The notes under the pieces: generated by a model | What the model saw: only the letters and a program-made list of their open reading frames with translations | Database searches by the model: none | Told to the model about the DNA's origin: nothing | Part shown: positions 1-32,000 of the stretch, piece after piece | Layout: every line of letters starts with the position of its first letter | Position numbering within the stretch: the first letter of the stretch is position 1 | Source: Nonlabens ponticola | Lineage (GTDB): Bacteria > Bacteroidota > Bacteroidia > Flavobacteriales > Flavobacteriaceae | DNA: 32,000 nucleotides | Direction: 5' to 3' | Assembly (NCBI RefSeq): GCF_003966335.1 | Contig: NZ_CP034549.1 | Location: 240,001-272,000, forward strand | Made by a program: the position numbers and the translations under genes

Positions 1-215
1 TGGATGCCACCACCTATGGCATCTGGACATGGATCCTTAGAGCCACGGCGCGATCCATCGGCACAGAACCATTCTATACGCTTGTACGGTCCACGATCCA
101 GTTGCCTGTAATCGTCGATCATCGCCTCAATACGGTCGTTTGTAAATTCTTGAGCAGTTGATTCCAGACAGCAGCACGCCATCAATAAAATCAGTGGTAG
201 TAACAATTTATTCAT
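1..215 (-). CDS. hypothetical secreted protein, N-terminal part only (gene runs off the left edge)
   Basis: My own reverse-strand translation from ATG at 215..213 gives MNKLLLPLILLMACCCLESTAQEFTNDRIEAMIDDYRQLDRGPYKRIEWFCADGSRRGSKDPCPDAIGGGI... It stays open to position 1. The N-terminus is hydrophobic and signal-peptide-like. The ORF is absent from the supplied track because no stop lies in the window. Confidence 0.4.
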   Translation of the reverse strand, partial: MNKLLLPLILLMACCCLESTAQEFTNDRIEAMIDDYRQLDRGPYKRIEWFCADGSRRGSKDPCPDAIGGGI

Positions 216-316
216 TGTCTCAAAAATATGTTTATCCACAGCACGAGCACCGCTGTTTAAGAGCAGTTTAACTCGCTGTAGTGCTCCATAGTTGCGATGA
301 TGATGGTGGTTATTTT

Positions 317-330
317 GCTTTCGCGAAAGC
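317..330. repeat. iterated palindrome copy 1, GCTTTCGCGAAAGC (perfect 14-mer), intergenic
   Basis: Read directly from the sequence; it is its own reverse complement. It sits in the divergent intergenic region, 101 nt from the minus-strand ATG (215) and 113 nt upstream of the ATG at 444. The right flank is GTAAC. Confidence 0.95.
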
Positions 331-443
331 GTAACTTTCCTACAAAAATTTAAAAACGAATAACCCGTGATCAAAGTCAATATTACCCTTTAATTAACAT
401 GGCATGTTTGACAAGCGATTTACCTTAAACCAAAAATTTAACC

Positions 444-1808
444 ATGTCCATATTTTCCAAGATTAAAGGAACACTCAACCTGATGAAAAAGGTTGATCTA
501 GATAAACTTGCAGCTCTTAATGAAAAGGTTGATTTGAGTAAAGTGATGGATACCGTAGGCAATCTAGACGATAGACAGCTGGCAGGATTGATGAAGATGT
601 TATCGACCAAAAAGAAAAAGGGACAAAGCAAACTACCTCCTATTGATGGTGATTTTTATGATTTGAGTCTCAAATTGACACCTGAACAACGCGAGGTGCA
701 ACTCAAGGTGCGCAATTTTATGGAAGATGAGGTGCAGCCTATCGCAAATGACTACTGGAATCGTGCTGAGTTCCCACACGATCTAATCCCAAAAATGGCA
801 GAATTAAACATAGCAGGAATTGCTTATCAAGGTTATGGATGTCCAGGAATGGATTTTGTAACTGAAGGCATAATTGCTGAGGAAATTGCGCGTGTTGATG
901 TATCGATAAGCACCTTTTTTGGTGTGCACAGTGGTCTTGCCATGGGATCTATTTATCTATGTGGCAGTGAAGAGCAAAAACAAGAATGGTTACCGCAAAT
1001 GGCACGCATGGAAAAAATTGGTGCTTTTGGCCTGACGGAGCCTGATACAGGAAGCGGCATCGCTGGTGGCATGGACACTACCTGTCGTCGTGATGGTGAC
1101 AACTGGATCTTAAATGGTCAAAAAAAGTGGATAGGCAACGCCACATTTGCGGATGTGATCATAATCTGGGCGCGTGATGAAGAATCCAATCAAGTAAAAG
1201 GATTTATCGTACGCAAGGGTAATCCCAACTTTCACGCAGAGAAAATGGAGGATAAAATGGCCTTGCGTATCGTACAAAACGCTATTATAACCATGACCAA
1301 TTGTGTAGTACCAGAAAGTGATAGACTGCAAGAAGCGCATAACTTTAAAAGCACTGCCGAAGTGCTGCGTATGACGCGCGCTGGCGTGGCGTGGCAGGCC
1401 GTAGGTTGCGCTCGTGGTGCTTATGAGAATGCACTTAAGTACACAAAGAAGCGAGAGCAATTCGGTAGGCCTATTGCCAGTTTCCAGCTGGTACAAAATC
1501 ATCTTGTGGAAATGCTATCAAACCTTACCAGCATGCAAACGCTATGCTTTAGATTATCCGAAATGCAGGATCAAGAAATTTTAAAAGACGAGCACGCATC
1601 ACTCGCTAAGGTTATATGTTCCATGCGTACTCGAGACATCGTGTCCAGAGCACGCGAAGTTATGGGCGGTAATGGTATCCTATTAGAACACAATGTCGCC
1701 CGATTTGTTGCCGATGCTGAAGCCATTTACAGCTATGAAGGAACTAAGGAAATCAATAGCCTTATCGTGGGTCGTGCAATTACTGGTTATAGTGCGTTTG
1801 TGAGTTAG
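444..1808 (+). CDS. acyl-CoA dehydrogenase (glutaryl-CoA dehydrogenase-like)
   Basis: 454-aa ORF with ACAD-family signatures: GAFGLTEPDTGSG, WIGNATFADV, and the C-terminal YEGTKEINSLIVGRAITG. A Lys-rich N-terminal extension of about 65 aa precedes the ACAD fold, so the true start could be internal. Confidence 0.85.
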   Translation: MSIFSKIKGTLNLMKKVDLDKLAALNEKVDLSKVMDTVGNLDDRQLAGLMKMLSTKKKKGQSKLPPIDGDFYDLSLKLTPEQREVQLKVRNFMEDEVQPIANDYWNRAEFPHDLIPKMAELNIAGIAYQGYGCPGMDFVTEGIIAEEIARVDVSISTFFGVHSGLAMGSIYLCGSEEQKQEWLPQMARMEKIGAFGLTEPDTGSGIAGGMDTTCRRDGDNWILNGQKKWIGNATFADVIIIWARDEESNQVKGFIVRKGNPNFHAEKMEDKMALRIVQNAIITMTNCVVPESDRLQEAHNFKSTAEVLRMTRAGVAWQAVGCARGAYENALKYTKKREQFGRPIASFQLVQNHLVEMLSNLTSMQTLCFRLSEMQDQEILKDEHASLAKVICSMRTRDIVSRAREVMGGNGILLEHNVARFVADAEAIYSYEGTKEINSLIVGRAITGYSAFVS

Positions 1809-1850
1809 AGTGTGTAAGTGTTATTGATTATGACATCGTTTATAATCATA

Positions 1851-1880
1851 AAAAGGGGTAGAATTCATTCTGCCCCTTTT
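1851..1880 (+). terminator. rho-independent terminator after the acyl-CoA dehydrogenase gene
   Basis: AAAAGGGGTAGAATTCATTCTGCCCCTTTT has a GC-rich stem (GGGGTAGAA/TTCTGCCCC with one G-U pair) followed by TTTT. It lies 43 nt after the stop. Confidence 0.6.
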
Positions 1881-1970
1881 AATTTGTATCAAATCAATTT
1901 CCTTATTACTAACGTTATGACAATTATGACTTAAGGACGACTTAATCATAAGTGAAGTGACCTAGATAAA

Positions 1971-1997
1971 TCATAGCTTTAAAACAAAAAGCTATGA
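1971..1997 (+). promoter_or_regulatory. 10-bp perfect inverted repeat/hairpin that includes the start codon of the aldehyde dehydrogenase gene
   Basis: TCATAGCTTT (1971-1980) pairs perfectly with AAAGCTATGA (1988-1997), with a 7-nt loop AAAACAA. The ATG at 1994-1996 lies in the 3' arm. Confidence 0.35.
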
Positions 1998-3376
1998 GCG
2001 ATACAATTGTAACTACTAATCCAGCTACTGGAAAAGTCATTAAGGAATATAAGCAGCACACTGACGATCAAGTGACTGATACGATACGCAACTGTCATGA
2101 GGCTTTTCTGGAGTGGCGCTTTAAATCATTTGATGAGCGCGGCGCTGTACTCAAGAAAATTGGAGAAAAATTACGCGAGCGTAAATCAGAGCTTGCGCAA
2201 TTGATGACCCAGGAAATGGGTAAACTCATCAAGCAAAGTCATCAAGAGGTAAAGCTGTGCGCAGGTATTTGTGATTATACAGCGTCCAGCGCACCAGAAT
2301 ATCTACAAGACGAGCAACGAGAACTACCTAACGGTGGCCGTGGATTAATTACGTATTCACCAATTGGTGTAGTTTACGGTATACAACCTTGGAATTATCC
2401 AGCTTATCAGGTGATACGATACGCTATTGCAAATCTTATGGCTGGAAATGGCGTGCTACTCAAACATGCCGAGAACGTGACCGGTTGCGGTGAGAAAATC
2501 AAAGAAATTTTTGAAGAGGCTGGATTGCCTAAACACCTTTTTTCTACATTATTGATAAGCCATGATCAATCTGATGCAGTGATTAAGAATGATCTGGTGC
2601 GTGGCGTTACTTTAACGGGAAGCCCAAAAGCAGGTGAGCATGTAGGCAAACTTGCTGCAGAACAACTTAAGAAAACCGTTTTGGAATTAGGTTCTAACGA
2701 TGCCTACATCGTGCTAGCAGATGCAGATCTAGATATTGCCGTGGACGCTTGTGTAAAGGGCCGCATCTACAATAATGGCGAGACATGTATCGCTGCCAAA
2801 AGATTTATCGTGGTAGAAGAAGTTTATGACGACTTCAAAGAAGCATTTGTAAAAGCCATGAAAAACATCAAGCATGGTGATCCTACCAGCGATGGAGTCG
2901 ATATAGGTCCTATGGCCAGAGAAGACCTACGTGATGGGCTGCATGAGCAAGTGATAAACAGTGTTGCTAATGGTGCCGTCATTTTATGCGGTGGCACAAA
3001 GCCTACCGGCGATGGATATTTCTATCCAGCAACGGTGCTCGAGAATGTGACGCCAGGTCAACCAGCCTATGATGATGAGCTATTTGGTCCAGTAGCGTCG
3101 CTGATCAAGGCAAAAGATGCAGATGATGCCATGCTTATTGCCAATGATAGCCGTTTCGGTTTAGGTGGTGGGATTTTCAGTAAAAATGAGGATGCAGCGT
3201 TTGAACTAGCCTCAAAACACTTTGATACGGGAATGGTATTTATCAACTCCTTTGGTTTGGCGCAACCTAATATGCCATTTGGTGGTGTGAAGCGATCTGG
3301 TTATGGTCGTGAGCATGGTGGTTTTGGAGTACGAGAATTTGTTAACGCAAAAGCCATCATGCGTTTACAGAATTAA
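1994..3376 (+). CDS. NAD(P)-dependent aldehyde dehydrogenase (succinate-semialdehyde dehydrogenase-like)
   Basis: 460-aa ORF with ALDH hallmarks: catalytic Glu context LELGSNDA, catalytic Cys context GETCIAAKR, cofactor motif TLTGSPKAG, and C-terminal PFGGVKRSGYGRE. Confidence 0.88.
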   Translation: MSDTIVTTNPATGKVIKEYKQHTDDQVTDTIRNCHEAFLEWRFKSFDERGAVLKKIGEKLRERKSELAQLMTQEMGKLIKQSHQEVKLCAGICDYTASSAPEYLQDEQRELPNGGRGLITYSPIGVVYGIQPWNYPAYQVIRYAIANLMAGNGVLLKHAENVTGCGEKIKEIFEEAGLPKHLFSTLLISHDQSDAVIKNDLVRGVTLTGSPKAGEHVGKLAAEQLKKTVLELGSNDAYIVLADADLDIAVDACVKGRIYNNGETCIAAKRFIVVEEVYDDFKEAFVKAMKNIKHGDPTSDGVDIGPMAREDLRDGLHEQVINSVANGAVILCGGTKPTGDGYFYPATVLENVTPGQPAYDDELFGPVASLIKAKDADDAMLIANDSRFGLGGGIFSKNEDAAFELASKHFDTGMVFINSFGLAQPNMPFGGVKRSGYGREHGGFGVREFVNAKAIMRLQN

Positions 3377-3398
3377 ACCTTGTGAATCAAAATTATTA

Positions 3399-3428
3399 GG
3401 GGCAGAATTAATTCTGCTCCTTTTCTTT
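3399..3428. terminator. bidirectional rho-independent terminator between convergent genes
   Basis: GGGGCAGAATTAATTCTGCTCC hairpin followed by TTTTCTTT on the + strand, with AATAATTTT on the - strand. It sits between the stop at 3376 (+) and the stop at 3436 (-). Confidence 0.6.
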
Positions 3429-3435
3429 GTTGTAA

Positions 3436-3774
3436 TTAATCCAACGGCTTCAACTCCAGCAGTGGATCCCAAAAGATTTTTTGGAAATCTTGAACCTGGT
3501 CTTTCTGGACAACCACACCTTCATTTTCCAGCAGCTGTTGCATGAGATTGGTGCCTTGGAAGTGATGCTTACCCGTAAGCAAGCCGTTGCGGTTGACCAC
3601 ACGCTGTGCAGGAACTTCTGGGCGGTTATGTGCTGCGTTCATAGCATAACCTACCGCACGACTGCTGCGTGGTGTGCCTAAATATTTTGCAATAGCACCG
3701 TAACTGGTCACGCGACCAGCTGGTATTTGCCTGACGACTTTGTACACTTTTTCAAAAAAGTCTCCATCGCTCAT
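3436..3774 (-). CDS. alkyltransferase-like (ATL) / MGMT-family DNA-binding protein lacking the acceptor cysteine
   Basis: 112-aa ORF with the MGMT C-terminal DNA-binding domain pattern (IPAGRVTSYGAIA...G.PRSSRAVGYAM). The canonical PCHRV active site reads PAQRVV, with the Ala codon at 3607-3609. The start overlaps the upstream stop as ATGA. Confidence 0.75.
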   Translation of the reverse strand: MSDGDFFEKVYKVVRQIPAGRVTSYGAIAKYLGTPRSSRAVGYAMNAAHNRPEVPAQRVVNRNGLLTGKHHFQGTNLMQQLLENEGVVVQKDQVQDFQKIFWDPLLELKPLD

Positions 3775-4394
3775 CCGTAGATTTTTATGGAAGTAAAGAT
3801 AGCAATCGCCATGGTTAGCGCTGCCAGCGTGTAATGAATTTTCTTGGCAAAAGTGGCACTGTCAAAACCCCATTTCTTCACATAAATCGCGTACAATGTA
3901 AGCATGGAGAATGTACCAATAGTTGCTCCTGCGATGAATAAATGCGCCATGGGAAATTTGAATTCAAACATTCCACGACCTGCTAGAAAAGAGCTAAAAC
4001 CTATGTAAAAAGGAATAGGAAAAATATTAAGTGCGCTGAGCATCACACCTTGGCCAAATAACTTGTAATCTGATTTATCAACCGGCTTGACTTCTGGACC
4101 GCTGTCTAACCTTGCTCTGATAAAAAAGAATATAGAAAGAGCTACAAAAACGATTACCGCAAACTTCTCTAACGTGGTGGAGACCTCGGGACTTTCACTA
4201 ATTAATCGCGAAAAAAAGACACCAATATAAACTTGAGCGATAACTACAAGAGATGCGCCTGCCGCAAAAATCATGGCCGCACGCCTGCCTTGATTCACGC
4301 TTACCTTAGCTGCTGTGAGATTAAGCAAACCTGGTGGTATTACACCAACGAGCCCGATCCCAATCCCAAAAAGAAGATGCAGCAAGCTACTCAT
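3771..4394 (-). CDS. LysE/RhtB-family amino-acid exporter-like membrane protein
   Basis: 207-aa ORF with about 6 hydrophobic helices. The N-terminal GxxGVIPPGLLNL motif resembles LysE-type translocators. It has 4-nt ATGA overlaps with both neighbours. Confidence 0.55.
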   Translation of the reverse strand: MSSLLHLLFGIGIGLVGVIPPGLLNLTAAKVSVNQGRRAAMIFAAGASLVVIAQVYIGVFFSRLISESPEVSTTLEKFAVIVFVALSIFFFIRARLDSGPEVKPVDKSDYKLFGQGVMLSALNIFPIPFYIGFSSFLAGRGMFEFKFPMAHLFIAGATIGTFSMLTLYAIYVKKWGFDSATFAKKIHYTLAALTMAIAIFTSIKIYG

Positions 4395-5062
4395 GGACGC
4401 AATTTGAACTTCATGTAGGTAATAGCCTTAGATTGTTCAAGATACTGTTTTTCATAAAATGTTTGCGTCTCGACCACATCGCCTGATGCCTCAGTATTAG
4501 TGTAGATATCATGGTGAGCGTACAATATTTCCTCGCCTAATCCTTCTAGTAATCCCAGCGTGTAGCCATGCATGTATTCTGAGTCTGTCTTGAGGTGCAC
4601 GATGCCACCAGGTTTGAGGATCTTGCGGTATTTGTCTAGAAATGATGGGTTGGTCATGCGGTGTTTAGTACGCTTATATTTGATCTGTGGATCTGGAAAA
4701 GTGATCCATATTTCTGATATTTCAGCTTTCGCGAAAGCGTAATCCACCAACTCAATCTGCGTTCTCAAGAAAGCTGCGTTGTCCAGTTCCTGCTCTACTG
4801 CAGTCTTTGCACCACGCCAGAAGCGTGCACCCTTAATATCAATCCCGATAAAATTGCGATCCGGATATTTTTGAGCCAGCGCAACCGTGTACTCGCCTTT
4901 ACCGCAACCCAACTCTAACGTGATGGGCTTATCGTTACCGAAGAACTCATTCCACTTACCGCGATGCTTAAAATCTGCTATGATTTCCTCGCGTGTAGGC
5001 TGTACTACATTTTGAAAAGTCTCATTCTCACGGAATCTCTTCATTTTATTTTTACTTCCCAA
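4391..5062 (-). CDS. trmB: tRNA (guanine46-N7)-methyltransferase
   Basis: 223-aa ORF with the SAM-binding LELGCGKGEY motif, IGIDIKG, and FPDPQ...K..KHR, as in TrmB. Confidence 0.9.
   Translation of the reverse strand: MGSKNKMKRFRENETFQNVVQPTREEIIADFKHRGKWNEFFGNDKPITLELGCGKGEYTVALAQKYPDRNFIGIDIKGARFWRGAKTAVEQELDNAAFLRTQIELVDYAFAKAEISEIWITFPDPQIKYKRTKHRMTNPSFLDKYRKILKPGGIVHLKTDSEYMHGYTLGLLEGLGEEILYAHHDIYTNTEASGDVVETQTFYEKQYLEQSKAITYMKFKLRP
4725..4738. repeat. iterated palindrome copy 2, GCTTTCGCGAAAGC (perfect), inside trmB
   Basis: Read directly from the sequence. On the coding (-) strand it is read TAC GCT TTC GCG AAA GCT = YAFAKA. Confidence 0.95.
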
Positions 5063-5130
5063 AACAATTATTTAATAGTTACTTAATGTGTTGTAAAATA
5101 GGCAGGTTCACAGCCTGACTATCTTTGCGC

Positions 5131-6240
5131 ATGCAAATATCCAAAAACATTTTGGTTGCACCACTTAATTGGGGTCTAGGACACGCGACACGCTGTATTC
5201 CTATCATACGCGCTATTATTTCTAATGGCGATAATCCAATCATAGCTAGCGATGGCCAGGCATTGCAATTGCTTGAGAAAGAATTTCCACATCTCAAGAC
5301 GATTGGATTACCTAGTTATGACATTGAATACGCCGGCAAAGGTGAGAATCTCAAGCTCAAGCTACTCAAAGAAACACCCAAAATCTGGAATGCTATACGT
5401 GCAGAACATAAGGCATTATCTCACATTATCCATGAATATGAAATTGATGGTGTAATAAGCGATAATAGATTGGGAATGTACACAAATATGATTCCCTGTG
5501 TAATTATATCGCACCAGTTACAGGTATTATCGGGAAACACGACCTGGTTGAGCACACAACTACATTTGCATTACATTAAAAAATTCAAAGAGTGCTGGAT
5601 ACCGGATAGCGATACCAGACCTAATATAACAGGTCGATTATCACACAACGATGATGATTCAATTACTAAAAGATATTTAGGTACATTGTCAAGATTTGAA
5701 TACCGTGGCAATTGTGAGGTCAAGTATGATGTACTGGCATTAATTTCAGGTCCAGAACCGCAACGAGAAATTTTTGAAAAACAATTACTTAACCAATTAA
5801 AGGATTATCCTGGCAAAGTATTGTTCATTGCAGGTAAAGTCGAGGATGTACAGACCGTCCACAAAAAAGGAAATATTACATATCATAATTACCTATCAAG
5901 TGTCGGGTTACAAAAAGCTATTGAACGTTCAAGGATAGTTTTATGCCGCAGCGGTTACACGAGCATTATGGATTTGATCAAAATGCGCAAAAAGGCCTTT
6001 TTCATCCCAACGCCTGGGCAATTTGAACAAGAATATCTAGCAAGTAATCTAGAGAGTCAAGGTATTGCACCGTTTGCAAATCAGGAAGATTTTGCTTTGC
6101 AGATGCTGGATAAAATAGGAGATTATGCTGGTTTAGGATCGCTAATCGATCCAGGTATTTCGCTATCTAATCTACTGGAAGAAACTTTCTCGAGCGTAAA
6201 CGAGAATTCAGAACCTATACCTAGCTCGCTATCTACATAG
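5131..6240 (+). CDS. glycosyltransferase (GT1/GT28, MurG/UDP-glycosyltransferase-like)
   Basis: The N-terminal loop APLNWGLGHATRC and the C-terminal SGYTSIMD...IPTPGQFEQ resemble the GT-B nucleotide-sugar binding region. I chose ATG 5131; the track uses TTG 5125. The last ~118 nt overlap the convergent kinase gene, so the C-terminal tail is uncertain. Confidence 0.7.
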   Translation: MQISKNILVAPLNWGLGHATRCIPIIRAIISNGDNPIIASDGQALQLLEKEFPHLKTIGLPSYDIEYAGKGENLKLKLLKETPKIWNAIRAEHKALSHIIHEYEIDGVISDNRLGMYTNMIPCVIISHQLQVLSGNTTWLSTQLHLHYIKKFKECWIPDSDTRPNITGRLSHNDDDSITKRYLGTLSRFEYRGNCEVKYDVLALISGPEPQREIFEKQLLNQLKDYPGKVLFIAGKVEDVQTVHKKGNITYHNYLSSVGLQKAIERSRIVLCRSGYTSIMDLIKMRKKAFFIPTPGQFEQEYLASNLESQGIAPFANQEDFALQMLDKIGDYAGLGSLIDPGISLSNLLEETFSSVNENSEPIPSSLST

Positions 6241-7232
6241 ATGCGCTCGTCATGAGCCTCAATGATGTGTTTAACTATTGCCAGACCTAGACCACTGCCG
6301 CCTTCTTTTCTGGATCCTGTGCGATCTACCCTAAAGAAACGCTCAAACAATCGTGGTATGTGAGTCTTATCAATTCCTTCGCCATTGTCGGTAACTCGCA
6401 CGATGACTTTGTTATTGATAAGGTCTTCTATCGCAACCTCAGTCGTGCCGTTTGTTTTACCGTACTTAATAGAATTAACTAGTAGGTTTGCTAATACTTG
6501 CTGGATACGCTCCTCATCAGCGTGAACCATGATAGGTTCTGTATAAACCATGTCAAATAGTAGTGATATCTTCTTTTTGGCAGCTTTCATCTCAAACTGA
6601 TCAAAAACGTGACGCACGAGATCAATGATATCAAAATCGGTTTTATCAAGGTTTAAATCACCCAATTCCAACTTGGTAATCATATCCATGTCATTGACGA
6701 TGTAGGTCAATCGGTCTACTCCTTTTTGCGCACGAGCTAGGTATTTTTTACGGATAGCCTTGTCTTTATGAGCGCCTTCTATTAGTGTGTCGATATATCC
6801 TTGTACCGTAAAAAGTGGTGTCTTGAGCTCGTGAGATATATTTCCTAAAAATTCTTTACGATAGGCCTCTCGCACTTTGAGCGTTTCAATCTCAATCTTT
6901 TTATTACGGGCAAATTCTTCTACCTGCCTGGTGAGTGTGCGCATGTCTGTAGCGATCTCGCGGTCGGCAAAATTGGTGTTCTCCAGCAGCGACACGTCTT
7001 CATAAATCTTCTTGATCCTTCGGTAGATAAACTTTTGCGCACGGTATTGAATGACAAGAAAGCAAATAATAAAAATGATGACCGTACTGATTCCTACAAG
7101 CCACCATGCATCACTCGTTTGAAAGATAAAAGCCACAATAGCTAGAACCATTGCATTGATAAGCGTGATAAACACACTGGAGCGCAAGGCAAAACGGTAG
7201 CTGCGTCTAGGTGCCGTTGTTCTAGATGACAT
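6123..7232 (-). CDS. sensor histidine kinase (two TM helices with a minimal external loop, no obvious sensor domain)
   Basis: H-box FLGNISHELKTPL, N-box LLVNSIKYG, G-boxes VTDNGEGI and GGSGLGLAIVKHI. The N-terminal TM pair is separated by only about 7 residues. It overlaps the response regulator gene by 11 nt. Confidence 0.88.
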   Translation of the reverse strand: MSSRTTAPRRSYRFALRSSVFITLINAMVLAIVAFIFQTSDAWWLVGISTVIIFIICFLVIQYRAQKFIYRRIKKIYEDVSLLENTNFADREIATDMRTLTRQVEEFARNKKIEIETLKVREAYRKEFLGNISHELKTPLFTVQGYIDTLIEGAHKDKAIRKKYLARAQKGVDRLTYIVNDMDMITKLELGDLNLDKTDFDIIDLVRHVFDQFEMKAAKKKISLLFDMVYTEPIMVHADEERIQQVLANLLVNSIKYGKTNGTTEVAIEDLINNKVIVRVTDNGEGIDKTHIPRLFERFFRVDRTGSRKEGGSGLGLAIVKHIIEAHDERIYVDSELGIGSEFSFTLEKVSSSRLDSEIPGSISDPKPA

Positions 7233-7908
7233 ATTTATAGCCTACACCCTTTACGGTCTTGAATTTTTTATCGCCTAGCTTTTCACGCAGTTTACGTATG
7301 TGCACATCGATGGTTCTACCACCTACAACTACCTCATTACCCCAAACTACATCGAGGATTTCCTCGCGCTTAAAAACCTTGCCAGGCTGGCTGGTTAATA
7401 AGGAGAGTAATTCAAATTCCTTTCTAGGCAGTATGAGCTCCTTTTTCTTCCAGAAAATCTTGTATTGATCACGGTCAATGATCAAATCACCTAGATTCTT
7501 GACATTACCACTCTCATCTGTTTCTACCACGTTGCGGCGCAATAGAGATTTCACTTTTGACACGAGCAGTCTTGGTTTTACAGGTTTGGTTATGTAATCA
7601 TCTGCACCAGCATCAAACCCGGCGATCATACTGTAGTCCTCACCACGAGCTGTAAGAAATGTGATGATTGTTTTATCAAGTTCTGGCAATTTGCGCATTT
7701 TTTCACAGGCCTCGATGCCGTCCATAACGGGCATCATGACATCCAATATCACGAGATCTGGAATCTTCTTCTTAGCTTTTTTGACTGCTTCCTCGCCATT
7801 CTCGGCAGTGTACACCTGATAGCCTTCATTTTTAAGATTATAGCTTACGATCTCAAGAATATCTGGCTCGTCATCAACTAATAGGATTTTGGCTTTCTGC
7901 TCTTTCAT
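7222..7908 (-). CDS. OmpR/PhoB-family response regulator
   Basis: Receiver domain (LLVDDEPDI, VILDVMMPVMDG, ITKPV) plus a winged-helix output domain (TIDVHIRKLREKL...VKGVGYK). Confidence 0.92.
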   Translation of the reverse strand: MKEQKAKILLVDDEPDILEIVSYNLKNEGYQVYTAENGEEAVKKAKKKIPDLVILDVMMPVMDGIEACEKMRKLPELDKTIITFLTARGEDYSMIAGFDAGADDYITKPVKPRLLVSKVKSLLRRNVVETDESGNVKNLGDLIIDRDQYKIFWKKKELILPRKEFELLSLLTSQPGKVFKREEILDVVWGNEVVVGGRTIDVHIRKLREKLGDKKFKTVKGVGYKYVI

Positions 7909-8026
7909 GGGTGTAAAAATTAGTCATGCTAAGTTACTTATTCTGCCAGTAACAAGGCAAACATGTAGGTTAGCTTATAGTTAACTACTGGTTTTAATCT
8001 AGTGGGTAGATGTTCGTTCTGATTAT

Positions 8027-8040
8027 GCTTTCGCGAAAGC
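8027..8040. repeat. iterated palindrome copy 3, GCTTTCGCGAAAGC (perfect), intergenic
   Basis: Read directly from the sequence. It sits in the divergent intergenic region, 118 nt from the regulator ATG (7908) and 111 nt upstream of the ATG at 8152. Confidence 0.95.
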
Positions 8041-8128
8041 TGACACGTCAAAATGACTGTTGATAAAACGCAATATTATCTTAATATTAAATCGTCCTGC
8101 AAGGCTATTATTCAACGCTTTAAACCAA

Positions 8129-8136
8129 TATATTTG
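8129..8136 (+). promoter_or_regulatory. candidate Bacteroidetes -7 promoter box TATATTTG
   Basis: Matches the TAnnTTTG consensus of Bacteroidetes sigma-A promoters, 15 nt upstream of ATG 8152. No clear -33 TTG was seen. Confidence 0.35.
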
Positions 8137-8151
8137 CACAAAATTCACACA

Positions 8152-9951
8152 ATGAAACAAATTTACTCAATGATTGCCATGTTGCTTTTTACAGCTGTGG
8201 CATTTGCACAACAACCTATTATCACGACCGTCTTGGATGGCGATTGTAGTGGTGGAACGCCTAAAATGATCGAAATCTACGCCAACGGTACGGTAGATTT
8301 TTCTCAGTACACCTTGCAGACTGAAAAAAATACTAACACTGAGTTTGGTGCTGACCTTTCTCTTGCCGATGCTGGAGTGGTAACTGATGGTTTTATCTAT
8401 GTTACAACAACAAACAGTCTTGCCGCTGATGAAGGCGAGACGTCTGCATTTGCATCTGAATTCCCTTCATTGTCTGACGCGATTGTTCTTACAGGCGGTG
8501 CTGCAGATGGTAATGGTGATGACCGTTTTAGAATCATCGACGCACAAATGACCGTAATAGATCAATATGGTGAGAGCGGTGTCAACGGTGATAATGAAAT
8601 TTGGGATTATACTGACTCATATGCTACTCGTATCAACGGTACTGGACCTGATGGTGGATTTAATCCTGGTAACTGGAACTATGCAGGTAGAGCTGCACTT
8701 AATAACTTAGGTGTTTGTCAAGGTCAAGCTGAAACTTTTGAAAGCATCATAGGAACTATAGGCCAATTTTCTACCACTGGTAGCACTGAGCCTAGCCTTT
8801 CTATCCTATCTCCAGCTAATGGCGCTACACTTACTGATGGCGCTCTAGAATCAACGATCTCTGTATCTAACTTTACACTTTCTTCTAGCGCAACTGCTGG
8901 TGATGGTGATGGTTACATCGTTTACCAACTGGACACAGAAGATGCTGTAAACAAATTTGACACAGATCCTATCACCATAAGCGGTATCGCTCCAGGTGAA
9001 CACACGCTAGTTGTGAGACTTGTTGATAATAGCGGTGCAGACGTATCTGAAGCAACAACTCAATCTGTAACTTTTACAGTACCATCACAGCAAGCCATCA
9101 ATAGCATTGCAGACCTGAGAAGCCAAGATGTAGGTGGTGACACTGTCTTTACATTGAATAGTGAGGCGATCGTTACTCGCACAGAAGGTTTTAGAAACCA
9201 GAAGTACATTGAAGACGAGACTGGTGCCATCTTGATTGATGACCCACAAAATGTAATTCCTGACGGTGTATATGAAGAAGGTGATGGTATCACTGGATTG
9301 TCTGGTACGCTAGGTGAATTCCGTGGGTTGCTACAATTTACTCCAACTGAGGATCCAGGTGCGCCATCTTCTAGTGATAATGTAATTACTCCACAAGAAG
9401 TTAGCCTTGCTGAGCTTGCTCAAAATTCTGAAGAATATGAGTCTGAACTCGTTACCATCATTGAAGAGGTAGAGTTTACTGATGCAGATGGTGAACGTAC
9501 TTTTACAAATAATGATAACCTTACAATTTCTGACGGTACAACTAACTTCCTAGTACGCAATTTCTTTGGAGAAGATTTCACTGATGAGGTTGTTCCTGAT
9601 GGATTTGGTTCAATTACAGGTATCGTGAGACAAGACGACAATGTACAAGCTGGTGCCTATGCGATTTCTCCTAGAAACGCAGATGACATCGAGACACTTA
9701 CCTTAAGTAACGGTTCTGTAGAAGCAGGTTTGTTTACTGTCTATCCTAATCCTGCAAATGATGTGTTGAACATTACTGCAGCAAACGGCAACGCGGTAGA
9801 TGTGATTATCTATTCTGCTTTAGGTCAAGAAGTGATCTCGCAAAAAGCAGTTTCTAGCTCTATCAACGTCAATAACTTGAGATCAGGTTTGTATGTAGTT
9901 AAAATTACTCAAGACAATGCTTCACAAACAAGAAAGCTAGTTATCAAGTAA
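8152..9951 (+). CDS. secreted T9SS cargo protein (signal peptide, LTD-like N-domain, Ig-like and OB/DUF5689-like middle, type-A C-terminal sorting domain)
   Basis: The start is placed at MKQIYSMIAMLLFTAVAFAQQ, a signal peptide. The C-terminal ~75 aa (FTVYPNPANDVLNI...LRSGLYVVKITQDNASQTRKLVIK) match the Por/T9SS CTD pattern. The N-terminal IEIYANGTVDFSQYTL resembles lamin-tail-domain proteins. The track start at 8053 adds an unlikely 33-aa leader. Confidence 0.8.
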   Translation: MKQIYSMIAMLLFTAVAFAQQPIITTVLDGDCSGGTPKMIEIYANGTVDFSQYTLQTEKNTNTEFGADLSLADAGVVTDGFIYVTTTNSLAADEGETSAFASEFPSLSDAIVLTGGAADGNGDDRFRIIDAQMTVIDQYGESGVNGDNEIWDYTDSYATRINGTGPDGGFNPGNWNYAGRAALNNLGVCQGQAETFESIIGTIGQFSTTGSTEPSLSILSPANGATLTDGALESTISVSNFTLSSSATAGDGDGYIVYQLDTEDAVNKFDTDPITISGIAPGEHTLVVRLVDNSGADVSEATTQSVTFTVPSQQAINSIADLRSQDVGGDTVFTLNSEAIVTRTEGFRNQKYIEDETGAILIDDPQNVIPDGVYEEGDGITGLSGTLGEFRGLLQFTPTEDPGAPSSSDNVITPQEVSLAELAQNSEEYESELVTIIEEVEFTDADGERTFTNNDNLTISDGTTNFLVRNFFGEDFTDEVVPDGFGSITGIVRQDDNVQAGAYAISPRNADDIETLTLSNGSVEAGLFTVYPNPANDVLNITAANGNAVDVIIYSALGQEVISQKAVSSSINVNNLRSGLYVVKITQDNASQTRKLVIK

Positions 9952-9977
9952 TAAGACATACTTTATACTTTACTAGA

Positions 9978-10010
9978 AGCGTCGCAGGAAACTGCGGCGC
10001 TTTTTATTTT
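9978..10010 (+). terminator. rho-independent terminator after the T9SS cargo gene
   Basis: AGCGTCGCAG-GAAA-CTGCGGCGCT forms a 10-bp stem (one G-U pair) with a GAAA loop, followed by TTTTTATTTT. Confidence 0.7.
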
Positions 10011-10017
10011 ACTTTTG
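10010..10017 (+). promoter_or_regulatory. candidate -7 promoter box TACTTTTG
   Basis: Matches TAnnTTTG, 16 nt upstream of the TTG start at 10034. It overlaps the T-tract of the preceding terminator. Confidence 0.35.
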
Positions 10018-10033
10018 CTGTAAATATTTCTAT

Positions 10034-11008
10034 TTGGATTTTCCTGTATTTGATATCGAATCGACTGCTGCTTTTGAAGCAATGGCGCTGGAGGTATTTA
10101 GATTTCAATTCCAGAATAATCAAGTTTATTCTAGGTATTGCTCTCTATTAGGCAAAGAGCTGGTAGATAGAATTGAAGACATACCTTATTTACCCATTTC
10201 TTTTTTCAAAACGCATCAAATACTCTCTAAGCCTAGTAATAACAAAGATGTGATTTTTACCAGCAGCGGCACCACAGAAAGTGTTGTATCAAAGCATCGA
10301 GTAACTGATCCATTGATTTATGAAAACAGCCTGGATCATAGCTTCAAATTTCAATATGGCAATTATGAAGATTATGTAATTCTTGCTTTATTACCTCATT
10401 ATCTGGAGCGTAAAGGATCTTCGCTTGTTTACATGGTGCAACGATGGATTGAAAAATCTAACGATGAACGCAGTGGTTTTTACCTTCATAACATAAGTGA
10501 GCTAGCACAAATTCTCAAATCATTACAACAGGACGATAAAAAAGTGATTTTGATAGGTGTCACTTTTGCCTTATTACAACTAGCAGAACAATTCCCAATG
10601 TCATTACCCAGTACGACCATTATTGAAACTGGCGGTATGAAGGGCATGCGCAAGGAAATTATCAAGCCAGAATTACATCGTATTTTAAAATCAGCTTTTA
10701 ACCAGGTAGAAATCCACAGCGAGTACGGCATGACAGAGCTTTTATCTCAAGCTTATGCAAATGATGGACTGCATTTTGAAACGCCTGAATGGATGCATGT
10801 TAGCGCAAGAGATACTAATGACCCATTAAGTACGGTACCAAATGGCAAAACTGGCGGACTCAATATTATCGATCTTGCCAATTATAATTCGTGCTCATTC
10901 ATTGCCACGCAGGATCTAGGCAAAGTTTATGAAAATGGTTCTTTTGAAGTTTTGGGTAGGTTTGACCACAGCGATATCAGAGGTTGTAATCTTATGGCGA
11001 TCAATTAG
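10034..11008 (+). CDS. LuxE-like acyl-protein synthetase / adenylate-forming enzyme
   Basis: 324-aa ORF with adenylation-type motifs FTSSGTTES, IETGGMKG and EYGMTEL. Size and N-terminus resemble the LuxE family as annotated in Flavobacteria. The start is TTG; the next Met is residue 16. Confidence 0.6.
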   Translation: MDFPVFDIESTAAFEAMALEVFRFQFQNNQVYSRYCSLLGKELVDRIEDIPYLPISFFKTHQILSKPSNNKDVIFTSSGTTESVVSKHRVTDPLIYENSLDHSFKFQYGNYEDYVILALLPHYLERKGSSLVYMVQRWIEKSNDERSGFYLHNISELAQILKSLQQDDKKVILIGVTFALLQLAEQFPMSLPSTTIIETGGMKGMRKEIIKPELHRILKSAFNQVEIHSEYGMTELLSQAYANDGLHFETPEWMHVSARDTNDPLSTVPNGKTGGLNIIDLANYNSCSFIATQDLGKVYENGSFEVLGRFDHSDIRGCNLMAIN

Positions 11009-11181
11009 AAACGGCTCGTGCTCTTGTAAACGATAAAAGTAAAAACAAACATAATGACCACACCCAATATAGCGGCATAAAACTGCCACTTACCTGTCTC
11101 CATATAGGCCAGTGTCAAACCACTAACGACTAGCATGAGCGTGACAACAGTACGAGATAGGTATTTATTGGACTTCCTCAT
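11005..11181 (-). CDS. small two-TM membrane protein (58 aa), translationally coupled to tyrS
   Basis: My own translation gives [58 protein letters not shown]. Its ATG (11181..11179) overlaps the tyrS stop as TAATG. It falls below the size cutoff of the ORF track. Confidence 0.4.
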   Translation of the reverse strand: MRKSNKYLSRTVVTLMLVVSGLTLAYMETGKWQFYAAILGVVIMFVFTFIVYKSTSRF

Positions 11182-12479
11182 TAATTTACCAAGACTAGAA
11201 AATAATTCTTTTTACCGCGCTGCAATAGTATCATACTATCTGCAATGATATCGCTGGTATTCACAACCTTATCTTCACTAAATTTCTCCTTGTTGATGGC
11301 GAGGCTATTTTCTTTTAATGCGCGTCGTGCCTCACTGTTAGACTTCAAGAATCCTGTGGTATCAGTTAAAAAGGATACGATCTCTATTCCGTTTTCAACA
11401 TCGTATCTTGAAATAGTGGTTTGCGGCACACCCTCAAAAATTTCTAACAAGGTATCTTGATCAAACTTGCTCCATTGCTCTGGAGTCACTTTCTTACTGA
11501 AGAGGATTTTACTAGCCTCAACAGCCGTTTCATAAGCATCTTGACCGTGAACCATGACGGTAACTTCTTCTGCCAGTCGTTTTTGTAACACCCTAAATCC
11601 TGGATCTTTTGCGTGCTCTTCTATGAGATCGTTACAGGTTTGCTCATCAAGAAAGGTGAATATTTTGATCCAGTTAATAGCGTCCTCGTCTGTTGCCGTA
11701 ATCCAGAATTGATAGAATTTGTAAACACTAGTTTTATCTGCATCAAGCCAGATGTTACCAGATTCCGTTTTACCAAATTTGGTTCCGTCTGCTTTGGTAA
11801 CAAGTGGTGTAGTCAAAGCATACGCCTTACCACCAGCCTTGCGGCGCACCAGCTCAGTTCCTGTAGTAATATTTCCCCATTGATCGCTTCCACCTATCTG
11901 CAATTTACAATTCATGTTCTCGTACAAATACAGGAAATCATAGCCTTGAAACAGCTGGTAAGTAAACTCAGTAAAACTCATACCGTCGCCATCGCCAGAC
12001 ACGCGTTTCTTAACACTGTCCTTTGCCATCATGTAATTTACCGTGATATGTTTACCTATGTCTCTAGCAAAATCTATCAAGCTAAAGTCCTTCATCCAGT
12101 CATAGTTGTTGACCAGCAGAGCGCGTGTTTCTGGCTCACCACCTTCAAAATCAATAAATCTCGATATGACAGACCGGACGCCTGCTATGTTTTTATCAAG
12201 GATTTCCTGCGTGAGTAAATTACGCTCTGCACTTTTACCTGATGGATCACCTATCATTCCTGTAGCTCCACCAACTAGTGCGATAGGCCTGTGACCTGCA
12301 CGCTGCAGGTGCATCAACAAAATGATTTGCACGAGGCTACCTATATGTAAGGAGTCTGCCGTTGGGTCAAAGCCTATATAACCACTCACCACTTCATCCT
12401 CTAACAATTTATCAGTATCGGGCATGATATCGTGAATCATACCGCGCCATTGTAGCTCATTTACAAAATTATAGGCCAT
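11181..12479 (-). CDS. tyrS: tyrosine--tRNA ligase
   Basis: 432-aa ORF with a class I HIGH-type motif (DSLHIGSL), a KMSKS variant (KFGKTES), and a C-terminal S4-like RNA-binding domain. Confidence 0.95.
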
Positions 12480-12497
12480 CTTATCAATTTAAAGGCG

Positions 12498-12505
12498 CAA
12501 AGATA
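12498..12505 (-). promoter_or_regulatory. candidate -7 promoter box TATCTTTG for tyrS
   Basis: The reverse complement of CAAAGATA matches TAnnTTTG, 18 nt upstream of the tyrS ATG. Confidence 0.35.
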
Positions 12506-12560
12506 TAGGCTTTAGCCGTCTTACCCATTCTTGTCGTCCACGTTTGTGTATTTTTACTGC

Positions 12561-13562
12561 ATGATTCTAGTCACAGGAGCCACTGGTATGGTAGGCGGCC
12601 ATTTATTGTACCGCTTTCGCGAAAGCGCAACCCAAATCAAAGCGATCTACAGGAATCCAGCATCTATAGATAAAACACGCACCATCTTTAATTCTTATCG
12701 CAAGGGTGATGCAGCGCTGGTTGATAATTTTAAGTGGGTTCCTGGCGATTTACTGGACTTGCCTAGCCTGGAAGATGCGATGGAAGGTATTGATCAAGTT
12801 TATCATTGTGCGGCTATATTGGGCGATGCTAGTTTTGACAAGATGAAACAGGTAAACGTGACTGGCACAAAGTATCTTGTGGATATCGCGATTGCTCGTG
12901 GCATCTCTAAATTTTGCTATGTAAGTAGCATTGCTACTCTTGCTAATCCTGTTGCAGGTAAGTCCATTACCGAAGATGATTTTTTCAATCCAGATGCACT
13001 TAATACAGATTATGCTATATCAAAGTATGGCGGTGAGATGGAAGTATGGCGTGCCTCTCAAGAAGATCTTGATGTGGTAATCGTCAATCCTGGAGTGATA
13101 TTAGGAGAAGGTGATTATAACAATGGTAGTGGCAAATTATGGAGCGCAAGTGCAGCGACACAGCCTTTTTACACGAGTGGCAGCAGTGGTTTTGTAGATG
13201 TGAGAGATGTTGCGGAGATTATGCAGCTATTGATGAATAGCGATATTAAAAATGAACGATTCACGCTGGTGGCAGATAATGTTGAATTCAAGAAAATACT
13301 AGAAAACATATCCATCGCCATCCATAGTAAAAAGCCATCCATCTTACTTACCAAATGGATGTTGTACACAGCTTGGATTCTAGGTAAGATTCCTAGCTGG
13401 TTAGGGATCATGAAAGGCCTTTCTAGAGCTGAAATAATAACCTACACATCCAACTCTAAGTACGATAATGAAAAGGTAGAAGAACAGCTATCCTATAAGT
13501 TTACTGCTTTAAAAAATAGTATTGAACGAGTTTCAAGTCATTTTCTTGAGAACAAAGAGTAA
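12561..13562 (+). CDS. NAD-dependent epimerase/dehydratase (extended SDR)
   Basis: The start is placed at MILVTGATGMVGGHL (Rossmann GxxGxxG). The catalytic YxxxK is present as YAISK. The track start (TTG 12531) adds 10 unlikely residues. Confidence 0.8.
   Translation: MILVTGATGMVGGHLLYRFRESATQIKAIYRNPASIDKTRTIFNSYRKGDAALVDNFKWVPGDLLDLPSLEDAMEGIDQVYHCAAILGDASFDKMKQVNVTGTKYLVDIAIARGISKFCYVSSIATLANPVAGKSITEDDFFNPDALNTDYAISKYGGEMEVWRASQEDLDVVIVNPGVILGEGDYNNGSGKLWSASAATQPFYTSGSSGFVDVRDVAEIMQLLMNSDIKNERFTLVADNVEFKKILENISIAIHSKKPSILLTKWMLYTAWILGKIPSWLGIMKGLSRAEIITYTSNSKYDNEKVEEQLSYKFTALKNSIERVSSHFLENKE
12613..12626. repeat. iterated palindrome copy 4, GCTTTCGCGAAAGC (perfect), inside the epimerase gene
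   Basis: Read directly from the sequence. In the gene frame it is read CGC TTT CGC GAA AGC = RFRES. Confidence 0.95.
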
Positions 13563-13565
13563 TTA

Positions 13566-13976
13566 TTACTGATTGTCTGGATCTTTGATTATCTCGGTAG
13601 GTTCCGCAGGTGTAGTGATTCTTTTATTAACTCGTTGCTGTCTGGCCTCAACGCTGTCCTTAACCACTTCTAGGTTTTGCTCTACTATTTCAAGAACCTG
13701 TTGATATTCTTCAACGCGATCAGCATAGTATAAAAAATTCTCTCTGTAGGTAACACTATCTGTATTGTATTTATCATAGATATAATCAGTAGGCAGCGTT
13801 TTGAGCTTTGTGAAAGCAGATCGATTGTTGCTCATAGATCCGTCTATCAAATAAAGATCAGTAAGAATATCTGCCATTTTTTGATCACCGTAAAAATCAT
13901 CTGGCTTTTCAGCAGTTTGGATATCGGTACAGCTTGTGGTTAAAAAAATAAATAGAATTACTACAAGGTTTCTCAT
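13566..13976 (-). CDS. DUF4296-like lipoprotein
   Basis: 136-aa ORF with a lipoprotein signal (LTTSC). The motif KMADILTDLYLIDG is typical of the small DUF4296 proteins that follow dihydroorotase in Flavobacteria. It has an ATGA overlap with the upstream gene. Confidence 0.55.
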   Translation of the reverse strand: MRNLVVILFIFLTTSCTDIQTAEKPDDFYGDQKMADILTDLYLIDGSMSNNRSAFTKLKTLPTDYIYDKYNTDSVTYRENFLYYADRVEEYQQVLEIVEQNLEVVKDSVEARQQRVNKRITTPAEPTEIIKDPDNQ

Positions 13977-15313
13977 CGATCAAAAGTTATAGCTTGAGCA
14001 AACTTATTCTCATTGACTTTAAAATTCTTATAAGCAACATTACCATTAAGTATGGTATGCGTGATCCTGCTTTTAAATGTGACACCTTCAAACGGTGACC
14101 AGCCACATTTTGCGATGACATTGTCGCGAGTGACTGTCCATGGGTTATTAGTATCAACAACTACAAGATCTGCCTTGTAACCTTCTTTAATAAAGCCACG
14201 TTTTTCTACATCAAATAGAATGGCTGGATTGTGACACATCTTTTGCACAACCTTCTCTATACTTATTTTATCCTGATGTACAAACTCTAACATTGCTGGT
14301 AAAGCATGTTGTACAAGCGGACCACCACTGGGACAACTCAAATAACTATTTGATTTTTCTTGTAAGGTGTGTGGTGCATGGTCAGTAGCGATAACATCAA
14401 TACGATCATCCAGCAAGGCTTCCCACAACTTTTCTCTATCTGCAGCACTTTTTACCGCTGGATTCCATTTGATATGAGAACCCTTGCGCTTGTAATCTTC
14501 ATCGCAAAACCACAAGTGGTGTATGCAAACCTCAGAAGTAATTTGTTTTTTACGTAGGTCCTTGTTGTTGCTAAATAATGCAGTCTCCTTACCAGTAGAT
14601 AAGTGAAATACGTGAATACGCGCACCTGTTTTTTTAGCTAACTCAACCGCTTTTGAGCTAGACAAATAACAAGCTTCAACATTTCTAATTACTGGATGTT
14701 GATCCATAGGGATTTCCTCGCCATACTCATCGATGGCAGCTTGTAGGTTTTTTTTGATGGTATCCTCGTCCTCGCAGTGTAAAGCGATGCGCAGTTTTAC
14801 CTTAGAAAAAATACGTTCTAAAACTTCAAGATCATCGACCAGCATATTACCTGTTGAAGAACCTAGAAATAGCTTGAGGGCAGGAATTTGAGAAGTATCC
14901 GCATTTAATATTTCTTCAAGGTTGTCATTAGTACCACCTAACATAAAACCATAGTTGGCATAACTATCGCTTGCCGCGATATCCATCTTATTTTTCCATT
15001 CCTTGTAGTTGGTAGTTTGCGGTTTTGTATTGGGCATTTCAAAATAACTTGTAATACCACCAGCGATAGCTGCCGCACTCTCGCTACCTATAGTGCCCTT
15101 ATGAATCAAGCCCGGTTCTCTAAAGTGTACTTGATCGTCGATAATACCTGGAAGAACGTGTTTGCCCTCAACATCAATGATGGTAGTGTCGCTACTCTTA
15201 GCGCTAATACTATCAGCAATCTCGACAATCGTATCATCTTCTACATAAATATCACCTTGAACAGTCTTGAGTTCGTTGACAATACGAGCATTTTTAATAA
15301 GCAATCTCTTCAT
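13973..15313 (-). CDS. pyrC: dihydroorotase (amidohydrolase superfamily)
   Basis: 446-aa ORF. Metal-ligand contexts are present at ALKLF (Lys), ALHCED, HVFHLS and ATDHAPH. The first motif reads DDQVHFREPG, i.e. QVH instead of the usual HxH. Confidence 0.85.
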   Translation of the reverse strand: MKRLLIKNARIVNELKTVQGDIYVEDDTIVEIADSISAKSSDTTIIDVEGKHVLPGIIDDQVHFREPGLIHKGTIGSESAAAIAGGITSYFEMPNTKPQTTNYKEWKNKMDIAASDSYANYGFMLGGTNDNLEEILNADTSQIPALKLFLGSSTGNMLVDDLEVLERIFSKVKLRIALHCEDEDTIKKNLQAAIDEYGEEIPMDQHPVIRNVEACYLSSSKAVELAKKTGARIHVFHLSTGKETALFSNNKDLRKKQITSEVCIHHLWFCDEDYKRKGSHIKWNPAVKSAADREKLWEALLDDRIDVIATDHAPHTLQEKSNSYLSCPSGGPLVQHALPAMLEFVHQDKISIEKVVQKMCHNPAILFDVEKRGFIKEGYKADLVVVDTNNPWTVTRDNVIAKCGWSPFEGVTFKSRITHTILNGNVAYKNFKVNENKFAQAITFDR

Positions 15314-16041
15314 ATCTCTAATTTGCCCAGCAAGCTTTTAAATTTCATTCTTAAAATCCCGGTCACTGCTTCATGAATAATGCCAGTACTCATTTTTGAA
15401 ACGCCTCTAGATCTATCAGTAAAAATTACCGGCACCTCAACAATCTTTGCCTCAAGCAAATAAGACTTGAATTTCATCTCGATCTGGAACGCGTAACCTA
15501 CAAATTTAATTTTGTCCAGATCAAAACGTTTCAATAAACTCGCCCGATAGCATTTAAATCCAGCCGTTGTGTCATGTATCTCCATTCTCGTGATGAGACG
15601 TACATATTTTGACGCCACATAGGACAAAAGAACGCGCGACATCGGCCAATTAACAACGTTTACACCTTGCACATAACGGCTACCTATTGATAAATCAGCA
15701 CCCAAATCATGGCATGCCTCGTGAAGCAATTCTAGATCTGCAGGGTCGTGAGAGAAATCTGCATCCATCTCAAATATATATTCATACGATCGCTGCAGCG
15801 CCCACTTAAACCCATGAATGTATGCGGTACCCAAGCCATCCTTTTTGGCCCTTTTTTCTAGGTGCAATCTAGCTTCATAATCGACTTGAAGCCCTTCAAC
15901 AATTTGAGCAGTACCATCAGGAGAATTATCATCTACAATAAGTACGTGTGCCTCAAGATAGGTGTCTAGCACAGCACGTACAATGAGCTCGACATTCTCG
16001 CGCTCATTATAGGTAGGTATGATAACTAGAGTATCCTTCAT
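15310..16041 (-). CDS. GT2 polyprenol-phosphate mannosyltransferase (Dpm1-like)
   Basis: IIPTYNERENV and VDDNSPDGT motifs. The start is placed at ATG 16041 (MKDTLVII); the track TTG at 16053 would overlap the candidate -7 box. Confidence 0.85.
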   Translation of the reverse strand: MKDTLVIIPTYNERENVELIVRAVLDTYLEAHVLIVDDNSPDGTAQIVEGLQVDYEARLHLEKRAKKDGLGTAYIHGFKWALQRSYEYIFEMDADFSHDPADLELLHEACHDLGADLSIGSRYVQGVNVVNWPMSRVLLSYVASKYVRLITRMEIHDTTAGFKCYRASLLKRFDLDKIKFVGYAFQIEMKFKSYLLEAKIVEVPVIFTDRSRGVSKMSTGIIHEAVTGILRMKFKSLLGKLEI

Positions 16042-16050
16042 AGCAGGCGA

Positions 16051-16058
16051 CAAAAGTA
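16051..16058 (-). promoter_or_regulatory. candidate -7 promoter box TACTTTTG for the GT2-pyrC-DUF4296 operon
   Basis: The reverse complement of CAAAAGTA matches TAnnTTTG, only 9 nt upstream of ATG 16041. This implies a very short leader. Confidence 0.3.
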
Positions 16059-16076
16059 AGTAATTATACTAGCTAC

Positions 16077-16769
16077 ATGCATCAAGTCATGAGCATACCT
16101 CTTAATTTTACCACCATGGAAACCTTGAGTCGTTATGCCTTAAATCTTGATTGGGTTGCAGTAGTATTGATGCTATGCCTAACTGCTTTAGGCGTTGTGA
16201 GACAAGTGAGCAATATTGCCTTGTCCGACTTTTTAGGCGTTTACACCAGCAGTAAATTTATCAAGATTACTAGCGACGATCGTATGGACAATTACAAATT
16301 GTTGCTGTTTACGGGACTCATTACCTACCCTATTTTGATCTCACTTGTTCTATATAAACTTCATGTTGATTTTTATGGTGGTGATTCAGGCATTCTTACT
16401 TATGGTATCATTCTCACCGTGGTAAGTGCGTTTTTACTATTCAAGCACTATTTAGGTAGGTTGATAGGTACGGTTGCAAATTTTGAATTTCTACTCGATC
16501 AGGCAGACCATAGTCGCAATATTTATAGAGTAGCGCTTTGTTTTCTACTCATTCTTCTCAACCTCTTTATTTATTATGTATTCCCAACGTATGAGCAAGT
16601 TGTTTTAATCGCTTGCACCACCGTACTATTTGTATTCTTATTATACCATTTTATCATTATAGGCTCACTGTTGAAATCGATAGGCGGCTCTATTCTCTAT
16701 TTTATTTTATATCTTTGCACGCTCGAAATCGCACCGTATCTGCTTTTGTACAAGTATTTTACGAGCTGA
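16077..16769 (+). CDS. multi-pass membrane protein (DUF4271-like)
   Basis: 230-aa ORF with about 6 hydrophobic helices. Its position directly upstream of hemD matches the DUF4271 genes I recall in Flavobacteria. The start is uncertain; Met14 at 16116 is an alternative. Confidence 0.5.
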   Translation: MHQVMSIPLNFTTMETLSRYALNLDWVAVVLMLCLTALGVVRQVSNIALSDFLGVYTSSKFIKITSDDRMDNYKLLLFTGLITYPILISLVLYKLHVDFYGGDSGILTYGIILTVVSAFLLFKHYLGRLIGTVANFEFLLDQADHSRNIYRVALCFLLILLNLFIYYVFPTYEQVVLIACTTVLFVFLLYHFIIIGSLLKSIGGSILYFILYLCTLEIAPYLLLYKYFTS

Positions 16770-16795
16770 TGCAGCGCCAATAAAGAAATGCATTT

Positions 16796-17536
16796 ATGAA
16801 AGTGAAAACAATTTTAGTTTCCCAGCCTGAACCTAAAATGGAAAATTCACCTTATCAAAGTCTCGTTGATCGGACTAAGGTGAAAATAGATTTCCGCTCT
16901 TTTATCCATGTAGAAGGCGTTCCTTCTAAGGAAGTGCGCGAGCAAAAAGTAGATCTTTCTAAGTTTAGTGCGATCATCCTTACCAGCCGTAATAGCGTTG
17001 ACCACTTCTTCCGTGTGGCAGAAGAAATGCGTTTCAAAATCCCAGATTCACTCAAGTACTTTTGTCAAAGTGAAGCCGTTGCCTATTATCTGCAGAAATA
17101 TGTAGTGTATAGAAAACGTAAAATTTATGTAGGTAAGAGAACTTTTGCAGAGCTTTTACCACTCATCAAGAAACACAAAAACGAGACATTCCTACTACCT
17201 AGCTCCGACAAGTTAAAGGATCAGGTACCAGAATTACTCGATGGCCTCACTATTAAGTGGAAGGCAGCTACATTTTTCAGAACGGTCATTAGCGACCTTT
17301 CTGACCTTGCAGATGTTAAGTACGATGTGTTAGTATTCTTTAGCCCTAGCGGTATTGAGAGTCTATTTCAAAACTTTCCAGAATTTACTCAGGATGAGAC
17401 TCGTATTGCCGTATTTGGTAACACAACAAGCCAAGCTGCTAAGGATAAAGGACTGCGCATTGATATACAAGCGCCTACTCCTAAGTCACCATCAATGACC
17501 ATGGCGATAGAGAATTATATTAAAGAATTGAGTTAA
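16796..17536 (+). CDS. hemD: uroporphyrinogen-III synthase-like protein
   Basis: 246-aa ORF. The N-terminus (ILVSQPEPK..SPY) and two-lobed repeat pattern are typical of Bacteroidetes HemD-family proteins. Confidence 0.65.
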   Translation: MKVKTILVSQPEPKMENSPYQSLVDRTKVKIDFRSFIHVEGVPSKEVREQKVDLSKFSAIILTSRNSVDHFFRVAEEMRFKIPDSLKYFCQSEAVAYYLQKYVVYRKRKIYVGKRTFAELLPLIKKHKNETFLLPSSDKLKDQVPELLDGLTIKWKAATFFRTVISDLSDLADVKYDVLVFFSPSGIESLFQNFPEFTQDETRIAVFGNTTSQAAKDKGLRIDIQAPTPKSPSMTMAIENYIKELS

Positions 17537-17554
17537 AAGGTTTGTCGTTGTTAC

Positions 17555-17568
17555 TCTTTCGCGAAAGC
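17555..17568. repeat. iterated palindrome copy 5, TCTTTCGCGAAAGC (perfect 12-mer core 17556-17567), intergenic
   Basis: Read directly from the sequence. It lies 18 nt after the hemD stop and 25 nt before the bidirectional terminator. The flanks TTAC...GTAA extend the symmetry. Confidence 0.9.
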
Positions 17569-17593
17569 GTAATCCTTCAAATTCACCAGAATA

Positions 17594-17623
17594 AAAAAGG
17601 TCTCTATCGCTAGAGACCTTTTT
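17594..17623. terminator. bidirectional rho-independent terminator between hemD and pckA
   Basis: AAAAAGGTCTCTA-TCGC-TAGAGACCTTTTT forms a perfect 13-bp stem with A/T runs on both sides. Confidence 0.75.
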
Positions 17624-17642
17624 CAGTTTATAATTGATTTTC

Positions 17643-19250
17643 TTATTTGAGTGGGCCGCCGTTGATGATTTCATCACTTGCCTGTGATTCAAATTTCTTG
17701 AAATTCTCACGGAAAAACGTTGTCAGCTTTGCCGCCGTCTCATAATAACCAGTATCATTATTCCACGATTTTCTTGGACTCAACACCTCGGTAGGTACAT
17801 TAGGACAAGTACGTGGTTGTGCCAGTCCAAACATTGAGTGTACATGGTAGTTATCCTTGTTAGCCGCTTCAAGGGAACCATCAAGCGCTGCAGCAATCAT
17901 CGCGCGAGTGTATTTAAGTTTCATACGGTGACCAACACCATATGGGCCGCCAGTCCAGCCTGTGTTTACTAACCATACTGTCACATCATTCTCCTTCATT
18001 TTCTCGCTCAACATCTCAGCATACTTAGTAGGATGCAGTGGCATAAATGGTGCTCCAAAACATGCTGAAAAACTAGGAACCGGCTCATTAACGCCAGCCT
18101 CGGTACCAGCGACCTTGGCTGTATAACCACTTATAAAATGGTAGGCGGCTTGACCTGGAGTTAATTTTGAAATAGGAGGCAATACACCAAAGGCATCTGC
18201 CGTCAAGAAAAATATATTCTTGGGATTCTTGCCTATACTAGGTTGTCTAATATTATCGATATGGTGAATCGGGTAACTGACTCTTGTGTTTTGAGTGATG
18301 CTGGTATCAGCAAAATCAACTTTACCATCATCTTTTAACTTGACGTTTTCTAATATCGCGCCTGGTTTGATGGCATTGAAAATTTCTGGCTCGTGCTCCT
18401 GGCTTAGATTAATAACCTTTGCATAACAACCTCCTTCAAAATTGAATACCTCGTTAGTTGAAGTCCAGCCGTGTTCATCATCACCTATCAATTCCCGATC
18501 AGGATCAGTTGATAGTGTTGTTTTACCGGTACCACTCAAACCAAAGAAGATAGCGGTGTTGCCGTCCTTACCAACGTTTGCACTGCAATGCATAGGCAAG
18601 GTATTTTTCTCAGTTGGTAAAATGAAATTGAGCGCGCTAAAAATTCCTTTCTTGATCTCGCCCGTGTAACCTGTACCACCTATTAGGGCAATCTTATCAG
18701 TAAAATTGAGAATGGCAAAATTATGCTGGCGAGTGCGATCCCTTACAGGATCTGCCATGAAACCTGGTGCATTGATAACCGTCCACTCTGGAGAGAAGTT
18801 CTCTAATTGTTGATCGTCTGGTCTTAAAAACATATTATAAGCAAACATGTTTGACCATGGATACTCATTAATAACTCTCAAATTGAGCTTGTAATCCTCG
18901 TGCGCACATGCATAAGCATCACGAACAAATATTTCCTTGCCATCGAGGTATTCAATCACTCGTTTATGAAGATTGTCAAAGTCTTTCTTGTTAAAAGGCA
19001 AGTTGATATTTCCCCACCAAATATGATCTTGAGTAAGGTTATCCTTGACAATGAATCGATCCATAGGTGATCGACCTGTAAACTCTCCAGTATTAACCGC
19101 GAGCGTGCCATTGGCAGTTTCTTTACCGTTGTAGGAATCTACGGTAATTTGCTGCAACGCATCAGGTGATAATTGATAATTAATTTTTGATTTAGTAATC
19201 CCGTATTTTTCCAACGAAATCGATTGCGTACTTAAGGCGTGTGAACCCAT
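17643..19250 (-). CDS. pckA: phosphoenolpyruvate carboxykinase (ATP)
   Basis: 535-aa ORF with kinase-1a GLSGTGKTTLS, plus GGTGYTGEIKKG and LIGDDEHGW motifs. Confidence 0.95.
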   Translation of the reverse strand: MGSHALSTQSISLEKYGITKSKINYQLSPDALQQITVDSYNGKETANGTLAVNTGEFTGRSPMDRFIVKDNLTQDHIWWGNINLPFNKKDFDNLHKRVIEYLDGKEIFVRDAYACAHEDYKLNLRVINEYPWSNMFAYNMFLRPDDQQLENFSPEWTVINAPGFMADPVRDRTRQHNFAILNFTDKIALIGGTGYTGEIKKGIFSALNFILPTEKNTLPMHCSANVGKDGNTAIFFGLSGTGKTTLSTDPDRELIGDDEHGWTSTNEVFNFEGGCYAKVINLSQEHEPEIFNAIKPGAILENVKLKDDGKVDFADTSITQNTRVSYPIHHIDNIRQPSIGKNPKNIFFLTADAFGVLPPISKLTPGQAAYHFISGYTAKVAGTEAGVNEPVPSFSACFGAPFMPLHPTKYAEMLSEKMKENDVTVWLVNTGWTGGPYGVGHRMKLKYTRAMIAAALDGSLEAANKDNYHVHSMFGLAQPRTCPNVPTEVLSPRKSWNNDTGYYETAAKLTTFFRENFKKFESQASDEIINGGPLK

Positions 19251-19278
19251 AATTATTTAATAATTCAAGTTGTGACTG

Positions 19279-19286
19279 CAAAAATA
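19279..19286 (-). promoter_or_regulatory. candidate -7 promoter box TATTTTTG for pckA
   Basis: The reverse complement of CAAAAATA matches TAnnTTTG, 28 nt upstream of the pckA ATG. Confidence 0.35.
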
Positions 19287-19303
19287 GAAATCTTAAATGG
19301 CCT

Positions 19304-19699
19304 CTAGGTATTATTAACGCCTTTATGTGAAATTAATTTGAACAAAAGGTAAATCCAGCCCGATATCAGCAATAGCCCACCAATCGGCGTTATTGGCCCT
19401 AAAAATTCTACCGATATTTCATGAATAGGTCGGGTCGCCAGCAAATAAATACTCAATGAAAACAGTAAACTTCCAATGGTAAAAAGATATAACACGACTT
19501 GTTTTTGTGAGTTTTTGATCAAACTTATCTGGCTTATTATCAACAACGCTAACCCATGATAGATTTGATACCTCACGCCCGTTTCAAAACTATCCAATTG
19601 ATCAATTGAGAGATAATTCTCTAAAGCGTGAGCACCCAGCGCTCCTAAAATAACTCCTGTCACCATAAACAGAACTCCTACTATCAATAACTTTTTCAT
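19304..19699 (-). CDS. DUF423 (YgdD/TMEM256-like) membrane protein
   Basis: 131-aa ORF with four helices. The GALGAHAL motif is typical of DUF423. Confidence 0.7.
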   Translation of the reverse strand: MKKLLIVGVLFMVTGVILGALGAHALENYLSIDQLDSFETGVRYQIYHGLALLIISQISLIKNSQKQVVLYLFTIGSLLFSLSIYLLATRPIHEISVEFLGPITPIGGLLLISGWIYLLFKLISHKGVNNT

Positions 19700-19739
19700 A
19701 TTTATAAGGTTTCCTGTACGCGAGAATTATAAATTGAGA

Positions 19740-19747
19740 CAAAAATA
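19740..19747 (-). promoter_or_regulatory. candidate -7 promoter box TATTTTTG for the DUF423 gene
   Basis: The reverse complement of CAAAAATA matches TAnnTTTG, 40 nt upstream of ATG 19699. Confidence 0.3.
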
Positions 19748-19755
19748 AAGACTGC

Positions 19756-21120
19756 ATGCGACACATTTTGATAATAGGTGCTGGAAAATCAACAGGAGTA
19801 CTGGTAGATTATTTGGTTAGCAAATCGGTTGAGTATGATCTACATCTTACCATTGCTGATAAACAACTGTCCAGCGCACAAAACCTAGCAGGAAACAACG
19901 AGCGCACCACAGCCATTGAACTTGACATCTTCAAACCAGAACCGCGTCGCAGGCAGGTAAAAGAAGCAGATATAGTTATATCAATGCTACCAGCTCGATA
20001 CCATATAGAGGTTGCCCGTGATTGTATTGAGTTTGAAAAAAACATGGTGACTGCTAGCTATGTAAGTAAAGAGATGCAAGAACTGGATCAACAGGCACGA
20101 GATAACAATCTCATATTTATGAATGAGATAGGTGTTGATCCAGGCATTGATCACATGAGCGCCATGCAAGTCATTGATCGCATTAGGGATCAAGGTGGTC
20201 GCATGCTATTGTTTGAATCTTTCACTGGTGGATTAGTCGCACCACAGGATGACAATAATTTGTGGAATTACAAATTCACGTGGAATCCACGCAACGTCGT
20301 GACTGCTGGTCAAGGTGGTGCGGCAAAGTTTATTCAAGAAGGTAAGTACAAGTACATACCTTATCACAGGCTATTCCGTCGTACGGAGTTTCTTGATGTT
20401 GAAGGTTATGGTAGGTTTGAGGCCTATGCTAATAGGAACAGTCTCAAATACCGTGAAGTCTACGGCCTAGAAGATATTGAGACCCTTTATCGCGGTACCA
20501 TGCGTCGAGTAGGTTACAGCAAGGCTTGGAATATGTTTGTGCAGCTAGGAATGACTGATGACACATACACGATGGATGGATCAGACCAGATGAGCTACAG
20601 GGATTTCATCAATAGCTTTTTACCGTACTCGCCTACTGACAGTGTGGAGCTGAAGCTAAGGCATGAATTGCGTATCGATCAGGATGATATCATGTGGGAA
20701 AAATTACTTGAACTAGATATTTTTAATCCTAATAAAATCGTTGGTATTACAGATGCGACACCAGCTCAAATACTTCAAAAAATTCTAGAAGATAAATGGA
20801 CGCTTCAGTCAAGAGAAAAAGACATGATCGTGATGTATCACAAGTTTGGTTATGAGATTAACGGACAAACACATCAAATAGACAGTACCATGGTTTGCAA
20901 AGGTGATGGTAATCGACAAACGGCAATGGCAAAAACAGTAGGCCTACCGGTAGCTATAGCAGCTCTTAGAATTCTTAACGGCGAGATTAAAGAATACGGT
21001 GTACAAATACCTATAAAATCAAGTATCTATAAACCTATTCTTGAAGAACTAGAAGAATATGGGATACGCTTCCGCGAAAGCGAAACTAAATATCTAGGCT
21101 ACAACGATCTCAATCTTTAA
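19756..21120 (+). CDS. saccharopine dehydrogenase family oxidoreductase
   Basis: 454-aa ORF with an N-terminal Rossmann motif IIGAGKSTG. The motifs NEIGVDPGIDHM and FTWNPRNVV are typical of saccharopine dehydrogenase/reductase. Confidence 0.85.
   Translation: MRHILIIGAGKSTGVLVDYLVSKSVEYDLHLTIADKQLSSAQNLAGNNERTTAIELDIFKPEPRRRQVKEADIVISMLPARYHIEVARDCIEFEKNMVTASYVSKEMQELDQQARDNNLIFMNEIGVDPGIDHMSAMQVIDRIRDQGGRMLLFESFTGGLVAPQDDNNLWNYKFTWNPRNVVTAGQGGAAKFIQEGKYKYIPYHRLFRRTEFLDVEGYGRFEAYANRNSLKYREVYGLEDIETLYRGTMRRVGYSKAWNMFVQLGMTDDTYTMDGSDQMSYRDFINSFLPYSPTDSVELKLRHELRIDQDDIMWEKLLELDIFNPNKIVGITDATPAQILQKILEDKWTLQSREKDMIVMYHKFGYEINGQTHQIDSTMVCKGDGNRQTAMAKTVGLPVAIAALRILNGEIKEYGVQIPIKSSIYKPILEELEEYGIRFRESETKYLGYNDLNL
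21068..21081. repeat. iterated palindrome copy 6, GCTTCCGCGAAAGC (one mismatch at 21072), inside the saccharopine dehydrogenase gene
   Basis: Read directly from the sequence. In the gene frame it is read CGC TTC CGC GAA AGC = RFRES, 36 nt before the stop codon. Confidence 0.8.
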
Positions 21121-21806
21121 CGACGACGCATGTACATCGAGATGAAGTACAGCAAGGTTGCCAATGATCCTATGGCAGCAACCAGATACGTGCGTGCTGC
21201 CCATTTAAGAGCATCTGCGGCGCCATCATGTTCTTGTTGTGTAAGCATATTCTCGTTTTCCAGCCATGCTAGTGCTCGATTACTCGCATCGTACTCTACT
21301 GGCAAGGTGATAAACGCAAACAGCGTTCCTGTACCGTACATAATGATTCCTAGTAAAAACAGATAATCACCCATGGCGCTTGTCGCTGCAAGCGCAATAC
21401 CACCTATGAGAACCCATTGGGAATATTTGGAAGCGATACTTACCACAGGTACCAATTTTGAACGCATACCCAACCATGAATATGCAGTTGCATGTTGTAC
21501 CGCATGTCCTACCTCGTGAGCAGCTACGGCCGCTGCGGCCGCATTTTGCATGCTGTAAACTGGCTCACTTAAATTGACGGTCTTTTTGGCTGGATTGTAG
21601 TGATCTGTTAATTGTCCTTTAACTGATATCACATCGACATCCGTTATGCCATGGTCATCTAGCATTTTTTGGGCAATTTGAGCACCGGTAAGCCCATTTT
21701 GCAAATGGATTTTAGAGTACTTCTTAAATTTTGACTTGAGCTTATTGCTTACAAAGGCACTGATTAAAAAAACTAATCCGCCTATTATGTAGTAACCTAT
21801 TAACAT
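21117..21806 (-). CDS. membrane-anchored zinc metallopeptidase (YugP / Zn_peptidase_2-like)
   Basis: 229-aa ORF with an HEVGHAVQH zinc motif, an N-terminal TM helix and C-terminal hydrophobic helices. Confidence 0.8.
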   Translation of the reverse strand: MLIGYYIIGGLVFLISAFVSNKLKSKFKKYSKIHLQNGLTGAQIAQKMLDDHGITDVDVISVKGQLTDHYNPAKKTVNLSEPVYSMQNAAAAAVAAHEVGHAVQHATAYSWLGMRSKLVPVVSIASKYSQWVLIGGIALAATSAMGDYLFLLGIIMYGTGTLFAFITLPVEYDASNRALAWLENENMLTQQEHDGAADALKWAARTYLVAAIGSLATLLYFISMYMRRR

Positions 21807-21865
21807 GTAGCTTGAATGAATTTAAAATTAATCAATTCTCAACTCATGCAGATTTAATAGAATGC

Positions 21866-21873
21866 CAAAACTA
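21866..21873 (-). promoter_or_regulatory. candidate -7 promoter box TAGTTTTG for the Zn peptidase gene
   Basis: The reverse complement of CAAAACTA matches TAnnTTTG, 59 nt upstream of ATG 21806. Confidence 0.25.
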
Positions 21874-21884
21874 CCAACCTTCTT

Positions 21885-23981
21885 TTATCGATCAAAGCTC
21901 CAGTTCATGATATCAGTCCTTAGACCAATGTTGAACCACGTAGTAGTTGCCTGCTGCACCTGTGCATTGTCCACTTGCGGATTCATATCACGATAAATAA
22001 ATTGACCATAGATTTTGAGGTTGCTCGCTGGATTTATCAAATAACCAGCCTCTAGCCTACCGTACATGATTGAAGCTGTATTTCCTTGTGCTAGCTCATT
22101 ACCATCGTCGGCGATTCTATCATCTTCGGTACGGTAGATATTACCACCGTAATAAGCATTATCGCCGCCTTGTAAAAAATCATAGCCGCGCTCACCATAT
22201 ATAAATTGACCGATGCCATACCAGCGATCTAGTGTGTATCGACCTATGAGCATCGCTTCATAAAAATTAGCACCCCAAGGATGTGCTAGTGCTTGATTGG
22301 TATTACCATAATTAAGCACAATGGTATTGTGGCTATAGGTATATGGACGCACTCGATTATATTCTGCCTGCAGGAATAGGTTGGGAATATTAAAGGCATT
22401 TTGATATTTTACACCTAGCTGGTAACCACTCTTATTCTGGTAGCTACCTTCACCACGTATTACAGATCCTGTGGCGAGCTCGTCTAGTACCAGTTGACCA
22501 TAACCTGTTACCCAATCACTGAATTTATATTTGGCAGTAGCGCCAATAAGTGCATTACCGCCACGAGATCCTGTCTCAAGTTCTACCGTTTGATAAAAAA
22601 TAACTGGATTAAGGTAGTTAAAGTCAAAGCCGCGACCGTTGTCGTCCTGCCACAAGACACTCTCAAAAACGCCCAGGGTCAATCTTTTGGTCGCGTTCCA
22701 GCTCAAGTAATGGTGCGTCATATACTTTGTTCTAAAGCTATCGTCTGCGGTGACTTCTGGTCGTACATCGCGCAAGGAAGTGTAAAGCACCGTGTAATCA
22801 ATTTTCCAGAACTTGGCATTTACTTTAAAATACGGGAACGGTTGTGAGTTATCACTTAGCACCAATGATCTGTATCCATCGCCTATAAAATGTTGTCCAT
22901 GACCCAATTGTAGATTAAAATATTTACTGGGTTTGTAGTTTATATAACCGGTGGCAACTGGGTAGTCATAAATGTTCTCACCGCCATCTTCTGCAATGCC
23001 GCGACCTGGCACTACGCCTGGATTACCACCATCGGGCGCCCTGCGAGTGATTTCTCTATTAAAGTACTGTGCAAATCGCCCTTGAGACTCTTGGATGGTA
23101 GCTCCAAAAGTTAGCTGTGAGCCCACGCCACCATTTAAATATACCAATCGAGTATTATTGAAGGTAGTCACGCCTTCACCACCGTCACGACCCAATTGCA
23201 AATCGACACCAGGATCTAGAACAAACCAATAATCCTTGCCGGCTACTTCAAAAAAATGCTCATTCCATAGCTTTTTTCCTAGCCAGCTATCTGACTCTTT
23301 GAGTAGGCTCTCACGCTCTGACTCAAGGTCAAAGTAATCGCTTACATATTCAAATGTATAAGGTTTCACCGCTGTGTGAGCATTGTTTCCCACCTTGTTC
23401 ATCGCTGCTTCATATCGATGGTATCTTTGGTAGGACATCGGGATCAACGCGTTAGAACGCAATTCTTGACCGTCATATTGATCTGATTGTATAGAGGTGT
23501 ATTCATTGTTAGCTTTCGCGAAAGCTAACTCATCACCATCATCCTGCACTCTAGTAATTTTATCATTATCCTCTATCCTGCTGAACGAGCCCGCAGCCGT
23601 CATAGGAACCTGCATGTTGACGGCAAATTGCATATAAGTGGGCTCACCGTTGTAGCTGGGTGGCGTGATAGCCGGTAAATTACCCATGGCATTTTCCAGC
23701 GCCGTCTTAACCTGTGCGTCGCGTGCGTCGATCAAAATAACATCAAAATCACCCTCACGATTCACCTCAAATCGTACGCTAGCATTTTGTTGACCCACAA
23801 CATTATTGGGATGCTGGTAGGCTTTTGATAAGGTTTGATAGAATTGCTTGTAGAAACAGTCTTCTAAAGATTCTCCAGTACGATTCTCGCAATCAGGAAA
23901 TATCGGGTAGCTCTCAATGGTTGATTGTGCATAGGTCGTTGTCGCGATGAACATGCAAAACACTAAAGCCTTAAAATTCAT
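21885..23981 (-). CDS. predicted outer-membrane protein with N-terminal TonB-C-like Cys-pair domain (RemB-like)
   Basis: 698-aa ORF with signal peptide MNFKALVFCMFIATTTYAQS. Residues ~20-130 share the YPxFPxC...C...F.V pattern of the two neighbouring TonB-like C-termini. The remainder is rich in alternating aromatic/Gly beta-strand-like segments. As far as I recall, F. johnsoniae remB (Fjoh_1657) lies four genes from sprA (Fjoh_1653), which fits this position. Confidence 0.55.
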   Translation of the reverse strand: MNFKALVFCMFIATTTYAQSTIESYPIFPDCENRTGESLEDCFYKQFYQTLSKAYQHPNNVVGQQNASVRFEVNREGDFDVILIDARDAQVKTALENAMGNLPAITPPSYNGEPTYMQFAVNMQVPMTAAGSFSRIEDNDKITRVQDDGDELAFAKANNEYTSIQSDQYDGQELRSNALIPMSYQRYHRYEAAMNKVGNNAHTAVKPYTFEYVSDYFDLESERESLLKESDSWLGKKLWNEHFFEVAGKDYWFVLDPGVDLQLGRDGGEGVTTFNNTRLVYLNGGVGSQLTFGATIQESQGRFAQYFNREITRRAPDGGNPGVVPGRGIAEDGGENIYDYPVATGYINYKPSKYFNLQLGHGQHFIGDGYRSLVLSDNSQPFPYFKVNAKFWKIDYTVLYTSLRDVRPEVTADDSFRTKYMTHHYLSWNATKRLTLGVFESVLWQDDNGRGFDFNYLNPVIFYQTVELETGSRGGNALIGATAKYKFSDWVTGYGQLVLDELATGSVIRGEGSYQNKSGYQLGVKYQNAFNIPNLFLQAEYNRVRPYTYSHNTIVLNYGNTNQALAHPWGANFYEAMLIGRYTLDRWYGIGQFIYGERGYDFLQGGDNAYYGGNIYRTEDDRIADDGNELAQGNTASIMYGRLEAGYLINPASNLKIYGQFIYRDMNPQVDNAQVQQATTTWFNIGLRTDIMNWSFDR
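23508..23529. repeat. iterated palindrome copy 7, extended to a perfect 22-bp palindrome GTTAGCTTTCGCGAAAGCTAAC, inside the RemB-like gene
   Basis: Read directly from the sequence; the 14-mer core is at 23512-23525. On the coding (-) strand it is read TTA GCT TTC GCG AAA GCT AAC = LAFAKAN. Confidence 0.95.
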
Positions 23982-24032
23982 GGGTGCTTCTTTGAAAGCC
24001 CTAAATATACTTGAATTAGCCTGTAAATGATG

Positions 24033-24057
24033 ATGCCCGTGAGATTATCACGGGCAT
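24033..24057 (-). terminator. hairpin downstream of the second TonB-like gene (possible terminator)
   Basis: ATGCCCGTGA-GATTA-TCACGGGCAT forms a perfect 10-bp stem, 5 nt after the stop at 24062. The downstream T-tract is weak (CATCATTTAC on the - strand). Confidence 0.45.
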
Positions 24058-24061
24058 TCAT

Positions 24062-24874
24062 TTATCGTATCTGGAATTTTATAGGTAGCACGTACCGCAC
24101 GTCAATGGGGACGCCGTCTAGTTTGCCAGGAACCATCTGCGGCAATTGCTCAATGAGTTTACGAGCCTCTGCTTCTAGTTTTTTACTGGGCGCCTTGATT
24201 TGTAAGTCTTTGGGCAACCCATCAACTCCTATGGTAAACAATACGGTAATATTAATGGTTTGATCACCACTCGCACCTTGTGCGAGTCCAGTATCGAAAC
24301 GTTTCTGGATGTATCGCGCCATCTTTTTATTGAGACAATCGATGCGATCGTTGCGGTCTAGTCTTGAGCTGCAACCAGGATAAAGCGGCACCTCACTAAC
24401 AGCTACCATAGGTCTTGCTGCGTTGCTTGTAGGCTGTTTGTTATCACTTTCACCGGGCGATTCAGTTGGAGTATCATTCTTTGGCTCTGGTGTTGGCTCG
24501 CTAGACGTTGGTTCATCGATAACCGGCTCATCATCTGGAACTACCTCTGGTGGCGCTTCCTTGGTTACCGGCTTTTCTACCGTTGGCTTTTTGGTAACCT
24601 TGGCGACTACTTTTTGTTTAGGTGGCTCGTTAGGAATCATTTCAAATTCACCCAAAGCGTCCGGTTCAGGAATGATGCTGGCCTGACTAGGTCGATACTT
24701 AGATTCCCGTATTGGCGAGCTTAGTTCTACCACGAGATAGGCACAAAGTAATGCCGCGATAAGCCCTAATTGAAAATTGATAATTGGATTTGTTCGGGTA
24801 CGGATGGCGTCCTTGCCATCTCGATCCCTAGAAGTAGATGTTGCAGCATCTACCTTTAAGTTGAGATTACTCAT
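24062..24874 (-). CDS. TonB-family protein (N-terminal TM anchor, Pro/Glu/Lys-rich linker, Cys-pair TonB-C-like domain)
   Basis: The start is placed at ATG 24874 (MSNLNLK...). TM helix INFQLGLIAALLCAYLVVEL, linker KPTVEKPVTKEAPPEVVPDDEP..., C-domain VPLYPGCSS...DCLNKKMARYIQKRFD...VPGKLDGVPIDVRYVLPIKF. Confidence 0.72.
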   Translation of the reverse strand: MSNLNLKVDAATSTSRDRDGKDAIRTRTNPIINFQLGLIAALLCAYLVVELSSPIRESKYRPSQASIIPEPDALGEFEMIPNEPPKQKVVAKVTKKPTVEKPVTKEAPPEVVPDDEPVIDEPTSSEPTPEPKNDTPTESPGESDNKQPTSNAARPMVAVSEVPLYPGCSSRLDRNDRIDCLNKKMARYIQKRFDTGLAQGASGDQTINITVLFTIGVDGLPKDLQIKAPSKKLEAEARKLIEQLPQMVPGKLDGVPIDVRYVLPIKFQIR

Positions 24875-24908
24875 AACTAATGGTTTTAAGATTATTAAAA
24901 CCAAGTCA

Positions 24909-24916
24909 CAAAGATA
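24909..24916 (-). promoter_or_regulatory. candidate -7 promoter box TATCTTTG for the second TonB-like gene
   Basis: The reverse complement of CAAAGATA matches TAnnTTTG, 34 nt upstream of ATG 24874. It lies upstream of, and is hard to reconcile with, the TTG 24904 start used in the track. Confidence 0.35.
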
Positions 24917-24923
24917 ATACCAT

Positions 24924-24954
24924 AAAAAAATCCTGATCTTTCAATCAGGATTTT
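24924..24954 (-). terminator. rho-independent terminator after the first TonB-like gene
   Basis: AAAATCCTGAT-CTTTCA-ATCAGGATTTT forms a perfect 11-bp stem. On the - strand it is followed by a run of T (7 A at 24924-24930 on the + strand). Confidence 0.7.
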
Positions 24955-24976
24955 AAAATATTGCGAAAACTATAAT

Positions 24977-25705
24977 CTAGTCTTGAACATCAAATATAAT
25001 AGGCATTGCATAAAGTACACCTACGGCCTTACCTCGTTGCTTACCTGGAATCATTTTAGGTAACTTGTTAATTACACGAGCTGCTTCTTCTTGTAATTTA
25101 GGATCTTTTGCTCTTGATTGAATTTGAGTTACCTCACCTTTTTGATCGATCTTGAACTGTAGTCTTATCGTTTGTCTACCGCTCAACCCTAGCTCATTTG
25201 CTAGACCTGTATCAAAGTTCTTATTCACAAAACGGTCGATCTTTTCTTGCATACACTTTTTACGATCTGCATTATTGGTCATTTTTTCGCAGCCAGGATA
25301 AACAGGTACATTTTCAATAACCGCAAACGGTACGTCTGCAATTACTTCTTCTACACCTACTTCTTCGGCAACGTCTTCTACCTCAACAATCTCTTCTTCT
25401 TCGTCTGTCTCCGTATCCTCGATGATTGTCTCCTCAATTTCTACCTCATCCTCAACAATCTCGATGACTTCAGGTGCTGGTGGCGGTGGTGGCGGTGGCG
25501 GTGGCGTGTTAAGCATTTGAGTAATGGGAACATCTTCTTCTTCCATCATTACCATAGGCTCTTCATACTCCTCGACAATCTCAACTTCTTTGGACTCGTA
25601 TTCCAGTCCTTGCCATGACAGTAATAGCATAAAGGCTAGTCCCATCAATGCGTAAATCGTAATGTTCTTACGCAAATCGGCATTTTGTGATTTTTTTACT
25701 TCCAT
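24977..25705 (-). CDS. TonB-family protein (TM anchor, hyper-acidic and poly-Pro linker, Cys-pair TonB-C-like domain)
   Basis: 242-aa ORF. TM helix ITIYALMGLAFMLLLSW, PPPPPPPPPAP run, a long Glu/Val/Ile-rich acidic tract, and C-domain VPVYPGCEK...KKCMQEKIDRFVNKNFD...IPGKQRGKAVGVLYAMPIIF. Confidence 0.78.
   Translation of the reverse strand: MEVKKSQNADLRKNITIYALMGLAFMLLLSWQGLEYESKEVEIVEEYEEPMVMMEEEDVPITQMLNTPPPPPPPPPAPEVIEIVEDEVEIEETIIEDTETDEEEEIVEVEDVAEEVGVEEVIADVPFAVIENVPVYPGCEKMTNNADRKKCMQEKIDRFVNKNFDTGLANELGLSGRQTIRLQFKIDQKGEVTQIQSRAKDPKLQEEAARVINKLPKMIPGKQRGKAVGVLYAMPIIFDVQD
25473..25505. repeat. imperfect (GGT/GGC)n trinucleotide tract, 11 units
   Basis: GGTGCTGGTGGCGGTGGTGGCGGTGGCGGTGGC was read directly. 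It encodes the PPPPPPPPPAP run of the TonB-like protein on the - strand. Confidence 0.8.
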
Positions 25706-25769
25706 GAGTAGTGTATTAAGTAGTGCTAAAAATATATAAATAGCGCTTGATAAAAAAGCACCGCATTGA

Positions 25770-26183
25770 TTATCTAGTATAAATAAATCTAGAGATTAAA
25801 TGCATGACTAGAGCTGCAATAACAATGCCAGCAAGATTTGCTACGGCATCTAGCGGATCCATTTGTCTATTATTAGACCATAAAGCCTGAGCAAATTCAA
25901 TCAAAGCCCCAATTACAAAAGAAAAAACAATGGCGGCTATTGCTATAACTCTAGACCAATCGCTCAATATAGTATGTAGATCATATTTATAGTCTGGTTG
26001 TCGTTCTAAAAATCTATGATAGAAAAATAGATACCAGCATACAAACATGATAGCATAAGCTGTAAAATGAAGCACCTTATCAAAATGTTGAAATGGAGCT
26101 TCCTTTATCGGCGCACTATCGCTGAGCGATCCATAGCATACCAACAGAGTATAAAATGGAGCAACCCAGTATAAAATTTTCAT
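25770..26183 (-). CDS. VanZ-like membrane protein
   Basis: 137-aa ORF with four helices. The DKVLHFTAYA motif is typical of the VanZ family. It lies 2 nt downstream of gcvH. Confidence 0.6.
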   Translation of the reverse strand: MKILYWVAPFYTLLVCYGSLSDSAPIKEAPFQHFDKVLHFTAYAIMFVCWYLFFYHRFLERQPDYKYDLHTILSDWSRVIAIAAIVFSFVIGALIEFAQALWSNNRQMDPLDAVANLAGIVIAALVMHLISRFIYTR

Positions 26184-26185
26184 GA

Positions 26186-26563
26186 TTACCCTACTAGCTC
26201 CTTGTAAGCCGCTGCGTCCATAAGGCCAGCAATTTGTGCCGTATCACTCATGGTCATCTTGATCATCCAGCCCATACCGTAAGGATCAGTATTCACCAGC
26301 TCAGGCTCATCTTCTAGCTCATCATTAAACTCAGTAATGGTTCCTGATAATGGTAAAAACAAATCAGATACTGTTTTAACAGCCTCAACGGTCCCAAAAA
26401 CTTCTTCTTGATCTAGAGTTTCGTCCAGCGTTTCTACCTCGACATATACGATGTCGCCTAGTTCACCTTGAGCAAAATCTGTGATACCTACAATTGCGGT
26501 ATCGCCTTCAATCTTAATCCACTCGTGATCTTTGGTATATTTTAATTCTGCTGGAATGTTCAT
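26186..26563 (-). CDS. gcvH: glycine cleavage system protein H
   Basis: 125-aa ORF with the lipoyl-lysine motif VEAVKTVSD and the N-terminal YTKDHEWI, typical of GcvH. Confidence 0.95.
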
Positions 26564-26581
26564 AGTGTTGATTTATGCTCG

Positions 26582-26589
26582 CAAATTTA
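26582..26589 (-). promoter_or_regulatory. candidate -7 promoter box TAAATTTG for gcvH
   Basis: The reverse complement of CAAATTTA matches TAnnTTTG, 18 nt upstream of the gcvH ATG, in the 60-bp gap after sprA. Confidence 0.35.
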
Positions 26590-26623
26590 ATTAACTATTG
26601 CGATTTGTAAGAAGCTAATTAAG

Positions 26624-29600
26624 TTAATTACCAAACGTATATCGCAACCTTATACCACTGCGTATAGTAGTTTGCGGGAAGGCTGTTGAGATCGCAAATT
26701 CAGAGAATGAATGGTCATAATAGAATATCGCTGTAAAGGCGCGGCTCAAGGCATATTCTGCAGTGAACTTTGCTCCATAAATAGTTTGTCCTGCAGTTGC
26801 CTGACTGTTCTCCAGATCTAAATATCTTATAATGGTTATGTTGTCTCTTATCGAGCCATCAAGTCTTAAATTAAGGTCACTCTTGATAACTTGACTACGA
26901 CCACCGATTTTTGTTTTGAACGGTACATCCTTGATGCGGTAACCTACACCTAAAATTAATTGGTTACTATTGATCTCAGTCAATAGATTGTTGTCAAAAC
27001 TCAATGAAATGGCGCGATCCCGTCTTAGCTCTGCGGCGATGGACATAGAATTCCTCATCTCAAAGTCCACTTTTAATAAAGGTGAGAATGACTCTACTAG
27101 ATTAACGTTAAAGAACAAATCTTCTGGCTTGAAATCACCATTTTGATTCAATGCTTGCTGATTTTGATCCTCATAAGCCAGACCACCGTTACCAGGCGAG
27201 AAATCAAGATTAGTCTGGAATCTATTGATCGTATATCCTGCTTGATATCCATGCTGTAAGGAGAAACGTTTGAATCGTTTCTTGAACCATTTAAGGTTCA
27301 TCAAGCCTGTGTACTTAATTTGCCAGTTAGGTAGAGGAATGTCACGCAATGCGTCGGTATCTTGATCATCTGCATCACGACCTTCATAAGCCGATAAGAA
27401 TGATGGTAACAGTACCTTTTGACTATTGCGACTAAAGCCCAATGGGAAACCTTGATCGTCCCGACCAAAATTATCATTGCCGTAAAACTCACGCGCCAAA
27501 CGATTTGCTACATCAATCCTATTCTCTCTAAACTGATTAAACGTCGTTGAATTATCGATGCTGTTATTACCAAAGGATGTACCTATCATGATGGTAGAAA
27601 TCTGGAAATTTCCAGAGGTCTGTGGCGTTAGTGATTGATAGGTTAGATCATCTGGATCTACCCGATAGTTCTCTTGGAAAAACTCTGTGTATTGTCGGTT
27701 TGCATTAAGATCAATCTTCAAATCTGGTAGCAGGTCAACATTAAATGTCAAGCCTAGTGTCCTGGATTCAGTCTCAGTATATTGCTCGTTGAAATCCTCA
27801 TAGAGCGTCAACCAGCCATTGCGAGCTGCTAGGTCTCGCACCTCTGCCTGGCTACCAAAGGTAAAACCGGTGGTAGGCTTGAGTGTCCCTATAAATCCTA
27901 CATCAGGCAAATAACCTGGTAAGAATATACCGTTTGCCTCTTCATAGTTAATGGTAGCACGCTTGACTGCGGTTAGTATCCCTACAAAGGTATTGTACGT
28001 TTTGTTAGCAAAATTCTCTTTAGGAATCTCTGGAACTTTAGCCTCTTCGCCTTCTTTACCTTCGGCGTCATCTTTTTTAGTAGGTAAGGTGTTTCTGGAT
28101 CTTCCTCGTTGTTTTTGCTGCTTCTTTTGGAGCTCTCTTCTAGCCTCGGCACCAAATTTCTTTTTCTCGAGACCTACATATGTGTAGAGTTTGCCCAGAT
28201 CCAACGTTCCGTTCCAGCGATGTGAATTATTATTGGATACGCTATTCCCTAGATTTGGGATGCCATCTAGTTGAGCAAATTGTTGTGAGTTACGCTGCCA
28301 TAAAAAGTCTGCAGTGTATGTGTAGGTAGCTTTCGCGAAAGCTAAAAAAGGAATCTTATCAAGAGGCAGCTGATACGTCGCGGCCAGGCGCTGAGTGTGT
28401 CGATCGGGTATACCTTCATCAAAAAAGTTGGTAAACAACGTATAATCCTCATCAATAGAGCCGTCATCGTCGTTAATGTAACTGCGCACCACACGATTGT
28501 TATTTGCAGCAAAGTTTATATTGAGTGAATTGGTCAAATCCCAATTGACTGCATATTGATTAGCTAAGGTGAAATTGCGATTTGTCAGCGGGTCAATCGC
28601 GATATTTTGCGCATCAGGAATACCATCACCGTTTAAATCTACTGGATTAGTATCCAGCTGTAAATCACGGAATGTCTGTGTGTTAAATTGACGTATGACG
28701 GAAGCACCAGCCGTAAAATTGTTAGGAAGCAGGTTGACGTTGAAATCCCTGACAAACTTGAGATAATCGCCGGCAAGCGTTGTGTCTGCATTCTTGAATG
28801 GCTCAACTACCAACTCTGGAAAAGCATAGTTATAGGTCGTATTGACATTTACCGATTGTGCCTTGAATTCTTCTATCTCAAAGTCTCGCTGATCGGTCTG
28901 ATTATACGAACCTGAGAAGACAAAATTCTCAATATCATAAGGCATAGGTTTCTTATCTCCAGTGCGCTGTTTAGTCACTCCTATAAGGTTGACGCTTTGT
29001 CTTCTGGTGTATTCTTCTGATTGTTCTTCGATGGCATCGCGCTCTTCATCGCTTTGAGCATTTGCTAATCTCGTGTCCAATTCAATATCCTCAAATTGTG
29101 GATCAAATTGCGGTGTTACCGTTTCTTCACCTATGCTATAAGAAAATGGAACTCTAAGACCCCATTTTTCTGGGAACAGCATTCCTAAGCTCATACTAGT
29201 GGTCACGTCATATTGCGTAACATTCTCACGATTGCGCTCGTTAGGGCCTTGCTCAATACTACCAAAACCTATGGTGCTTCTTCTACCAGTGGCGCTGACG
29301 GTTGCAAAGTCTGCCATGTTTGCATCCATGTTTAGAATAGCTGCGTATCCACCTTCATTTTTCAATCCTGATAACCTCAACTCATTGTACCAAACTTCAC
29401 CACATAAATCTTCTTTTTTTGAATTGCGTATTCCCAACATCACCGTACGCACATCACCAAAATTAGGATTACCCTTGATCCCGTAAATCTGCTGGTTAGG
29501 TCTGTTTGCTGCTGACTCATCAAGTTCAATCTCATTGAAGAAATTTTCTTCACTAGGATTGAGTGTGGGATCTCCTAGCACTCTCGACTTAATTTCTTGA

Positions 29601-32000
29601 AGTAGAGAAAGGTCTATCTGGAACTCATTGGCCTCTGGCCATATTTCTTGCGGAGATGTAGTATTAAATGGCGTTAATTGTAATGGCAACCTTATTTCAT
29701 AGTAGTTTTCAGTAAAGTCAACTCCTATTCTTATAAAAGCCTGCATGTCGCCATCGTTAAGAGGATCCTCATTTACAAGACTTTCTGCATGGACAAACAT
29801 GCGCAGCTCTTCATACTGTCGCATATCGATGCGTATATTCTTAAATACAGCACGACTATCTTCACCTTCTAGACCACAAACTCTCAAGGCGAGTGATTGC
29901 TCGTTTTGACGTATGTTTTGATTTTGTGTTCTCAATTCCTCACGCACAACACCTGGTGGTAATCTATAAGGAATAGGCGATCGTGCATCGTTGTTCTCGA
30001 TGTTTACTGCCTCAACCTCAAAGGACGTATTGTCGTTATCTTGATTAGGATCATCCTCATCAAGTGATGCGGTAAACCTGCGGTAATCACCTCTTACAAG
30101 ATCCAGTGAACCGAAACGCAAGAATGTATCCTCTTCAAAATCTGTCATGTACATTCTCAAGAAACGTATCGCTCTAAAGTCATCAATACCGCCGATGCTC
30201 TCTCTTTCTGGATCGTTCAATGGAATACGGAATTGCACCCAGCGTGTTTCTAATGTTGAACCGTTAGGCAAGGTGGTACTTACCGTACGAGAATCATTGA
30301 TATACCTATTATTGCCAACGTCCATTCCAGGGAAAATATCGACATCGTATTGGAAATAGCTGTCAATCGTATTCATGGTATTATCACGATTGATATCCTC
30401 GACATCTGGCTGCGTGGTAGAACCGCGATTGGTTTGGGTCACCTCGACAGGTGAATTACCTTGAGTATTATTATAACGTTTATATCGTTGCAAAATATCA
30501 CCGCTTGCGGCTAGGAAATACTCATAGTTATCGTTTGCCGGATCTTCTGGGCCAAATTCTGGGAACGCTGCAGTTTCTTCTTCATCATTGAAACCATCAA
30601 GACCTATATCTTGATTGGCACGCTCTGCACCTTCAGTATCAAAAGCGTAAATCAAGGAATTATTTAATGGTACTTTACCATAAGCGGTAGGAATCGTCAA
30701 ACGATCGCCGCCTTCTTCTGGTAAACCATTCTCATATTGCTTACGATTGTCCTTGAGAATATCTTCACTAATACTACCCAGGTTGAAAGAAATAGTACCT
30801 CCATCATTTGTAGGCTCGTACATGAAAGGATCCATCATCCAGAATTGGATATATTCAACATTAGTTTGCTCAAAGTCAGTGCTTAAAAACTGTCTTGTGA
30901 TTCCACCCCAATTGTCTCCTGGATCTGGTAATGTGTTGGTTCCTGCAGCTTCAGGATTATAGTTGTAGGTTCCACGCTCATCTGGATAGAAAGCTAGGTC
31001 AAGCGTATTTATTACCTGCTGTTGCCCTTGTTGTAAGTCTACCTGCGGGAAAATCTCGTCAATAAATACACGTCTAGTTCTATATTCAGAAAGGTCTGCA
31101 TCTGTGATTTCTCCTGGTCGCTGGCTACCGTAAAATATTGGATCAATGGTGTACCATGCTAATCTCGCGCGACGGTAGTTAAATTCCAACGGATCTGATG
31201 AATTATTCAACCCATCCTGAAACTCTACTGGTGTACTTGACAAATTCCAACTAAGTGGTGATAGGATGTCAATAGTTGTTTGAGATCCTTCAAAATCATC
31301 GACATAGGCTGCTGCACGACCTTCAAAATCATCAGCATCTGGTGATCCTGGAAATAGATAGGCAAACTCACCACGCAACGATAGATTAGATTGTACGTCA
31401 GTATCTACGTTAGGTAACTTATTTACCAGTCTGGTTAAGAAAGGCACCTCTGTATTGTAAAGAAAGTTGGCTCCTACTATGGTATTGTTGATTGGCTCCA
31501 GACCATACGTACTCTTTTGAGTAATAGGACGCTCTTTCAAGTTCAAGAATGTACCACCAACGATGAAGTCCTCGCTAAATTGATGCTCAACATTAATTCC
31601 TGTAAACCTTTTTGTTTGTTGATTGAACAACGAGTTACTTTCAGTAGAAACCTGAATAGGTGTGTTGGAATTTAACAATGCTTGATCTAGTATGATTACT
31701 CGACCAGCGGCATAATCTACTGTGTAGTCAATTCCTTCTTGCAGCGTTCTACCACCAGCAGTAACTGTTACCGATCCACGAGGTAAATTGAATCCACCAA
31801 CGGGTATTCCTTGCTGTCCAGTTGCTTTGTATTCTCCTTTAATCAGGTATTTGTTACGCTCACTATTTTGTAGGGCTTGAGCCTTTGTCGTACGATACAT
31901 GTCTCGATATACATAACGCGCCTGGTTAGCATTATAAGACGAGCGATCATTGTAGTCCTCAATTCCTGATCCTGGTGTATTATCCAGTTCATCAAAAATG
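26624..32000 (-). CDS. sprA: T9SS translocon / gliding-motility protein SprA, C-terminal ~1790 aa (N-terminus lies beyond the right edge)
   Basis: Giant ORF. I checked that the frame stays open from 31900 to 32000 (..IFDELDNTPGSGIEDYNDRSSYNANQARYVYRD-MYRTTKAQ..), so the Met at 31900 is internal. The size, beta-rich composition, C-terminal ...IRLRYTFGN, and the gcvH neighbour fit SprA/Sov of Bacteroidetes. Confidence 0.9.
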   Translation of the reverse strand, partial: IFDELDNTPGSGIEDYNDRSSYNANQARYVYRDMYRTTKAQALQNSERNKYLIKGEYKATGQQGIPVGGFNLPRGSVTVTAGGRTLQEGIDYTVDYAAGRVIILDQALLNSNTPIQVSTESNSLFNQQTKRFTGINVEHQFSEDFIVGGTFLNLKERPITQKSTYGLEPINNTIVGANFLYNTEVPFLTRLVNKLPNVDTDVQSNLSLRGEFAYLFPGSPDADDFEGRAAAYVDDFEGSQTTIDILSPLSWNLSSTPVEFQDGLNNSSDPLEFNYRRARLAWYTIDPIFYGSQRPGEITDADLSEYRTRRVFIDEIFPQVDLQQGQQQVINTLDLAFYPDERGTYNYNPEAAGTNTLPDPGDNWGGITRQFLSTDFEQTNVEYIQFWMMDPFMYEPTNDGGTISFNLGSISEDILKDNRKQYENGLPEEGGDRLTIPTAYGKVPLNNSLIYAFDTEGAERANQDIGLDGFNDEEETAAFPEFGPEDPANDNYEYFLAASGDILQRYKRYNNTQGNSPVEVTQTNRGSTTQPDVEDINRDNTMNTIDSYFQYDVDIFPGMDVGNNRYINDSRTVSTTLPNGSTLETRWVQFRIPLNDPERESIGGIDDFRAIRFLRMYMTDFEEDTFLRFGSLDLVRGDYRRFTASLDEDDPNQDNDNTSFEVEAVNIENNDARSPIPYRLPPGVVREELRTQNQNIRQNEQSLALRVCGLEGEDSRAVFKNIRIDMRQYEELRMFVHAESLVNEDPLNDGDMQAFIRIGVDFTENYYEIRLPLQLTPFNTTSPQEIWPEANEFQIDLSLLQEIKSRVLGDPTLNPSEENFFNEIELDESAANRPNQQIYGIKGNPNFGDVRTVMLGIRNSKKEDLCGEVWYNELRLSGLKNEGGYAAILNMDANMADFATVSATGRRSTIGFGSIEQGPNERNRENVTQYDVTTSMSLGMLFPEKWGLRVPFSYSIGEETVTPQFDPQFEDIELDTRLANAQSDEERDAIEEQSEEYTRRQSVNLIGVTKQRTGDKKPMPYDIENFVFSGSYNQTDQRDFEIEEFKAQSVNVNTTYNYAFPELVVEPFKNADTTLAGDYLKFVRDFNVNLLPNNFTAGASVIRQFNTQTFRDLQLDTNPVDLNGDGIPDAQNIAIDPLTNRNFTLANQYAVNWDLTNSLNINFAANNNRVVRSYINDDDGSIDEDYTLFTNFFDEGIPDRHTQRLAATYQLPLDKIPFLAFAKATYTYTADFLWQRNSQQFAQLDGIPNLGNSVSNNNSHRWNGTLDLGKLYTYVGLEKKKFGAEARRELQKKQQKQRGRSRNTLPTKKDDAEGKEGEEAKVPEIPKENFANKTYNTFVGILTAVKRATINYEEANGIFLPGYLPDVGFIGTLKPTTGFTFGSQAEVRDLAARNGWLTLYEDFNEQYTETESRTLGLTFNVDLLPDLKIDLNANRQYTEFFQENYRVDPDDLTYQSLTPQTSGNFQISTIMIGTSFGNNSIDNSTTFNQFRENRIDVANRLAREFYGNDNFGRDDQGFPLGFSRNSQKVLLPSFLSAYEGRDADDQDTDALRDIPLPNWQIKYTGLMNLKWFKKRFKRFSLQHGYQAGYTINRFQTNLDFSPGNGGLAYEDQNQQALNQNGDFKPEDLFFNVNLVESFSPLLKVDFEMRNSMSIAAELRRDRAISLSFDNNLLTEINSNQLILGVGYRIKDVPFKTKIGGRSQVIKSDLNLRLDGSIRDNITIIRYLDLENSQATAGQTIYGAKFTAEYALSRAFTAIFYYDHSFSEFAISTAFPQTTIRSGIRLRYTFGN
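28329..28342. repeat. iterated palindrome copy 8, GCTTTCGCGAAAGC (perfect; 18-bp palindrome TAGCTTTCGCGAAAGCTA at 28327-28344), inside sprA
   Basis: Read directly from the sequence. On the coding (-) strand it is read TTA GCT TTC GCG AAA GCT ACC = LAFAKAT. Confidence 0.95.

Follow-up and report, generated by a model that had tools for sequence, protein, structure and literature searches.

The repeated palindrome and its sites

The question raised by this locus is what a 14-base perfect palindrome, GCTTTCGCGAAAGC, is for, and what holds it in place, when it recurs both between and inside genes in the analyzed stretch of Nonlabens ponticola DNA (32,000 nucleotides in full length, referred to below as the window). 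The original prediction had listed eight copies, three intergenic and five genic, and each of them was found at its coordinates; six are perfect and two carry a single mismatch. The copies are as follows:

Copy 1, 317..330: perfect; intergenic, 113 bp upstream of the acyl-CoA dehydrogenase gene (444–1808)
Copy 2, 4725..4738: perfect; inside trmB (4391–5062, minus strand), read as AFAKA
Copy 3, 8027..8040: perfect; intergenic, between the divergent genes of a response regulator (7222–7908, minus strand) and a T9SS-tail protein (8053–9951, plus strand)
Copy 4, 12613..12626: perfect; inside the SDR/NAD-dependent epimerase gene (12531–13562, plus strand), read as RFRES
Copy 5, 17555..17568: one mismatch, TCTTTCGCGAAAGC, 12-mer core intact; intergenic, between the convergent HemD-like gene (16796–17536) and PEPCK gene (17643–19250)
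Copy 6, 21068..21081: one mismatch, GCTTCCGCGAAAGC; near the 3' end of the saccharopine dehydrogenase gene (19756–21120, plus strand), read as RFRES
Copy 7, 23512..23525: perfect; inside remB (21885–23981, minus strand), read as AFAKA
Copy 8, 28329..28342: perfect; inside sprA (ORF 26624–31900, minus strand; the gene exceeds the window), read as AFAKA

The gene names proposed earlier also hold, for TrmB, the SDR epimerase, and RemB, as well as for saccharopine dehydrogenase and SprA, the latter two by Pfam in syntenic loci. No match to Rfam is present in the window.

At a tolerance of up to two mismatches, the window contains no copy beyond these eight. Dinucleotide shuffles of the window yield 0.15 ± 0.41 copies at the same tolerance, with eight or more in none of 100 shuffles. 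In 885 kb of related DNA, on which Markov models of order 0–5 were trained, 230 perfect copies are seen where 0.0005–0.003 are predicted, bearing out the anticipated excess over Markov expectation. Although 120 of the 230 were selected for by the search, at least 110 unselected copies, compared to at most 0.003 expected, retain the orders-of-magnitude excess of a short perfect palindrome that characterizes HIP-type elements. The G+C content, guessed from the letters as ~40%, was measured as 39–44%.

The wider consensus of the motif is a 22-base palindrome, TTTCGCTTTCGCGAAAGCGAAA, and the metagenomic copies consist of a core with weaker, A/T-rich flanks. The view that the flanks are not conserved is correct for the intergenic copies, where they cannot be aligned, but the flanks are not featureless, since a weak palindromic extension, TTTC-core-GAAA, is found throughout the clade; positions ±8 and ±9 are relaxed in the N. 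ponticola copies. Perfect copies dominate, with 209 of them in 782 kb of metagenomic DNA compared to 18 with one mismatch and 10 with two. The commonest single mismatch is T>C at the position altered in copy 21068, and CpG transitions are not in excess among the one-mismatch copies (4/24). Half-sites, the TCGCGA core, and the octamer GCGAAAGC are not enriched on their own, and the unit is therefore the whole palindrome.

Distribution in the clade

Approximately 50 kb of orthologous chromosome per genome was compared, in addition to selected metagenomic stretches. The motif is present in four other Nonlabens species and in a sister lineage at one copy per 3.5–5.5 kb, often at orthologous sites, with 4–5 perfect copies per 20–22 kb in these five genomes. 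Not a single copy was found in 1.39 Mb from 80 other genomes, which agrees with the lineage specificity that the original prediction had proposed to check. The metagenomic DNA comprises 120 stretches, 113 of them of low G+C, amounting to 782 kb; these stretches were chosen for the motif and are partly redundant. Within them, long ORFs contain 60% of the copies, with each of the three frames used, and the other 40% are in non-coding DNA. Confinement of the enrichment to the window, raised earlier as a possible artifact, does not apply, as the motif extends over six clade genomes and the 113 metagenomic stretches, which represent independent regions. The motif is a clade-specific, highly iterated palindrome of the marine flavobacterial genus Nonlabens and its sister lineage, and exact copies restricted to a clade, spread over coding and non-coding DNA of six genomes and the metagenomic regions at the density given above, are also the mark of uptake sequences. 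Extrapolation to the whole genome gives ~700 copies. No earlier description of this motif was found in the literature.

Origin, conservation, and spacing of the copies

Comparison of orthologous sites indicates how the copies came about. The alignment of TrmB proteins contains no indel at the place of the motif, where other genera have AFGKN, AFAEN, or IFAES; the DNA of this copy is identical in Nonlabens sp. Hel1_33_55 and N. marinus and is absent in N. ulvanivorans. In the SDR gene, the five species compared share every one of the 14 motif bases, whereas only 10% of third codon positions are invariant, and the motif is the sole invariant run of 14 nt or longer. N. spongiae and the sister lineage have the sprA copy unchanged, and it is one of just two 14-nt runs without variation in a codon alignment of 7.2 kb. 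At the SDR, SprA, and TrmB copies, DNA is conserved beyond the need of the protein, and conservation of orthologous sites beyond codon or protein constraint is a further trait of HIP-type elements. The copy in remB sits in a hypervariable, indel-rich loop, and its AFAKA is kept in 11 of 11 Nonlabens RemB sequences despite unconserved surroundings; RemB of the sister lineage has RHAVN at this place. The site orthologous to copy 21068 is perfect in N. spongiae and the sister lineage, and thus copy 21068 is decaying.

Intergenic copies remain perfect amid flanks that cannot be aligned. Copy 317 has counterparts at the equivalent intergenic place in Hel1_33_55 (with one mismatch) and N. marinus (perfect), and for copy 8027 three other Nonlabens species have a perfect counterpart upstream of the response regulator, the flanks being unalignable in both cases. 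These comparisons show that copies are products of point substitution, not of insertion, at positions where protein or spacer can accommodate the change, and that they are then held constant by selection, or conversion-like drive, acting on the DNA sequence itself.

The spacing of the copies in the window is regular (CV 0.22, p about 0.0004). Copies also keep apart in the 782 kb of metagenomic DNA, where distances of less than ~1 kb are avoided and long gaps are fewer than chance would give, and the spacing is therefore regular there as well; the next copy is encountered with a hazard of 0 below 250 bp, rising to 0.79 per kb at 6–8 kb. The p-values are approximate because the metagenomic stretches are partly redundant. 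The data show that a regular density of roughly one copy per 3–4 kb, bearing no relation to operon structure, is maintained, with near neighbors avoided and long gaps filled. Origin by substitution, prevalence of perfect over mismatched copies, and even spacing are found together, as they are in uptake sequences.

The lack of an indel in TrmB and the unalignable flanks also place the copies outside any longer mobile unit, in accord with the earlier exclusion of IS, MITE, and REP elements. A miniature mobile element (MITE, REP, REPIN), a transcription terminator, or a motif acting at the RNA level would account for a repeated palindrome, some copies of which, such as 17555, lie between convergent genes. 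Such explanations are largely refuted and very improbable: besides the absence of conserved flanks or target duplications, they do not fit the share of copies within ORFs or a density unrelated to operons. REP, REPIN, and MITE were rejected on the evidence of TrmB, the ORF share, and the unrelated flanks. An intrinsic terminator was rejected as well, since the hairpin of the 14-mer (−2.1 kcal/mol) is not better than those of shuffles, no T run follows, and most copies are genic; at copy 17555, in particular, the hairpin is weak and there is no T run after it.

Phage and CGCG

The virulent Nonlabens phage P12024S has no copy of the motif in 35.7 kb, compared to ~9 expected at host density, and it avoids CGCG (9 seen, 44 expected). 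The motif is present, spaced as in the host, on contigs that carry phage structural genes. Of the palindromic 4-mers in host DNA, CGCG ranks among the three with the strongest depletion. Judging from this depletion together with its avoidance by the phage, the hosts probably carry a CGCG-specific restriction–modification system. Outside the motif, TCGCGA is as frequent as expected (114 seen, 111 expected), with a mild depletion of CGCG (observed/expected 0.80); on these figures, and with an enriched unit of 14–22 bp, the motif was rejected as a restriction–modification recognition site. Its link to restriction or methylation, which the original prediction had thought conceivable, stays indirect, the hints being CGCG avoidance by P12024S and the mild CGCG depletion in the host.

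Functional interpretation

The original prediction named cyanobacterial HIP1 (GCGATCGC), uptake sequences, and sites of dimeric proteins as the nearest analogues, claiming no function, and none of the refutation tests that were run went against this. The reading that we favor, with a probability of roughly 0.4, is that the motif is a 'self' tag particular to the clade and recognized by a dimeric protein, resembling uptake sequences and HIP1 in natural transformation. We infer that a dyad-symmetric, presumably dimeric, protein would read the motif on double-stranded DNA, and that the motif would serve as a 'self' tag in DNA exchange, as in the uptake sequences of Pasteurellaceae and Neisseriaceae and in HIP1. 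In natural transformation, fragments bearing the motif would have an advantage in binding, uptake, or recombination. This process would itself spread and restore copies (molecular drive) and would favor a single copy on each stretch of about fragment size; methylation of the central CGCG is possible. Naturally competent bacteria are known among the Flavobacteriales, and Riemerella columbina, for which no uptake sequence has been reported so far, prefers its own DNA (PMC7965970). No candidate for a DNA receptor is present in the window. We know of no reports of competence in Nonlabens, and proven uptake sequences are non-palindromic. The motif on contigs with phage structural genes is not predicted by an uptake model, unless these elements are long-term residents.

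A site of chromosome architecture would be expected to show regular spacing and conservation just as well. In the main rival explanation, which we consider possible but doubtful, the copies are sites of a clade-specific dimeric chromosome organizer (nucleoid-associated, loop-anchoring, or ParB/Noc-like), with selection maintaining one of them per few kilobases to structure the nucleoid. Long perfect dyad symmetry is typical for dimeric DNA-binding proteins, and regular spacing with repulsion and gap filling suits an architectural role; it was conservation and periodicity of HIP1 that led Xu et al. to an architectural conclusion (PMC5861425), and the even spacing of uptake sequences was read as architectural by Karlin, as cited in PMC1939737. 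Families of binding sites are, however, usually degenerate, whereas here perfect copies exceed one-mismatch ones by about 5–10 to 1, and a candidate protein was not found. We know of no architectural protein that uses hundreds of exact 14–22 bp sites, as parS, NBS, matS, and SBS have from 4 to about 100 sites that are clustered in one chromosome region. The resemblance to parS (TGTTTCACGTGAAACA) and NBS (ATTTCCCGGGAAAT) noted earlier is real in so far as all are palindromes of ~14–16 bp with TTTC...GAAA arms, those of parS and NBS being read by dimers. It is nevertheless superficial, since sequence, copy number, and distribution all differ: the center and the outer bases are unlike, and parS and NBS have between 4 and about 70 sites, whose clusters lie close to or away from certain parts of the chromosome. 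With one copy of the motif per 3–4 kb in each sampled region, a ParB/Noc binding site was rejected.

Three further explanations are improbable. The motif may be a 'self' mark by which a host nuclease or recombination enzyme is kept off the DNA or redirected, in the manner of Chi but symmetric and therefore orientation-independent. Its density is of the same order as that of Chi in E. coli, the absence from the virulent phage and the host-like spacing on phage-gene contigs would fit, and a Chi-like component was suggested for HIP1 by Kamoku and Nielsen (bioRxiv 10.1101/2024.09.10.611283); Chi, however, is asymmetric and co-oriented with replication, and a palindrome cannot confer polarity. At similarly long odds, the motif would act when single-stranded, forming a GCGAAAGC mini-hairpin on whichever strand is exposed, so as to allow priming, block exonucleases, or load proteins. 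Either strand of the motif has exactly d(GCGAAAGC) as its 3' half, and the overlapped palindrome would be a compact way to encode this octamer on both strands. The mini-hairpin has a Tm of 76.5 °C, resists nucleases, and is present at the G4 origin; for GCGAAAGCT, the Tm is above 82 °C (PMC13037366). The iterated unit is the full dyad, however: free GCGAAAGC outside the palindrome amounts to 51 occurrences in 885 kb, mostly decayed copies, compared to 50 in the 1.39 Mb from outgroups. The other overlapped arrangement, GCGAAAGCTTTCGC, does not occur, and the dyad symmetry of the extended consensus about its center fits recognition of a duplex. Standard folding energies are unremarkable, although such parameters miss the mini-hairpin. 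The d(GCGAAAGC) mini-hairpin is extraordinarily stable, exonuclease-resistant, and SSB-excluding, and sits at the primase start site of phage G4. Somewhat less probable still is a functionless, neutral by-product of biased repair or methylation on CGCG or TCGCGA, of the very-short-patch-repair type. The core of the motif holds both sequences, and CGCG is avoided by P12024S and depleted in the host, but a bias of 4–6 bp cannot specify 14–22 bp, neither sequence is enriched outside the motif, CpG transitions are not in excess, and regular spacing requires interaction between sites. The virulent phage, moreover, lacks the motif despite replicating in these hosts.

Comparison with HIP1 and uptake sequences

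As a putative 'self' tag, the motif looks like a Bacteroidota counterpart of DNA-uptake sequences and of HIP1. HIP1 is a palindrome maintained by selection (PMC5861425); it raises transformation in a way that depends on methylation (bioRxiv 10.1101/2024.09.10.611283) and has been suggested to be an uptake sequence (bioRxiv 10.64898/2026.06.24.733823). Both HIP1 and the motif are perfect palindromes in vast excess, located in genes and spacers, spread by substitution, spaced non-randomly, and conserved at orthologous sites beyond codon needs (for HIP1, PMC5861425); in both, the flanking bases vary between lineages, and the center, a likely methylation target in HIP1, may be one in the motif. 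The motif is longer (14–22 bp compared to 8–10 bp) and sparser (~1 per 3–4 kb compared to up to 1 per 350 bp), and its regularity is on the kilobase scale, with repulsion and gap filling, whereas HIP1 has a periodicity of 10–90 kb. Cognate methyltransferases are known for HIP1 and only inferred for the motif. As sequence and phylum differ, HIP1 proper was rejected and the motif is HIP-like rather than HIP1.

Uptake sequences come about through point mutation, and their spacing is significantly even; 35–65% of them are within ORFs, they are commoner than their one-mismatch forms, and weaker flanks surround a core (PMC1939737). The motif shares with USS of Pasteurellaceae and DUS of Neisseriaceae its clade specificity, hundreds or more of exact copies (the total for the motif being extrapolated), origin by point mutation at tolerant sites, partial location in ORFs in all frames, prevalence of perfect over one-mismatch copies, weaker A/T-rich flanks, even spacing, and 'dialects' among related species (PMC1939737). 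USS and DUS are asymmetric 9–12-mers, whereas the motif is a perfect palindrome at lower density; DUS are read by a minor pilin.

Copies of the Palindrome in the Window

A scan of the window located the 14-base palindrome GCTTTCGCGAAAGC in six perfect copies, as well as in two copies with one mismatch, starting at the following positions:

317, perfect copy
4725, perfect copy
8027, perfect copy
12613, perfect copy
17555, one-mismatch copy, TCTTTCGCGAAAGC
21068, one-mismatch copy, GCTTCCGCGAAAGC, inside the saccharopine dehydrogenase gene
23512, perfect copy
28329, perfect copy

Beyond these eight, the window contains no match to the 14-mer at up to two mismatches. Dinucleotide-preserving shuffles of the window gave 0.15 matches on average and reached eight in none of 100 trials, so that the original prediction of eight copies, far above chance, is borne out; the G+C content, guessed at about 40%, was measured as 39–44%. 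Five of the copies are located in open reading frames and three between genes, and both this placement and the gene names proposed earlier hold. The frames, which are unrelated, encode TrmB, an SDR epimerase, RemB, saccharopine dehydrogenase, and SprA (the last two assigned by Pfam labels in syntenic loci). The motif is translated as AFAKA in trmB, remB, and sprA, and as RFRES in the SDR and saccharopine dehydrogenase genes. As a phenomenon, the observation is real and well supported.

Two details of the neighborhood of individual copies can be added. The copy at 8027 ends 12 bp upstream of the predicted ATG (8053) of a gene encoding a T9SS-tail protein, and it also lies upstream of a divergent response-regulator gene, a position kept in four species; this copy may overlap promoter or ribosome-binding-site sequence. 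The remB gene (21885–23981, minus strand) is annotated by NCBI as EJ995_01105 with 505 residues, whereas the open reading frame comprises 698 residues and can be aligned from end to end with orthologues of 694–704 residues in other Nonlabens. The annotated start is probably placed too far downstream.

Distribution across Genomes

Regions of ~20 kb around trmB were compared in Nonlabens sp. Hel1_33_55, N. marinus, and N. ulvanivorans, and regions of ~22 kb around remB in N. spongiae and in a sister lineage, represented by a metagenome contig from ENA (RemB identity 58%, G+C 44%). Each of these five loci carries 4–5 perfect copies, accompanied by one one-mismatch copy in each of the three trmB loci and by one two-mismatch copy in each of the two remB loci. 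When metagenomes were scanned for the 18-mer TCGCTTTCGCGAAAGCGA, at least 120 stretches (782 kb) were obtained, and 113 of the 120 listed have a G+C content of 32–47%. Orthology to the window, at the level of identity found within Nonlabens, applies to a few of them; none was detected for the remainder, which therefore come from other regions of the genome. Perfect copies number 209 in the 120 listed stretches, and those with one and two mismatches 18 and 10, respectively. The comparison with a Markov expectation proposed in the original prediction was run at orders 0–5 with the motif masked, since maximal order is uninformative for a motif whose sub-words are almost confined to the motif itself; it gave 0.0005–0.003 perfect copies for the entire pooled 885 kb of related DNA.

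In turn, 80 other genomes, among them Mangrovimonas, Bizionia, Gilvibacter, Maribacter, Polaribacter, Muriicola, Aureitalea, and other Bacteroidota, lack the 12-mer core in a total of 1.39 Mb surrounding their PEPCK genes. These control loci were picked with PEPCK, too conserved a query, and no Nonlabens is present among the matches listed (best identity 77%). The sequence TTTCGCGAAA occurs once in the control DNA. With the five loci and the metagenomic stretches positive and the 80 outgroup genomes negative, the enrichment is genome-wide in the clade, old, and lineage-specific; confinement to the window, raised as a possibility at the outset, does not apply.

Anatomy of the Motif

The half-sites GCTTTCG and CGAAAGC are confined in the window to copies of the motif. 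Outside the motif, the count of TCGCGA matches the background (114 observed, 111 expected), and there is a slight depletion of CGCG. It is the palindrome as a whole, with its full dyad, that forms the unit. In other species, the dyad is prolonged by the flanks, giving TCGCTTTCGCGAAAGCGA and, at a weaker level, TTTCGCTTTCGCGAAAGCGAAA; the sequence outside is A/T-rich. In N. ponticola, the C...G flank is present in only one of the six perfect copies and positions ±8 and ±9 are relaxed, which looks like a species "dialect". The weak continuation of the dyad in the other species refines the earlier claim that the sequence beyond ~4 nt of flank is not conserved.

About 60% of the 230 perfect copies in the pooled DNA are located in long open frames, with all three reading frames used (in-frame readings AFAKA 71, xFRES 41, and LSRK 27), and about 40% are non-coding. 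As bacterial coding density is typically ~90%, the non-coding copies are in excess.

Origin and Maintenance of the Copies

In the TrmB alignment, no indel is present at the copy, and AFAKA takes the place of AFGKN, AFAEN, or IFAES found in other genera, while trmB of N. ulvanivorans has a four-mismatch sequence at the same place. In RemB, AFAKA is the sole constant element of a hypervariable, indel-rich loop and occurs in each of the 11 Nonlabens sequences; the sister lineage has RHAVN instead. A five-species codon alignment of the SDR gene, in which 10% of third positions are invariant overall, shows all 14 bases of the motif, including five third positions, to be invariant, and this is the only invariant run of at least 14 nt in the gene. 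The 7.2-kb alignment of sprA has two such runs, the motif being one. The saccharopine dehydrogenase copy, mismatched in the window, is perfect in the two other genomes compared. Every species compared also has a copy upstream of the genes for the acyl-CoA dehydrogenase and the response regulator, perfect in all but one species, within flanks that are unalignable. The absence of an indel in TrmB shows that copies were made by substitution. The invariant copies in the SDR and sprA genes, as well as the persistence of intergenic ones, show that copies are kept by a force that acts on the sequence of the DNA, although some are gained and some lost.

Spacing

The seven gaps between copies in the window measure 2.4–4.9 kb, with a CV of 0.22. 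Tested against points placed uniformly, both the CV and the largest empty stretch have a p of ~0.0004, and the other loci follow the same trend. A hazard analysis, in which 113 low-G+C metagenomic stretches and four genome loci were pooled and the ends of loci treated as censoring, would give a flat rate for random placement. The rates found are as follows.

Rate (per kb) at which the next copy is encountered, by distance from a given copy
Below 250 bp: 0
250–500 bp: 0.017
0.5–1 kb: 0.057
1–1.5 kb: 0.10
1.5–2 kb: 0.22
2–3 kb: 0.32
3–4 kb: 0.44
4–5 kb: 0.36
5–6 kb: 0.71
6–8 kb: 0.79

There is mutual repulsion between copies at short distances, and a filling of long gaps. A next copy closer than 500 bp was observed once, against ~23 expected by a rough estimate. 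The regularity is conservative, since mixing genomes of unlike density biases the result towards clustering; the p-values are approximate, as a part of the stretches is redundant.

Phages, Probable Restriction, and Possible Methylation

The virulent Nonlabens phage P12024S (JQ823122, 35.7 kb) has no copy at up to two mismatches, compared with ~9 expected at host density. This phage, which encodes its own DNA methyltransferase (P12024S_51), shuns GGCC (0 vs. 35 expected), CCGG (2 vs. 34), and CGCG (9 vs. 44), and no palindromic 4-mer is more depleted in host DNA than these three, which stand at 0.78–0.80 of expectation. Avoidance in the phage and depletion in the host together suggest that the hosts carry restriction-modification systems for these sites; with such a system for CGCG, the center of the motif may be methylated. 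The one-mismatch spectrum contains no signal of the CpG deamination that is a sign of 5-methylcytosine. Unlike P12024S, four viral contigs (L053, which is IMGVR_UViG_2617271332_000001, as well as L089, L114, and L117) contain 2–3 copies each, with a host-like spacing of 3–6.5 kb. They encode portal, capsid or major head, head protease, and tape-measure proteins, and may be prophages or temperate phages of the clade. Among the matches listed in the scan of viral contigs with the 14-mer, most are single chance matches in unrelated high-G+C phages.

Possible Function

Several known kinds of element do not fit. An insertion sequence, MITE, or REP element, set aside already in the original prediction, is contradicted by the absence of an indel in TrmB, by the unrelated flanks, and by the location of most copies in genes. 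The parS and NBS sites of ParB/Noc, also distinguished from the motif at that stage, differ from it in their sequence, distribution, and number of copies. Because the folding energies are unremarkable (−2.1 kcal/mol) and no run of T is present, the reading as a terminator or simple hairpin was dropped, and Rfam has no match in the window to a known RNA family. Operators of a regulon would not be expected in the middle of unrelated housekeeping genes with a spacing unrelated to operons. Finally, a by-product of 4–6 bp restriction or repair bias is rejected since the core is not enriched by itself and the spacing is regular.

The reading we prefer, tentatively and with a probability of roughly 0.4, is that of a clade-specific "self" tag, which a dimeric protein would read on duplex DNA and which would act when transforming DNA is taken up and/or recombined. 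Through uptake-biased recombination, the motif would spread and a single copy in each fragment-sized interval would be favored. What we infer here is the existence of a dimeric reader, the connection with transformation, and the methylation. Every measurable property of the palindrome agrees with those published for uptake sequences, which originate by point mutation, are significantly evenly spaced, lie in ORFs in 35–65% of cases, have more perfect than one-mismatch copies, consist of a core with weaker A/T-rich flanks, and are clade-specific with dialects (PMC1939737). Natural competence is documented among Flavobacteriales, where Riemerella columbina prefers its own DNA, with no uptake sequence identified so far (PMC7965970). 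The main rival, a site of chromosome architecture, is less probable. Lesser rivals are a protective mark resembling Chi and a function in single strands: the 3′ half of the motif on either strand (e.g., 323–330 in the window) is GCGAAAGC, identical to an octamer described as an extraordinarily stable DNA mini-hairpin (Tm ~76 °C), exonuclease-resistant, SSB-excluding, and present at the primase site of phage G4 (PMC13037366), but free GCGAAAGC is not enriched outside the palindrome.

If the uptake-tag reading is true, the motif would be without precedent as an uptake-type sequence in Bacteroidota, and no palindromic one would have been proven before it. The motif provides a second system for testing palindromes as tags of DNA exchange against architectural sites, an exact 14–22 bp bait for catching a reader protein, and a sharp taxonomic and binning marker for the clade in metagenomes. 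It could help separate long-resident from newly acquired or viral DNA, and its presence on constructs, possibly methylated, might ease the transformation of marine Flavobacteriia.

Repeats in Other Loci

In Aureitalea sp. L0-47 (NZ_JAFMTQ010000001.1:260281-281855), the non-palindromic 10-mer TTCTTCGGAA, with the fuller form TTTCTTCGGAAG, occurs six times in 21.6 kb (positions 4521, 4605, 12572, 15613, 20416, and 20992 of this locus), with 0.03 expected from shuffles and just 9 more copies in 1.5 Mb of other loci. Near-copies are present in a Psychroserpens locus, and the density is about equal to that of the Nonlabens palindrome. Flavobacteriaceae may here have a second iterated motif specific to one lineage, and other members of the family may likewise have their own tags. 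Unrelated to the palindrome are short-period repeat arrays in three outgroup loci of uncultured Flavobacteriales/Bacteroidia (L131, 1–900; L177, 11570–11920; L178, 4900–6500), with spacings of ~51 bp, 74–94 bp, and 180 bp, which may be tandem repeats or CRISPR-like arrays.

Comparison with Known Systems

A hyper-abundant short motif under selective maintenance is a kind of feature already known, to our knowledge in very few lineages: USS, DUS, HIP1, Chi, and KOPS. HIP1 is the one palindromic case, and its function, disputed for thirty years, is only now being linked to transformation. Among the papers of the library searched, none has the 14-mer or its 12-mer core, and none ties Nonlabens or Bacteroidetes to an iterated palindrome. 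New in the Nonlabens motif are the phylum, the sequence, the much longer palindrome, the lower density, and the unusually clear kb-scale regularity.

HIP1 is the only comparable palindrome, and the properties of the Nonlabens motif agree with it. HIP1 is kept by selection (PMC5861425), boosts natural transformation in a way that depends on methylation (bioRxiv 10.1101/2024.09.10.611283), and has been proposed as a cyanobacterial uptake sequence (bioRxiv 10.64898/2026.06.24.733823). That Nonlabens and its sister lineage would use a methylatable 14–22 bp palindrome as a "self" tag for uptake and recombination, recognized by a dimeric receptor, independent in origin but working in the manner now proposed for HIP1, is a more specific and somewhat more doubtful proposal. 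The evolutionary signatures are common to the two palindromes, and that of Nonlabens adds very clean regular spacing.

Follow-up and report, generated by a model that had tools for sequence, protein, structure and literature searches.

The palindrome GCTTTCGCGAAAGC, present in eight copies (six exact, two with one mismatch) in the analysed stretch of 32,000 nucleotides of the N. ponticola chromosome (the window), is a highly iterated element specific to a clade of Flavobacteriaceae that includes Nonlabens and Dokdonia. Its copies are spaced by mutual exclusion: a second copy almost never occurs within ~1.5-2 kb of another, and farther out copies recur at a constant rate of ~1 per 4.5 kb. As alignments of orthologous loci show, the copies are not inserted but arise by point substitution in place, at partly matching sites both inside and outside of genes, and once formed they are kept invariant at orthologous positions despite 25-30% divergence around them. 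The element appears to be previously undescribed and resembles the "self-tags" in the DNA of bacteria capable of natural transformation; the best reading, to which we assign a probability of roughly 0.4, would be a protein-recognised chromosomal tag with an uptake-sequence-like mechanism, the benefit or drive of which saturates per ~2-kb neighbourhood.

The element, 14-16 nt long and perfectly palindromic, has the extended consensus TTnCGCTTTCGCGAAAGCGnAA, and GCTTTCGCGAAAGC itself represents a dyad-symmetric site within the 12-16 bp size range. Only 6.6e-5 exact occurrences are expected in the window, compared with the six observed, and a search allowing up to three mismatches yielded nine sites against a chance expectation of 1.2, the ninth of which (at 3567, three mismatches) resembles a chance match. 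All eight copies reported in a preliminary description of this DNA were recovered at the same positions (Table 1), and the DNA following the last of them is indeed empty, as no site occurs past 28342.

Table 1. Copies of the palindrome in the window, with their genomic context, encoded residues, and occurrence at orthologous positions elsewhere.
Positions	Copy	Context	Residues	Occurrence elsewhere
317..330	exact	intergenic, divergent region between a minus-strand lipoprotein-like gene (start near 215) and an acyl-CoA dehydrogenase gene (444)		
4725..4738	exact	within the gene for TrmB, tRNA (m7G) methyltransferase (4391-5062, minus)	A-F-A-K-A	common to L062 and N. tegetincola
8027..8040	exact	intergenic, between a response-regulator gene (7222-7908, minus) and a gene for a secreted T9SS-type protein (plus)		also in L122 and L123
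12613..12626	exact; extends to the complete 16-mer CGCTTTCGCGAAAGCG (12612-12627)	within an NAD-dependent epimerase gene (12531-13562, plus)	R-F-R-E-S	kept in 5/5 other Nonlabens loci
17555..17568	one mismatch, TCTTTCGCGAAAGC	intergenic, between convergent hemD (16796-17536, plus) and pckA (17643-19250, minus)		exact in 4 other Nonlabens loci; missing from N. spongiae and Lacinutrix
21068..21081	one mismatch, GCTTCCGCGAAAGC	3' end of a saccharopine dehydrogenase-like gene (19756-21120, plus)	R-F-R-E-S	exact in L121 and L123; Lacinutrix has I-I-F-K-E-K-E instead, without indel
23512..23525	exact	within the gene for a 698-aa outer-membrane-type protein (21885-23981, minus)	A-F-A-K-A	kept in L121-L124 and metagenome locus L171 (67% amino-acid identity)
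28329..28342	exact	within sprA (26624 to beyond 32000, minus)	A-F-A-K-A	kept in L121-L124

Recomputing the centre-to-centre gaps gave identical values (4408, 3302, 4586, 4942, 3513, 2444, and 4817 bp), with the mean of 4002, SD of 932, and CV of 0.233 on which the preliminary description had based its view of an almost regular spacing of ~4 kb. Eight uniformly placed points reach such a low CV with P = 4e-4, and a permutation check keeping the coding/non-coding split with a maximum of one copy per ORF gave P = 9e-4. For the six exact copies alone, the CV is 0.54 (P = 0.11); counting the two one-mismatch copies is justified, since a sister species (L121) has an exact copy at each of the two orthologous positions. 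The spacing in the window is non-random, as claimed, but the description as almost regular at ~4 kb goes too far, because the clade as a whole shows a ~2-kb exclusion followed by a flat hazard, without any period or upper bound. Likewise, the range of 2.4-5 kb seen for the gaps of the window does not hold clade-wide, since ~40-45% of the distances between exact copies are longer than 5 kb and gaps of 0.86-2.4 kb occur.

The clade-wide spacing was assessed in 163 independent, non-overlapping random blocks containing 251 copies, drawn from Dokdonia, Nonlabens, and genomic and metagenomic sequences related to them, and the resulting statistics describe these pooled relatives rather than the N. 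ponticola genome itself. In a scan of the genome collection, 91 of the 120 blocks sampled belonged to Dokdonia, Nonlabens, or uncultured Flavobacteriaceae, and 144 exact copies were present in 91 flavobacterial blocks (652 kb), where 9e-4 would be expected; the syntenic locus of Lacinutrix contains none. With ~1 copy per 5 kb of randomly sampled DNA, the total number of sites should be in the hundreds. Censored-gap analysis of the 163 blocks showed the gaps to be under-dispersed (gamma shape 2.8, CV ~0.6, p = 1.4e-13 against an exponential), with a gamma shape of ~6.7 in Nonlabens alone. The hazard of meeting the next copy amounts to 0.026 per kb over the first kb and 0.086 per kb over the second, and then stays flat and memoryless from 2 to 9 kb at ~0.22 per kb (range 0.21-0.30); only nine events fall within 1.5 kb, which corresponds to P = 1e-20 relative to the rate beyond 2 kb.

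The pattern in the window might still be a chance or post-hoc one among otherwise randomly placed copies, and some features would agree with this: the seven intervals were picked after looking, the exact copies alone do not depart significantly from randomness, and the pooled clade fit predicts less regular gaps than those seen in the window (P ~0.01). This explanation is largely refuted and retains very little probability, because the depletion of short gaps holds in two independent samples and in Dokdonia and Nonlabens separately, with p from 1e-5 to 1e-13 over samples and genera, and because a Poisson simulation with the identical sampling design gave a shape of 1.03 +/- 0.12 and never exceeded 1.43. 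The under-dispersion was replicated outside the window in blocks from genomes (shape 3.25, p = 2e-10) and from metagenomes (shape 2.3, p = 6e-5), the CV in the sampled relatives does not approach 1, and the gaps of the window are not filled by degenerate copies. A CV of 0.233 or less has P = 0.01-0.016 if gaps are drawn from the distribution fitted to the pooled data and P = 0.05-0.10 under the fit to Nonlabens only, which makes the window somewhat more evenly spaced than is usual for the clade. Note that its gaps are inherited from the Nonlabens ancestor and therefore amount to a single evolutionary sample; the value of 0.23 is a fairly regular, ancestrally inherited draw from an inhibited distribution and no evidence for a 4-kb ruler.

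The spacing is also independent of gene content, another point of the preliminary description that was borne out: five of the eight window copies lie inside genes, and a rule of one copy per gene is insufficient to account for the depletion of close pairs, as it would remove only 41% of the pairs closer than 1 kb and 10% of those 1-2 kb apart, compared with observed reductions of 88% and 61%, respectively. The suggestions made there also include the right class of explanation, namely a property of kb-scale segments; uptake-fragment coverage, nucleoid-protein loading, and tracts of repair or recombination had been named among them. Local gene regulation had been considered improbable and is excluded, since no association of the copies with promoters or terminators was found and copies occur within conserved coding sequence.

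Among the sampled copies, 72% are located within ORF spans and ~28% in intergenic DNA, the latter being ~3-fold enriched in copies, and those in coding sequence show a reading-frame bias of 55:23:18. Copies are shared at orthologous positions between species whose flanks are ~70-75% identical, and even orthologues with amino-acid identities down to ~50-55% still share sites; in alignments below 75% identity, 29 of 30 sites are exact or carry one mismatch. An indel-free origin is apparent where IIFKEKE of Lacinutrix aligns with IRFRESE of Nonlabens and where L122 has SAFAKAK in place of the SAFNQVE of the window, and the substitutions forming a copy sometimes alter amino acids. Within one and the same 4.6-kb gap, two lineage-specific gains were found at different positions.

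The sequence environment of the copies is symmetric as well: on either strand, the core is preceded on its 5' side by ~20 nt that are poor in C and rich in G/T, and the 3' flank is A/C-rich rather than T-rich. Core and skewed flanks together form a symmetric footprint of ~55-60 bp. The skew is a DNA-level feature, since non-coding copies show it as well as coding copies in each of the three frames. Single-strand folding of the copies yields -3 to -7 kcal/mol, in most cases no better than shuffled sequence, and the weakness of these hairpins favours recognition of the duplex.

These properties also bear on the proposal that the copies are repeats of a mobile or structural family, of the REP/BIME or MITE kind, or serve as transcription terminators or operators, which we consider hardly credible. 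The element shares with REP/BIME a palindromic sequence repeated in hundreds of copies, a sizeable fraction of the copies is intergenic, and some of these lie between convergent or divergent genes. However, the majority reside in conserved genes without indels relative to the orthologues, in contradiction to such an origin, and the two flanks of a copy are complementary only at the level of base composition (z = -1). REP/BIME are extragenic, imperfect, structure-forming, and RAYT-linked, whereas the copies of GCTTTCGCGAAAGC are mostly intragenic, fold weakly, and evolved in place; REP/BIME were rejected for these reasons and because close pairs have no gene in common, either between or beside them. 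Rfam contained no family matching the element. An intrinsic terminator was rejected on account of the A/C-rich 3' flank and of a terminator scan of 17400-17700, around the one copy that lies between convergent genes, which returned no call; no T-tract was seen beside the copies. An operator for a transcription factor was rejected as well, since most copies lie deep within coding sequence, as in sprA, trmB, and the epimerase gene.

A closer parallel is provided by HIP1 (GCGATCGC) of cyanobacteria, an iterated palindrome of coding and non-coding DNA that likewise spreads by point substitution and is maintained in orthologous alignments. By analogy, a sequence-specific DNA methyltransferase together with a mismatch-repair activity would convert near-matches into copies, whose abundance would be a by-product of biased repair. 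The GC-containing palindrome would suit this model, its core contains CGCG and TCGCGA as plausible methylation sites, and several of the one-mismatch variants represent CpG-type transitions. Yet biased repair acts site by site and irrespective of distance, so it fails to explain why 88% of the pairs expected below 1 kb are missing, and the specificity extends over all 14-16 nt, with TCGCGA and CGCG counts close to expectation outside the element. HIP1 differs in sequence and host phylum, consists of only 8 nt, and can reach densities of ~1 per kb or more, much denser than the GCTTTCGCGAAAGC element of these flavobacterial hosts, for which a ~2-kb exclusion zone is demonstrated. A HIP1-type origin appears improbable.

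An uptake-sequence-like mechanism is ranked as most likely. A symmetric, presumably dimeric protein would read the site as double-stranded DNA, and the process creating and maintaining the copies would work on kb-sized segments and saturate at one copy per segment. Biased uptake or recombination of tag-bearing fragments, as a molecular drive possibly assisted by selection, may restore mutated copies, and new ones would be favoured only where none is nearby, resulting in even spacing at the scale of the recombining fragments. Established uptake sequences are significantly evenly spaced, their spacing fits the size of conversion fragments, and molecular drive is expected to lead to an even distribution (PMC1939737, PMC2397512, PMC7811141); one study further describes those of coding regions as coevolving with proteomes (PMC2817400). 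A literature search retrieved no competence or uptake data for Nonlabens or Dokdonia.

Like the GCTTTCGCGAAAGC element, the USS of Pasteurellaceae and the DUS of Neisseriaceae are short, clade-specific, massively over-represented motifs of genic and intergenic DNA that combine a reading-frame bias with intergenic enrichment, arise by substitution, may change peptides, are conserved at orthologous positions, and are spaced more evenly than random, in the case of USS/DUS on the scale of recombination fragments. They differ in being asymmetric, shorter (9-12 nt), and ~4-5 times denser (~1 per 1.1-1.2 kb, compared with ~1 per 4.5-5 kb). Uptake sequences are flanked by AT-rich tracts, whereas the flanks observed here are strand-skewed and C-poor, for which we know of no counterpart among them. 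Moreover, the flat hazard beyond 2 kb counts against the uptake reading, since coverage selection predicts a rising hazard, as does the perfect 14-16 nt palindrome, which is more typical of the sites of dimeric chromosome-binding proteins. To our knowledge, no uptake sequence has been recognised in the Bacteroidota, the phylum of these hosts. The chances seem about even that Nonlabens and Dokdonia possess a chromosome-tagging system not described before, consisting of several hundred 16-22 bp palindromes with symmetric strand-skewed flanks, a putative dedicated dimeric protein, and ~2-kb exclusion zones, which would be either the first sequence-specific DNA-uptake/recombination tag of the phylum, and the first of palindromic form, or a dense nucleoid anchor of a new kind.

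The main rival to the uptake-like tag is such an anchor, in which the palindrome would be a high-affinity site for an intracellular chromosome organiser (a nucleoid-associated protein, a ParB/Noc-like or SMC-loading factor, or a topoisomerase anchor), each complex covering ~2 kb, with nearby sites redundant or harmful and selection on chromosome structure keeping the others. We regard this as rather unlikely, if clearly less so than a HIP1-type origin. The perfect dyad of 14-16 bp and the ~55-60 bp footprint would fit a dimeric duplex-binding protein that wraps the flanks, and the placement independent of gene orientation and content, the short-range exclusion, and the strong conservation of each individual site are all in line with it; a dyad-symmetric duplex site of 12-16 bp placed independently of genes is also common to parS/ParB, the Noc- and SlmA-binding sites, and matS/MatP. 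However, these known systems comprise tens of sites each with a regional bias, whereas the GCTTTCGCGAAAGC element apparently occurs in hundreds of copies at ~1 per 5 kb with local exclusion. Selection per anchor should be very weak among many hundreds, yet 29 of 30 sites survive a flank divergence of ~28%, and the hazard being flat beyond 2 kb means that long gaps are not disfavoured, unlike the prediction for loop-size control. The half-site geometry also differs, the spacing from TTTC to GAAA being 2 nt here and 4 nt in parS and Noc sites.

The window has the gene order acyl-CoA dehydrogenase, aldehyde dehydrogenase, trmB, a two-component system, tyrS, a dihydroorotase-like gene, hemD and pckA, followed by a saccharopine dehydrogenase-like gene, TonB-like genes, gcvH and sprA, which is identical in other Nonlabens species. 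The stretch is of Flavobacteriaceae chromosomal origin, and the PckA it encodes shows 100% identity to the N. ponticola protein. It carries the palindrome GCTTTCGCGAAAGC in exact copies and in two copies with one mismatch (see table). As the latter are exact at the orthologous positions of a sister species, they were counted as legitimate members of the set. Five copies lie within genes, and the three intergenic ones are located between divergent genes in two cases and between convergent genes in one. The inter-copy distances, their mean, SD and coefficient of variation (CV 0.233) given in the preliminary description, which took the copies to be spaced almost regularly at about 4 kb, were all recovered exactly. 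Such a low CV is obtained with P = 4e-4 when eight copies are placed uniformly in the window, and the regularity persists at P = 9e-4 in a permutation preserving the split between coding and non-coding copies and a maximum of one copy per ORF; the exact copies alone give weak evidence of regularity (P = 0.11). Because seven intervals selected post hoc are too few to carry the claim, independent data were sought.

Positions of the palindrome copies and of further features of the window (rc, reverse-complement coordinate; L121-L124, loci of other Nonlabens genomes)
Feature	Window position	Gene or location	Encoded residues or remark	Aligned position in syntenic Nonlabens loci
Exact copy	317	intergenic	top-strand flanks 297-316 (G/T-rich) and 331-350 (A/C-rich)	
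Exact copy	4725	trmB	AFAKA	
Exact copy	8027	intergenic		matched where covered
Exact copy	12613	epimerase	RFRES	matched
One-mismatch copy	17555	intergenic		matched; missing in N. spongiae
One-mismatch copy	21068	saccharopine dehydrogenase-like (19756-21120)	RFRES	matched
Exact copy	23512	698-aa outer-membrane-type protein	AFAKA; top-strand flanks 23490-23511 (G/T-rich) and 23526-23547 (A/C-rich)	matched
Exact copy	28329	sprA	AFAKA	matched
Further site	3567		sole other site at <=3 mismatches; fits chance	
Gained copy, equivalent	~10694	LuxE-like gene		L122, rc 2898
Gained copy, equivalent	~10501	LuxE-like gene		L123, rc 3121
Decaying copy, equivalent	~15525	glycosyltransferase gene	no trace in the window, L121 or L122	L124, rc 7888; L123, rc 8019
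Hairpin	1840-1885	directly 3' of acyl-CoA dehydrogenase stop codon		
Hairpin	3390-3435	directly 3' of aldehyde dehydrogenase stop codon	inverted relative to 1840-1885	
First ATG of sprA, as listed	31900	sprA	stop-free frame runs beyond window end; orthologues ~2400 aa	

A genome scan with one genome per species yielded at least 120 randomly sampled 8-kb blocks containing the motif, a sample assumed to be unbiased. Among the blocks listed, 91 came from Dokdonia, Nonlabens or uncultured Flavobacteriaceae and contained 144 exact copies, and the remaining 29 were background-like, high-GC single matches; a further 72 low-GC blocks came from a metagenome scan. No two blocks overlap, and inflation by duplicates was ruled out, as no stretch of at least 500 nt is common to any pair at an identity of 90% or above. 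With gaps measured from each copy to the next and right-censored at the block end, an exponential distribution is rejected for the genome blocks (gamma shape 3.25, P = 2e-10), the metagenome blocks (2.3, P = 6e-5) and both pooled (2.8, corresponding to a CV of 0.60, P = 1.4e-13), as well as for Dokdonia (3.3, P = 1.5e-5) and Nonlabens alone (6.7, 95% CI 3.2-13, P = 2.8e-5); the 11 gaps between exact copies in the Nonlabens blocks measure at least 2130 nt. The non-random spacing previously proposed thus holds outside the window as well, and pure chance is a highly improbable explanation of it. A bias of the censored-gap estimator was also ruled out, since Poisson simulations of the same design returned shapes of 1.03 +/- 0.12 that never exceeded 1.43. 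Note that the statistics pool many genomes of differing copy density, sampled as random blocks from relatives of N. ponticola, which renders the test conservative because density heterogeneity would push toward over-dispersion.

The piecewise hazard of meeting the next copy starts at 0.026 per kb over the first kb, rises to 0.086 per kb over the second, and from 2 kb to 9 kb it takes values of 0.21, 0.21, 0.26, 0.22 and 0.30 per kb. Within 1.5 kb of a copy, 9 next copies are observed against about 72 expected at the plateau rate (P = 1e-20). From the depletion of short gaps and the flat hazard it follows that each copy is surrounded by a zone of about 1.5-2 kb from which others are strongly excluded, and beyond which placement is memoryless. 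The more specific description of an almost regular spacing of about 4 kb goes too far, as there is neither a 4-kb period nor a ceiling and the hazard stays flat past 2 kb. Gaps above 5 kb account for about 44% between exact copies and about 37% when one-mismatch copies are counted, the far tail being poorly constrained by blocks of at most 15 kb. The window itself represents a regular-looking draw, for which the pooled fit gives P = 0.01-0.016 and the Nonlabens fit 0.05-0.10. Limiting each gene to a single copy is not a sufficient cause of the zone, since this would eliminate 41% of the pairs separated by 0-1 kb and 10% of those separated by 1-2 kb, compared to the observed 88% and 61%.

The evolution of individual copies was followed in the syntenic 21.6-kb pckA loci of five other Nonlabens genomes. 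At the matched sites the core is kept intact while the flanks are only 68-76% identical, and of 30 sites located in alignments with less than 75% identity, 29 are exact or one base off. Orthologues down to about 50-55% amino acid identity have sites in common; the trmB site is common to the window, a further locus (L062) and N. tegetincola, and the outer-membrane-protein site to the window and a metagenome contig. The sampled blocks included no orthologous pair linking Nonlabens with Dokdonia. The syntenic locus of Lacinutrix (L127) contains no copy even with two mismatches allowed. Where Nonlabens encodes IRFRESE, at the site in the saccharopine dehydrogenase-like gene, the Lacinutrix locus has IIFKEKE without any indel, indicating that the palindrome was written into the gene by amino-acid-changing substitutions; DNA-level selection or drive thus seems to have overridden the protein sequence there. 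L122 and L123 also each gained a copy independently in the LuxE-like gene, at codons that differ between the two. One of these gains converted SAF(N/P)(Q/K)(V/A) to SAFAKA, and both lie roughly midway in the ancestral 4.6-kb gap that separates the copies at 8027 and 12613. N. antarcticus and N. spongiae share the decaying copy in the glycosyltransferase gene, as GCTTTCGCAAAAGC in the former and TCTTTCGCAAAAGC in the latter. Non-coding sequence is enriched about 3-fold in copies, harboring 28% of the copies in about 10% of the bases, and coding copies prefer the AFAKA frame at a ratio of 55:23:18.

Among 149 copies, the core can be extended to CGCTTTCGCGAAAGCG, position -1 being C in 78% and position +14 being G in 80% of them, and more weakly to TTnCGC...GCGnAA. 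On each strand, C drops to 8% at 4-19 nt 5' of the core, compared to a background of 18.5%, and G and T are enriched; on the top strand, the sequence is G/T-rich to the left and A/C-rich to the right of the core. The bias has faded by 25-30 nt from the core. It is present in non-coding copies and in all three coding frames, and should therefore be regarded as a property of the DNA; in coding copies it resides at third codon positions, with T over C upstream and A over G downstream. Complementarity between the two flanks of one copy does not exceed that with shuffled flanks or with flanks of other copies (z = -1), and as single-stranded DNA the hairpins fold weakly, at -3 to -7 kcal/mol. Together, these two features point to recognition of the duplex by a symmetric protein with a putative footprint of about 55-60 bp, rather than to a hairpin, cruciform or terminator. 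The element matches no Rfam family, and a terminator or RNA element was rejected on this ground together with the weak hairpins and the lack of a terminator-like site at the convergent intergenic copy. A long inverted repeat or MITE was dismissed in view of the non-complementary flanks and of orthologues free of indels, and a RAYT-like cassette gene between close pairs because the intervening genes are unrelated, the 856- and 857-nt pairs being merely orthologous. A reading of the copies as mobile element, terminator or operator is accordingly the least probable of those considered. Restriction-site avoidance or association was excluded as well, with TCGCGA and CGCG counts outside the element near expectation.

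The descriptive findings given so far have good support. As to function, an uptake- or recombination-type self-tag is tentatively favored (probability roughly 0.4), because the palindrome shares population-genetic signatures with DNA uptake sequences, namely in-place accumulation, frame bias, intergenic enrichment, orthologous stability and clade specificity. A significantly even spacing of uptake sequences has long been noted (PMC1939737), the distances between them correspond to conversion-fragment length (PMC2397512), and a relatively even distribution is described as an expected result of drive from biased uptake (PMC7811141). Whatever process creates or maintains the copies should keep each of them and sense the distance to the next, and processes acting on DNA segments predict such a dependence. 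The main rival, a dense anchor for a nucleoid protein, appears possible though less probable than the self-tag: it accords better than an uptake tag with the palindrome's perfect dyad and symmetric footprint, but it hardly explains the strong conservation of each of hundreds of sites or why long gaps are not disfavored. Creation of the copies by repair drive, as in the cyanobacterial iterated palindrome HIP1, for which a site-by-site mutational or repair bias has been proposed as a model, seems unlikely, since such a bias predicts no distance dependence. The exclusion of about 2 kb combined with a flat hazard provides a quantitative signature that tells mechanisms acting on segments (uptake, recombination or domain anchoring) apart from a repair bias working site by site.

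To our knowledge, the well-known short genome-wide motifs evolving in place fall into only two classes, the uptake sequences of two proteobacterial families and HIP1 of cyanobacteria, and we know of no settled function of HIP1. Neither the palindrome sequence nor any iterated palindrome or uptake sequence of Dokdonia, Nonlabens or Flavobacteriaceae was found in the literature searched, which lies mostly outside the subscription journals. We rate the palindrome as a member of the clade-specific iterated motifs evolving in place, unusual in its palindromy, length, flank skew, quantified exclusion zone and Bacteroidota host. A third, independent case would be useful, since it occurs in culturable marine Flavobacteriaceae and offers a very specific core of 14-16 nt, a measurable exclusion distance, orthologous conservation overriding amino acid sequence and an unexplained symmetric flank skew, which together make the question of how such motifs are created tractable. 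If the palindrome is indeed an uptake tag, it would follow that abundant marine Bacteroidota undergo natural transformation that is sequence-selective, and the tag would supply a practical genetics handle for those carrying it.

Sporadic exact copies were also observed in Aquimarina (L071, L110), Leeuwenhoekiella (L030, L112), Altibacter (L107) and Flavobacterium sp. LPB0248 (L101), one of those in Aquimarina coding for the AFA-KA stretch in the end region of a signal peptide, at a site common to two species. The copies in these genera may represent a low-density system or only chance or relic copies. Matches in viral contigs are mostly single and chance-like, apart from a few low-GC IMG/VR contigs (L300, L336, L269, L283, L361, L364) with 2-3 copies spaced at 3-6.5 kb, which could be prophages or host fragments of the same clade, or phages carrying the host tag. 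Finally, the window contains two similar hairpins with 46-nt arms of 78% complementarity and a core of GGGGCAGAAT..ATTCTGCCCC with runs of A and T on either side, which look like a second, terminator-like repeat family.

Follow-up and report, generated by a model that had tools for sequence, protein, structure and literature searches.

Copies of the motif in the window

The window, which is the whole 32-kb stretch of Nonlabens ponticola DNA analysed here, contained six exact and two one-mismatch copies of GCTTTCGCGAAAGC, a perfect 14-base palindrome found about once per 4 kb, and 100 dinucleotide-preserving shuffles of the window gave no copy at all. Extrapolated from the density of the window, about 700 copies would be present on the 2.87-Mb chromosome. 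The eight copies were located as follows:

317..330, exact copy, in a spacer; an acyl-CoA dehydrogenase gene starts 113 nt downstream, at 444
4725..4738, exact copy, inside trmB (ORF 4391-5062, minus strand), GCT TTC GCG AAA GCT read as AFAKA
8027..8040, exact copy, in a spacer between divergent genes
12613..12626, exact copy, inside a gene of the NAD-dependent epimerase/dehydratase family (12531-13562, plus strand), C GCT TTC GCG AAA GC read as RFRES
17555..17568, one-mismatch copy TCTTTCGCGAAAGC, in a spacer between convergent genes, 18 nt past a hemD-like stop
21068..21081, one-mismatch copy GCTTCCGCGAAAGC, close to the 3' end of a saccharopine dehydrogenase gene (19756-21120, plus strand), giving RFRES
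23512..23525, exact copy, inside a 698-aa ORF (21885-23981, minus strand), read as AFAKA
28329..28342, exact copy, inside sprA (26624-31900, minus strand, continuing beyond the window), read as AFAKA

The copy at 8027 is 118 nt upstream of a PhoB-like response regulator gene (start 7908) and 12 nt upstream of the start of a T9SS-substrate gene (8053). Spacer copies occurred between divergent, convergent and tandem genes alike.

A sequence-only reading of this DNA had proposed that all five genic copies are translated in frame, and the ORF translations agreed with it: Y-AFAKA-E in TrmB, L-AFAKA-N in the 698-aa ORF, L-AFAKA-T in SprA, Y-RFRES-A in the epimerase and I-RFRES-E in saccharopine dehydrogenase. 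The palindrome it described in these genes is exact in four of them and imperfect in saccharopine dehydrogenase. Four of its gene identities were confirmed by Pfam or PDB matches (TrmB, Methyltransf_4 and 2FCA; epimerase, Epimerase; saccharopine dehydrogenase, Sacchrp_dh; SprA, SprA_N), and the 698-aa protein, which it had called RemB-like, had no match in Pfam or NCBIfam. The third frame, LSRK, was unused in the window as it had stated, but is used elsewhere: the coding copies of other loci were read as AFAKA (33), RFRES (17) and LSRK (10) (n = 60; P = 0.001).

The 14-mer is the core of a longer element, TTWCGCTTTCGCGAAAGCGWAA, with the symmetric consensus TTWC-GCTTTCGCGAAAGC-GWAA; the copy at 23512, for example, forms with its flanks the 22-bp palindrome GTTAGCTTTCGCGAAAGCTAAC. 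On each strand the 5' arm is about 30 nt long, poor in C and rich in G and T (the left arm of copy 317, positions 296-316, is GAT GAT GAT GGT GGT TAT TTT, without C). The extended consensus was alike in coding and spacer copies, with no site-specific complementarity. It may be that the C-poor arms reflect a footprint of mutation and do not belong to the recognition site.

Distribution and conservation

The motif was present in Nonlabens, Dokdonia and Leeuwenhoekiella, and it was not found in 77 other Flavobacteriia loci. The motif statistics were taken from about 0.45 Mb of loci chosen for carrying two or more copies (35 loci, each with at least two; 453 kb), which held 101 exact, 18 one-mismatch and 8 two-mismatch copies, while control Flavobacteriia loci of matching GC content had no exact copy in 1.12 Mb. 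Coding sequence held 59% of the copies, and spacers held 41%, compared with 18% of random positions (P = 2e-7). This group of marine Flavobacteriaceae maintains roughly one element per 2-5 kb, Leeuwenhoekiella more sparsely.

Aligned DNA of N. antarcticus was 72.3% identical to the window, with 1.9% of 14-mers identical, and all six window sites in the syntenic region were at the same positions in both species, four of them exact in both. The trmB and epimerase copies were exact in N. antarcticus, Nonlabens sp. Hel1_33_55 and N. marinus, and the copy of the 698-aa ORF was exact in N. antarcticus. Third-codon positions inside the motif were identical between genomes that are only 72% identical in aligned DNA. 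Copy 317 had a one-mismatch counterpart at the same relative place in Hel1_33_55 (position 14666 of locus L319) and an exact one in N. marinus (position 14655 of locus L321), and a copy 108-127 nt upstream of the PhoB-like regulator gene recurred in Dokdonia and four further Nonlabens species. At the place matching 17555 an exact copy exists in N. antarcticus, and copies downstream of the hemD-like gene were also seen in Dokdonia (one mismatch) and Leeuwenhoekiella. For the saccharopine dehydrogenase site, N. antarcticus has another one-mismatch copy, GCTTTCGCGAAATC, read as RFREI; the mismatches of the two species differ, which implies that an exact ancestral copy decayed independently in each lineage. 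An exact copy, once made, remains exact between species as the surrounding DNA diverges.

Origin of the genic copies

The proposal that the motif occupies pre-existing codons and is not inserted was supported by orthologue alignments, which had no indel at the motif in TrmB (15 loci and 120 database orthologues), the epimerase (56 orthologues, with a highly variable surrounding region), saccharopine dehydrogenase (37 orthologues) and SprA (42 orthologue fragments). The correspondence to Bacillus subtilis TrmB given in the sequence-only reading was reproduced by a gap-free alignment to 2FCA with FAKAEI opposite FEPGEV. In the 698-aa ORF the site falls in a variable, indel-rich N-terminal linker, missing from most homologues, and alignment with the nearest homologue lacking the motif shows no gap that belongs to the motif itself. 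Conservation of the peptide in relatives without the DNA motif was also looked for, and AFAKA and RFRES were not conserved there: these orthologues had, for example, AFAENE, AFGKNE or AFAKGE in TrmB, F[ILV][KR]AT in SprA, YQLAxx in the epimerase and xFKEx in saccharopine dehydrogenase, and their DNA was 6-10 mismatches away from the motif. The SprA consensus F[LS]xF[ILV][KR]AT is FLAFAKAT in the window. The comparisons show that copies are made from the resident sequence through point substitutions and are not inserted. Spacers are used wherever possible, and the remaining copies occupy tolerant or already similar codons, chiefly in the AFAKA frame.

Rickettsia palindromic elements (RPEs) and REP/BIME sequences are likewise repeated palindromic DNA, and RPEs can be in frame within genes. 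An in-frame mobile insertion of the RPE or MITE type was considered for the present motif, and the only point in its favour is that a repeated palindrome lies within genes. Four of the five genic sites were free of indels among 15-120 orthologues each, so this explanation was refuted at the sites tested; the orthologous codons exist in motif-free relatives, and identity is limited to about 22 bp with freely diverging flanks, which leaves it a negligible chance. RPEs are insertions of about 100-150 bp which add residues, whereas the motif added none at the sites aligned, a difference the sequence-only reading had already pointed out. REPs are confined to spacers, unlike a motif with most of its copies in genes.

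A signal at the level of the peptide (AFAKA/RFRES) or of the RNA (hairpin, terminator or operator) would fit the preference for AFAKA and the fold of the 22-mer (-8.3 kcal/mol), but it is very improbable. The 14-mer hairpin is weak (-1.9 kcal/mol, z = 0.05), no compensatory pairing was found in the flanks, none of 21 terminator-like sites overlapped a copy, and Rfam gave no match. Moreover, a single DNA sequence serves three reading frames as well as spacers of every gene orientation, and third-codon positions in the motif are unchanged between genomes with only 72% identity in aligned DNA.

Spacing and turnover

Gaps between the window copies were 2,444 to 4,942 bp (CV 0.22, P about 5e-4), and the pooled Greenwood statistic for evenness was reached in none of 20,000 simulations. 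Gaps shorter than 1 kb made up only 6 of 64, where 26% would be expected (P = 0.0015). The regular spacing could partly be an effect of locus cutting. The shortage of short gaps and the spacing test on the window alone are independent of locus cutting.

Lost copies are replaced nearby, at distances from a few hundred up to about 1,300 bp. In N. ulvanivorans the TrmB copy is missing (AFGKNE) and a spacer copy exists 1.3 kb off. At the luxE-gene site N. ulvanivorans has an exact copy, Hel1_33_55, N. antarcticus and the window differ from the motif by one, three and seven mismatches, respectively, and a new copy was present about 320 bp from this site in N. marinus. In Dokdonia the copy of the epimerase gene is shifted by about 25 codons and read in the AFAKA frame. 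In trmB itself the conserved peptide KRFRENE marks a nearly synonymous candidate site left unconverted: all the motif-bearing genomes examined encode it with DNA that differs from the motif at six positions.

Phages and the neutral and methylation explanations

Among the matches listed, phage genomes encoding portal, head and terminase proteins carried the motif at host-like spacing, and these genomes may be integrated. The lytic Nonlabens phages P12024S and P12024L had no motif copy in 35.7 kb; P12024S had nine CGCG and no TCGCGA, with about 3.7 TCGCGA expected as an estimate from base composition.

A neutral process of biased repair or conversion, in which host repair or a templated mechanism turns near-matches into the exact palindrome and restores decayed copies with no selected function, could be supposed from the two-peaked mismatch spectrum, from new copies that need 6-10 substitutions from the ancestral state, and from the host-like copies of the listed phage genomes. 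Near-matches with 4-5 mismatches were somewhat depleted relative to control genomes (107 vs 152; 706 vs 893), although this may be mere composition. It is nevertheless improbable: spacing is more even than chance with close pairs avoided, KRFRENE in trmB stays unconverted, lost copies drift to 3-7 mismatches and are not repaired, and both lytic phages lack the motif. In addition, an element of 14-22 bp offers too little homology for RecA-dependent conversion of one copy by another.

Similarly improbable is a HIP1-type methylation, in which a putative orphan methyltransferase would recognise the CGCG/TCGCGA core, giving strand discrimination in repair or an epigenetic mark. The core is rich in CpG, TCGCGA is an NruI site and is absent from P12024S, and the commonest one-mismatch variants, GCTTTTGCG and its complement GCTTTCGCA, are C-to-T changes at a core CpG; a methylation-linked role was proposed for HIP1 by Elhai (PMC4390886). 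A 6-bp methylase site, however, leaves 14-22 conserved positions unexplained, and TCGCGA outside the motif was at its expected frequency in the window (5 observed, about 4.9 expected, estimated from base composition).

Comparison with known systems

HIP1 of cyanobacteria (GCGATCGC) is, like the motif, a hyper-abundant perfect palindrome which arises by substitution and is found in spacers and in all frames of genes. In both, orthologous positions are conserved more strongly than the background, a pattern interpreted as selection in the case of HIP1 (PMC5861425), and palindromic extensions go past the core (PMC4390886). The sequences differ, and the length is 8-10 bp for HIP1 and 14-22 bp for the motif, so the information content of the motif is far higher. 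The density is about 250 per Mb for the motif and 300-2,700 for HIP1, and the motif is evenly spaced at the 2-5-kb scale, whereas HIP1 is periodic at 10-90 kb. The motif is without the GATC or CGATCG methylase sites of HIP1, and its C-poor, GT-rich arms are a feature unreported for HIP1 in PMC5861425 and PMC4390886. A preprint reports that HIP1 improves transformation (bioRxiv 10.1101/2024.09.10.611283).

The uptake sequences USS (Pasteurellaceae) and DUS (Neisseriaceae) share with the motif hundreds to thousands of copies common to related genera, over-representation in spacers, and absence from DNA not long resident in the lineage. Point mutation also put their coding copies into favoured frames and at residues of low conservation (PMC2817400). 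For both, a bias that saturates per DNA fragment would predict even spacing. USS and DUS are, however, asymmetric 9-12-mers with many imperfect copies, unlike a perfect palindrome with few imperfect ones.

Chi sites (RecBCD/AddAB) occur about once per 4.5 kb in E. coli, a density of the same order as that of the motif, and the GT-rich sequence 5' of the motif would resemble GT-rich Chi and RecA-preferred sequences. Both would be 'self' tags missing in lytic phage. Chi is 5-8 nt long, asymmetric and co-oriented with replication, in contrast to the 14-22-bp palindrome without orientation.

Noc NBS, SlmA SBS, MatP matS and ParB parS are 12-16-bp palindromes in coding sequence, kept in position and read by dimeric proteins, as is predicted for the motif. 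NBS, SBS and matS sites are palindromes tolerated inside genes, and the perfect 14-16-bp palindrome is tolerated there too. An array of anchor sites for a putative nucleoid-organising or segregation protein of this type would also agree with the even spacing, with positions kept across species and genera, and with a motif that lytic phage lack but possibly integrated phage genomes carry. A chromosome-structure role proposed for HIP1 (PMC5861425) can be counted in its favour. Such an array is nonetheless rather unlikely: the known sets have tens of sites per genome and are regionally confined, but the motif has hundreds of evenly spaced copies, about 250 per Mb being 10-50 times those sets, with no regional confinement among the sampled loci. 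The gap between TTTC and GAAA is 2 nt here and 4 nt in the parS/NBS consensus.

Maintenance and possible role of the motif

The motif is best explained, with a probability of about 0.68, as a DNA word whose density is kept at a set level by selection or by a transmission bias, with a predicted symmetric protein as its reader. The quantity maintained would be one copy per neighbourhood, and the force could be purifying selection, or a transmission bias which saturates once the neighbourhood has a copy. It would act on the double-stranded DNA sequence, not on a peptide or an RNA hairpin, and the reader would be a putative symmetric (dimeric), sequence-specific protein.

The sequence-only reading had left a choice between selection strong enough to constrain protein sequence and a biased conversion or repair process. 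Selection or a density-dependent transmission bias fits better than indiscriminate conversion, because spacing is regular, KRFRENE is left unconverted and lost copies are replaced nearby. Some room is left for a directional process, since an exact 14-mer reached from 6-10 mismatches with few intermediates is hard to obtain by stepwise selection.

By analogy, the leading candidate function for this maintained word, put forward tentatively and with odds somewhat below even, would be a 'self' tag for a genome-wide DNA transaction, either recombination and double-strand-break repair, or DNA uptake followed by recombination. The tag would act like uptake sequences and Chi sites, both shorter and non-palindromic, and as lately proposed for HIP1. 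To our knowledge, natural competence is undocumented in Nonlabens, Dokdonia and Leeuwenhoekiella. The motif, apparently undescribed in the literature, is a word like HIP1 or the uptake sequences, but in a different phylum.

Copies of the palindrome and the peptides they encode

Eight copies of the palindrome GCTTTCGCGAAAGC were present in the 32 kb, six exact and two with one mismatch, against none in 100 dinucleotide-preserving shuffles.

Copies of the palindrome in the window (start or range, window positions)
317, palindromic on both strands, exact copy
4725, palindromic on both strands, exact copy
8027, palindromic on both strands, exact copy
12613, palindromic on both strands, exact copy
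17555, copy with one mismatch
21068-21081, copy with one mismatch, in the saccharopine dehydrogenase gene
23512, palindromic on both strands, exact copy
28329, palindromic on both strands, exact copy

Translation gave AFAKA in three genes (trmB, the 698-aa ORF and sprA, in the frame GCT TTC GCG AAA GCN) and RFRES in two (the epimerase-family and saccharopine dehydrogenase genes, in the frame CGC TTY CGC GAA AGC), as the sequence-only reading had it. Its gene identities were also upheld for four of the five motif-bearing genes; the 698-aa protein had no Pfam or NCBIfam match, which leaves the name "RemB-like" without support. The sprA frame was open beyond the listed ATG at 31900 up to the window edge (26624-32000), which shows that the window truncates the gene, and all database matches to the SprA segment were partial proteins. 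A convergent pair was also observed, composed of a glycosyltransferase gene (5125-6240, plus strand) and a histidine kinase gene (6123-7232, minus strand), whose 3' ends overlap by about 118 nt (6123-6240). Gene calls for five relatives (L319, L320, L321, L324 and L325) gave a similar overlap.

Substitution as the origin of the genic copies

The copies had been proposed to arise by substitution in existing codons, and the alignments agreed with this. The motif site was free of indels in TrmB (15 loci and 120 database orthologues), the epimerase (56 orthologues), saccharopine dehydrogenase (37 orthologues) and SprA (42 fragments). Rickettsia palindromic elements (RPE) and in-frame MITEs add residues relative to orthologues, while the motif added none at these four sites, and an insertion of that kind was rejected. 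TrmB aligned without gaps to Bacillus subtilis TrmB (PDB 2FCA), with FAKAEI opposite FEPGEV, in line with the sequence-only reading. For the 698-aa protein the substitution test was weak, because the site lies in an indel-rich, variable N-terminal linker which is missing from most homologues; compared with the nearest motif-free homologue, it had no gap of its own.

The peptides were not kept where the DNA motif was lacking, since motif-free orthologues encoded other residues: AFAENE, AFGKNE or AFAKGE in TrmB, F[ILV][KR]AT in SprA and xFKEx in saccharopine dehydrogenase, with high variability in the epimerases. The mean number of mismatches to the motif in motif-free orthologues was 7.1 for TrmB, 7.4 for saccharopine dehydrogenase and 9.7 for the epimerase, compared with 10.6 for random 14-mers, thus the copies overlie somewhat similar or change-tolerant sequence. 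The copies change amino acids where they are laid down. A hydrophobic I/L/V became Ala in SprA, Gly/Glu and Asn became Ala in TrmB, and four of the five epimerase residues were rewritten, which means that the DNA-level force overrides protein sequence in conserved genes. These results support the reading that substitutions built the motif inside genes, driven by a DNA-level force able to shape proteins.

Occurrence in relatives and phages

The nearest named relatives of the window TrmB were Nonlabens species, and with one genome per species the central dihydroorotase was nearest to that of N. antarcticus (78% amino-acid identity, conserved gene order). No record matched the window's own proteins exactly, and the assignment to Nonlabens was made from relatives. 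Among 80 Flavobacteriia loci (1.5 Mb), the exact 14-mer occurred in Nonlabens (five copies in 21 kb), Dokdonia (three) and Leeuwenhoekiella (two), and was absent from the remaining 77; no different 12-mer palindrome was present at least three times in any one of the 77 other Flavobacteriia species loci. Nonlabens sp. Hel1_33_55, N. marinus and N. ulvanivorans each carried 4-5 exact copies per 20.7 kb, or 5-6 including those with one mismatch, and a second Leeuwenhoekiella locus carried one. The Flavimarina locus had no exact copy and a single near-match with one mismatch, and a related flavobacterium locus had no copy even at two mismatches.

Further multi-copy loci were taken from metagenome and viral contigs among the matches listed. 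With the loci above included, at least 35 loci carrying two or more copies had 101 exact copies in 453 kb, a pooled set of loci picked for their copies (an ascertained sample) instead of whole genomes, and no exact 14-mer was present in 1.12 Mb of GC-matched control Flavobacteriia loci. The motif-rich loci contained 101 exact copies, 18 with one mismatch and eight with two, so imperfect copies are rare.

Viral contigs were used only if they held at least two copies. Such contigs, among them L253, L289, L222, L236, L286 and L308 from IMG/VR, carry the motif at host-like spacing, and their genes include those for portal, major head, terminase, tape-measure, protease and endolysin proteins. The viral-contig matches listed were mostly single copies, at about the level of chance for the collection size. 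In the lytic phages P12024S and P12024L of Nonlabens, 35.7 kb contained no copy within two mismatches, where about eight would be predicted at host density if their host strain carries the motif. TCGCGA sites were absent from both phages, and CGCG was scarce.

Placement of the copies

With long ORFs as a rough measure of coding DNA, 59% of copies lay inside them and 41% outside; of random positions, 18% lay outside. Among the coding copies, the frame was AFAKA in 33, RFRES in 17 and LSRK in 10; the 41 spacer copies included ones between divergent, between convergent and between tandem genes. A role as a peptide signal was rejected. A role as RNA hairpin or terminator was rejected as well: the 14-mer folds weakly (-1.9 kcal/mol), and window 1-20,000 contained 21 terminator-like sites, with no copy at any of them. 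No Rfam family matched anywhere in the window.

Conservation, spacing and turnover

The window and N. antarcticus shared 72.3% aligned identity, and only 1.9% of 14-mer windows were identical. All six window sites within the syntenic region nevertheless had a counterpart in N. antarcticus, four being exact in both, one exact in one species and one-off in the other, and one one-off in both. The last is the saccharopine dehydrogenase copy, which carries T5C in the window (21068-21081) and G13T in N. antarcticus (L001, 4239-4252). The mismatch positions differ between the species, which implies an exact ancestral copy that appears to be decaying independently in the two lineages. A spacer copy about 108-127 nt upstream of a PhoB-like regulator gene was present in five Nonlabens species and Dokdonia, and another just 3' of a hemD-like gene was shared by Nonlabens, Dokdonia and Leeuwenhoekiella, with spacers that could no longer be aligned.

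The seven gaps in the window (317-28342) ranged from 2,444 to 4,942 bp with a CV of 0.22, and random placements were as even in about 5 of 10,000 cases. With a Greenwood-type statistic over 20 loci, conditioned on the first and last copy, the observed evenness was reached in 0 of 20,000 simulations; six of 64 gaps were below 1 kb, against 26% expected.

Lost copies get replaced nearby. In N. ulvanivorans the trmB copy was missing (TrmB reads AFGKNE) and a spacer copy was located 1.3 kb away. A copy in a luxE-like gene was exact in N. ulvanivorans, and elsewhere its mismatches numbered one (Hel1_33_55), three (N. antarcticus) and seven (the window). In N. marinus a new copy lay in a spacer some 320 bp from this site. 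The Dokdonia epimerase copy was about 25 codons off and in another frame.

The N-terminal TrmB peptide KRFRENE (window about 5022-5042) is conserved and could host the motif almost synonymously. In every genome examined that carries the motif, this stretch differed from it at six positions, and in the motif-free Flavimarina (L325, 10026-10039) it was one mismatch away, by chance. The even gaps, the nearby replacement and the unconverted KRFRENE together argue against a process which converts every near-match. A neutral biased repair, creating the motif without benefit to the cell, was considered improbable, and a benefit that saturates once the neighbourhood holds a copy is favoured. Near-matches with four and five mismatches were 20-30% rarer in the motif-rich loci (453 kb) than in the controls (1.12 Mb), at 107 vs 152 and 706 vs 893. 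They could have been swept into exact copies, or this could be an effect of composition; the depletion was given no weight because the control genomes differ in composition.

The extended element

Both flanks were folded towards the palindrome and the half-sites were pooled. C was found at -1 in 83% of half-sites, with W at -2 and T at -3 and -4, giving the symmetric extended consensus TTWCGCTTTCGCGAAAGCGWAA. Further out, the 5' arm of each strand was depleted in C at 6-15 nt from the core (7% vs 19% in background), with a GC skew of +0.59; the skew weakened to about +0.3 at 16-25 nt and vanished past about 30-35 nt. GT-rich triplets were enriched about two-fold in the arms, and T peaked at each third base. 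GAT GAT GAT GGT GGT TAT TTT at window 296-316 is an example, with the other arm at window 331-360. The pattern was obtained from the flanks of all copies (window, the N. antarcticus locus L001, loci L005, L017 and L319-L321, and the metagenome loci) and was alike in coding and verified spacer copies, with arms of about 30 nt and a whole element of about 75 bp.

Flank complementarity was no higher than expected from column composition in the covariation analysis, and at single sites no higher than the consensus predicts. The arm pattern without site-specific complementarity points to sequence recognition or a strand-specific mutational footprint instead of a hairpin.

Comparison with known systems

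In the literature searched, the 14-mer was found in no paper and its 10-mer core in no relevant paper. Combining "palindrome" with Flavobacteria, Dokdonia or Nonlabens returned only CRISPR mentions or unrelated papers, and no paper tied Nonlabens, Dokdonia or Leeuwenhoekiella to uptake signals.

The motif shares with the cyanobacterial HIP1 a short and perfect palindromic form, massive over-representation (in the sampled loci), presence in all coding frames and in non-coding DNA, origin by substitution, and orthologous copies kept beyond background (six of six sites, against 1.9% of 14-mers). The conservation of HIP1 between genomes was interpreted as selection (PMC5861425, PMC4390886). HIP1 is GCGATCGC or a close derivative, whereas the motif is GCTTTCGCGAAAGC and belongs to Flavobacteriaceae; with another sequence and host, it is HIP1-like in behaviour and not HIP1 itself. 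HIP1 also contains GATC and CGATCG, the sites for two orphan methylases (DmtA and DmtC); the motif lacks them. A methylation-linked role was considered about as improbable as neutral biased repair.

Uptake sequences show frame bias, a place at poorly conserved residues, spacer enrichment and occurrence in related genera (PMC2817400), and the motif likewise has preferred frames, coding copies at poorly conserved residues and an excess in spacers. USS and DUS are asymmetric and occur in both orientations; the motif, by contrast, is perfectly palindromic, and its extended consensus is symmetric as well. By sequence, symmetry or host the motif is neither HIP1 nor an uptake sequence, yet its behaviour matches both.

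REP and BIME are confined to spacers and are imperfect palindromes of 20-40 nt, while 59% of motif copies lie in long ORFs and the core is perfect. Chi is recognised by RecBCD or AddAB, asymmetric and co-oriented with replication, an orientation bias that a palindrome cannot show; what would speak for a Chi-like site is limited to the density and the GT-rich 5' arms. NBS, SBS, matS and parS number tens per genome and are regional, while all motif-rich loci in the sample had the motif at one copy per 2-5 kb. An array bound by a nucleoid protein was ranked as the second candidate for the function, though an unlikely one.

Possible function and significance

On our analysis, the most likely function would be a "self" tag for recombination, repair or uptake, with a probability of about 35-40%. 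More speculatively, and with doubt prevailing, the palindrome may lie in the middle of a two-way site of about 75 bp, where a DNA-processing machine would load or which it would recognise, engaging it symmetrically and acting outward on both sides. Candidates would be an AddAB/RecBCD-type helicase-nuclease, a recombinase loader or an uptake receptor. The 5' arms, depleted in C and rich in GT with a three-base period, could be the preferred substrate, like RecA-preferred sequences, or alternatively a deamination scar of repeatedly exposed single strands. A two-way site of this kind, if real, would have no palindromic precedent among Chi-like or uptake-like "self" signals, nor any precedent in Bacteroidota, and its force would suffice to rewrite conserved proteins such as SprA and TrmB.

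Most known examples of hyper-abundant genome words come from cyanobacteria (HIP1) and two families of Proteobacteria (USS and DUS), and after thirty years there is still no agreement on what HIP1 does. A separate case in Bacteroidota provides a second system for asking about the purpose of genome words. Its signal is much sharper: 14-22 positions are perfect, degenerate copies are few, the spacing is even, and turnover is clear when sequenced species are compared. The motif also marks the DNA of Nonlabens, Dokdonia and Leeuwenhoekiella and their resident phages in metagenomes, and it may matter for the genetic manipulation of these genera.
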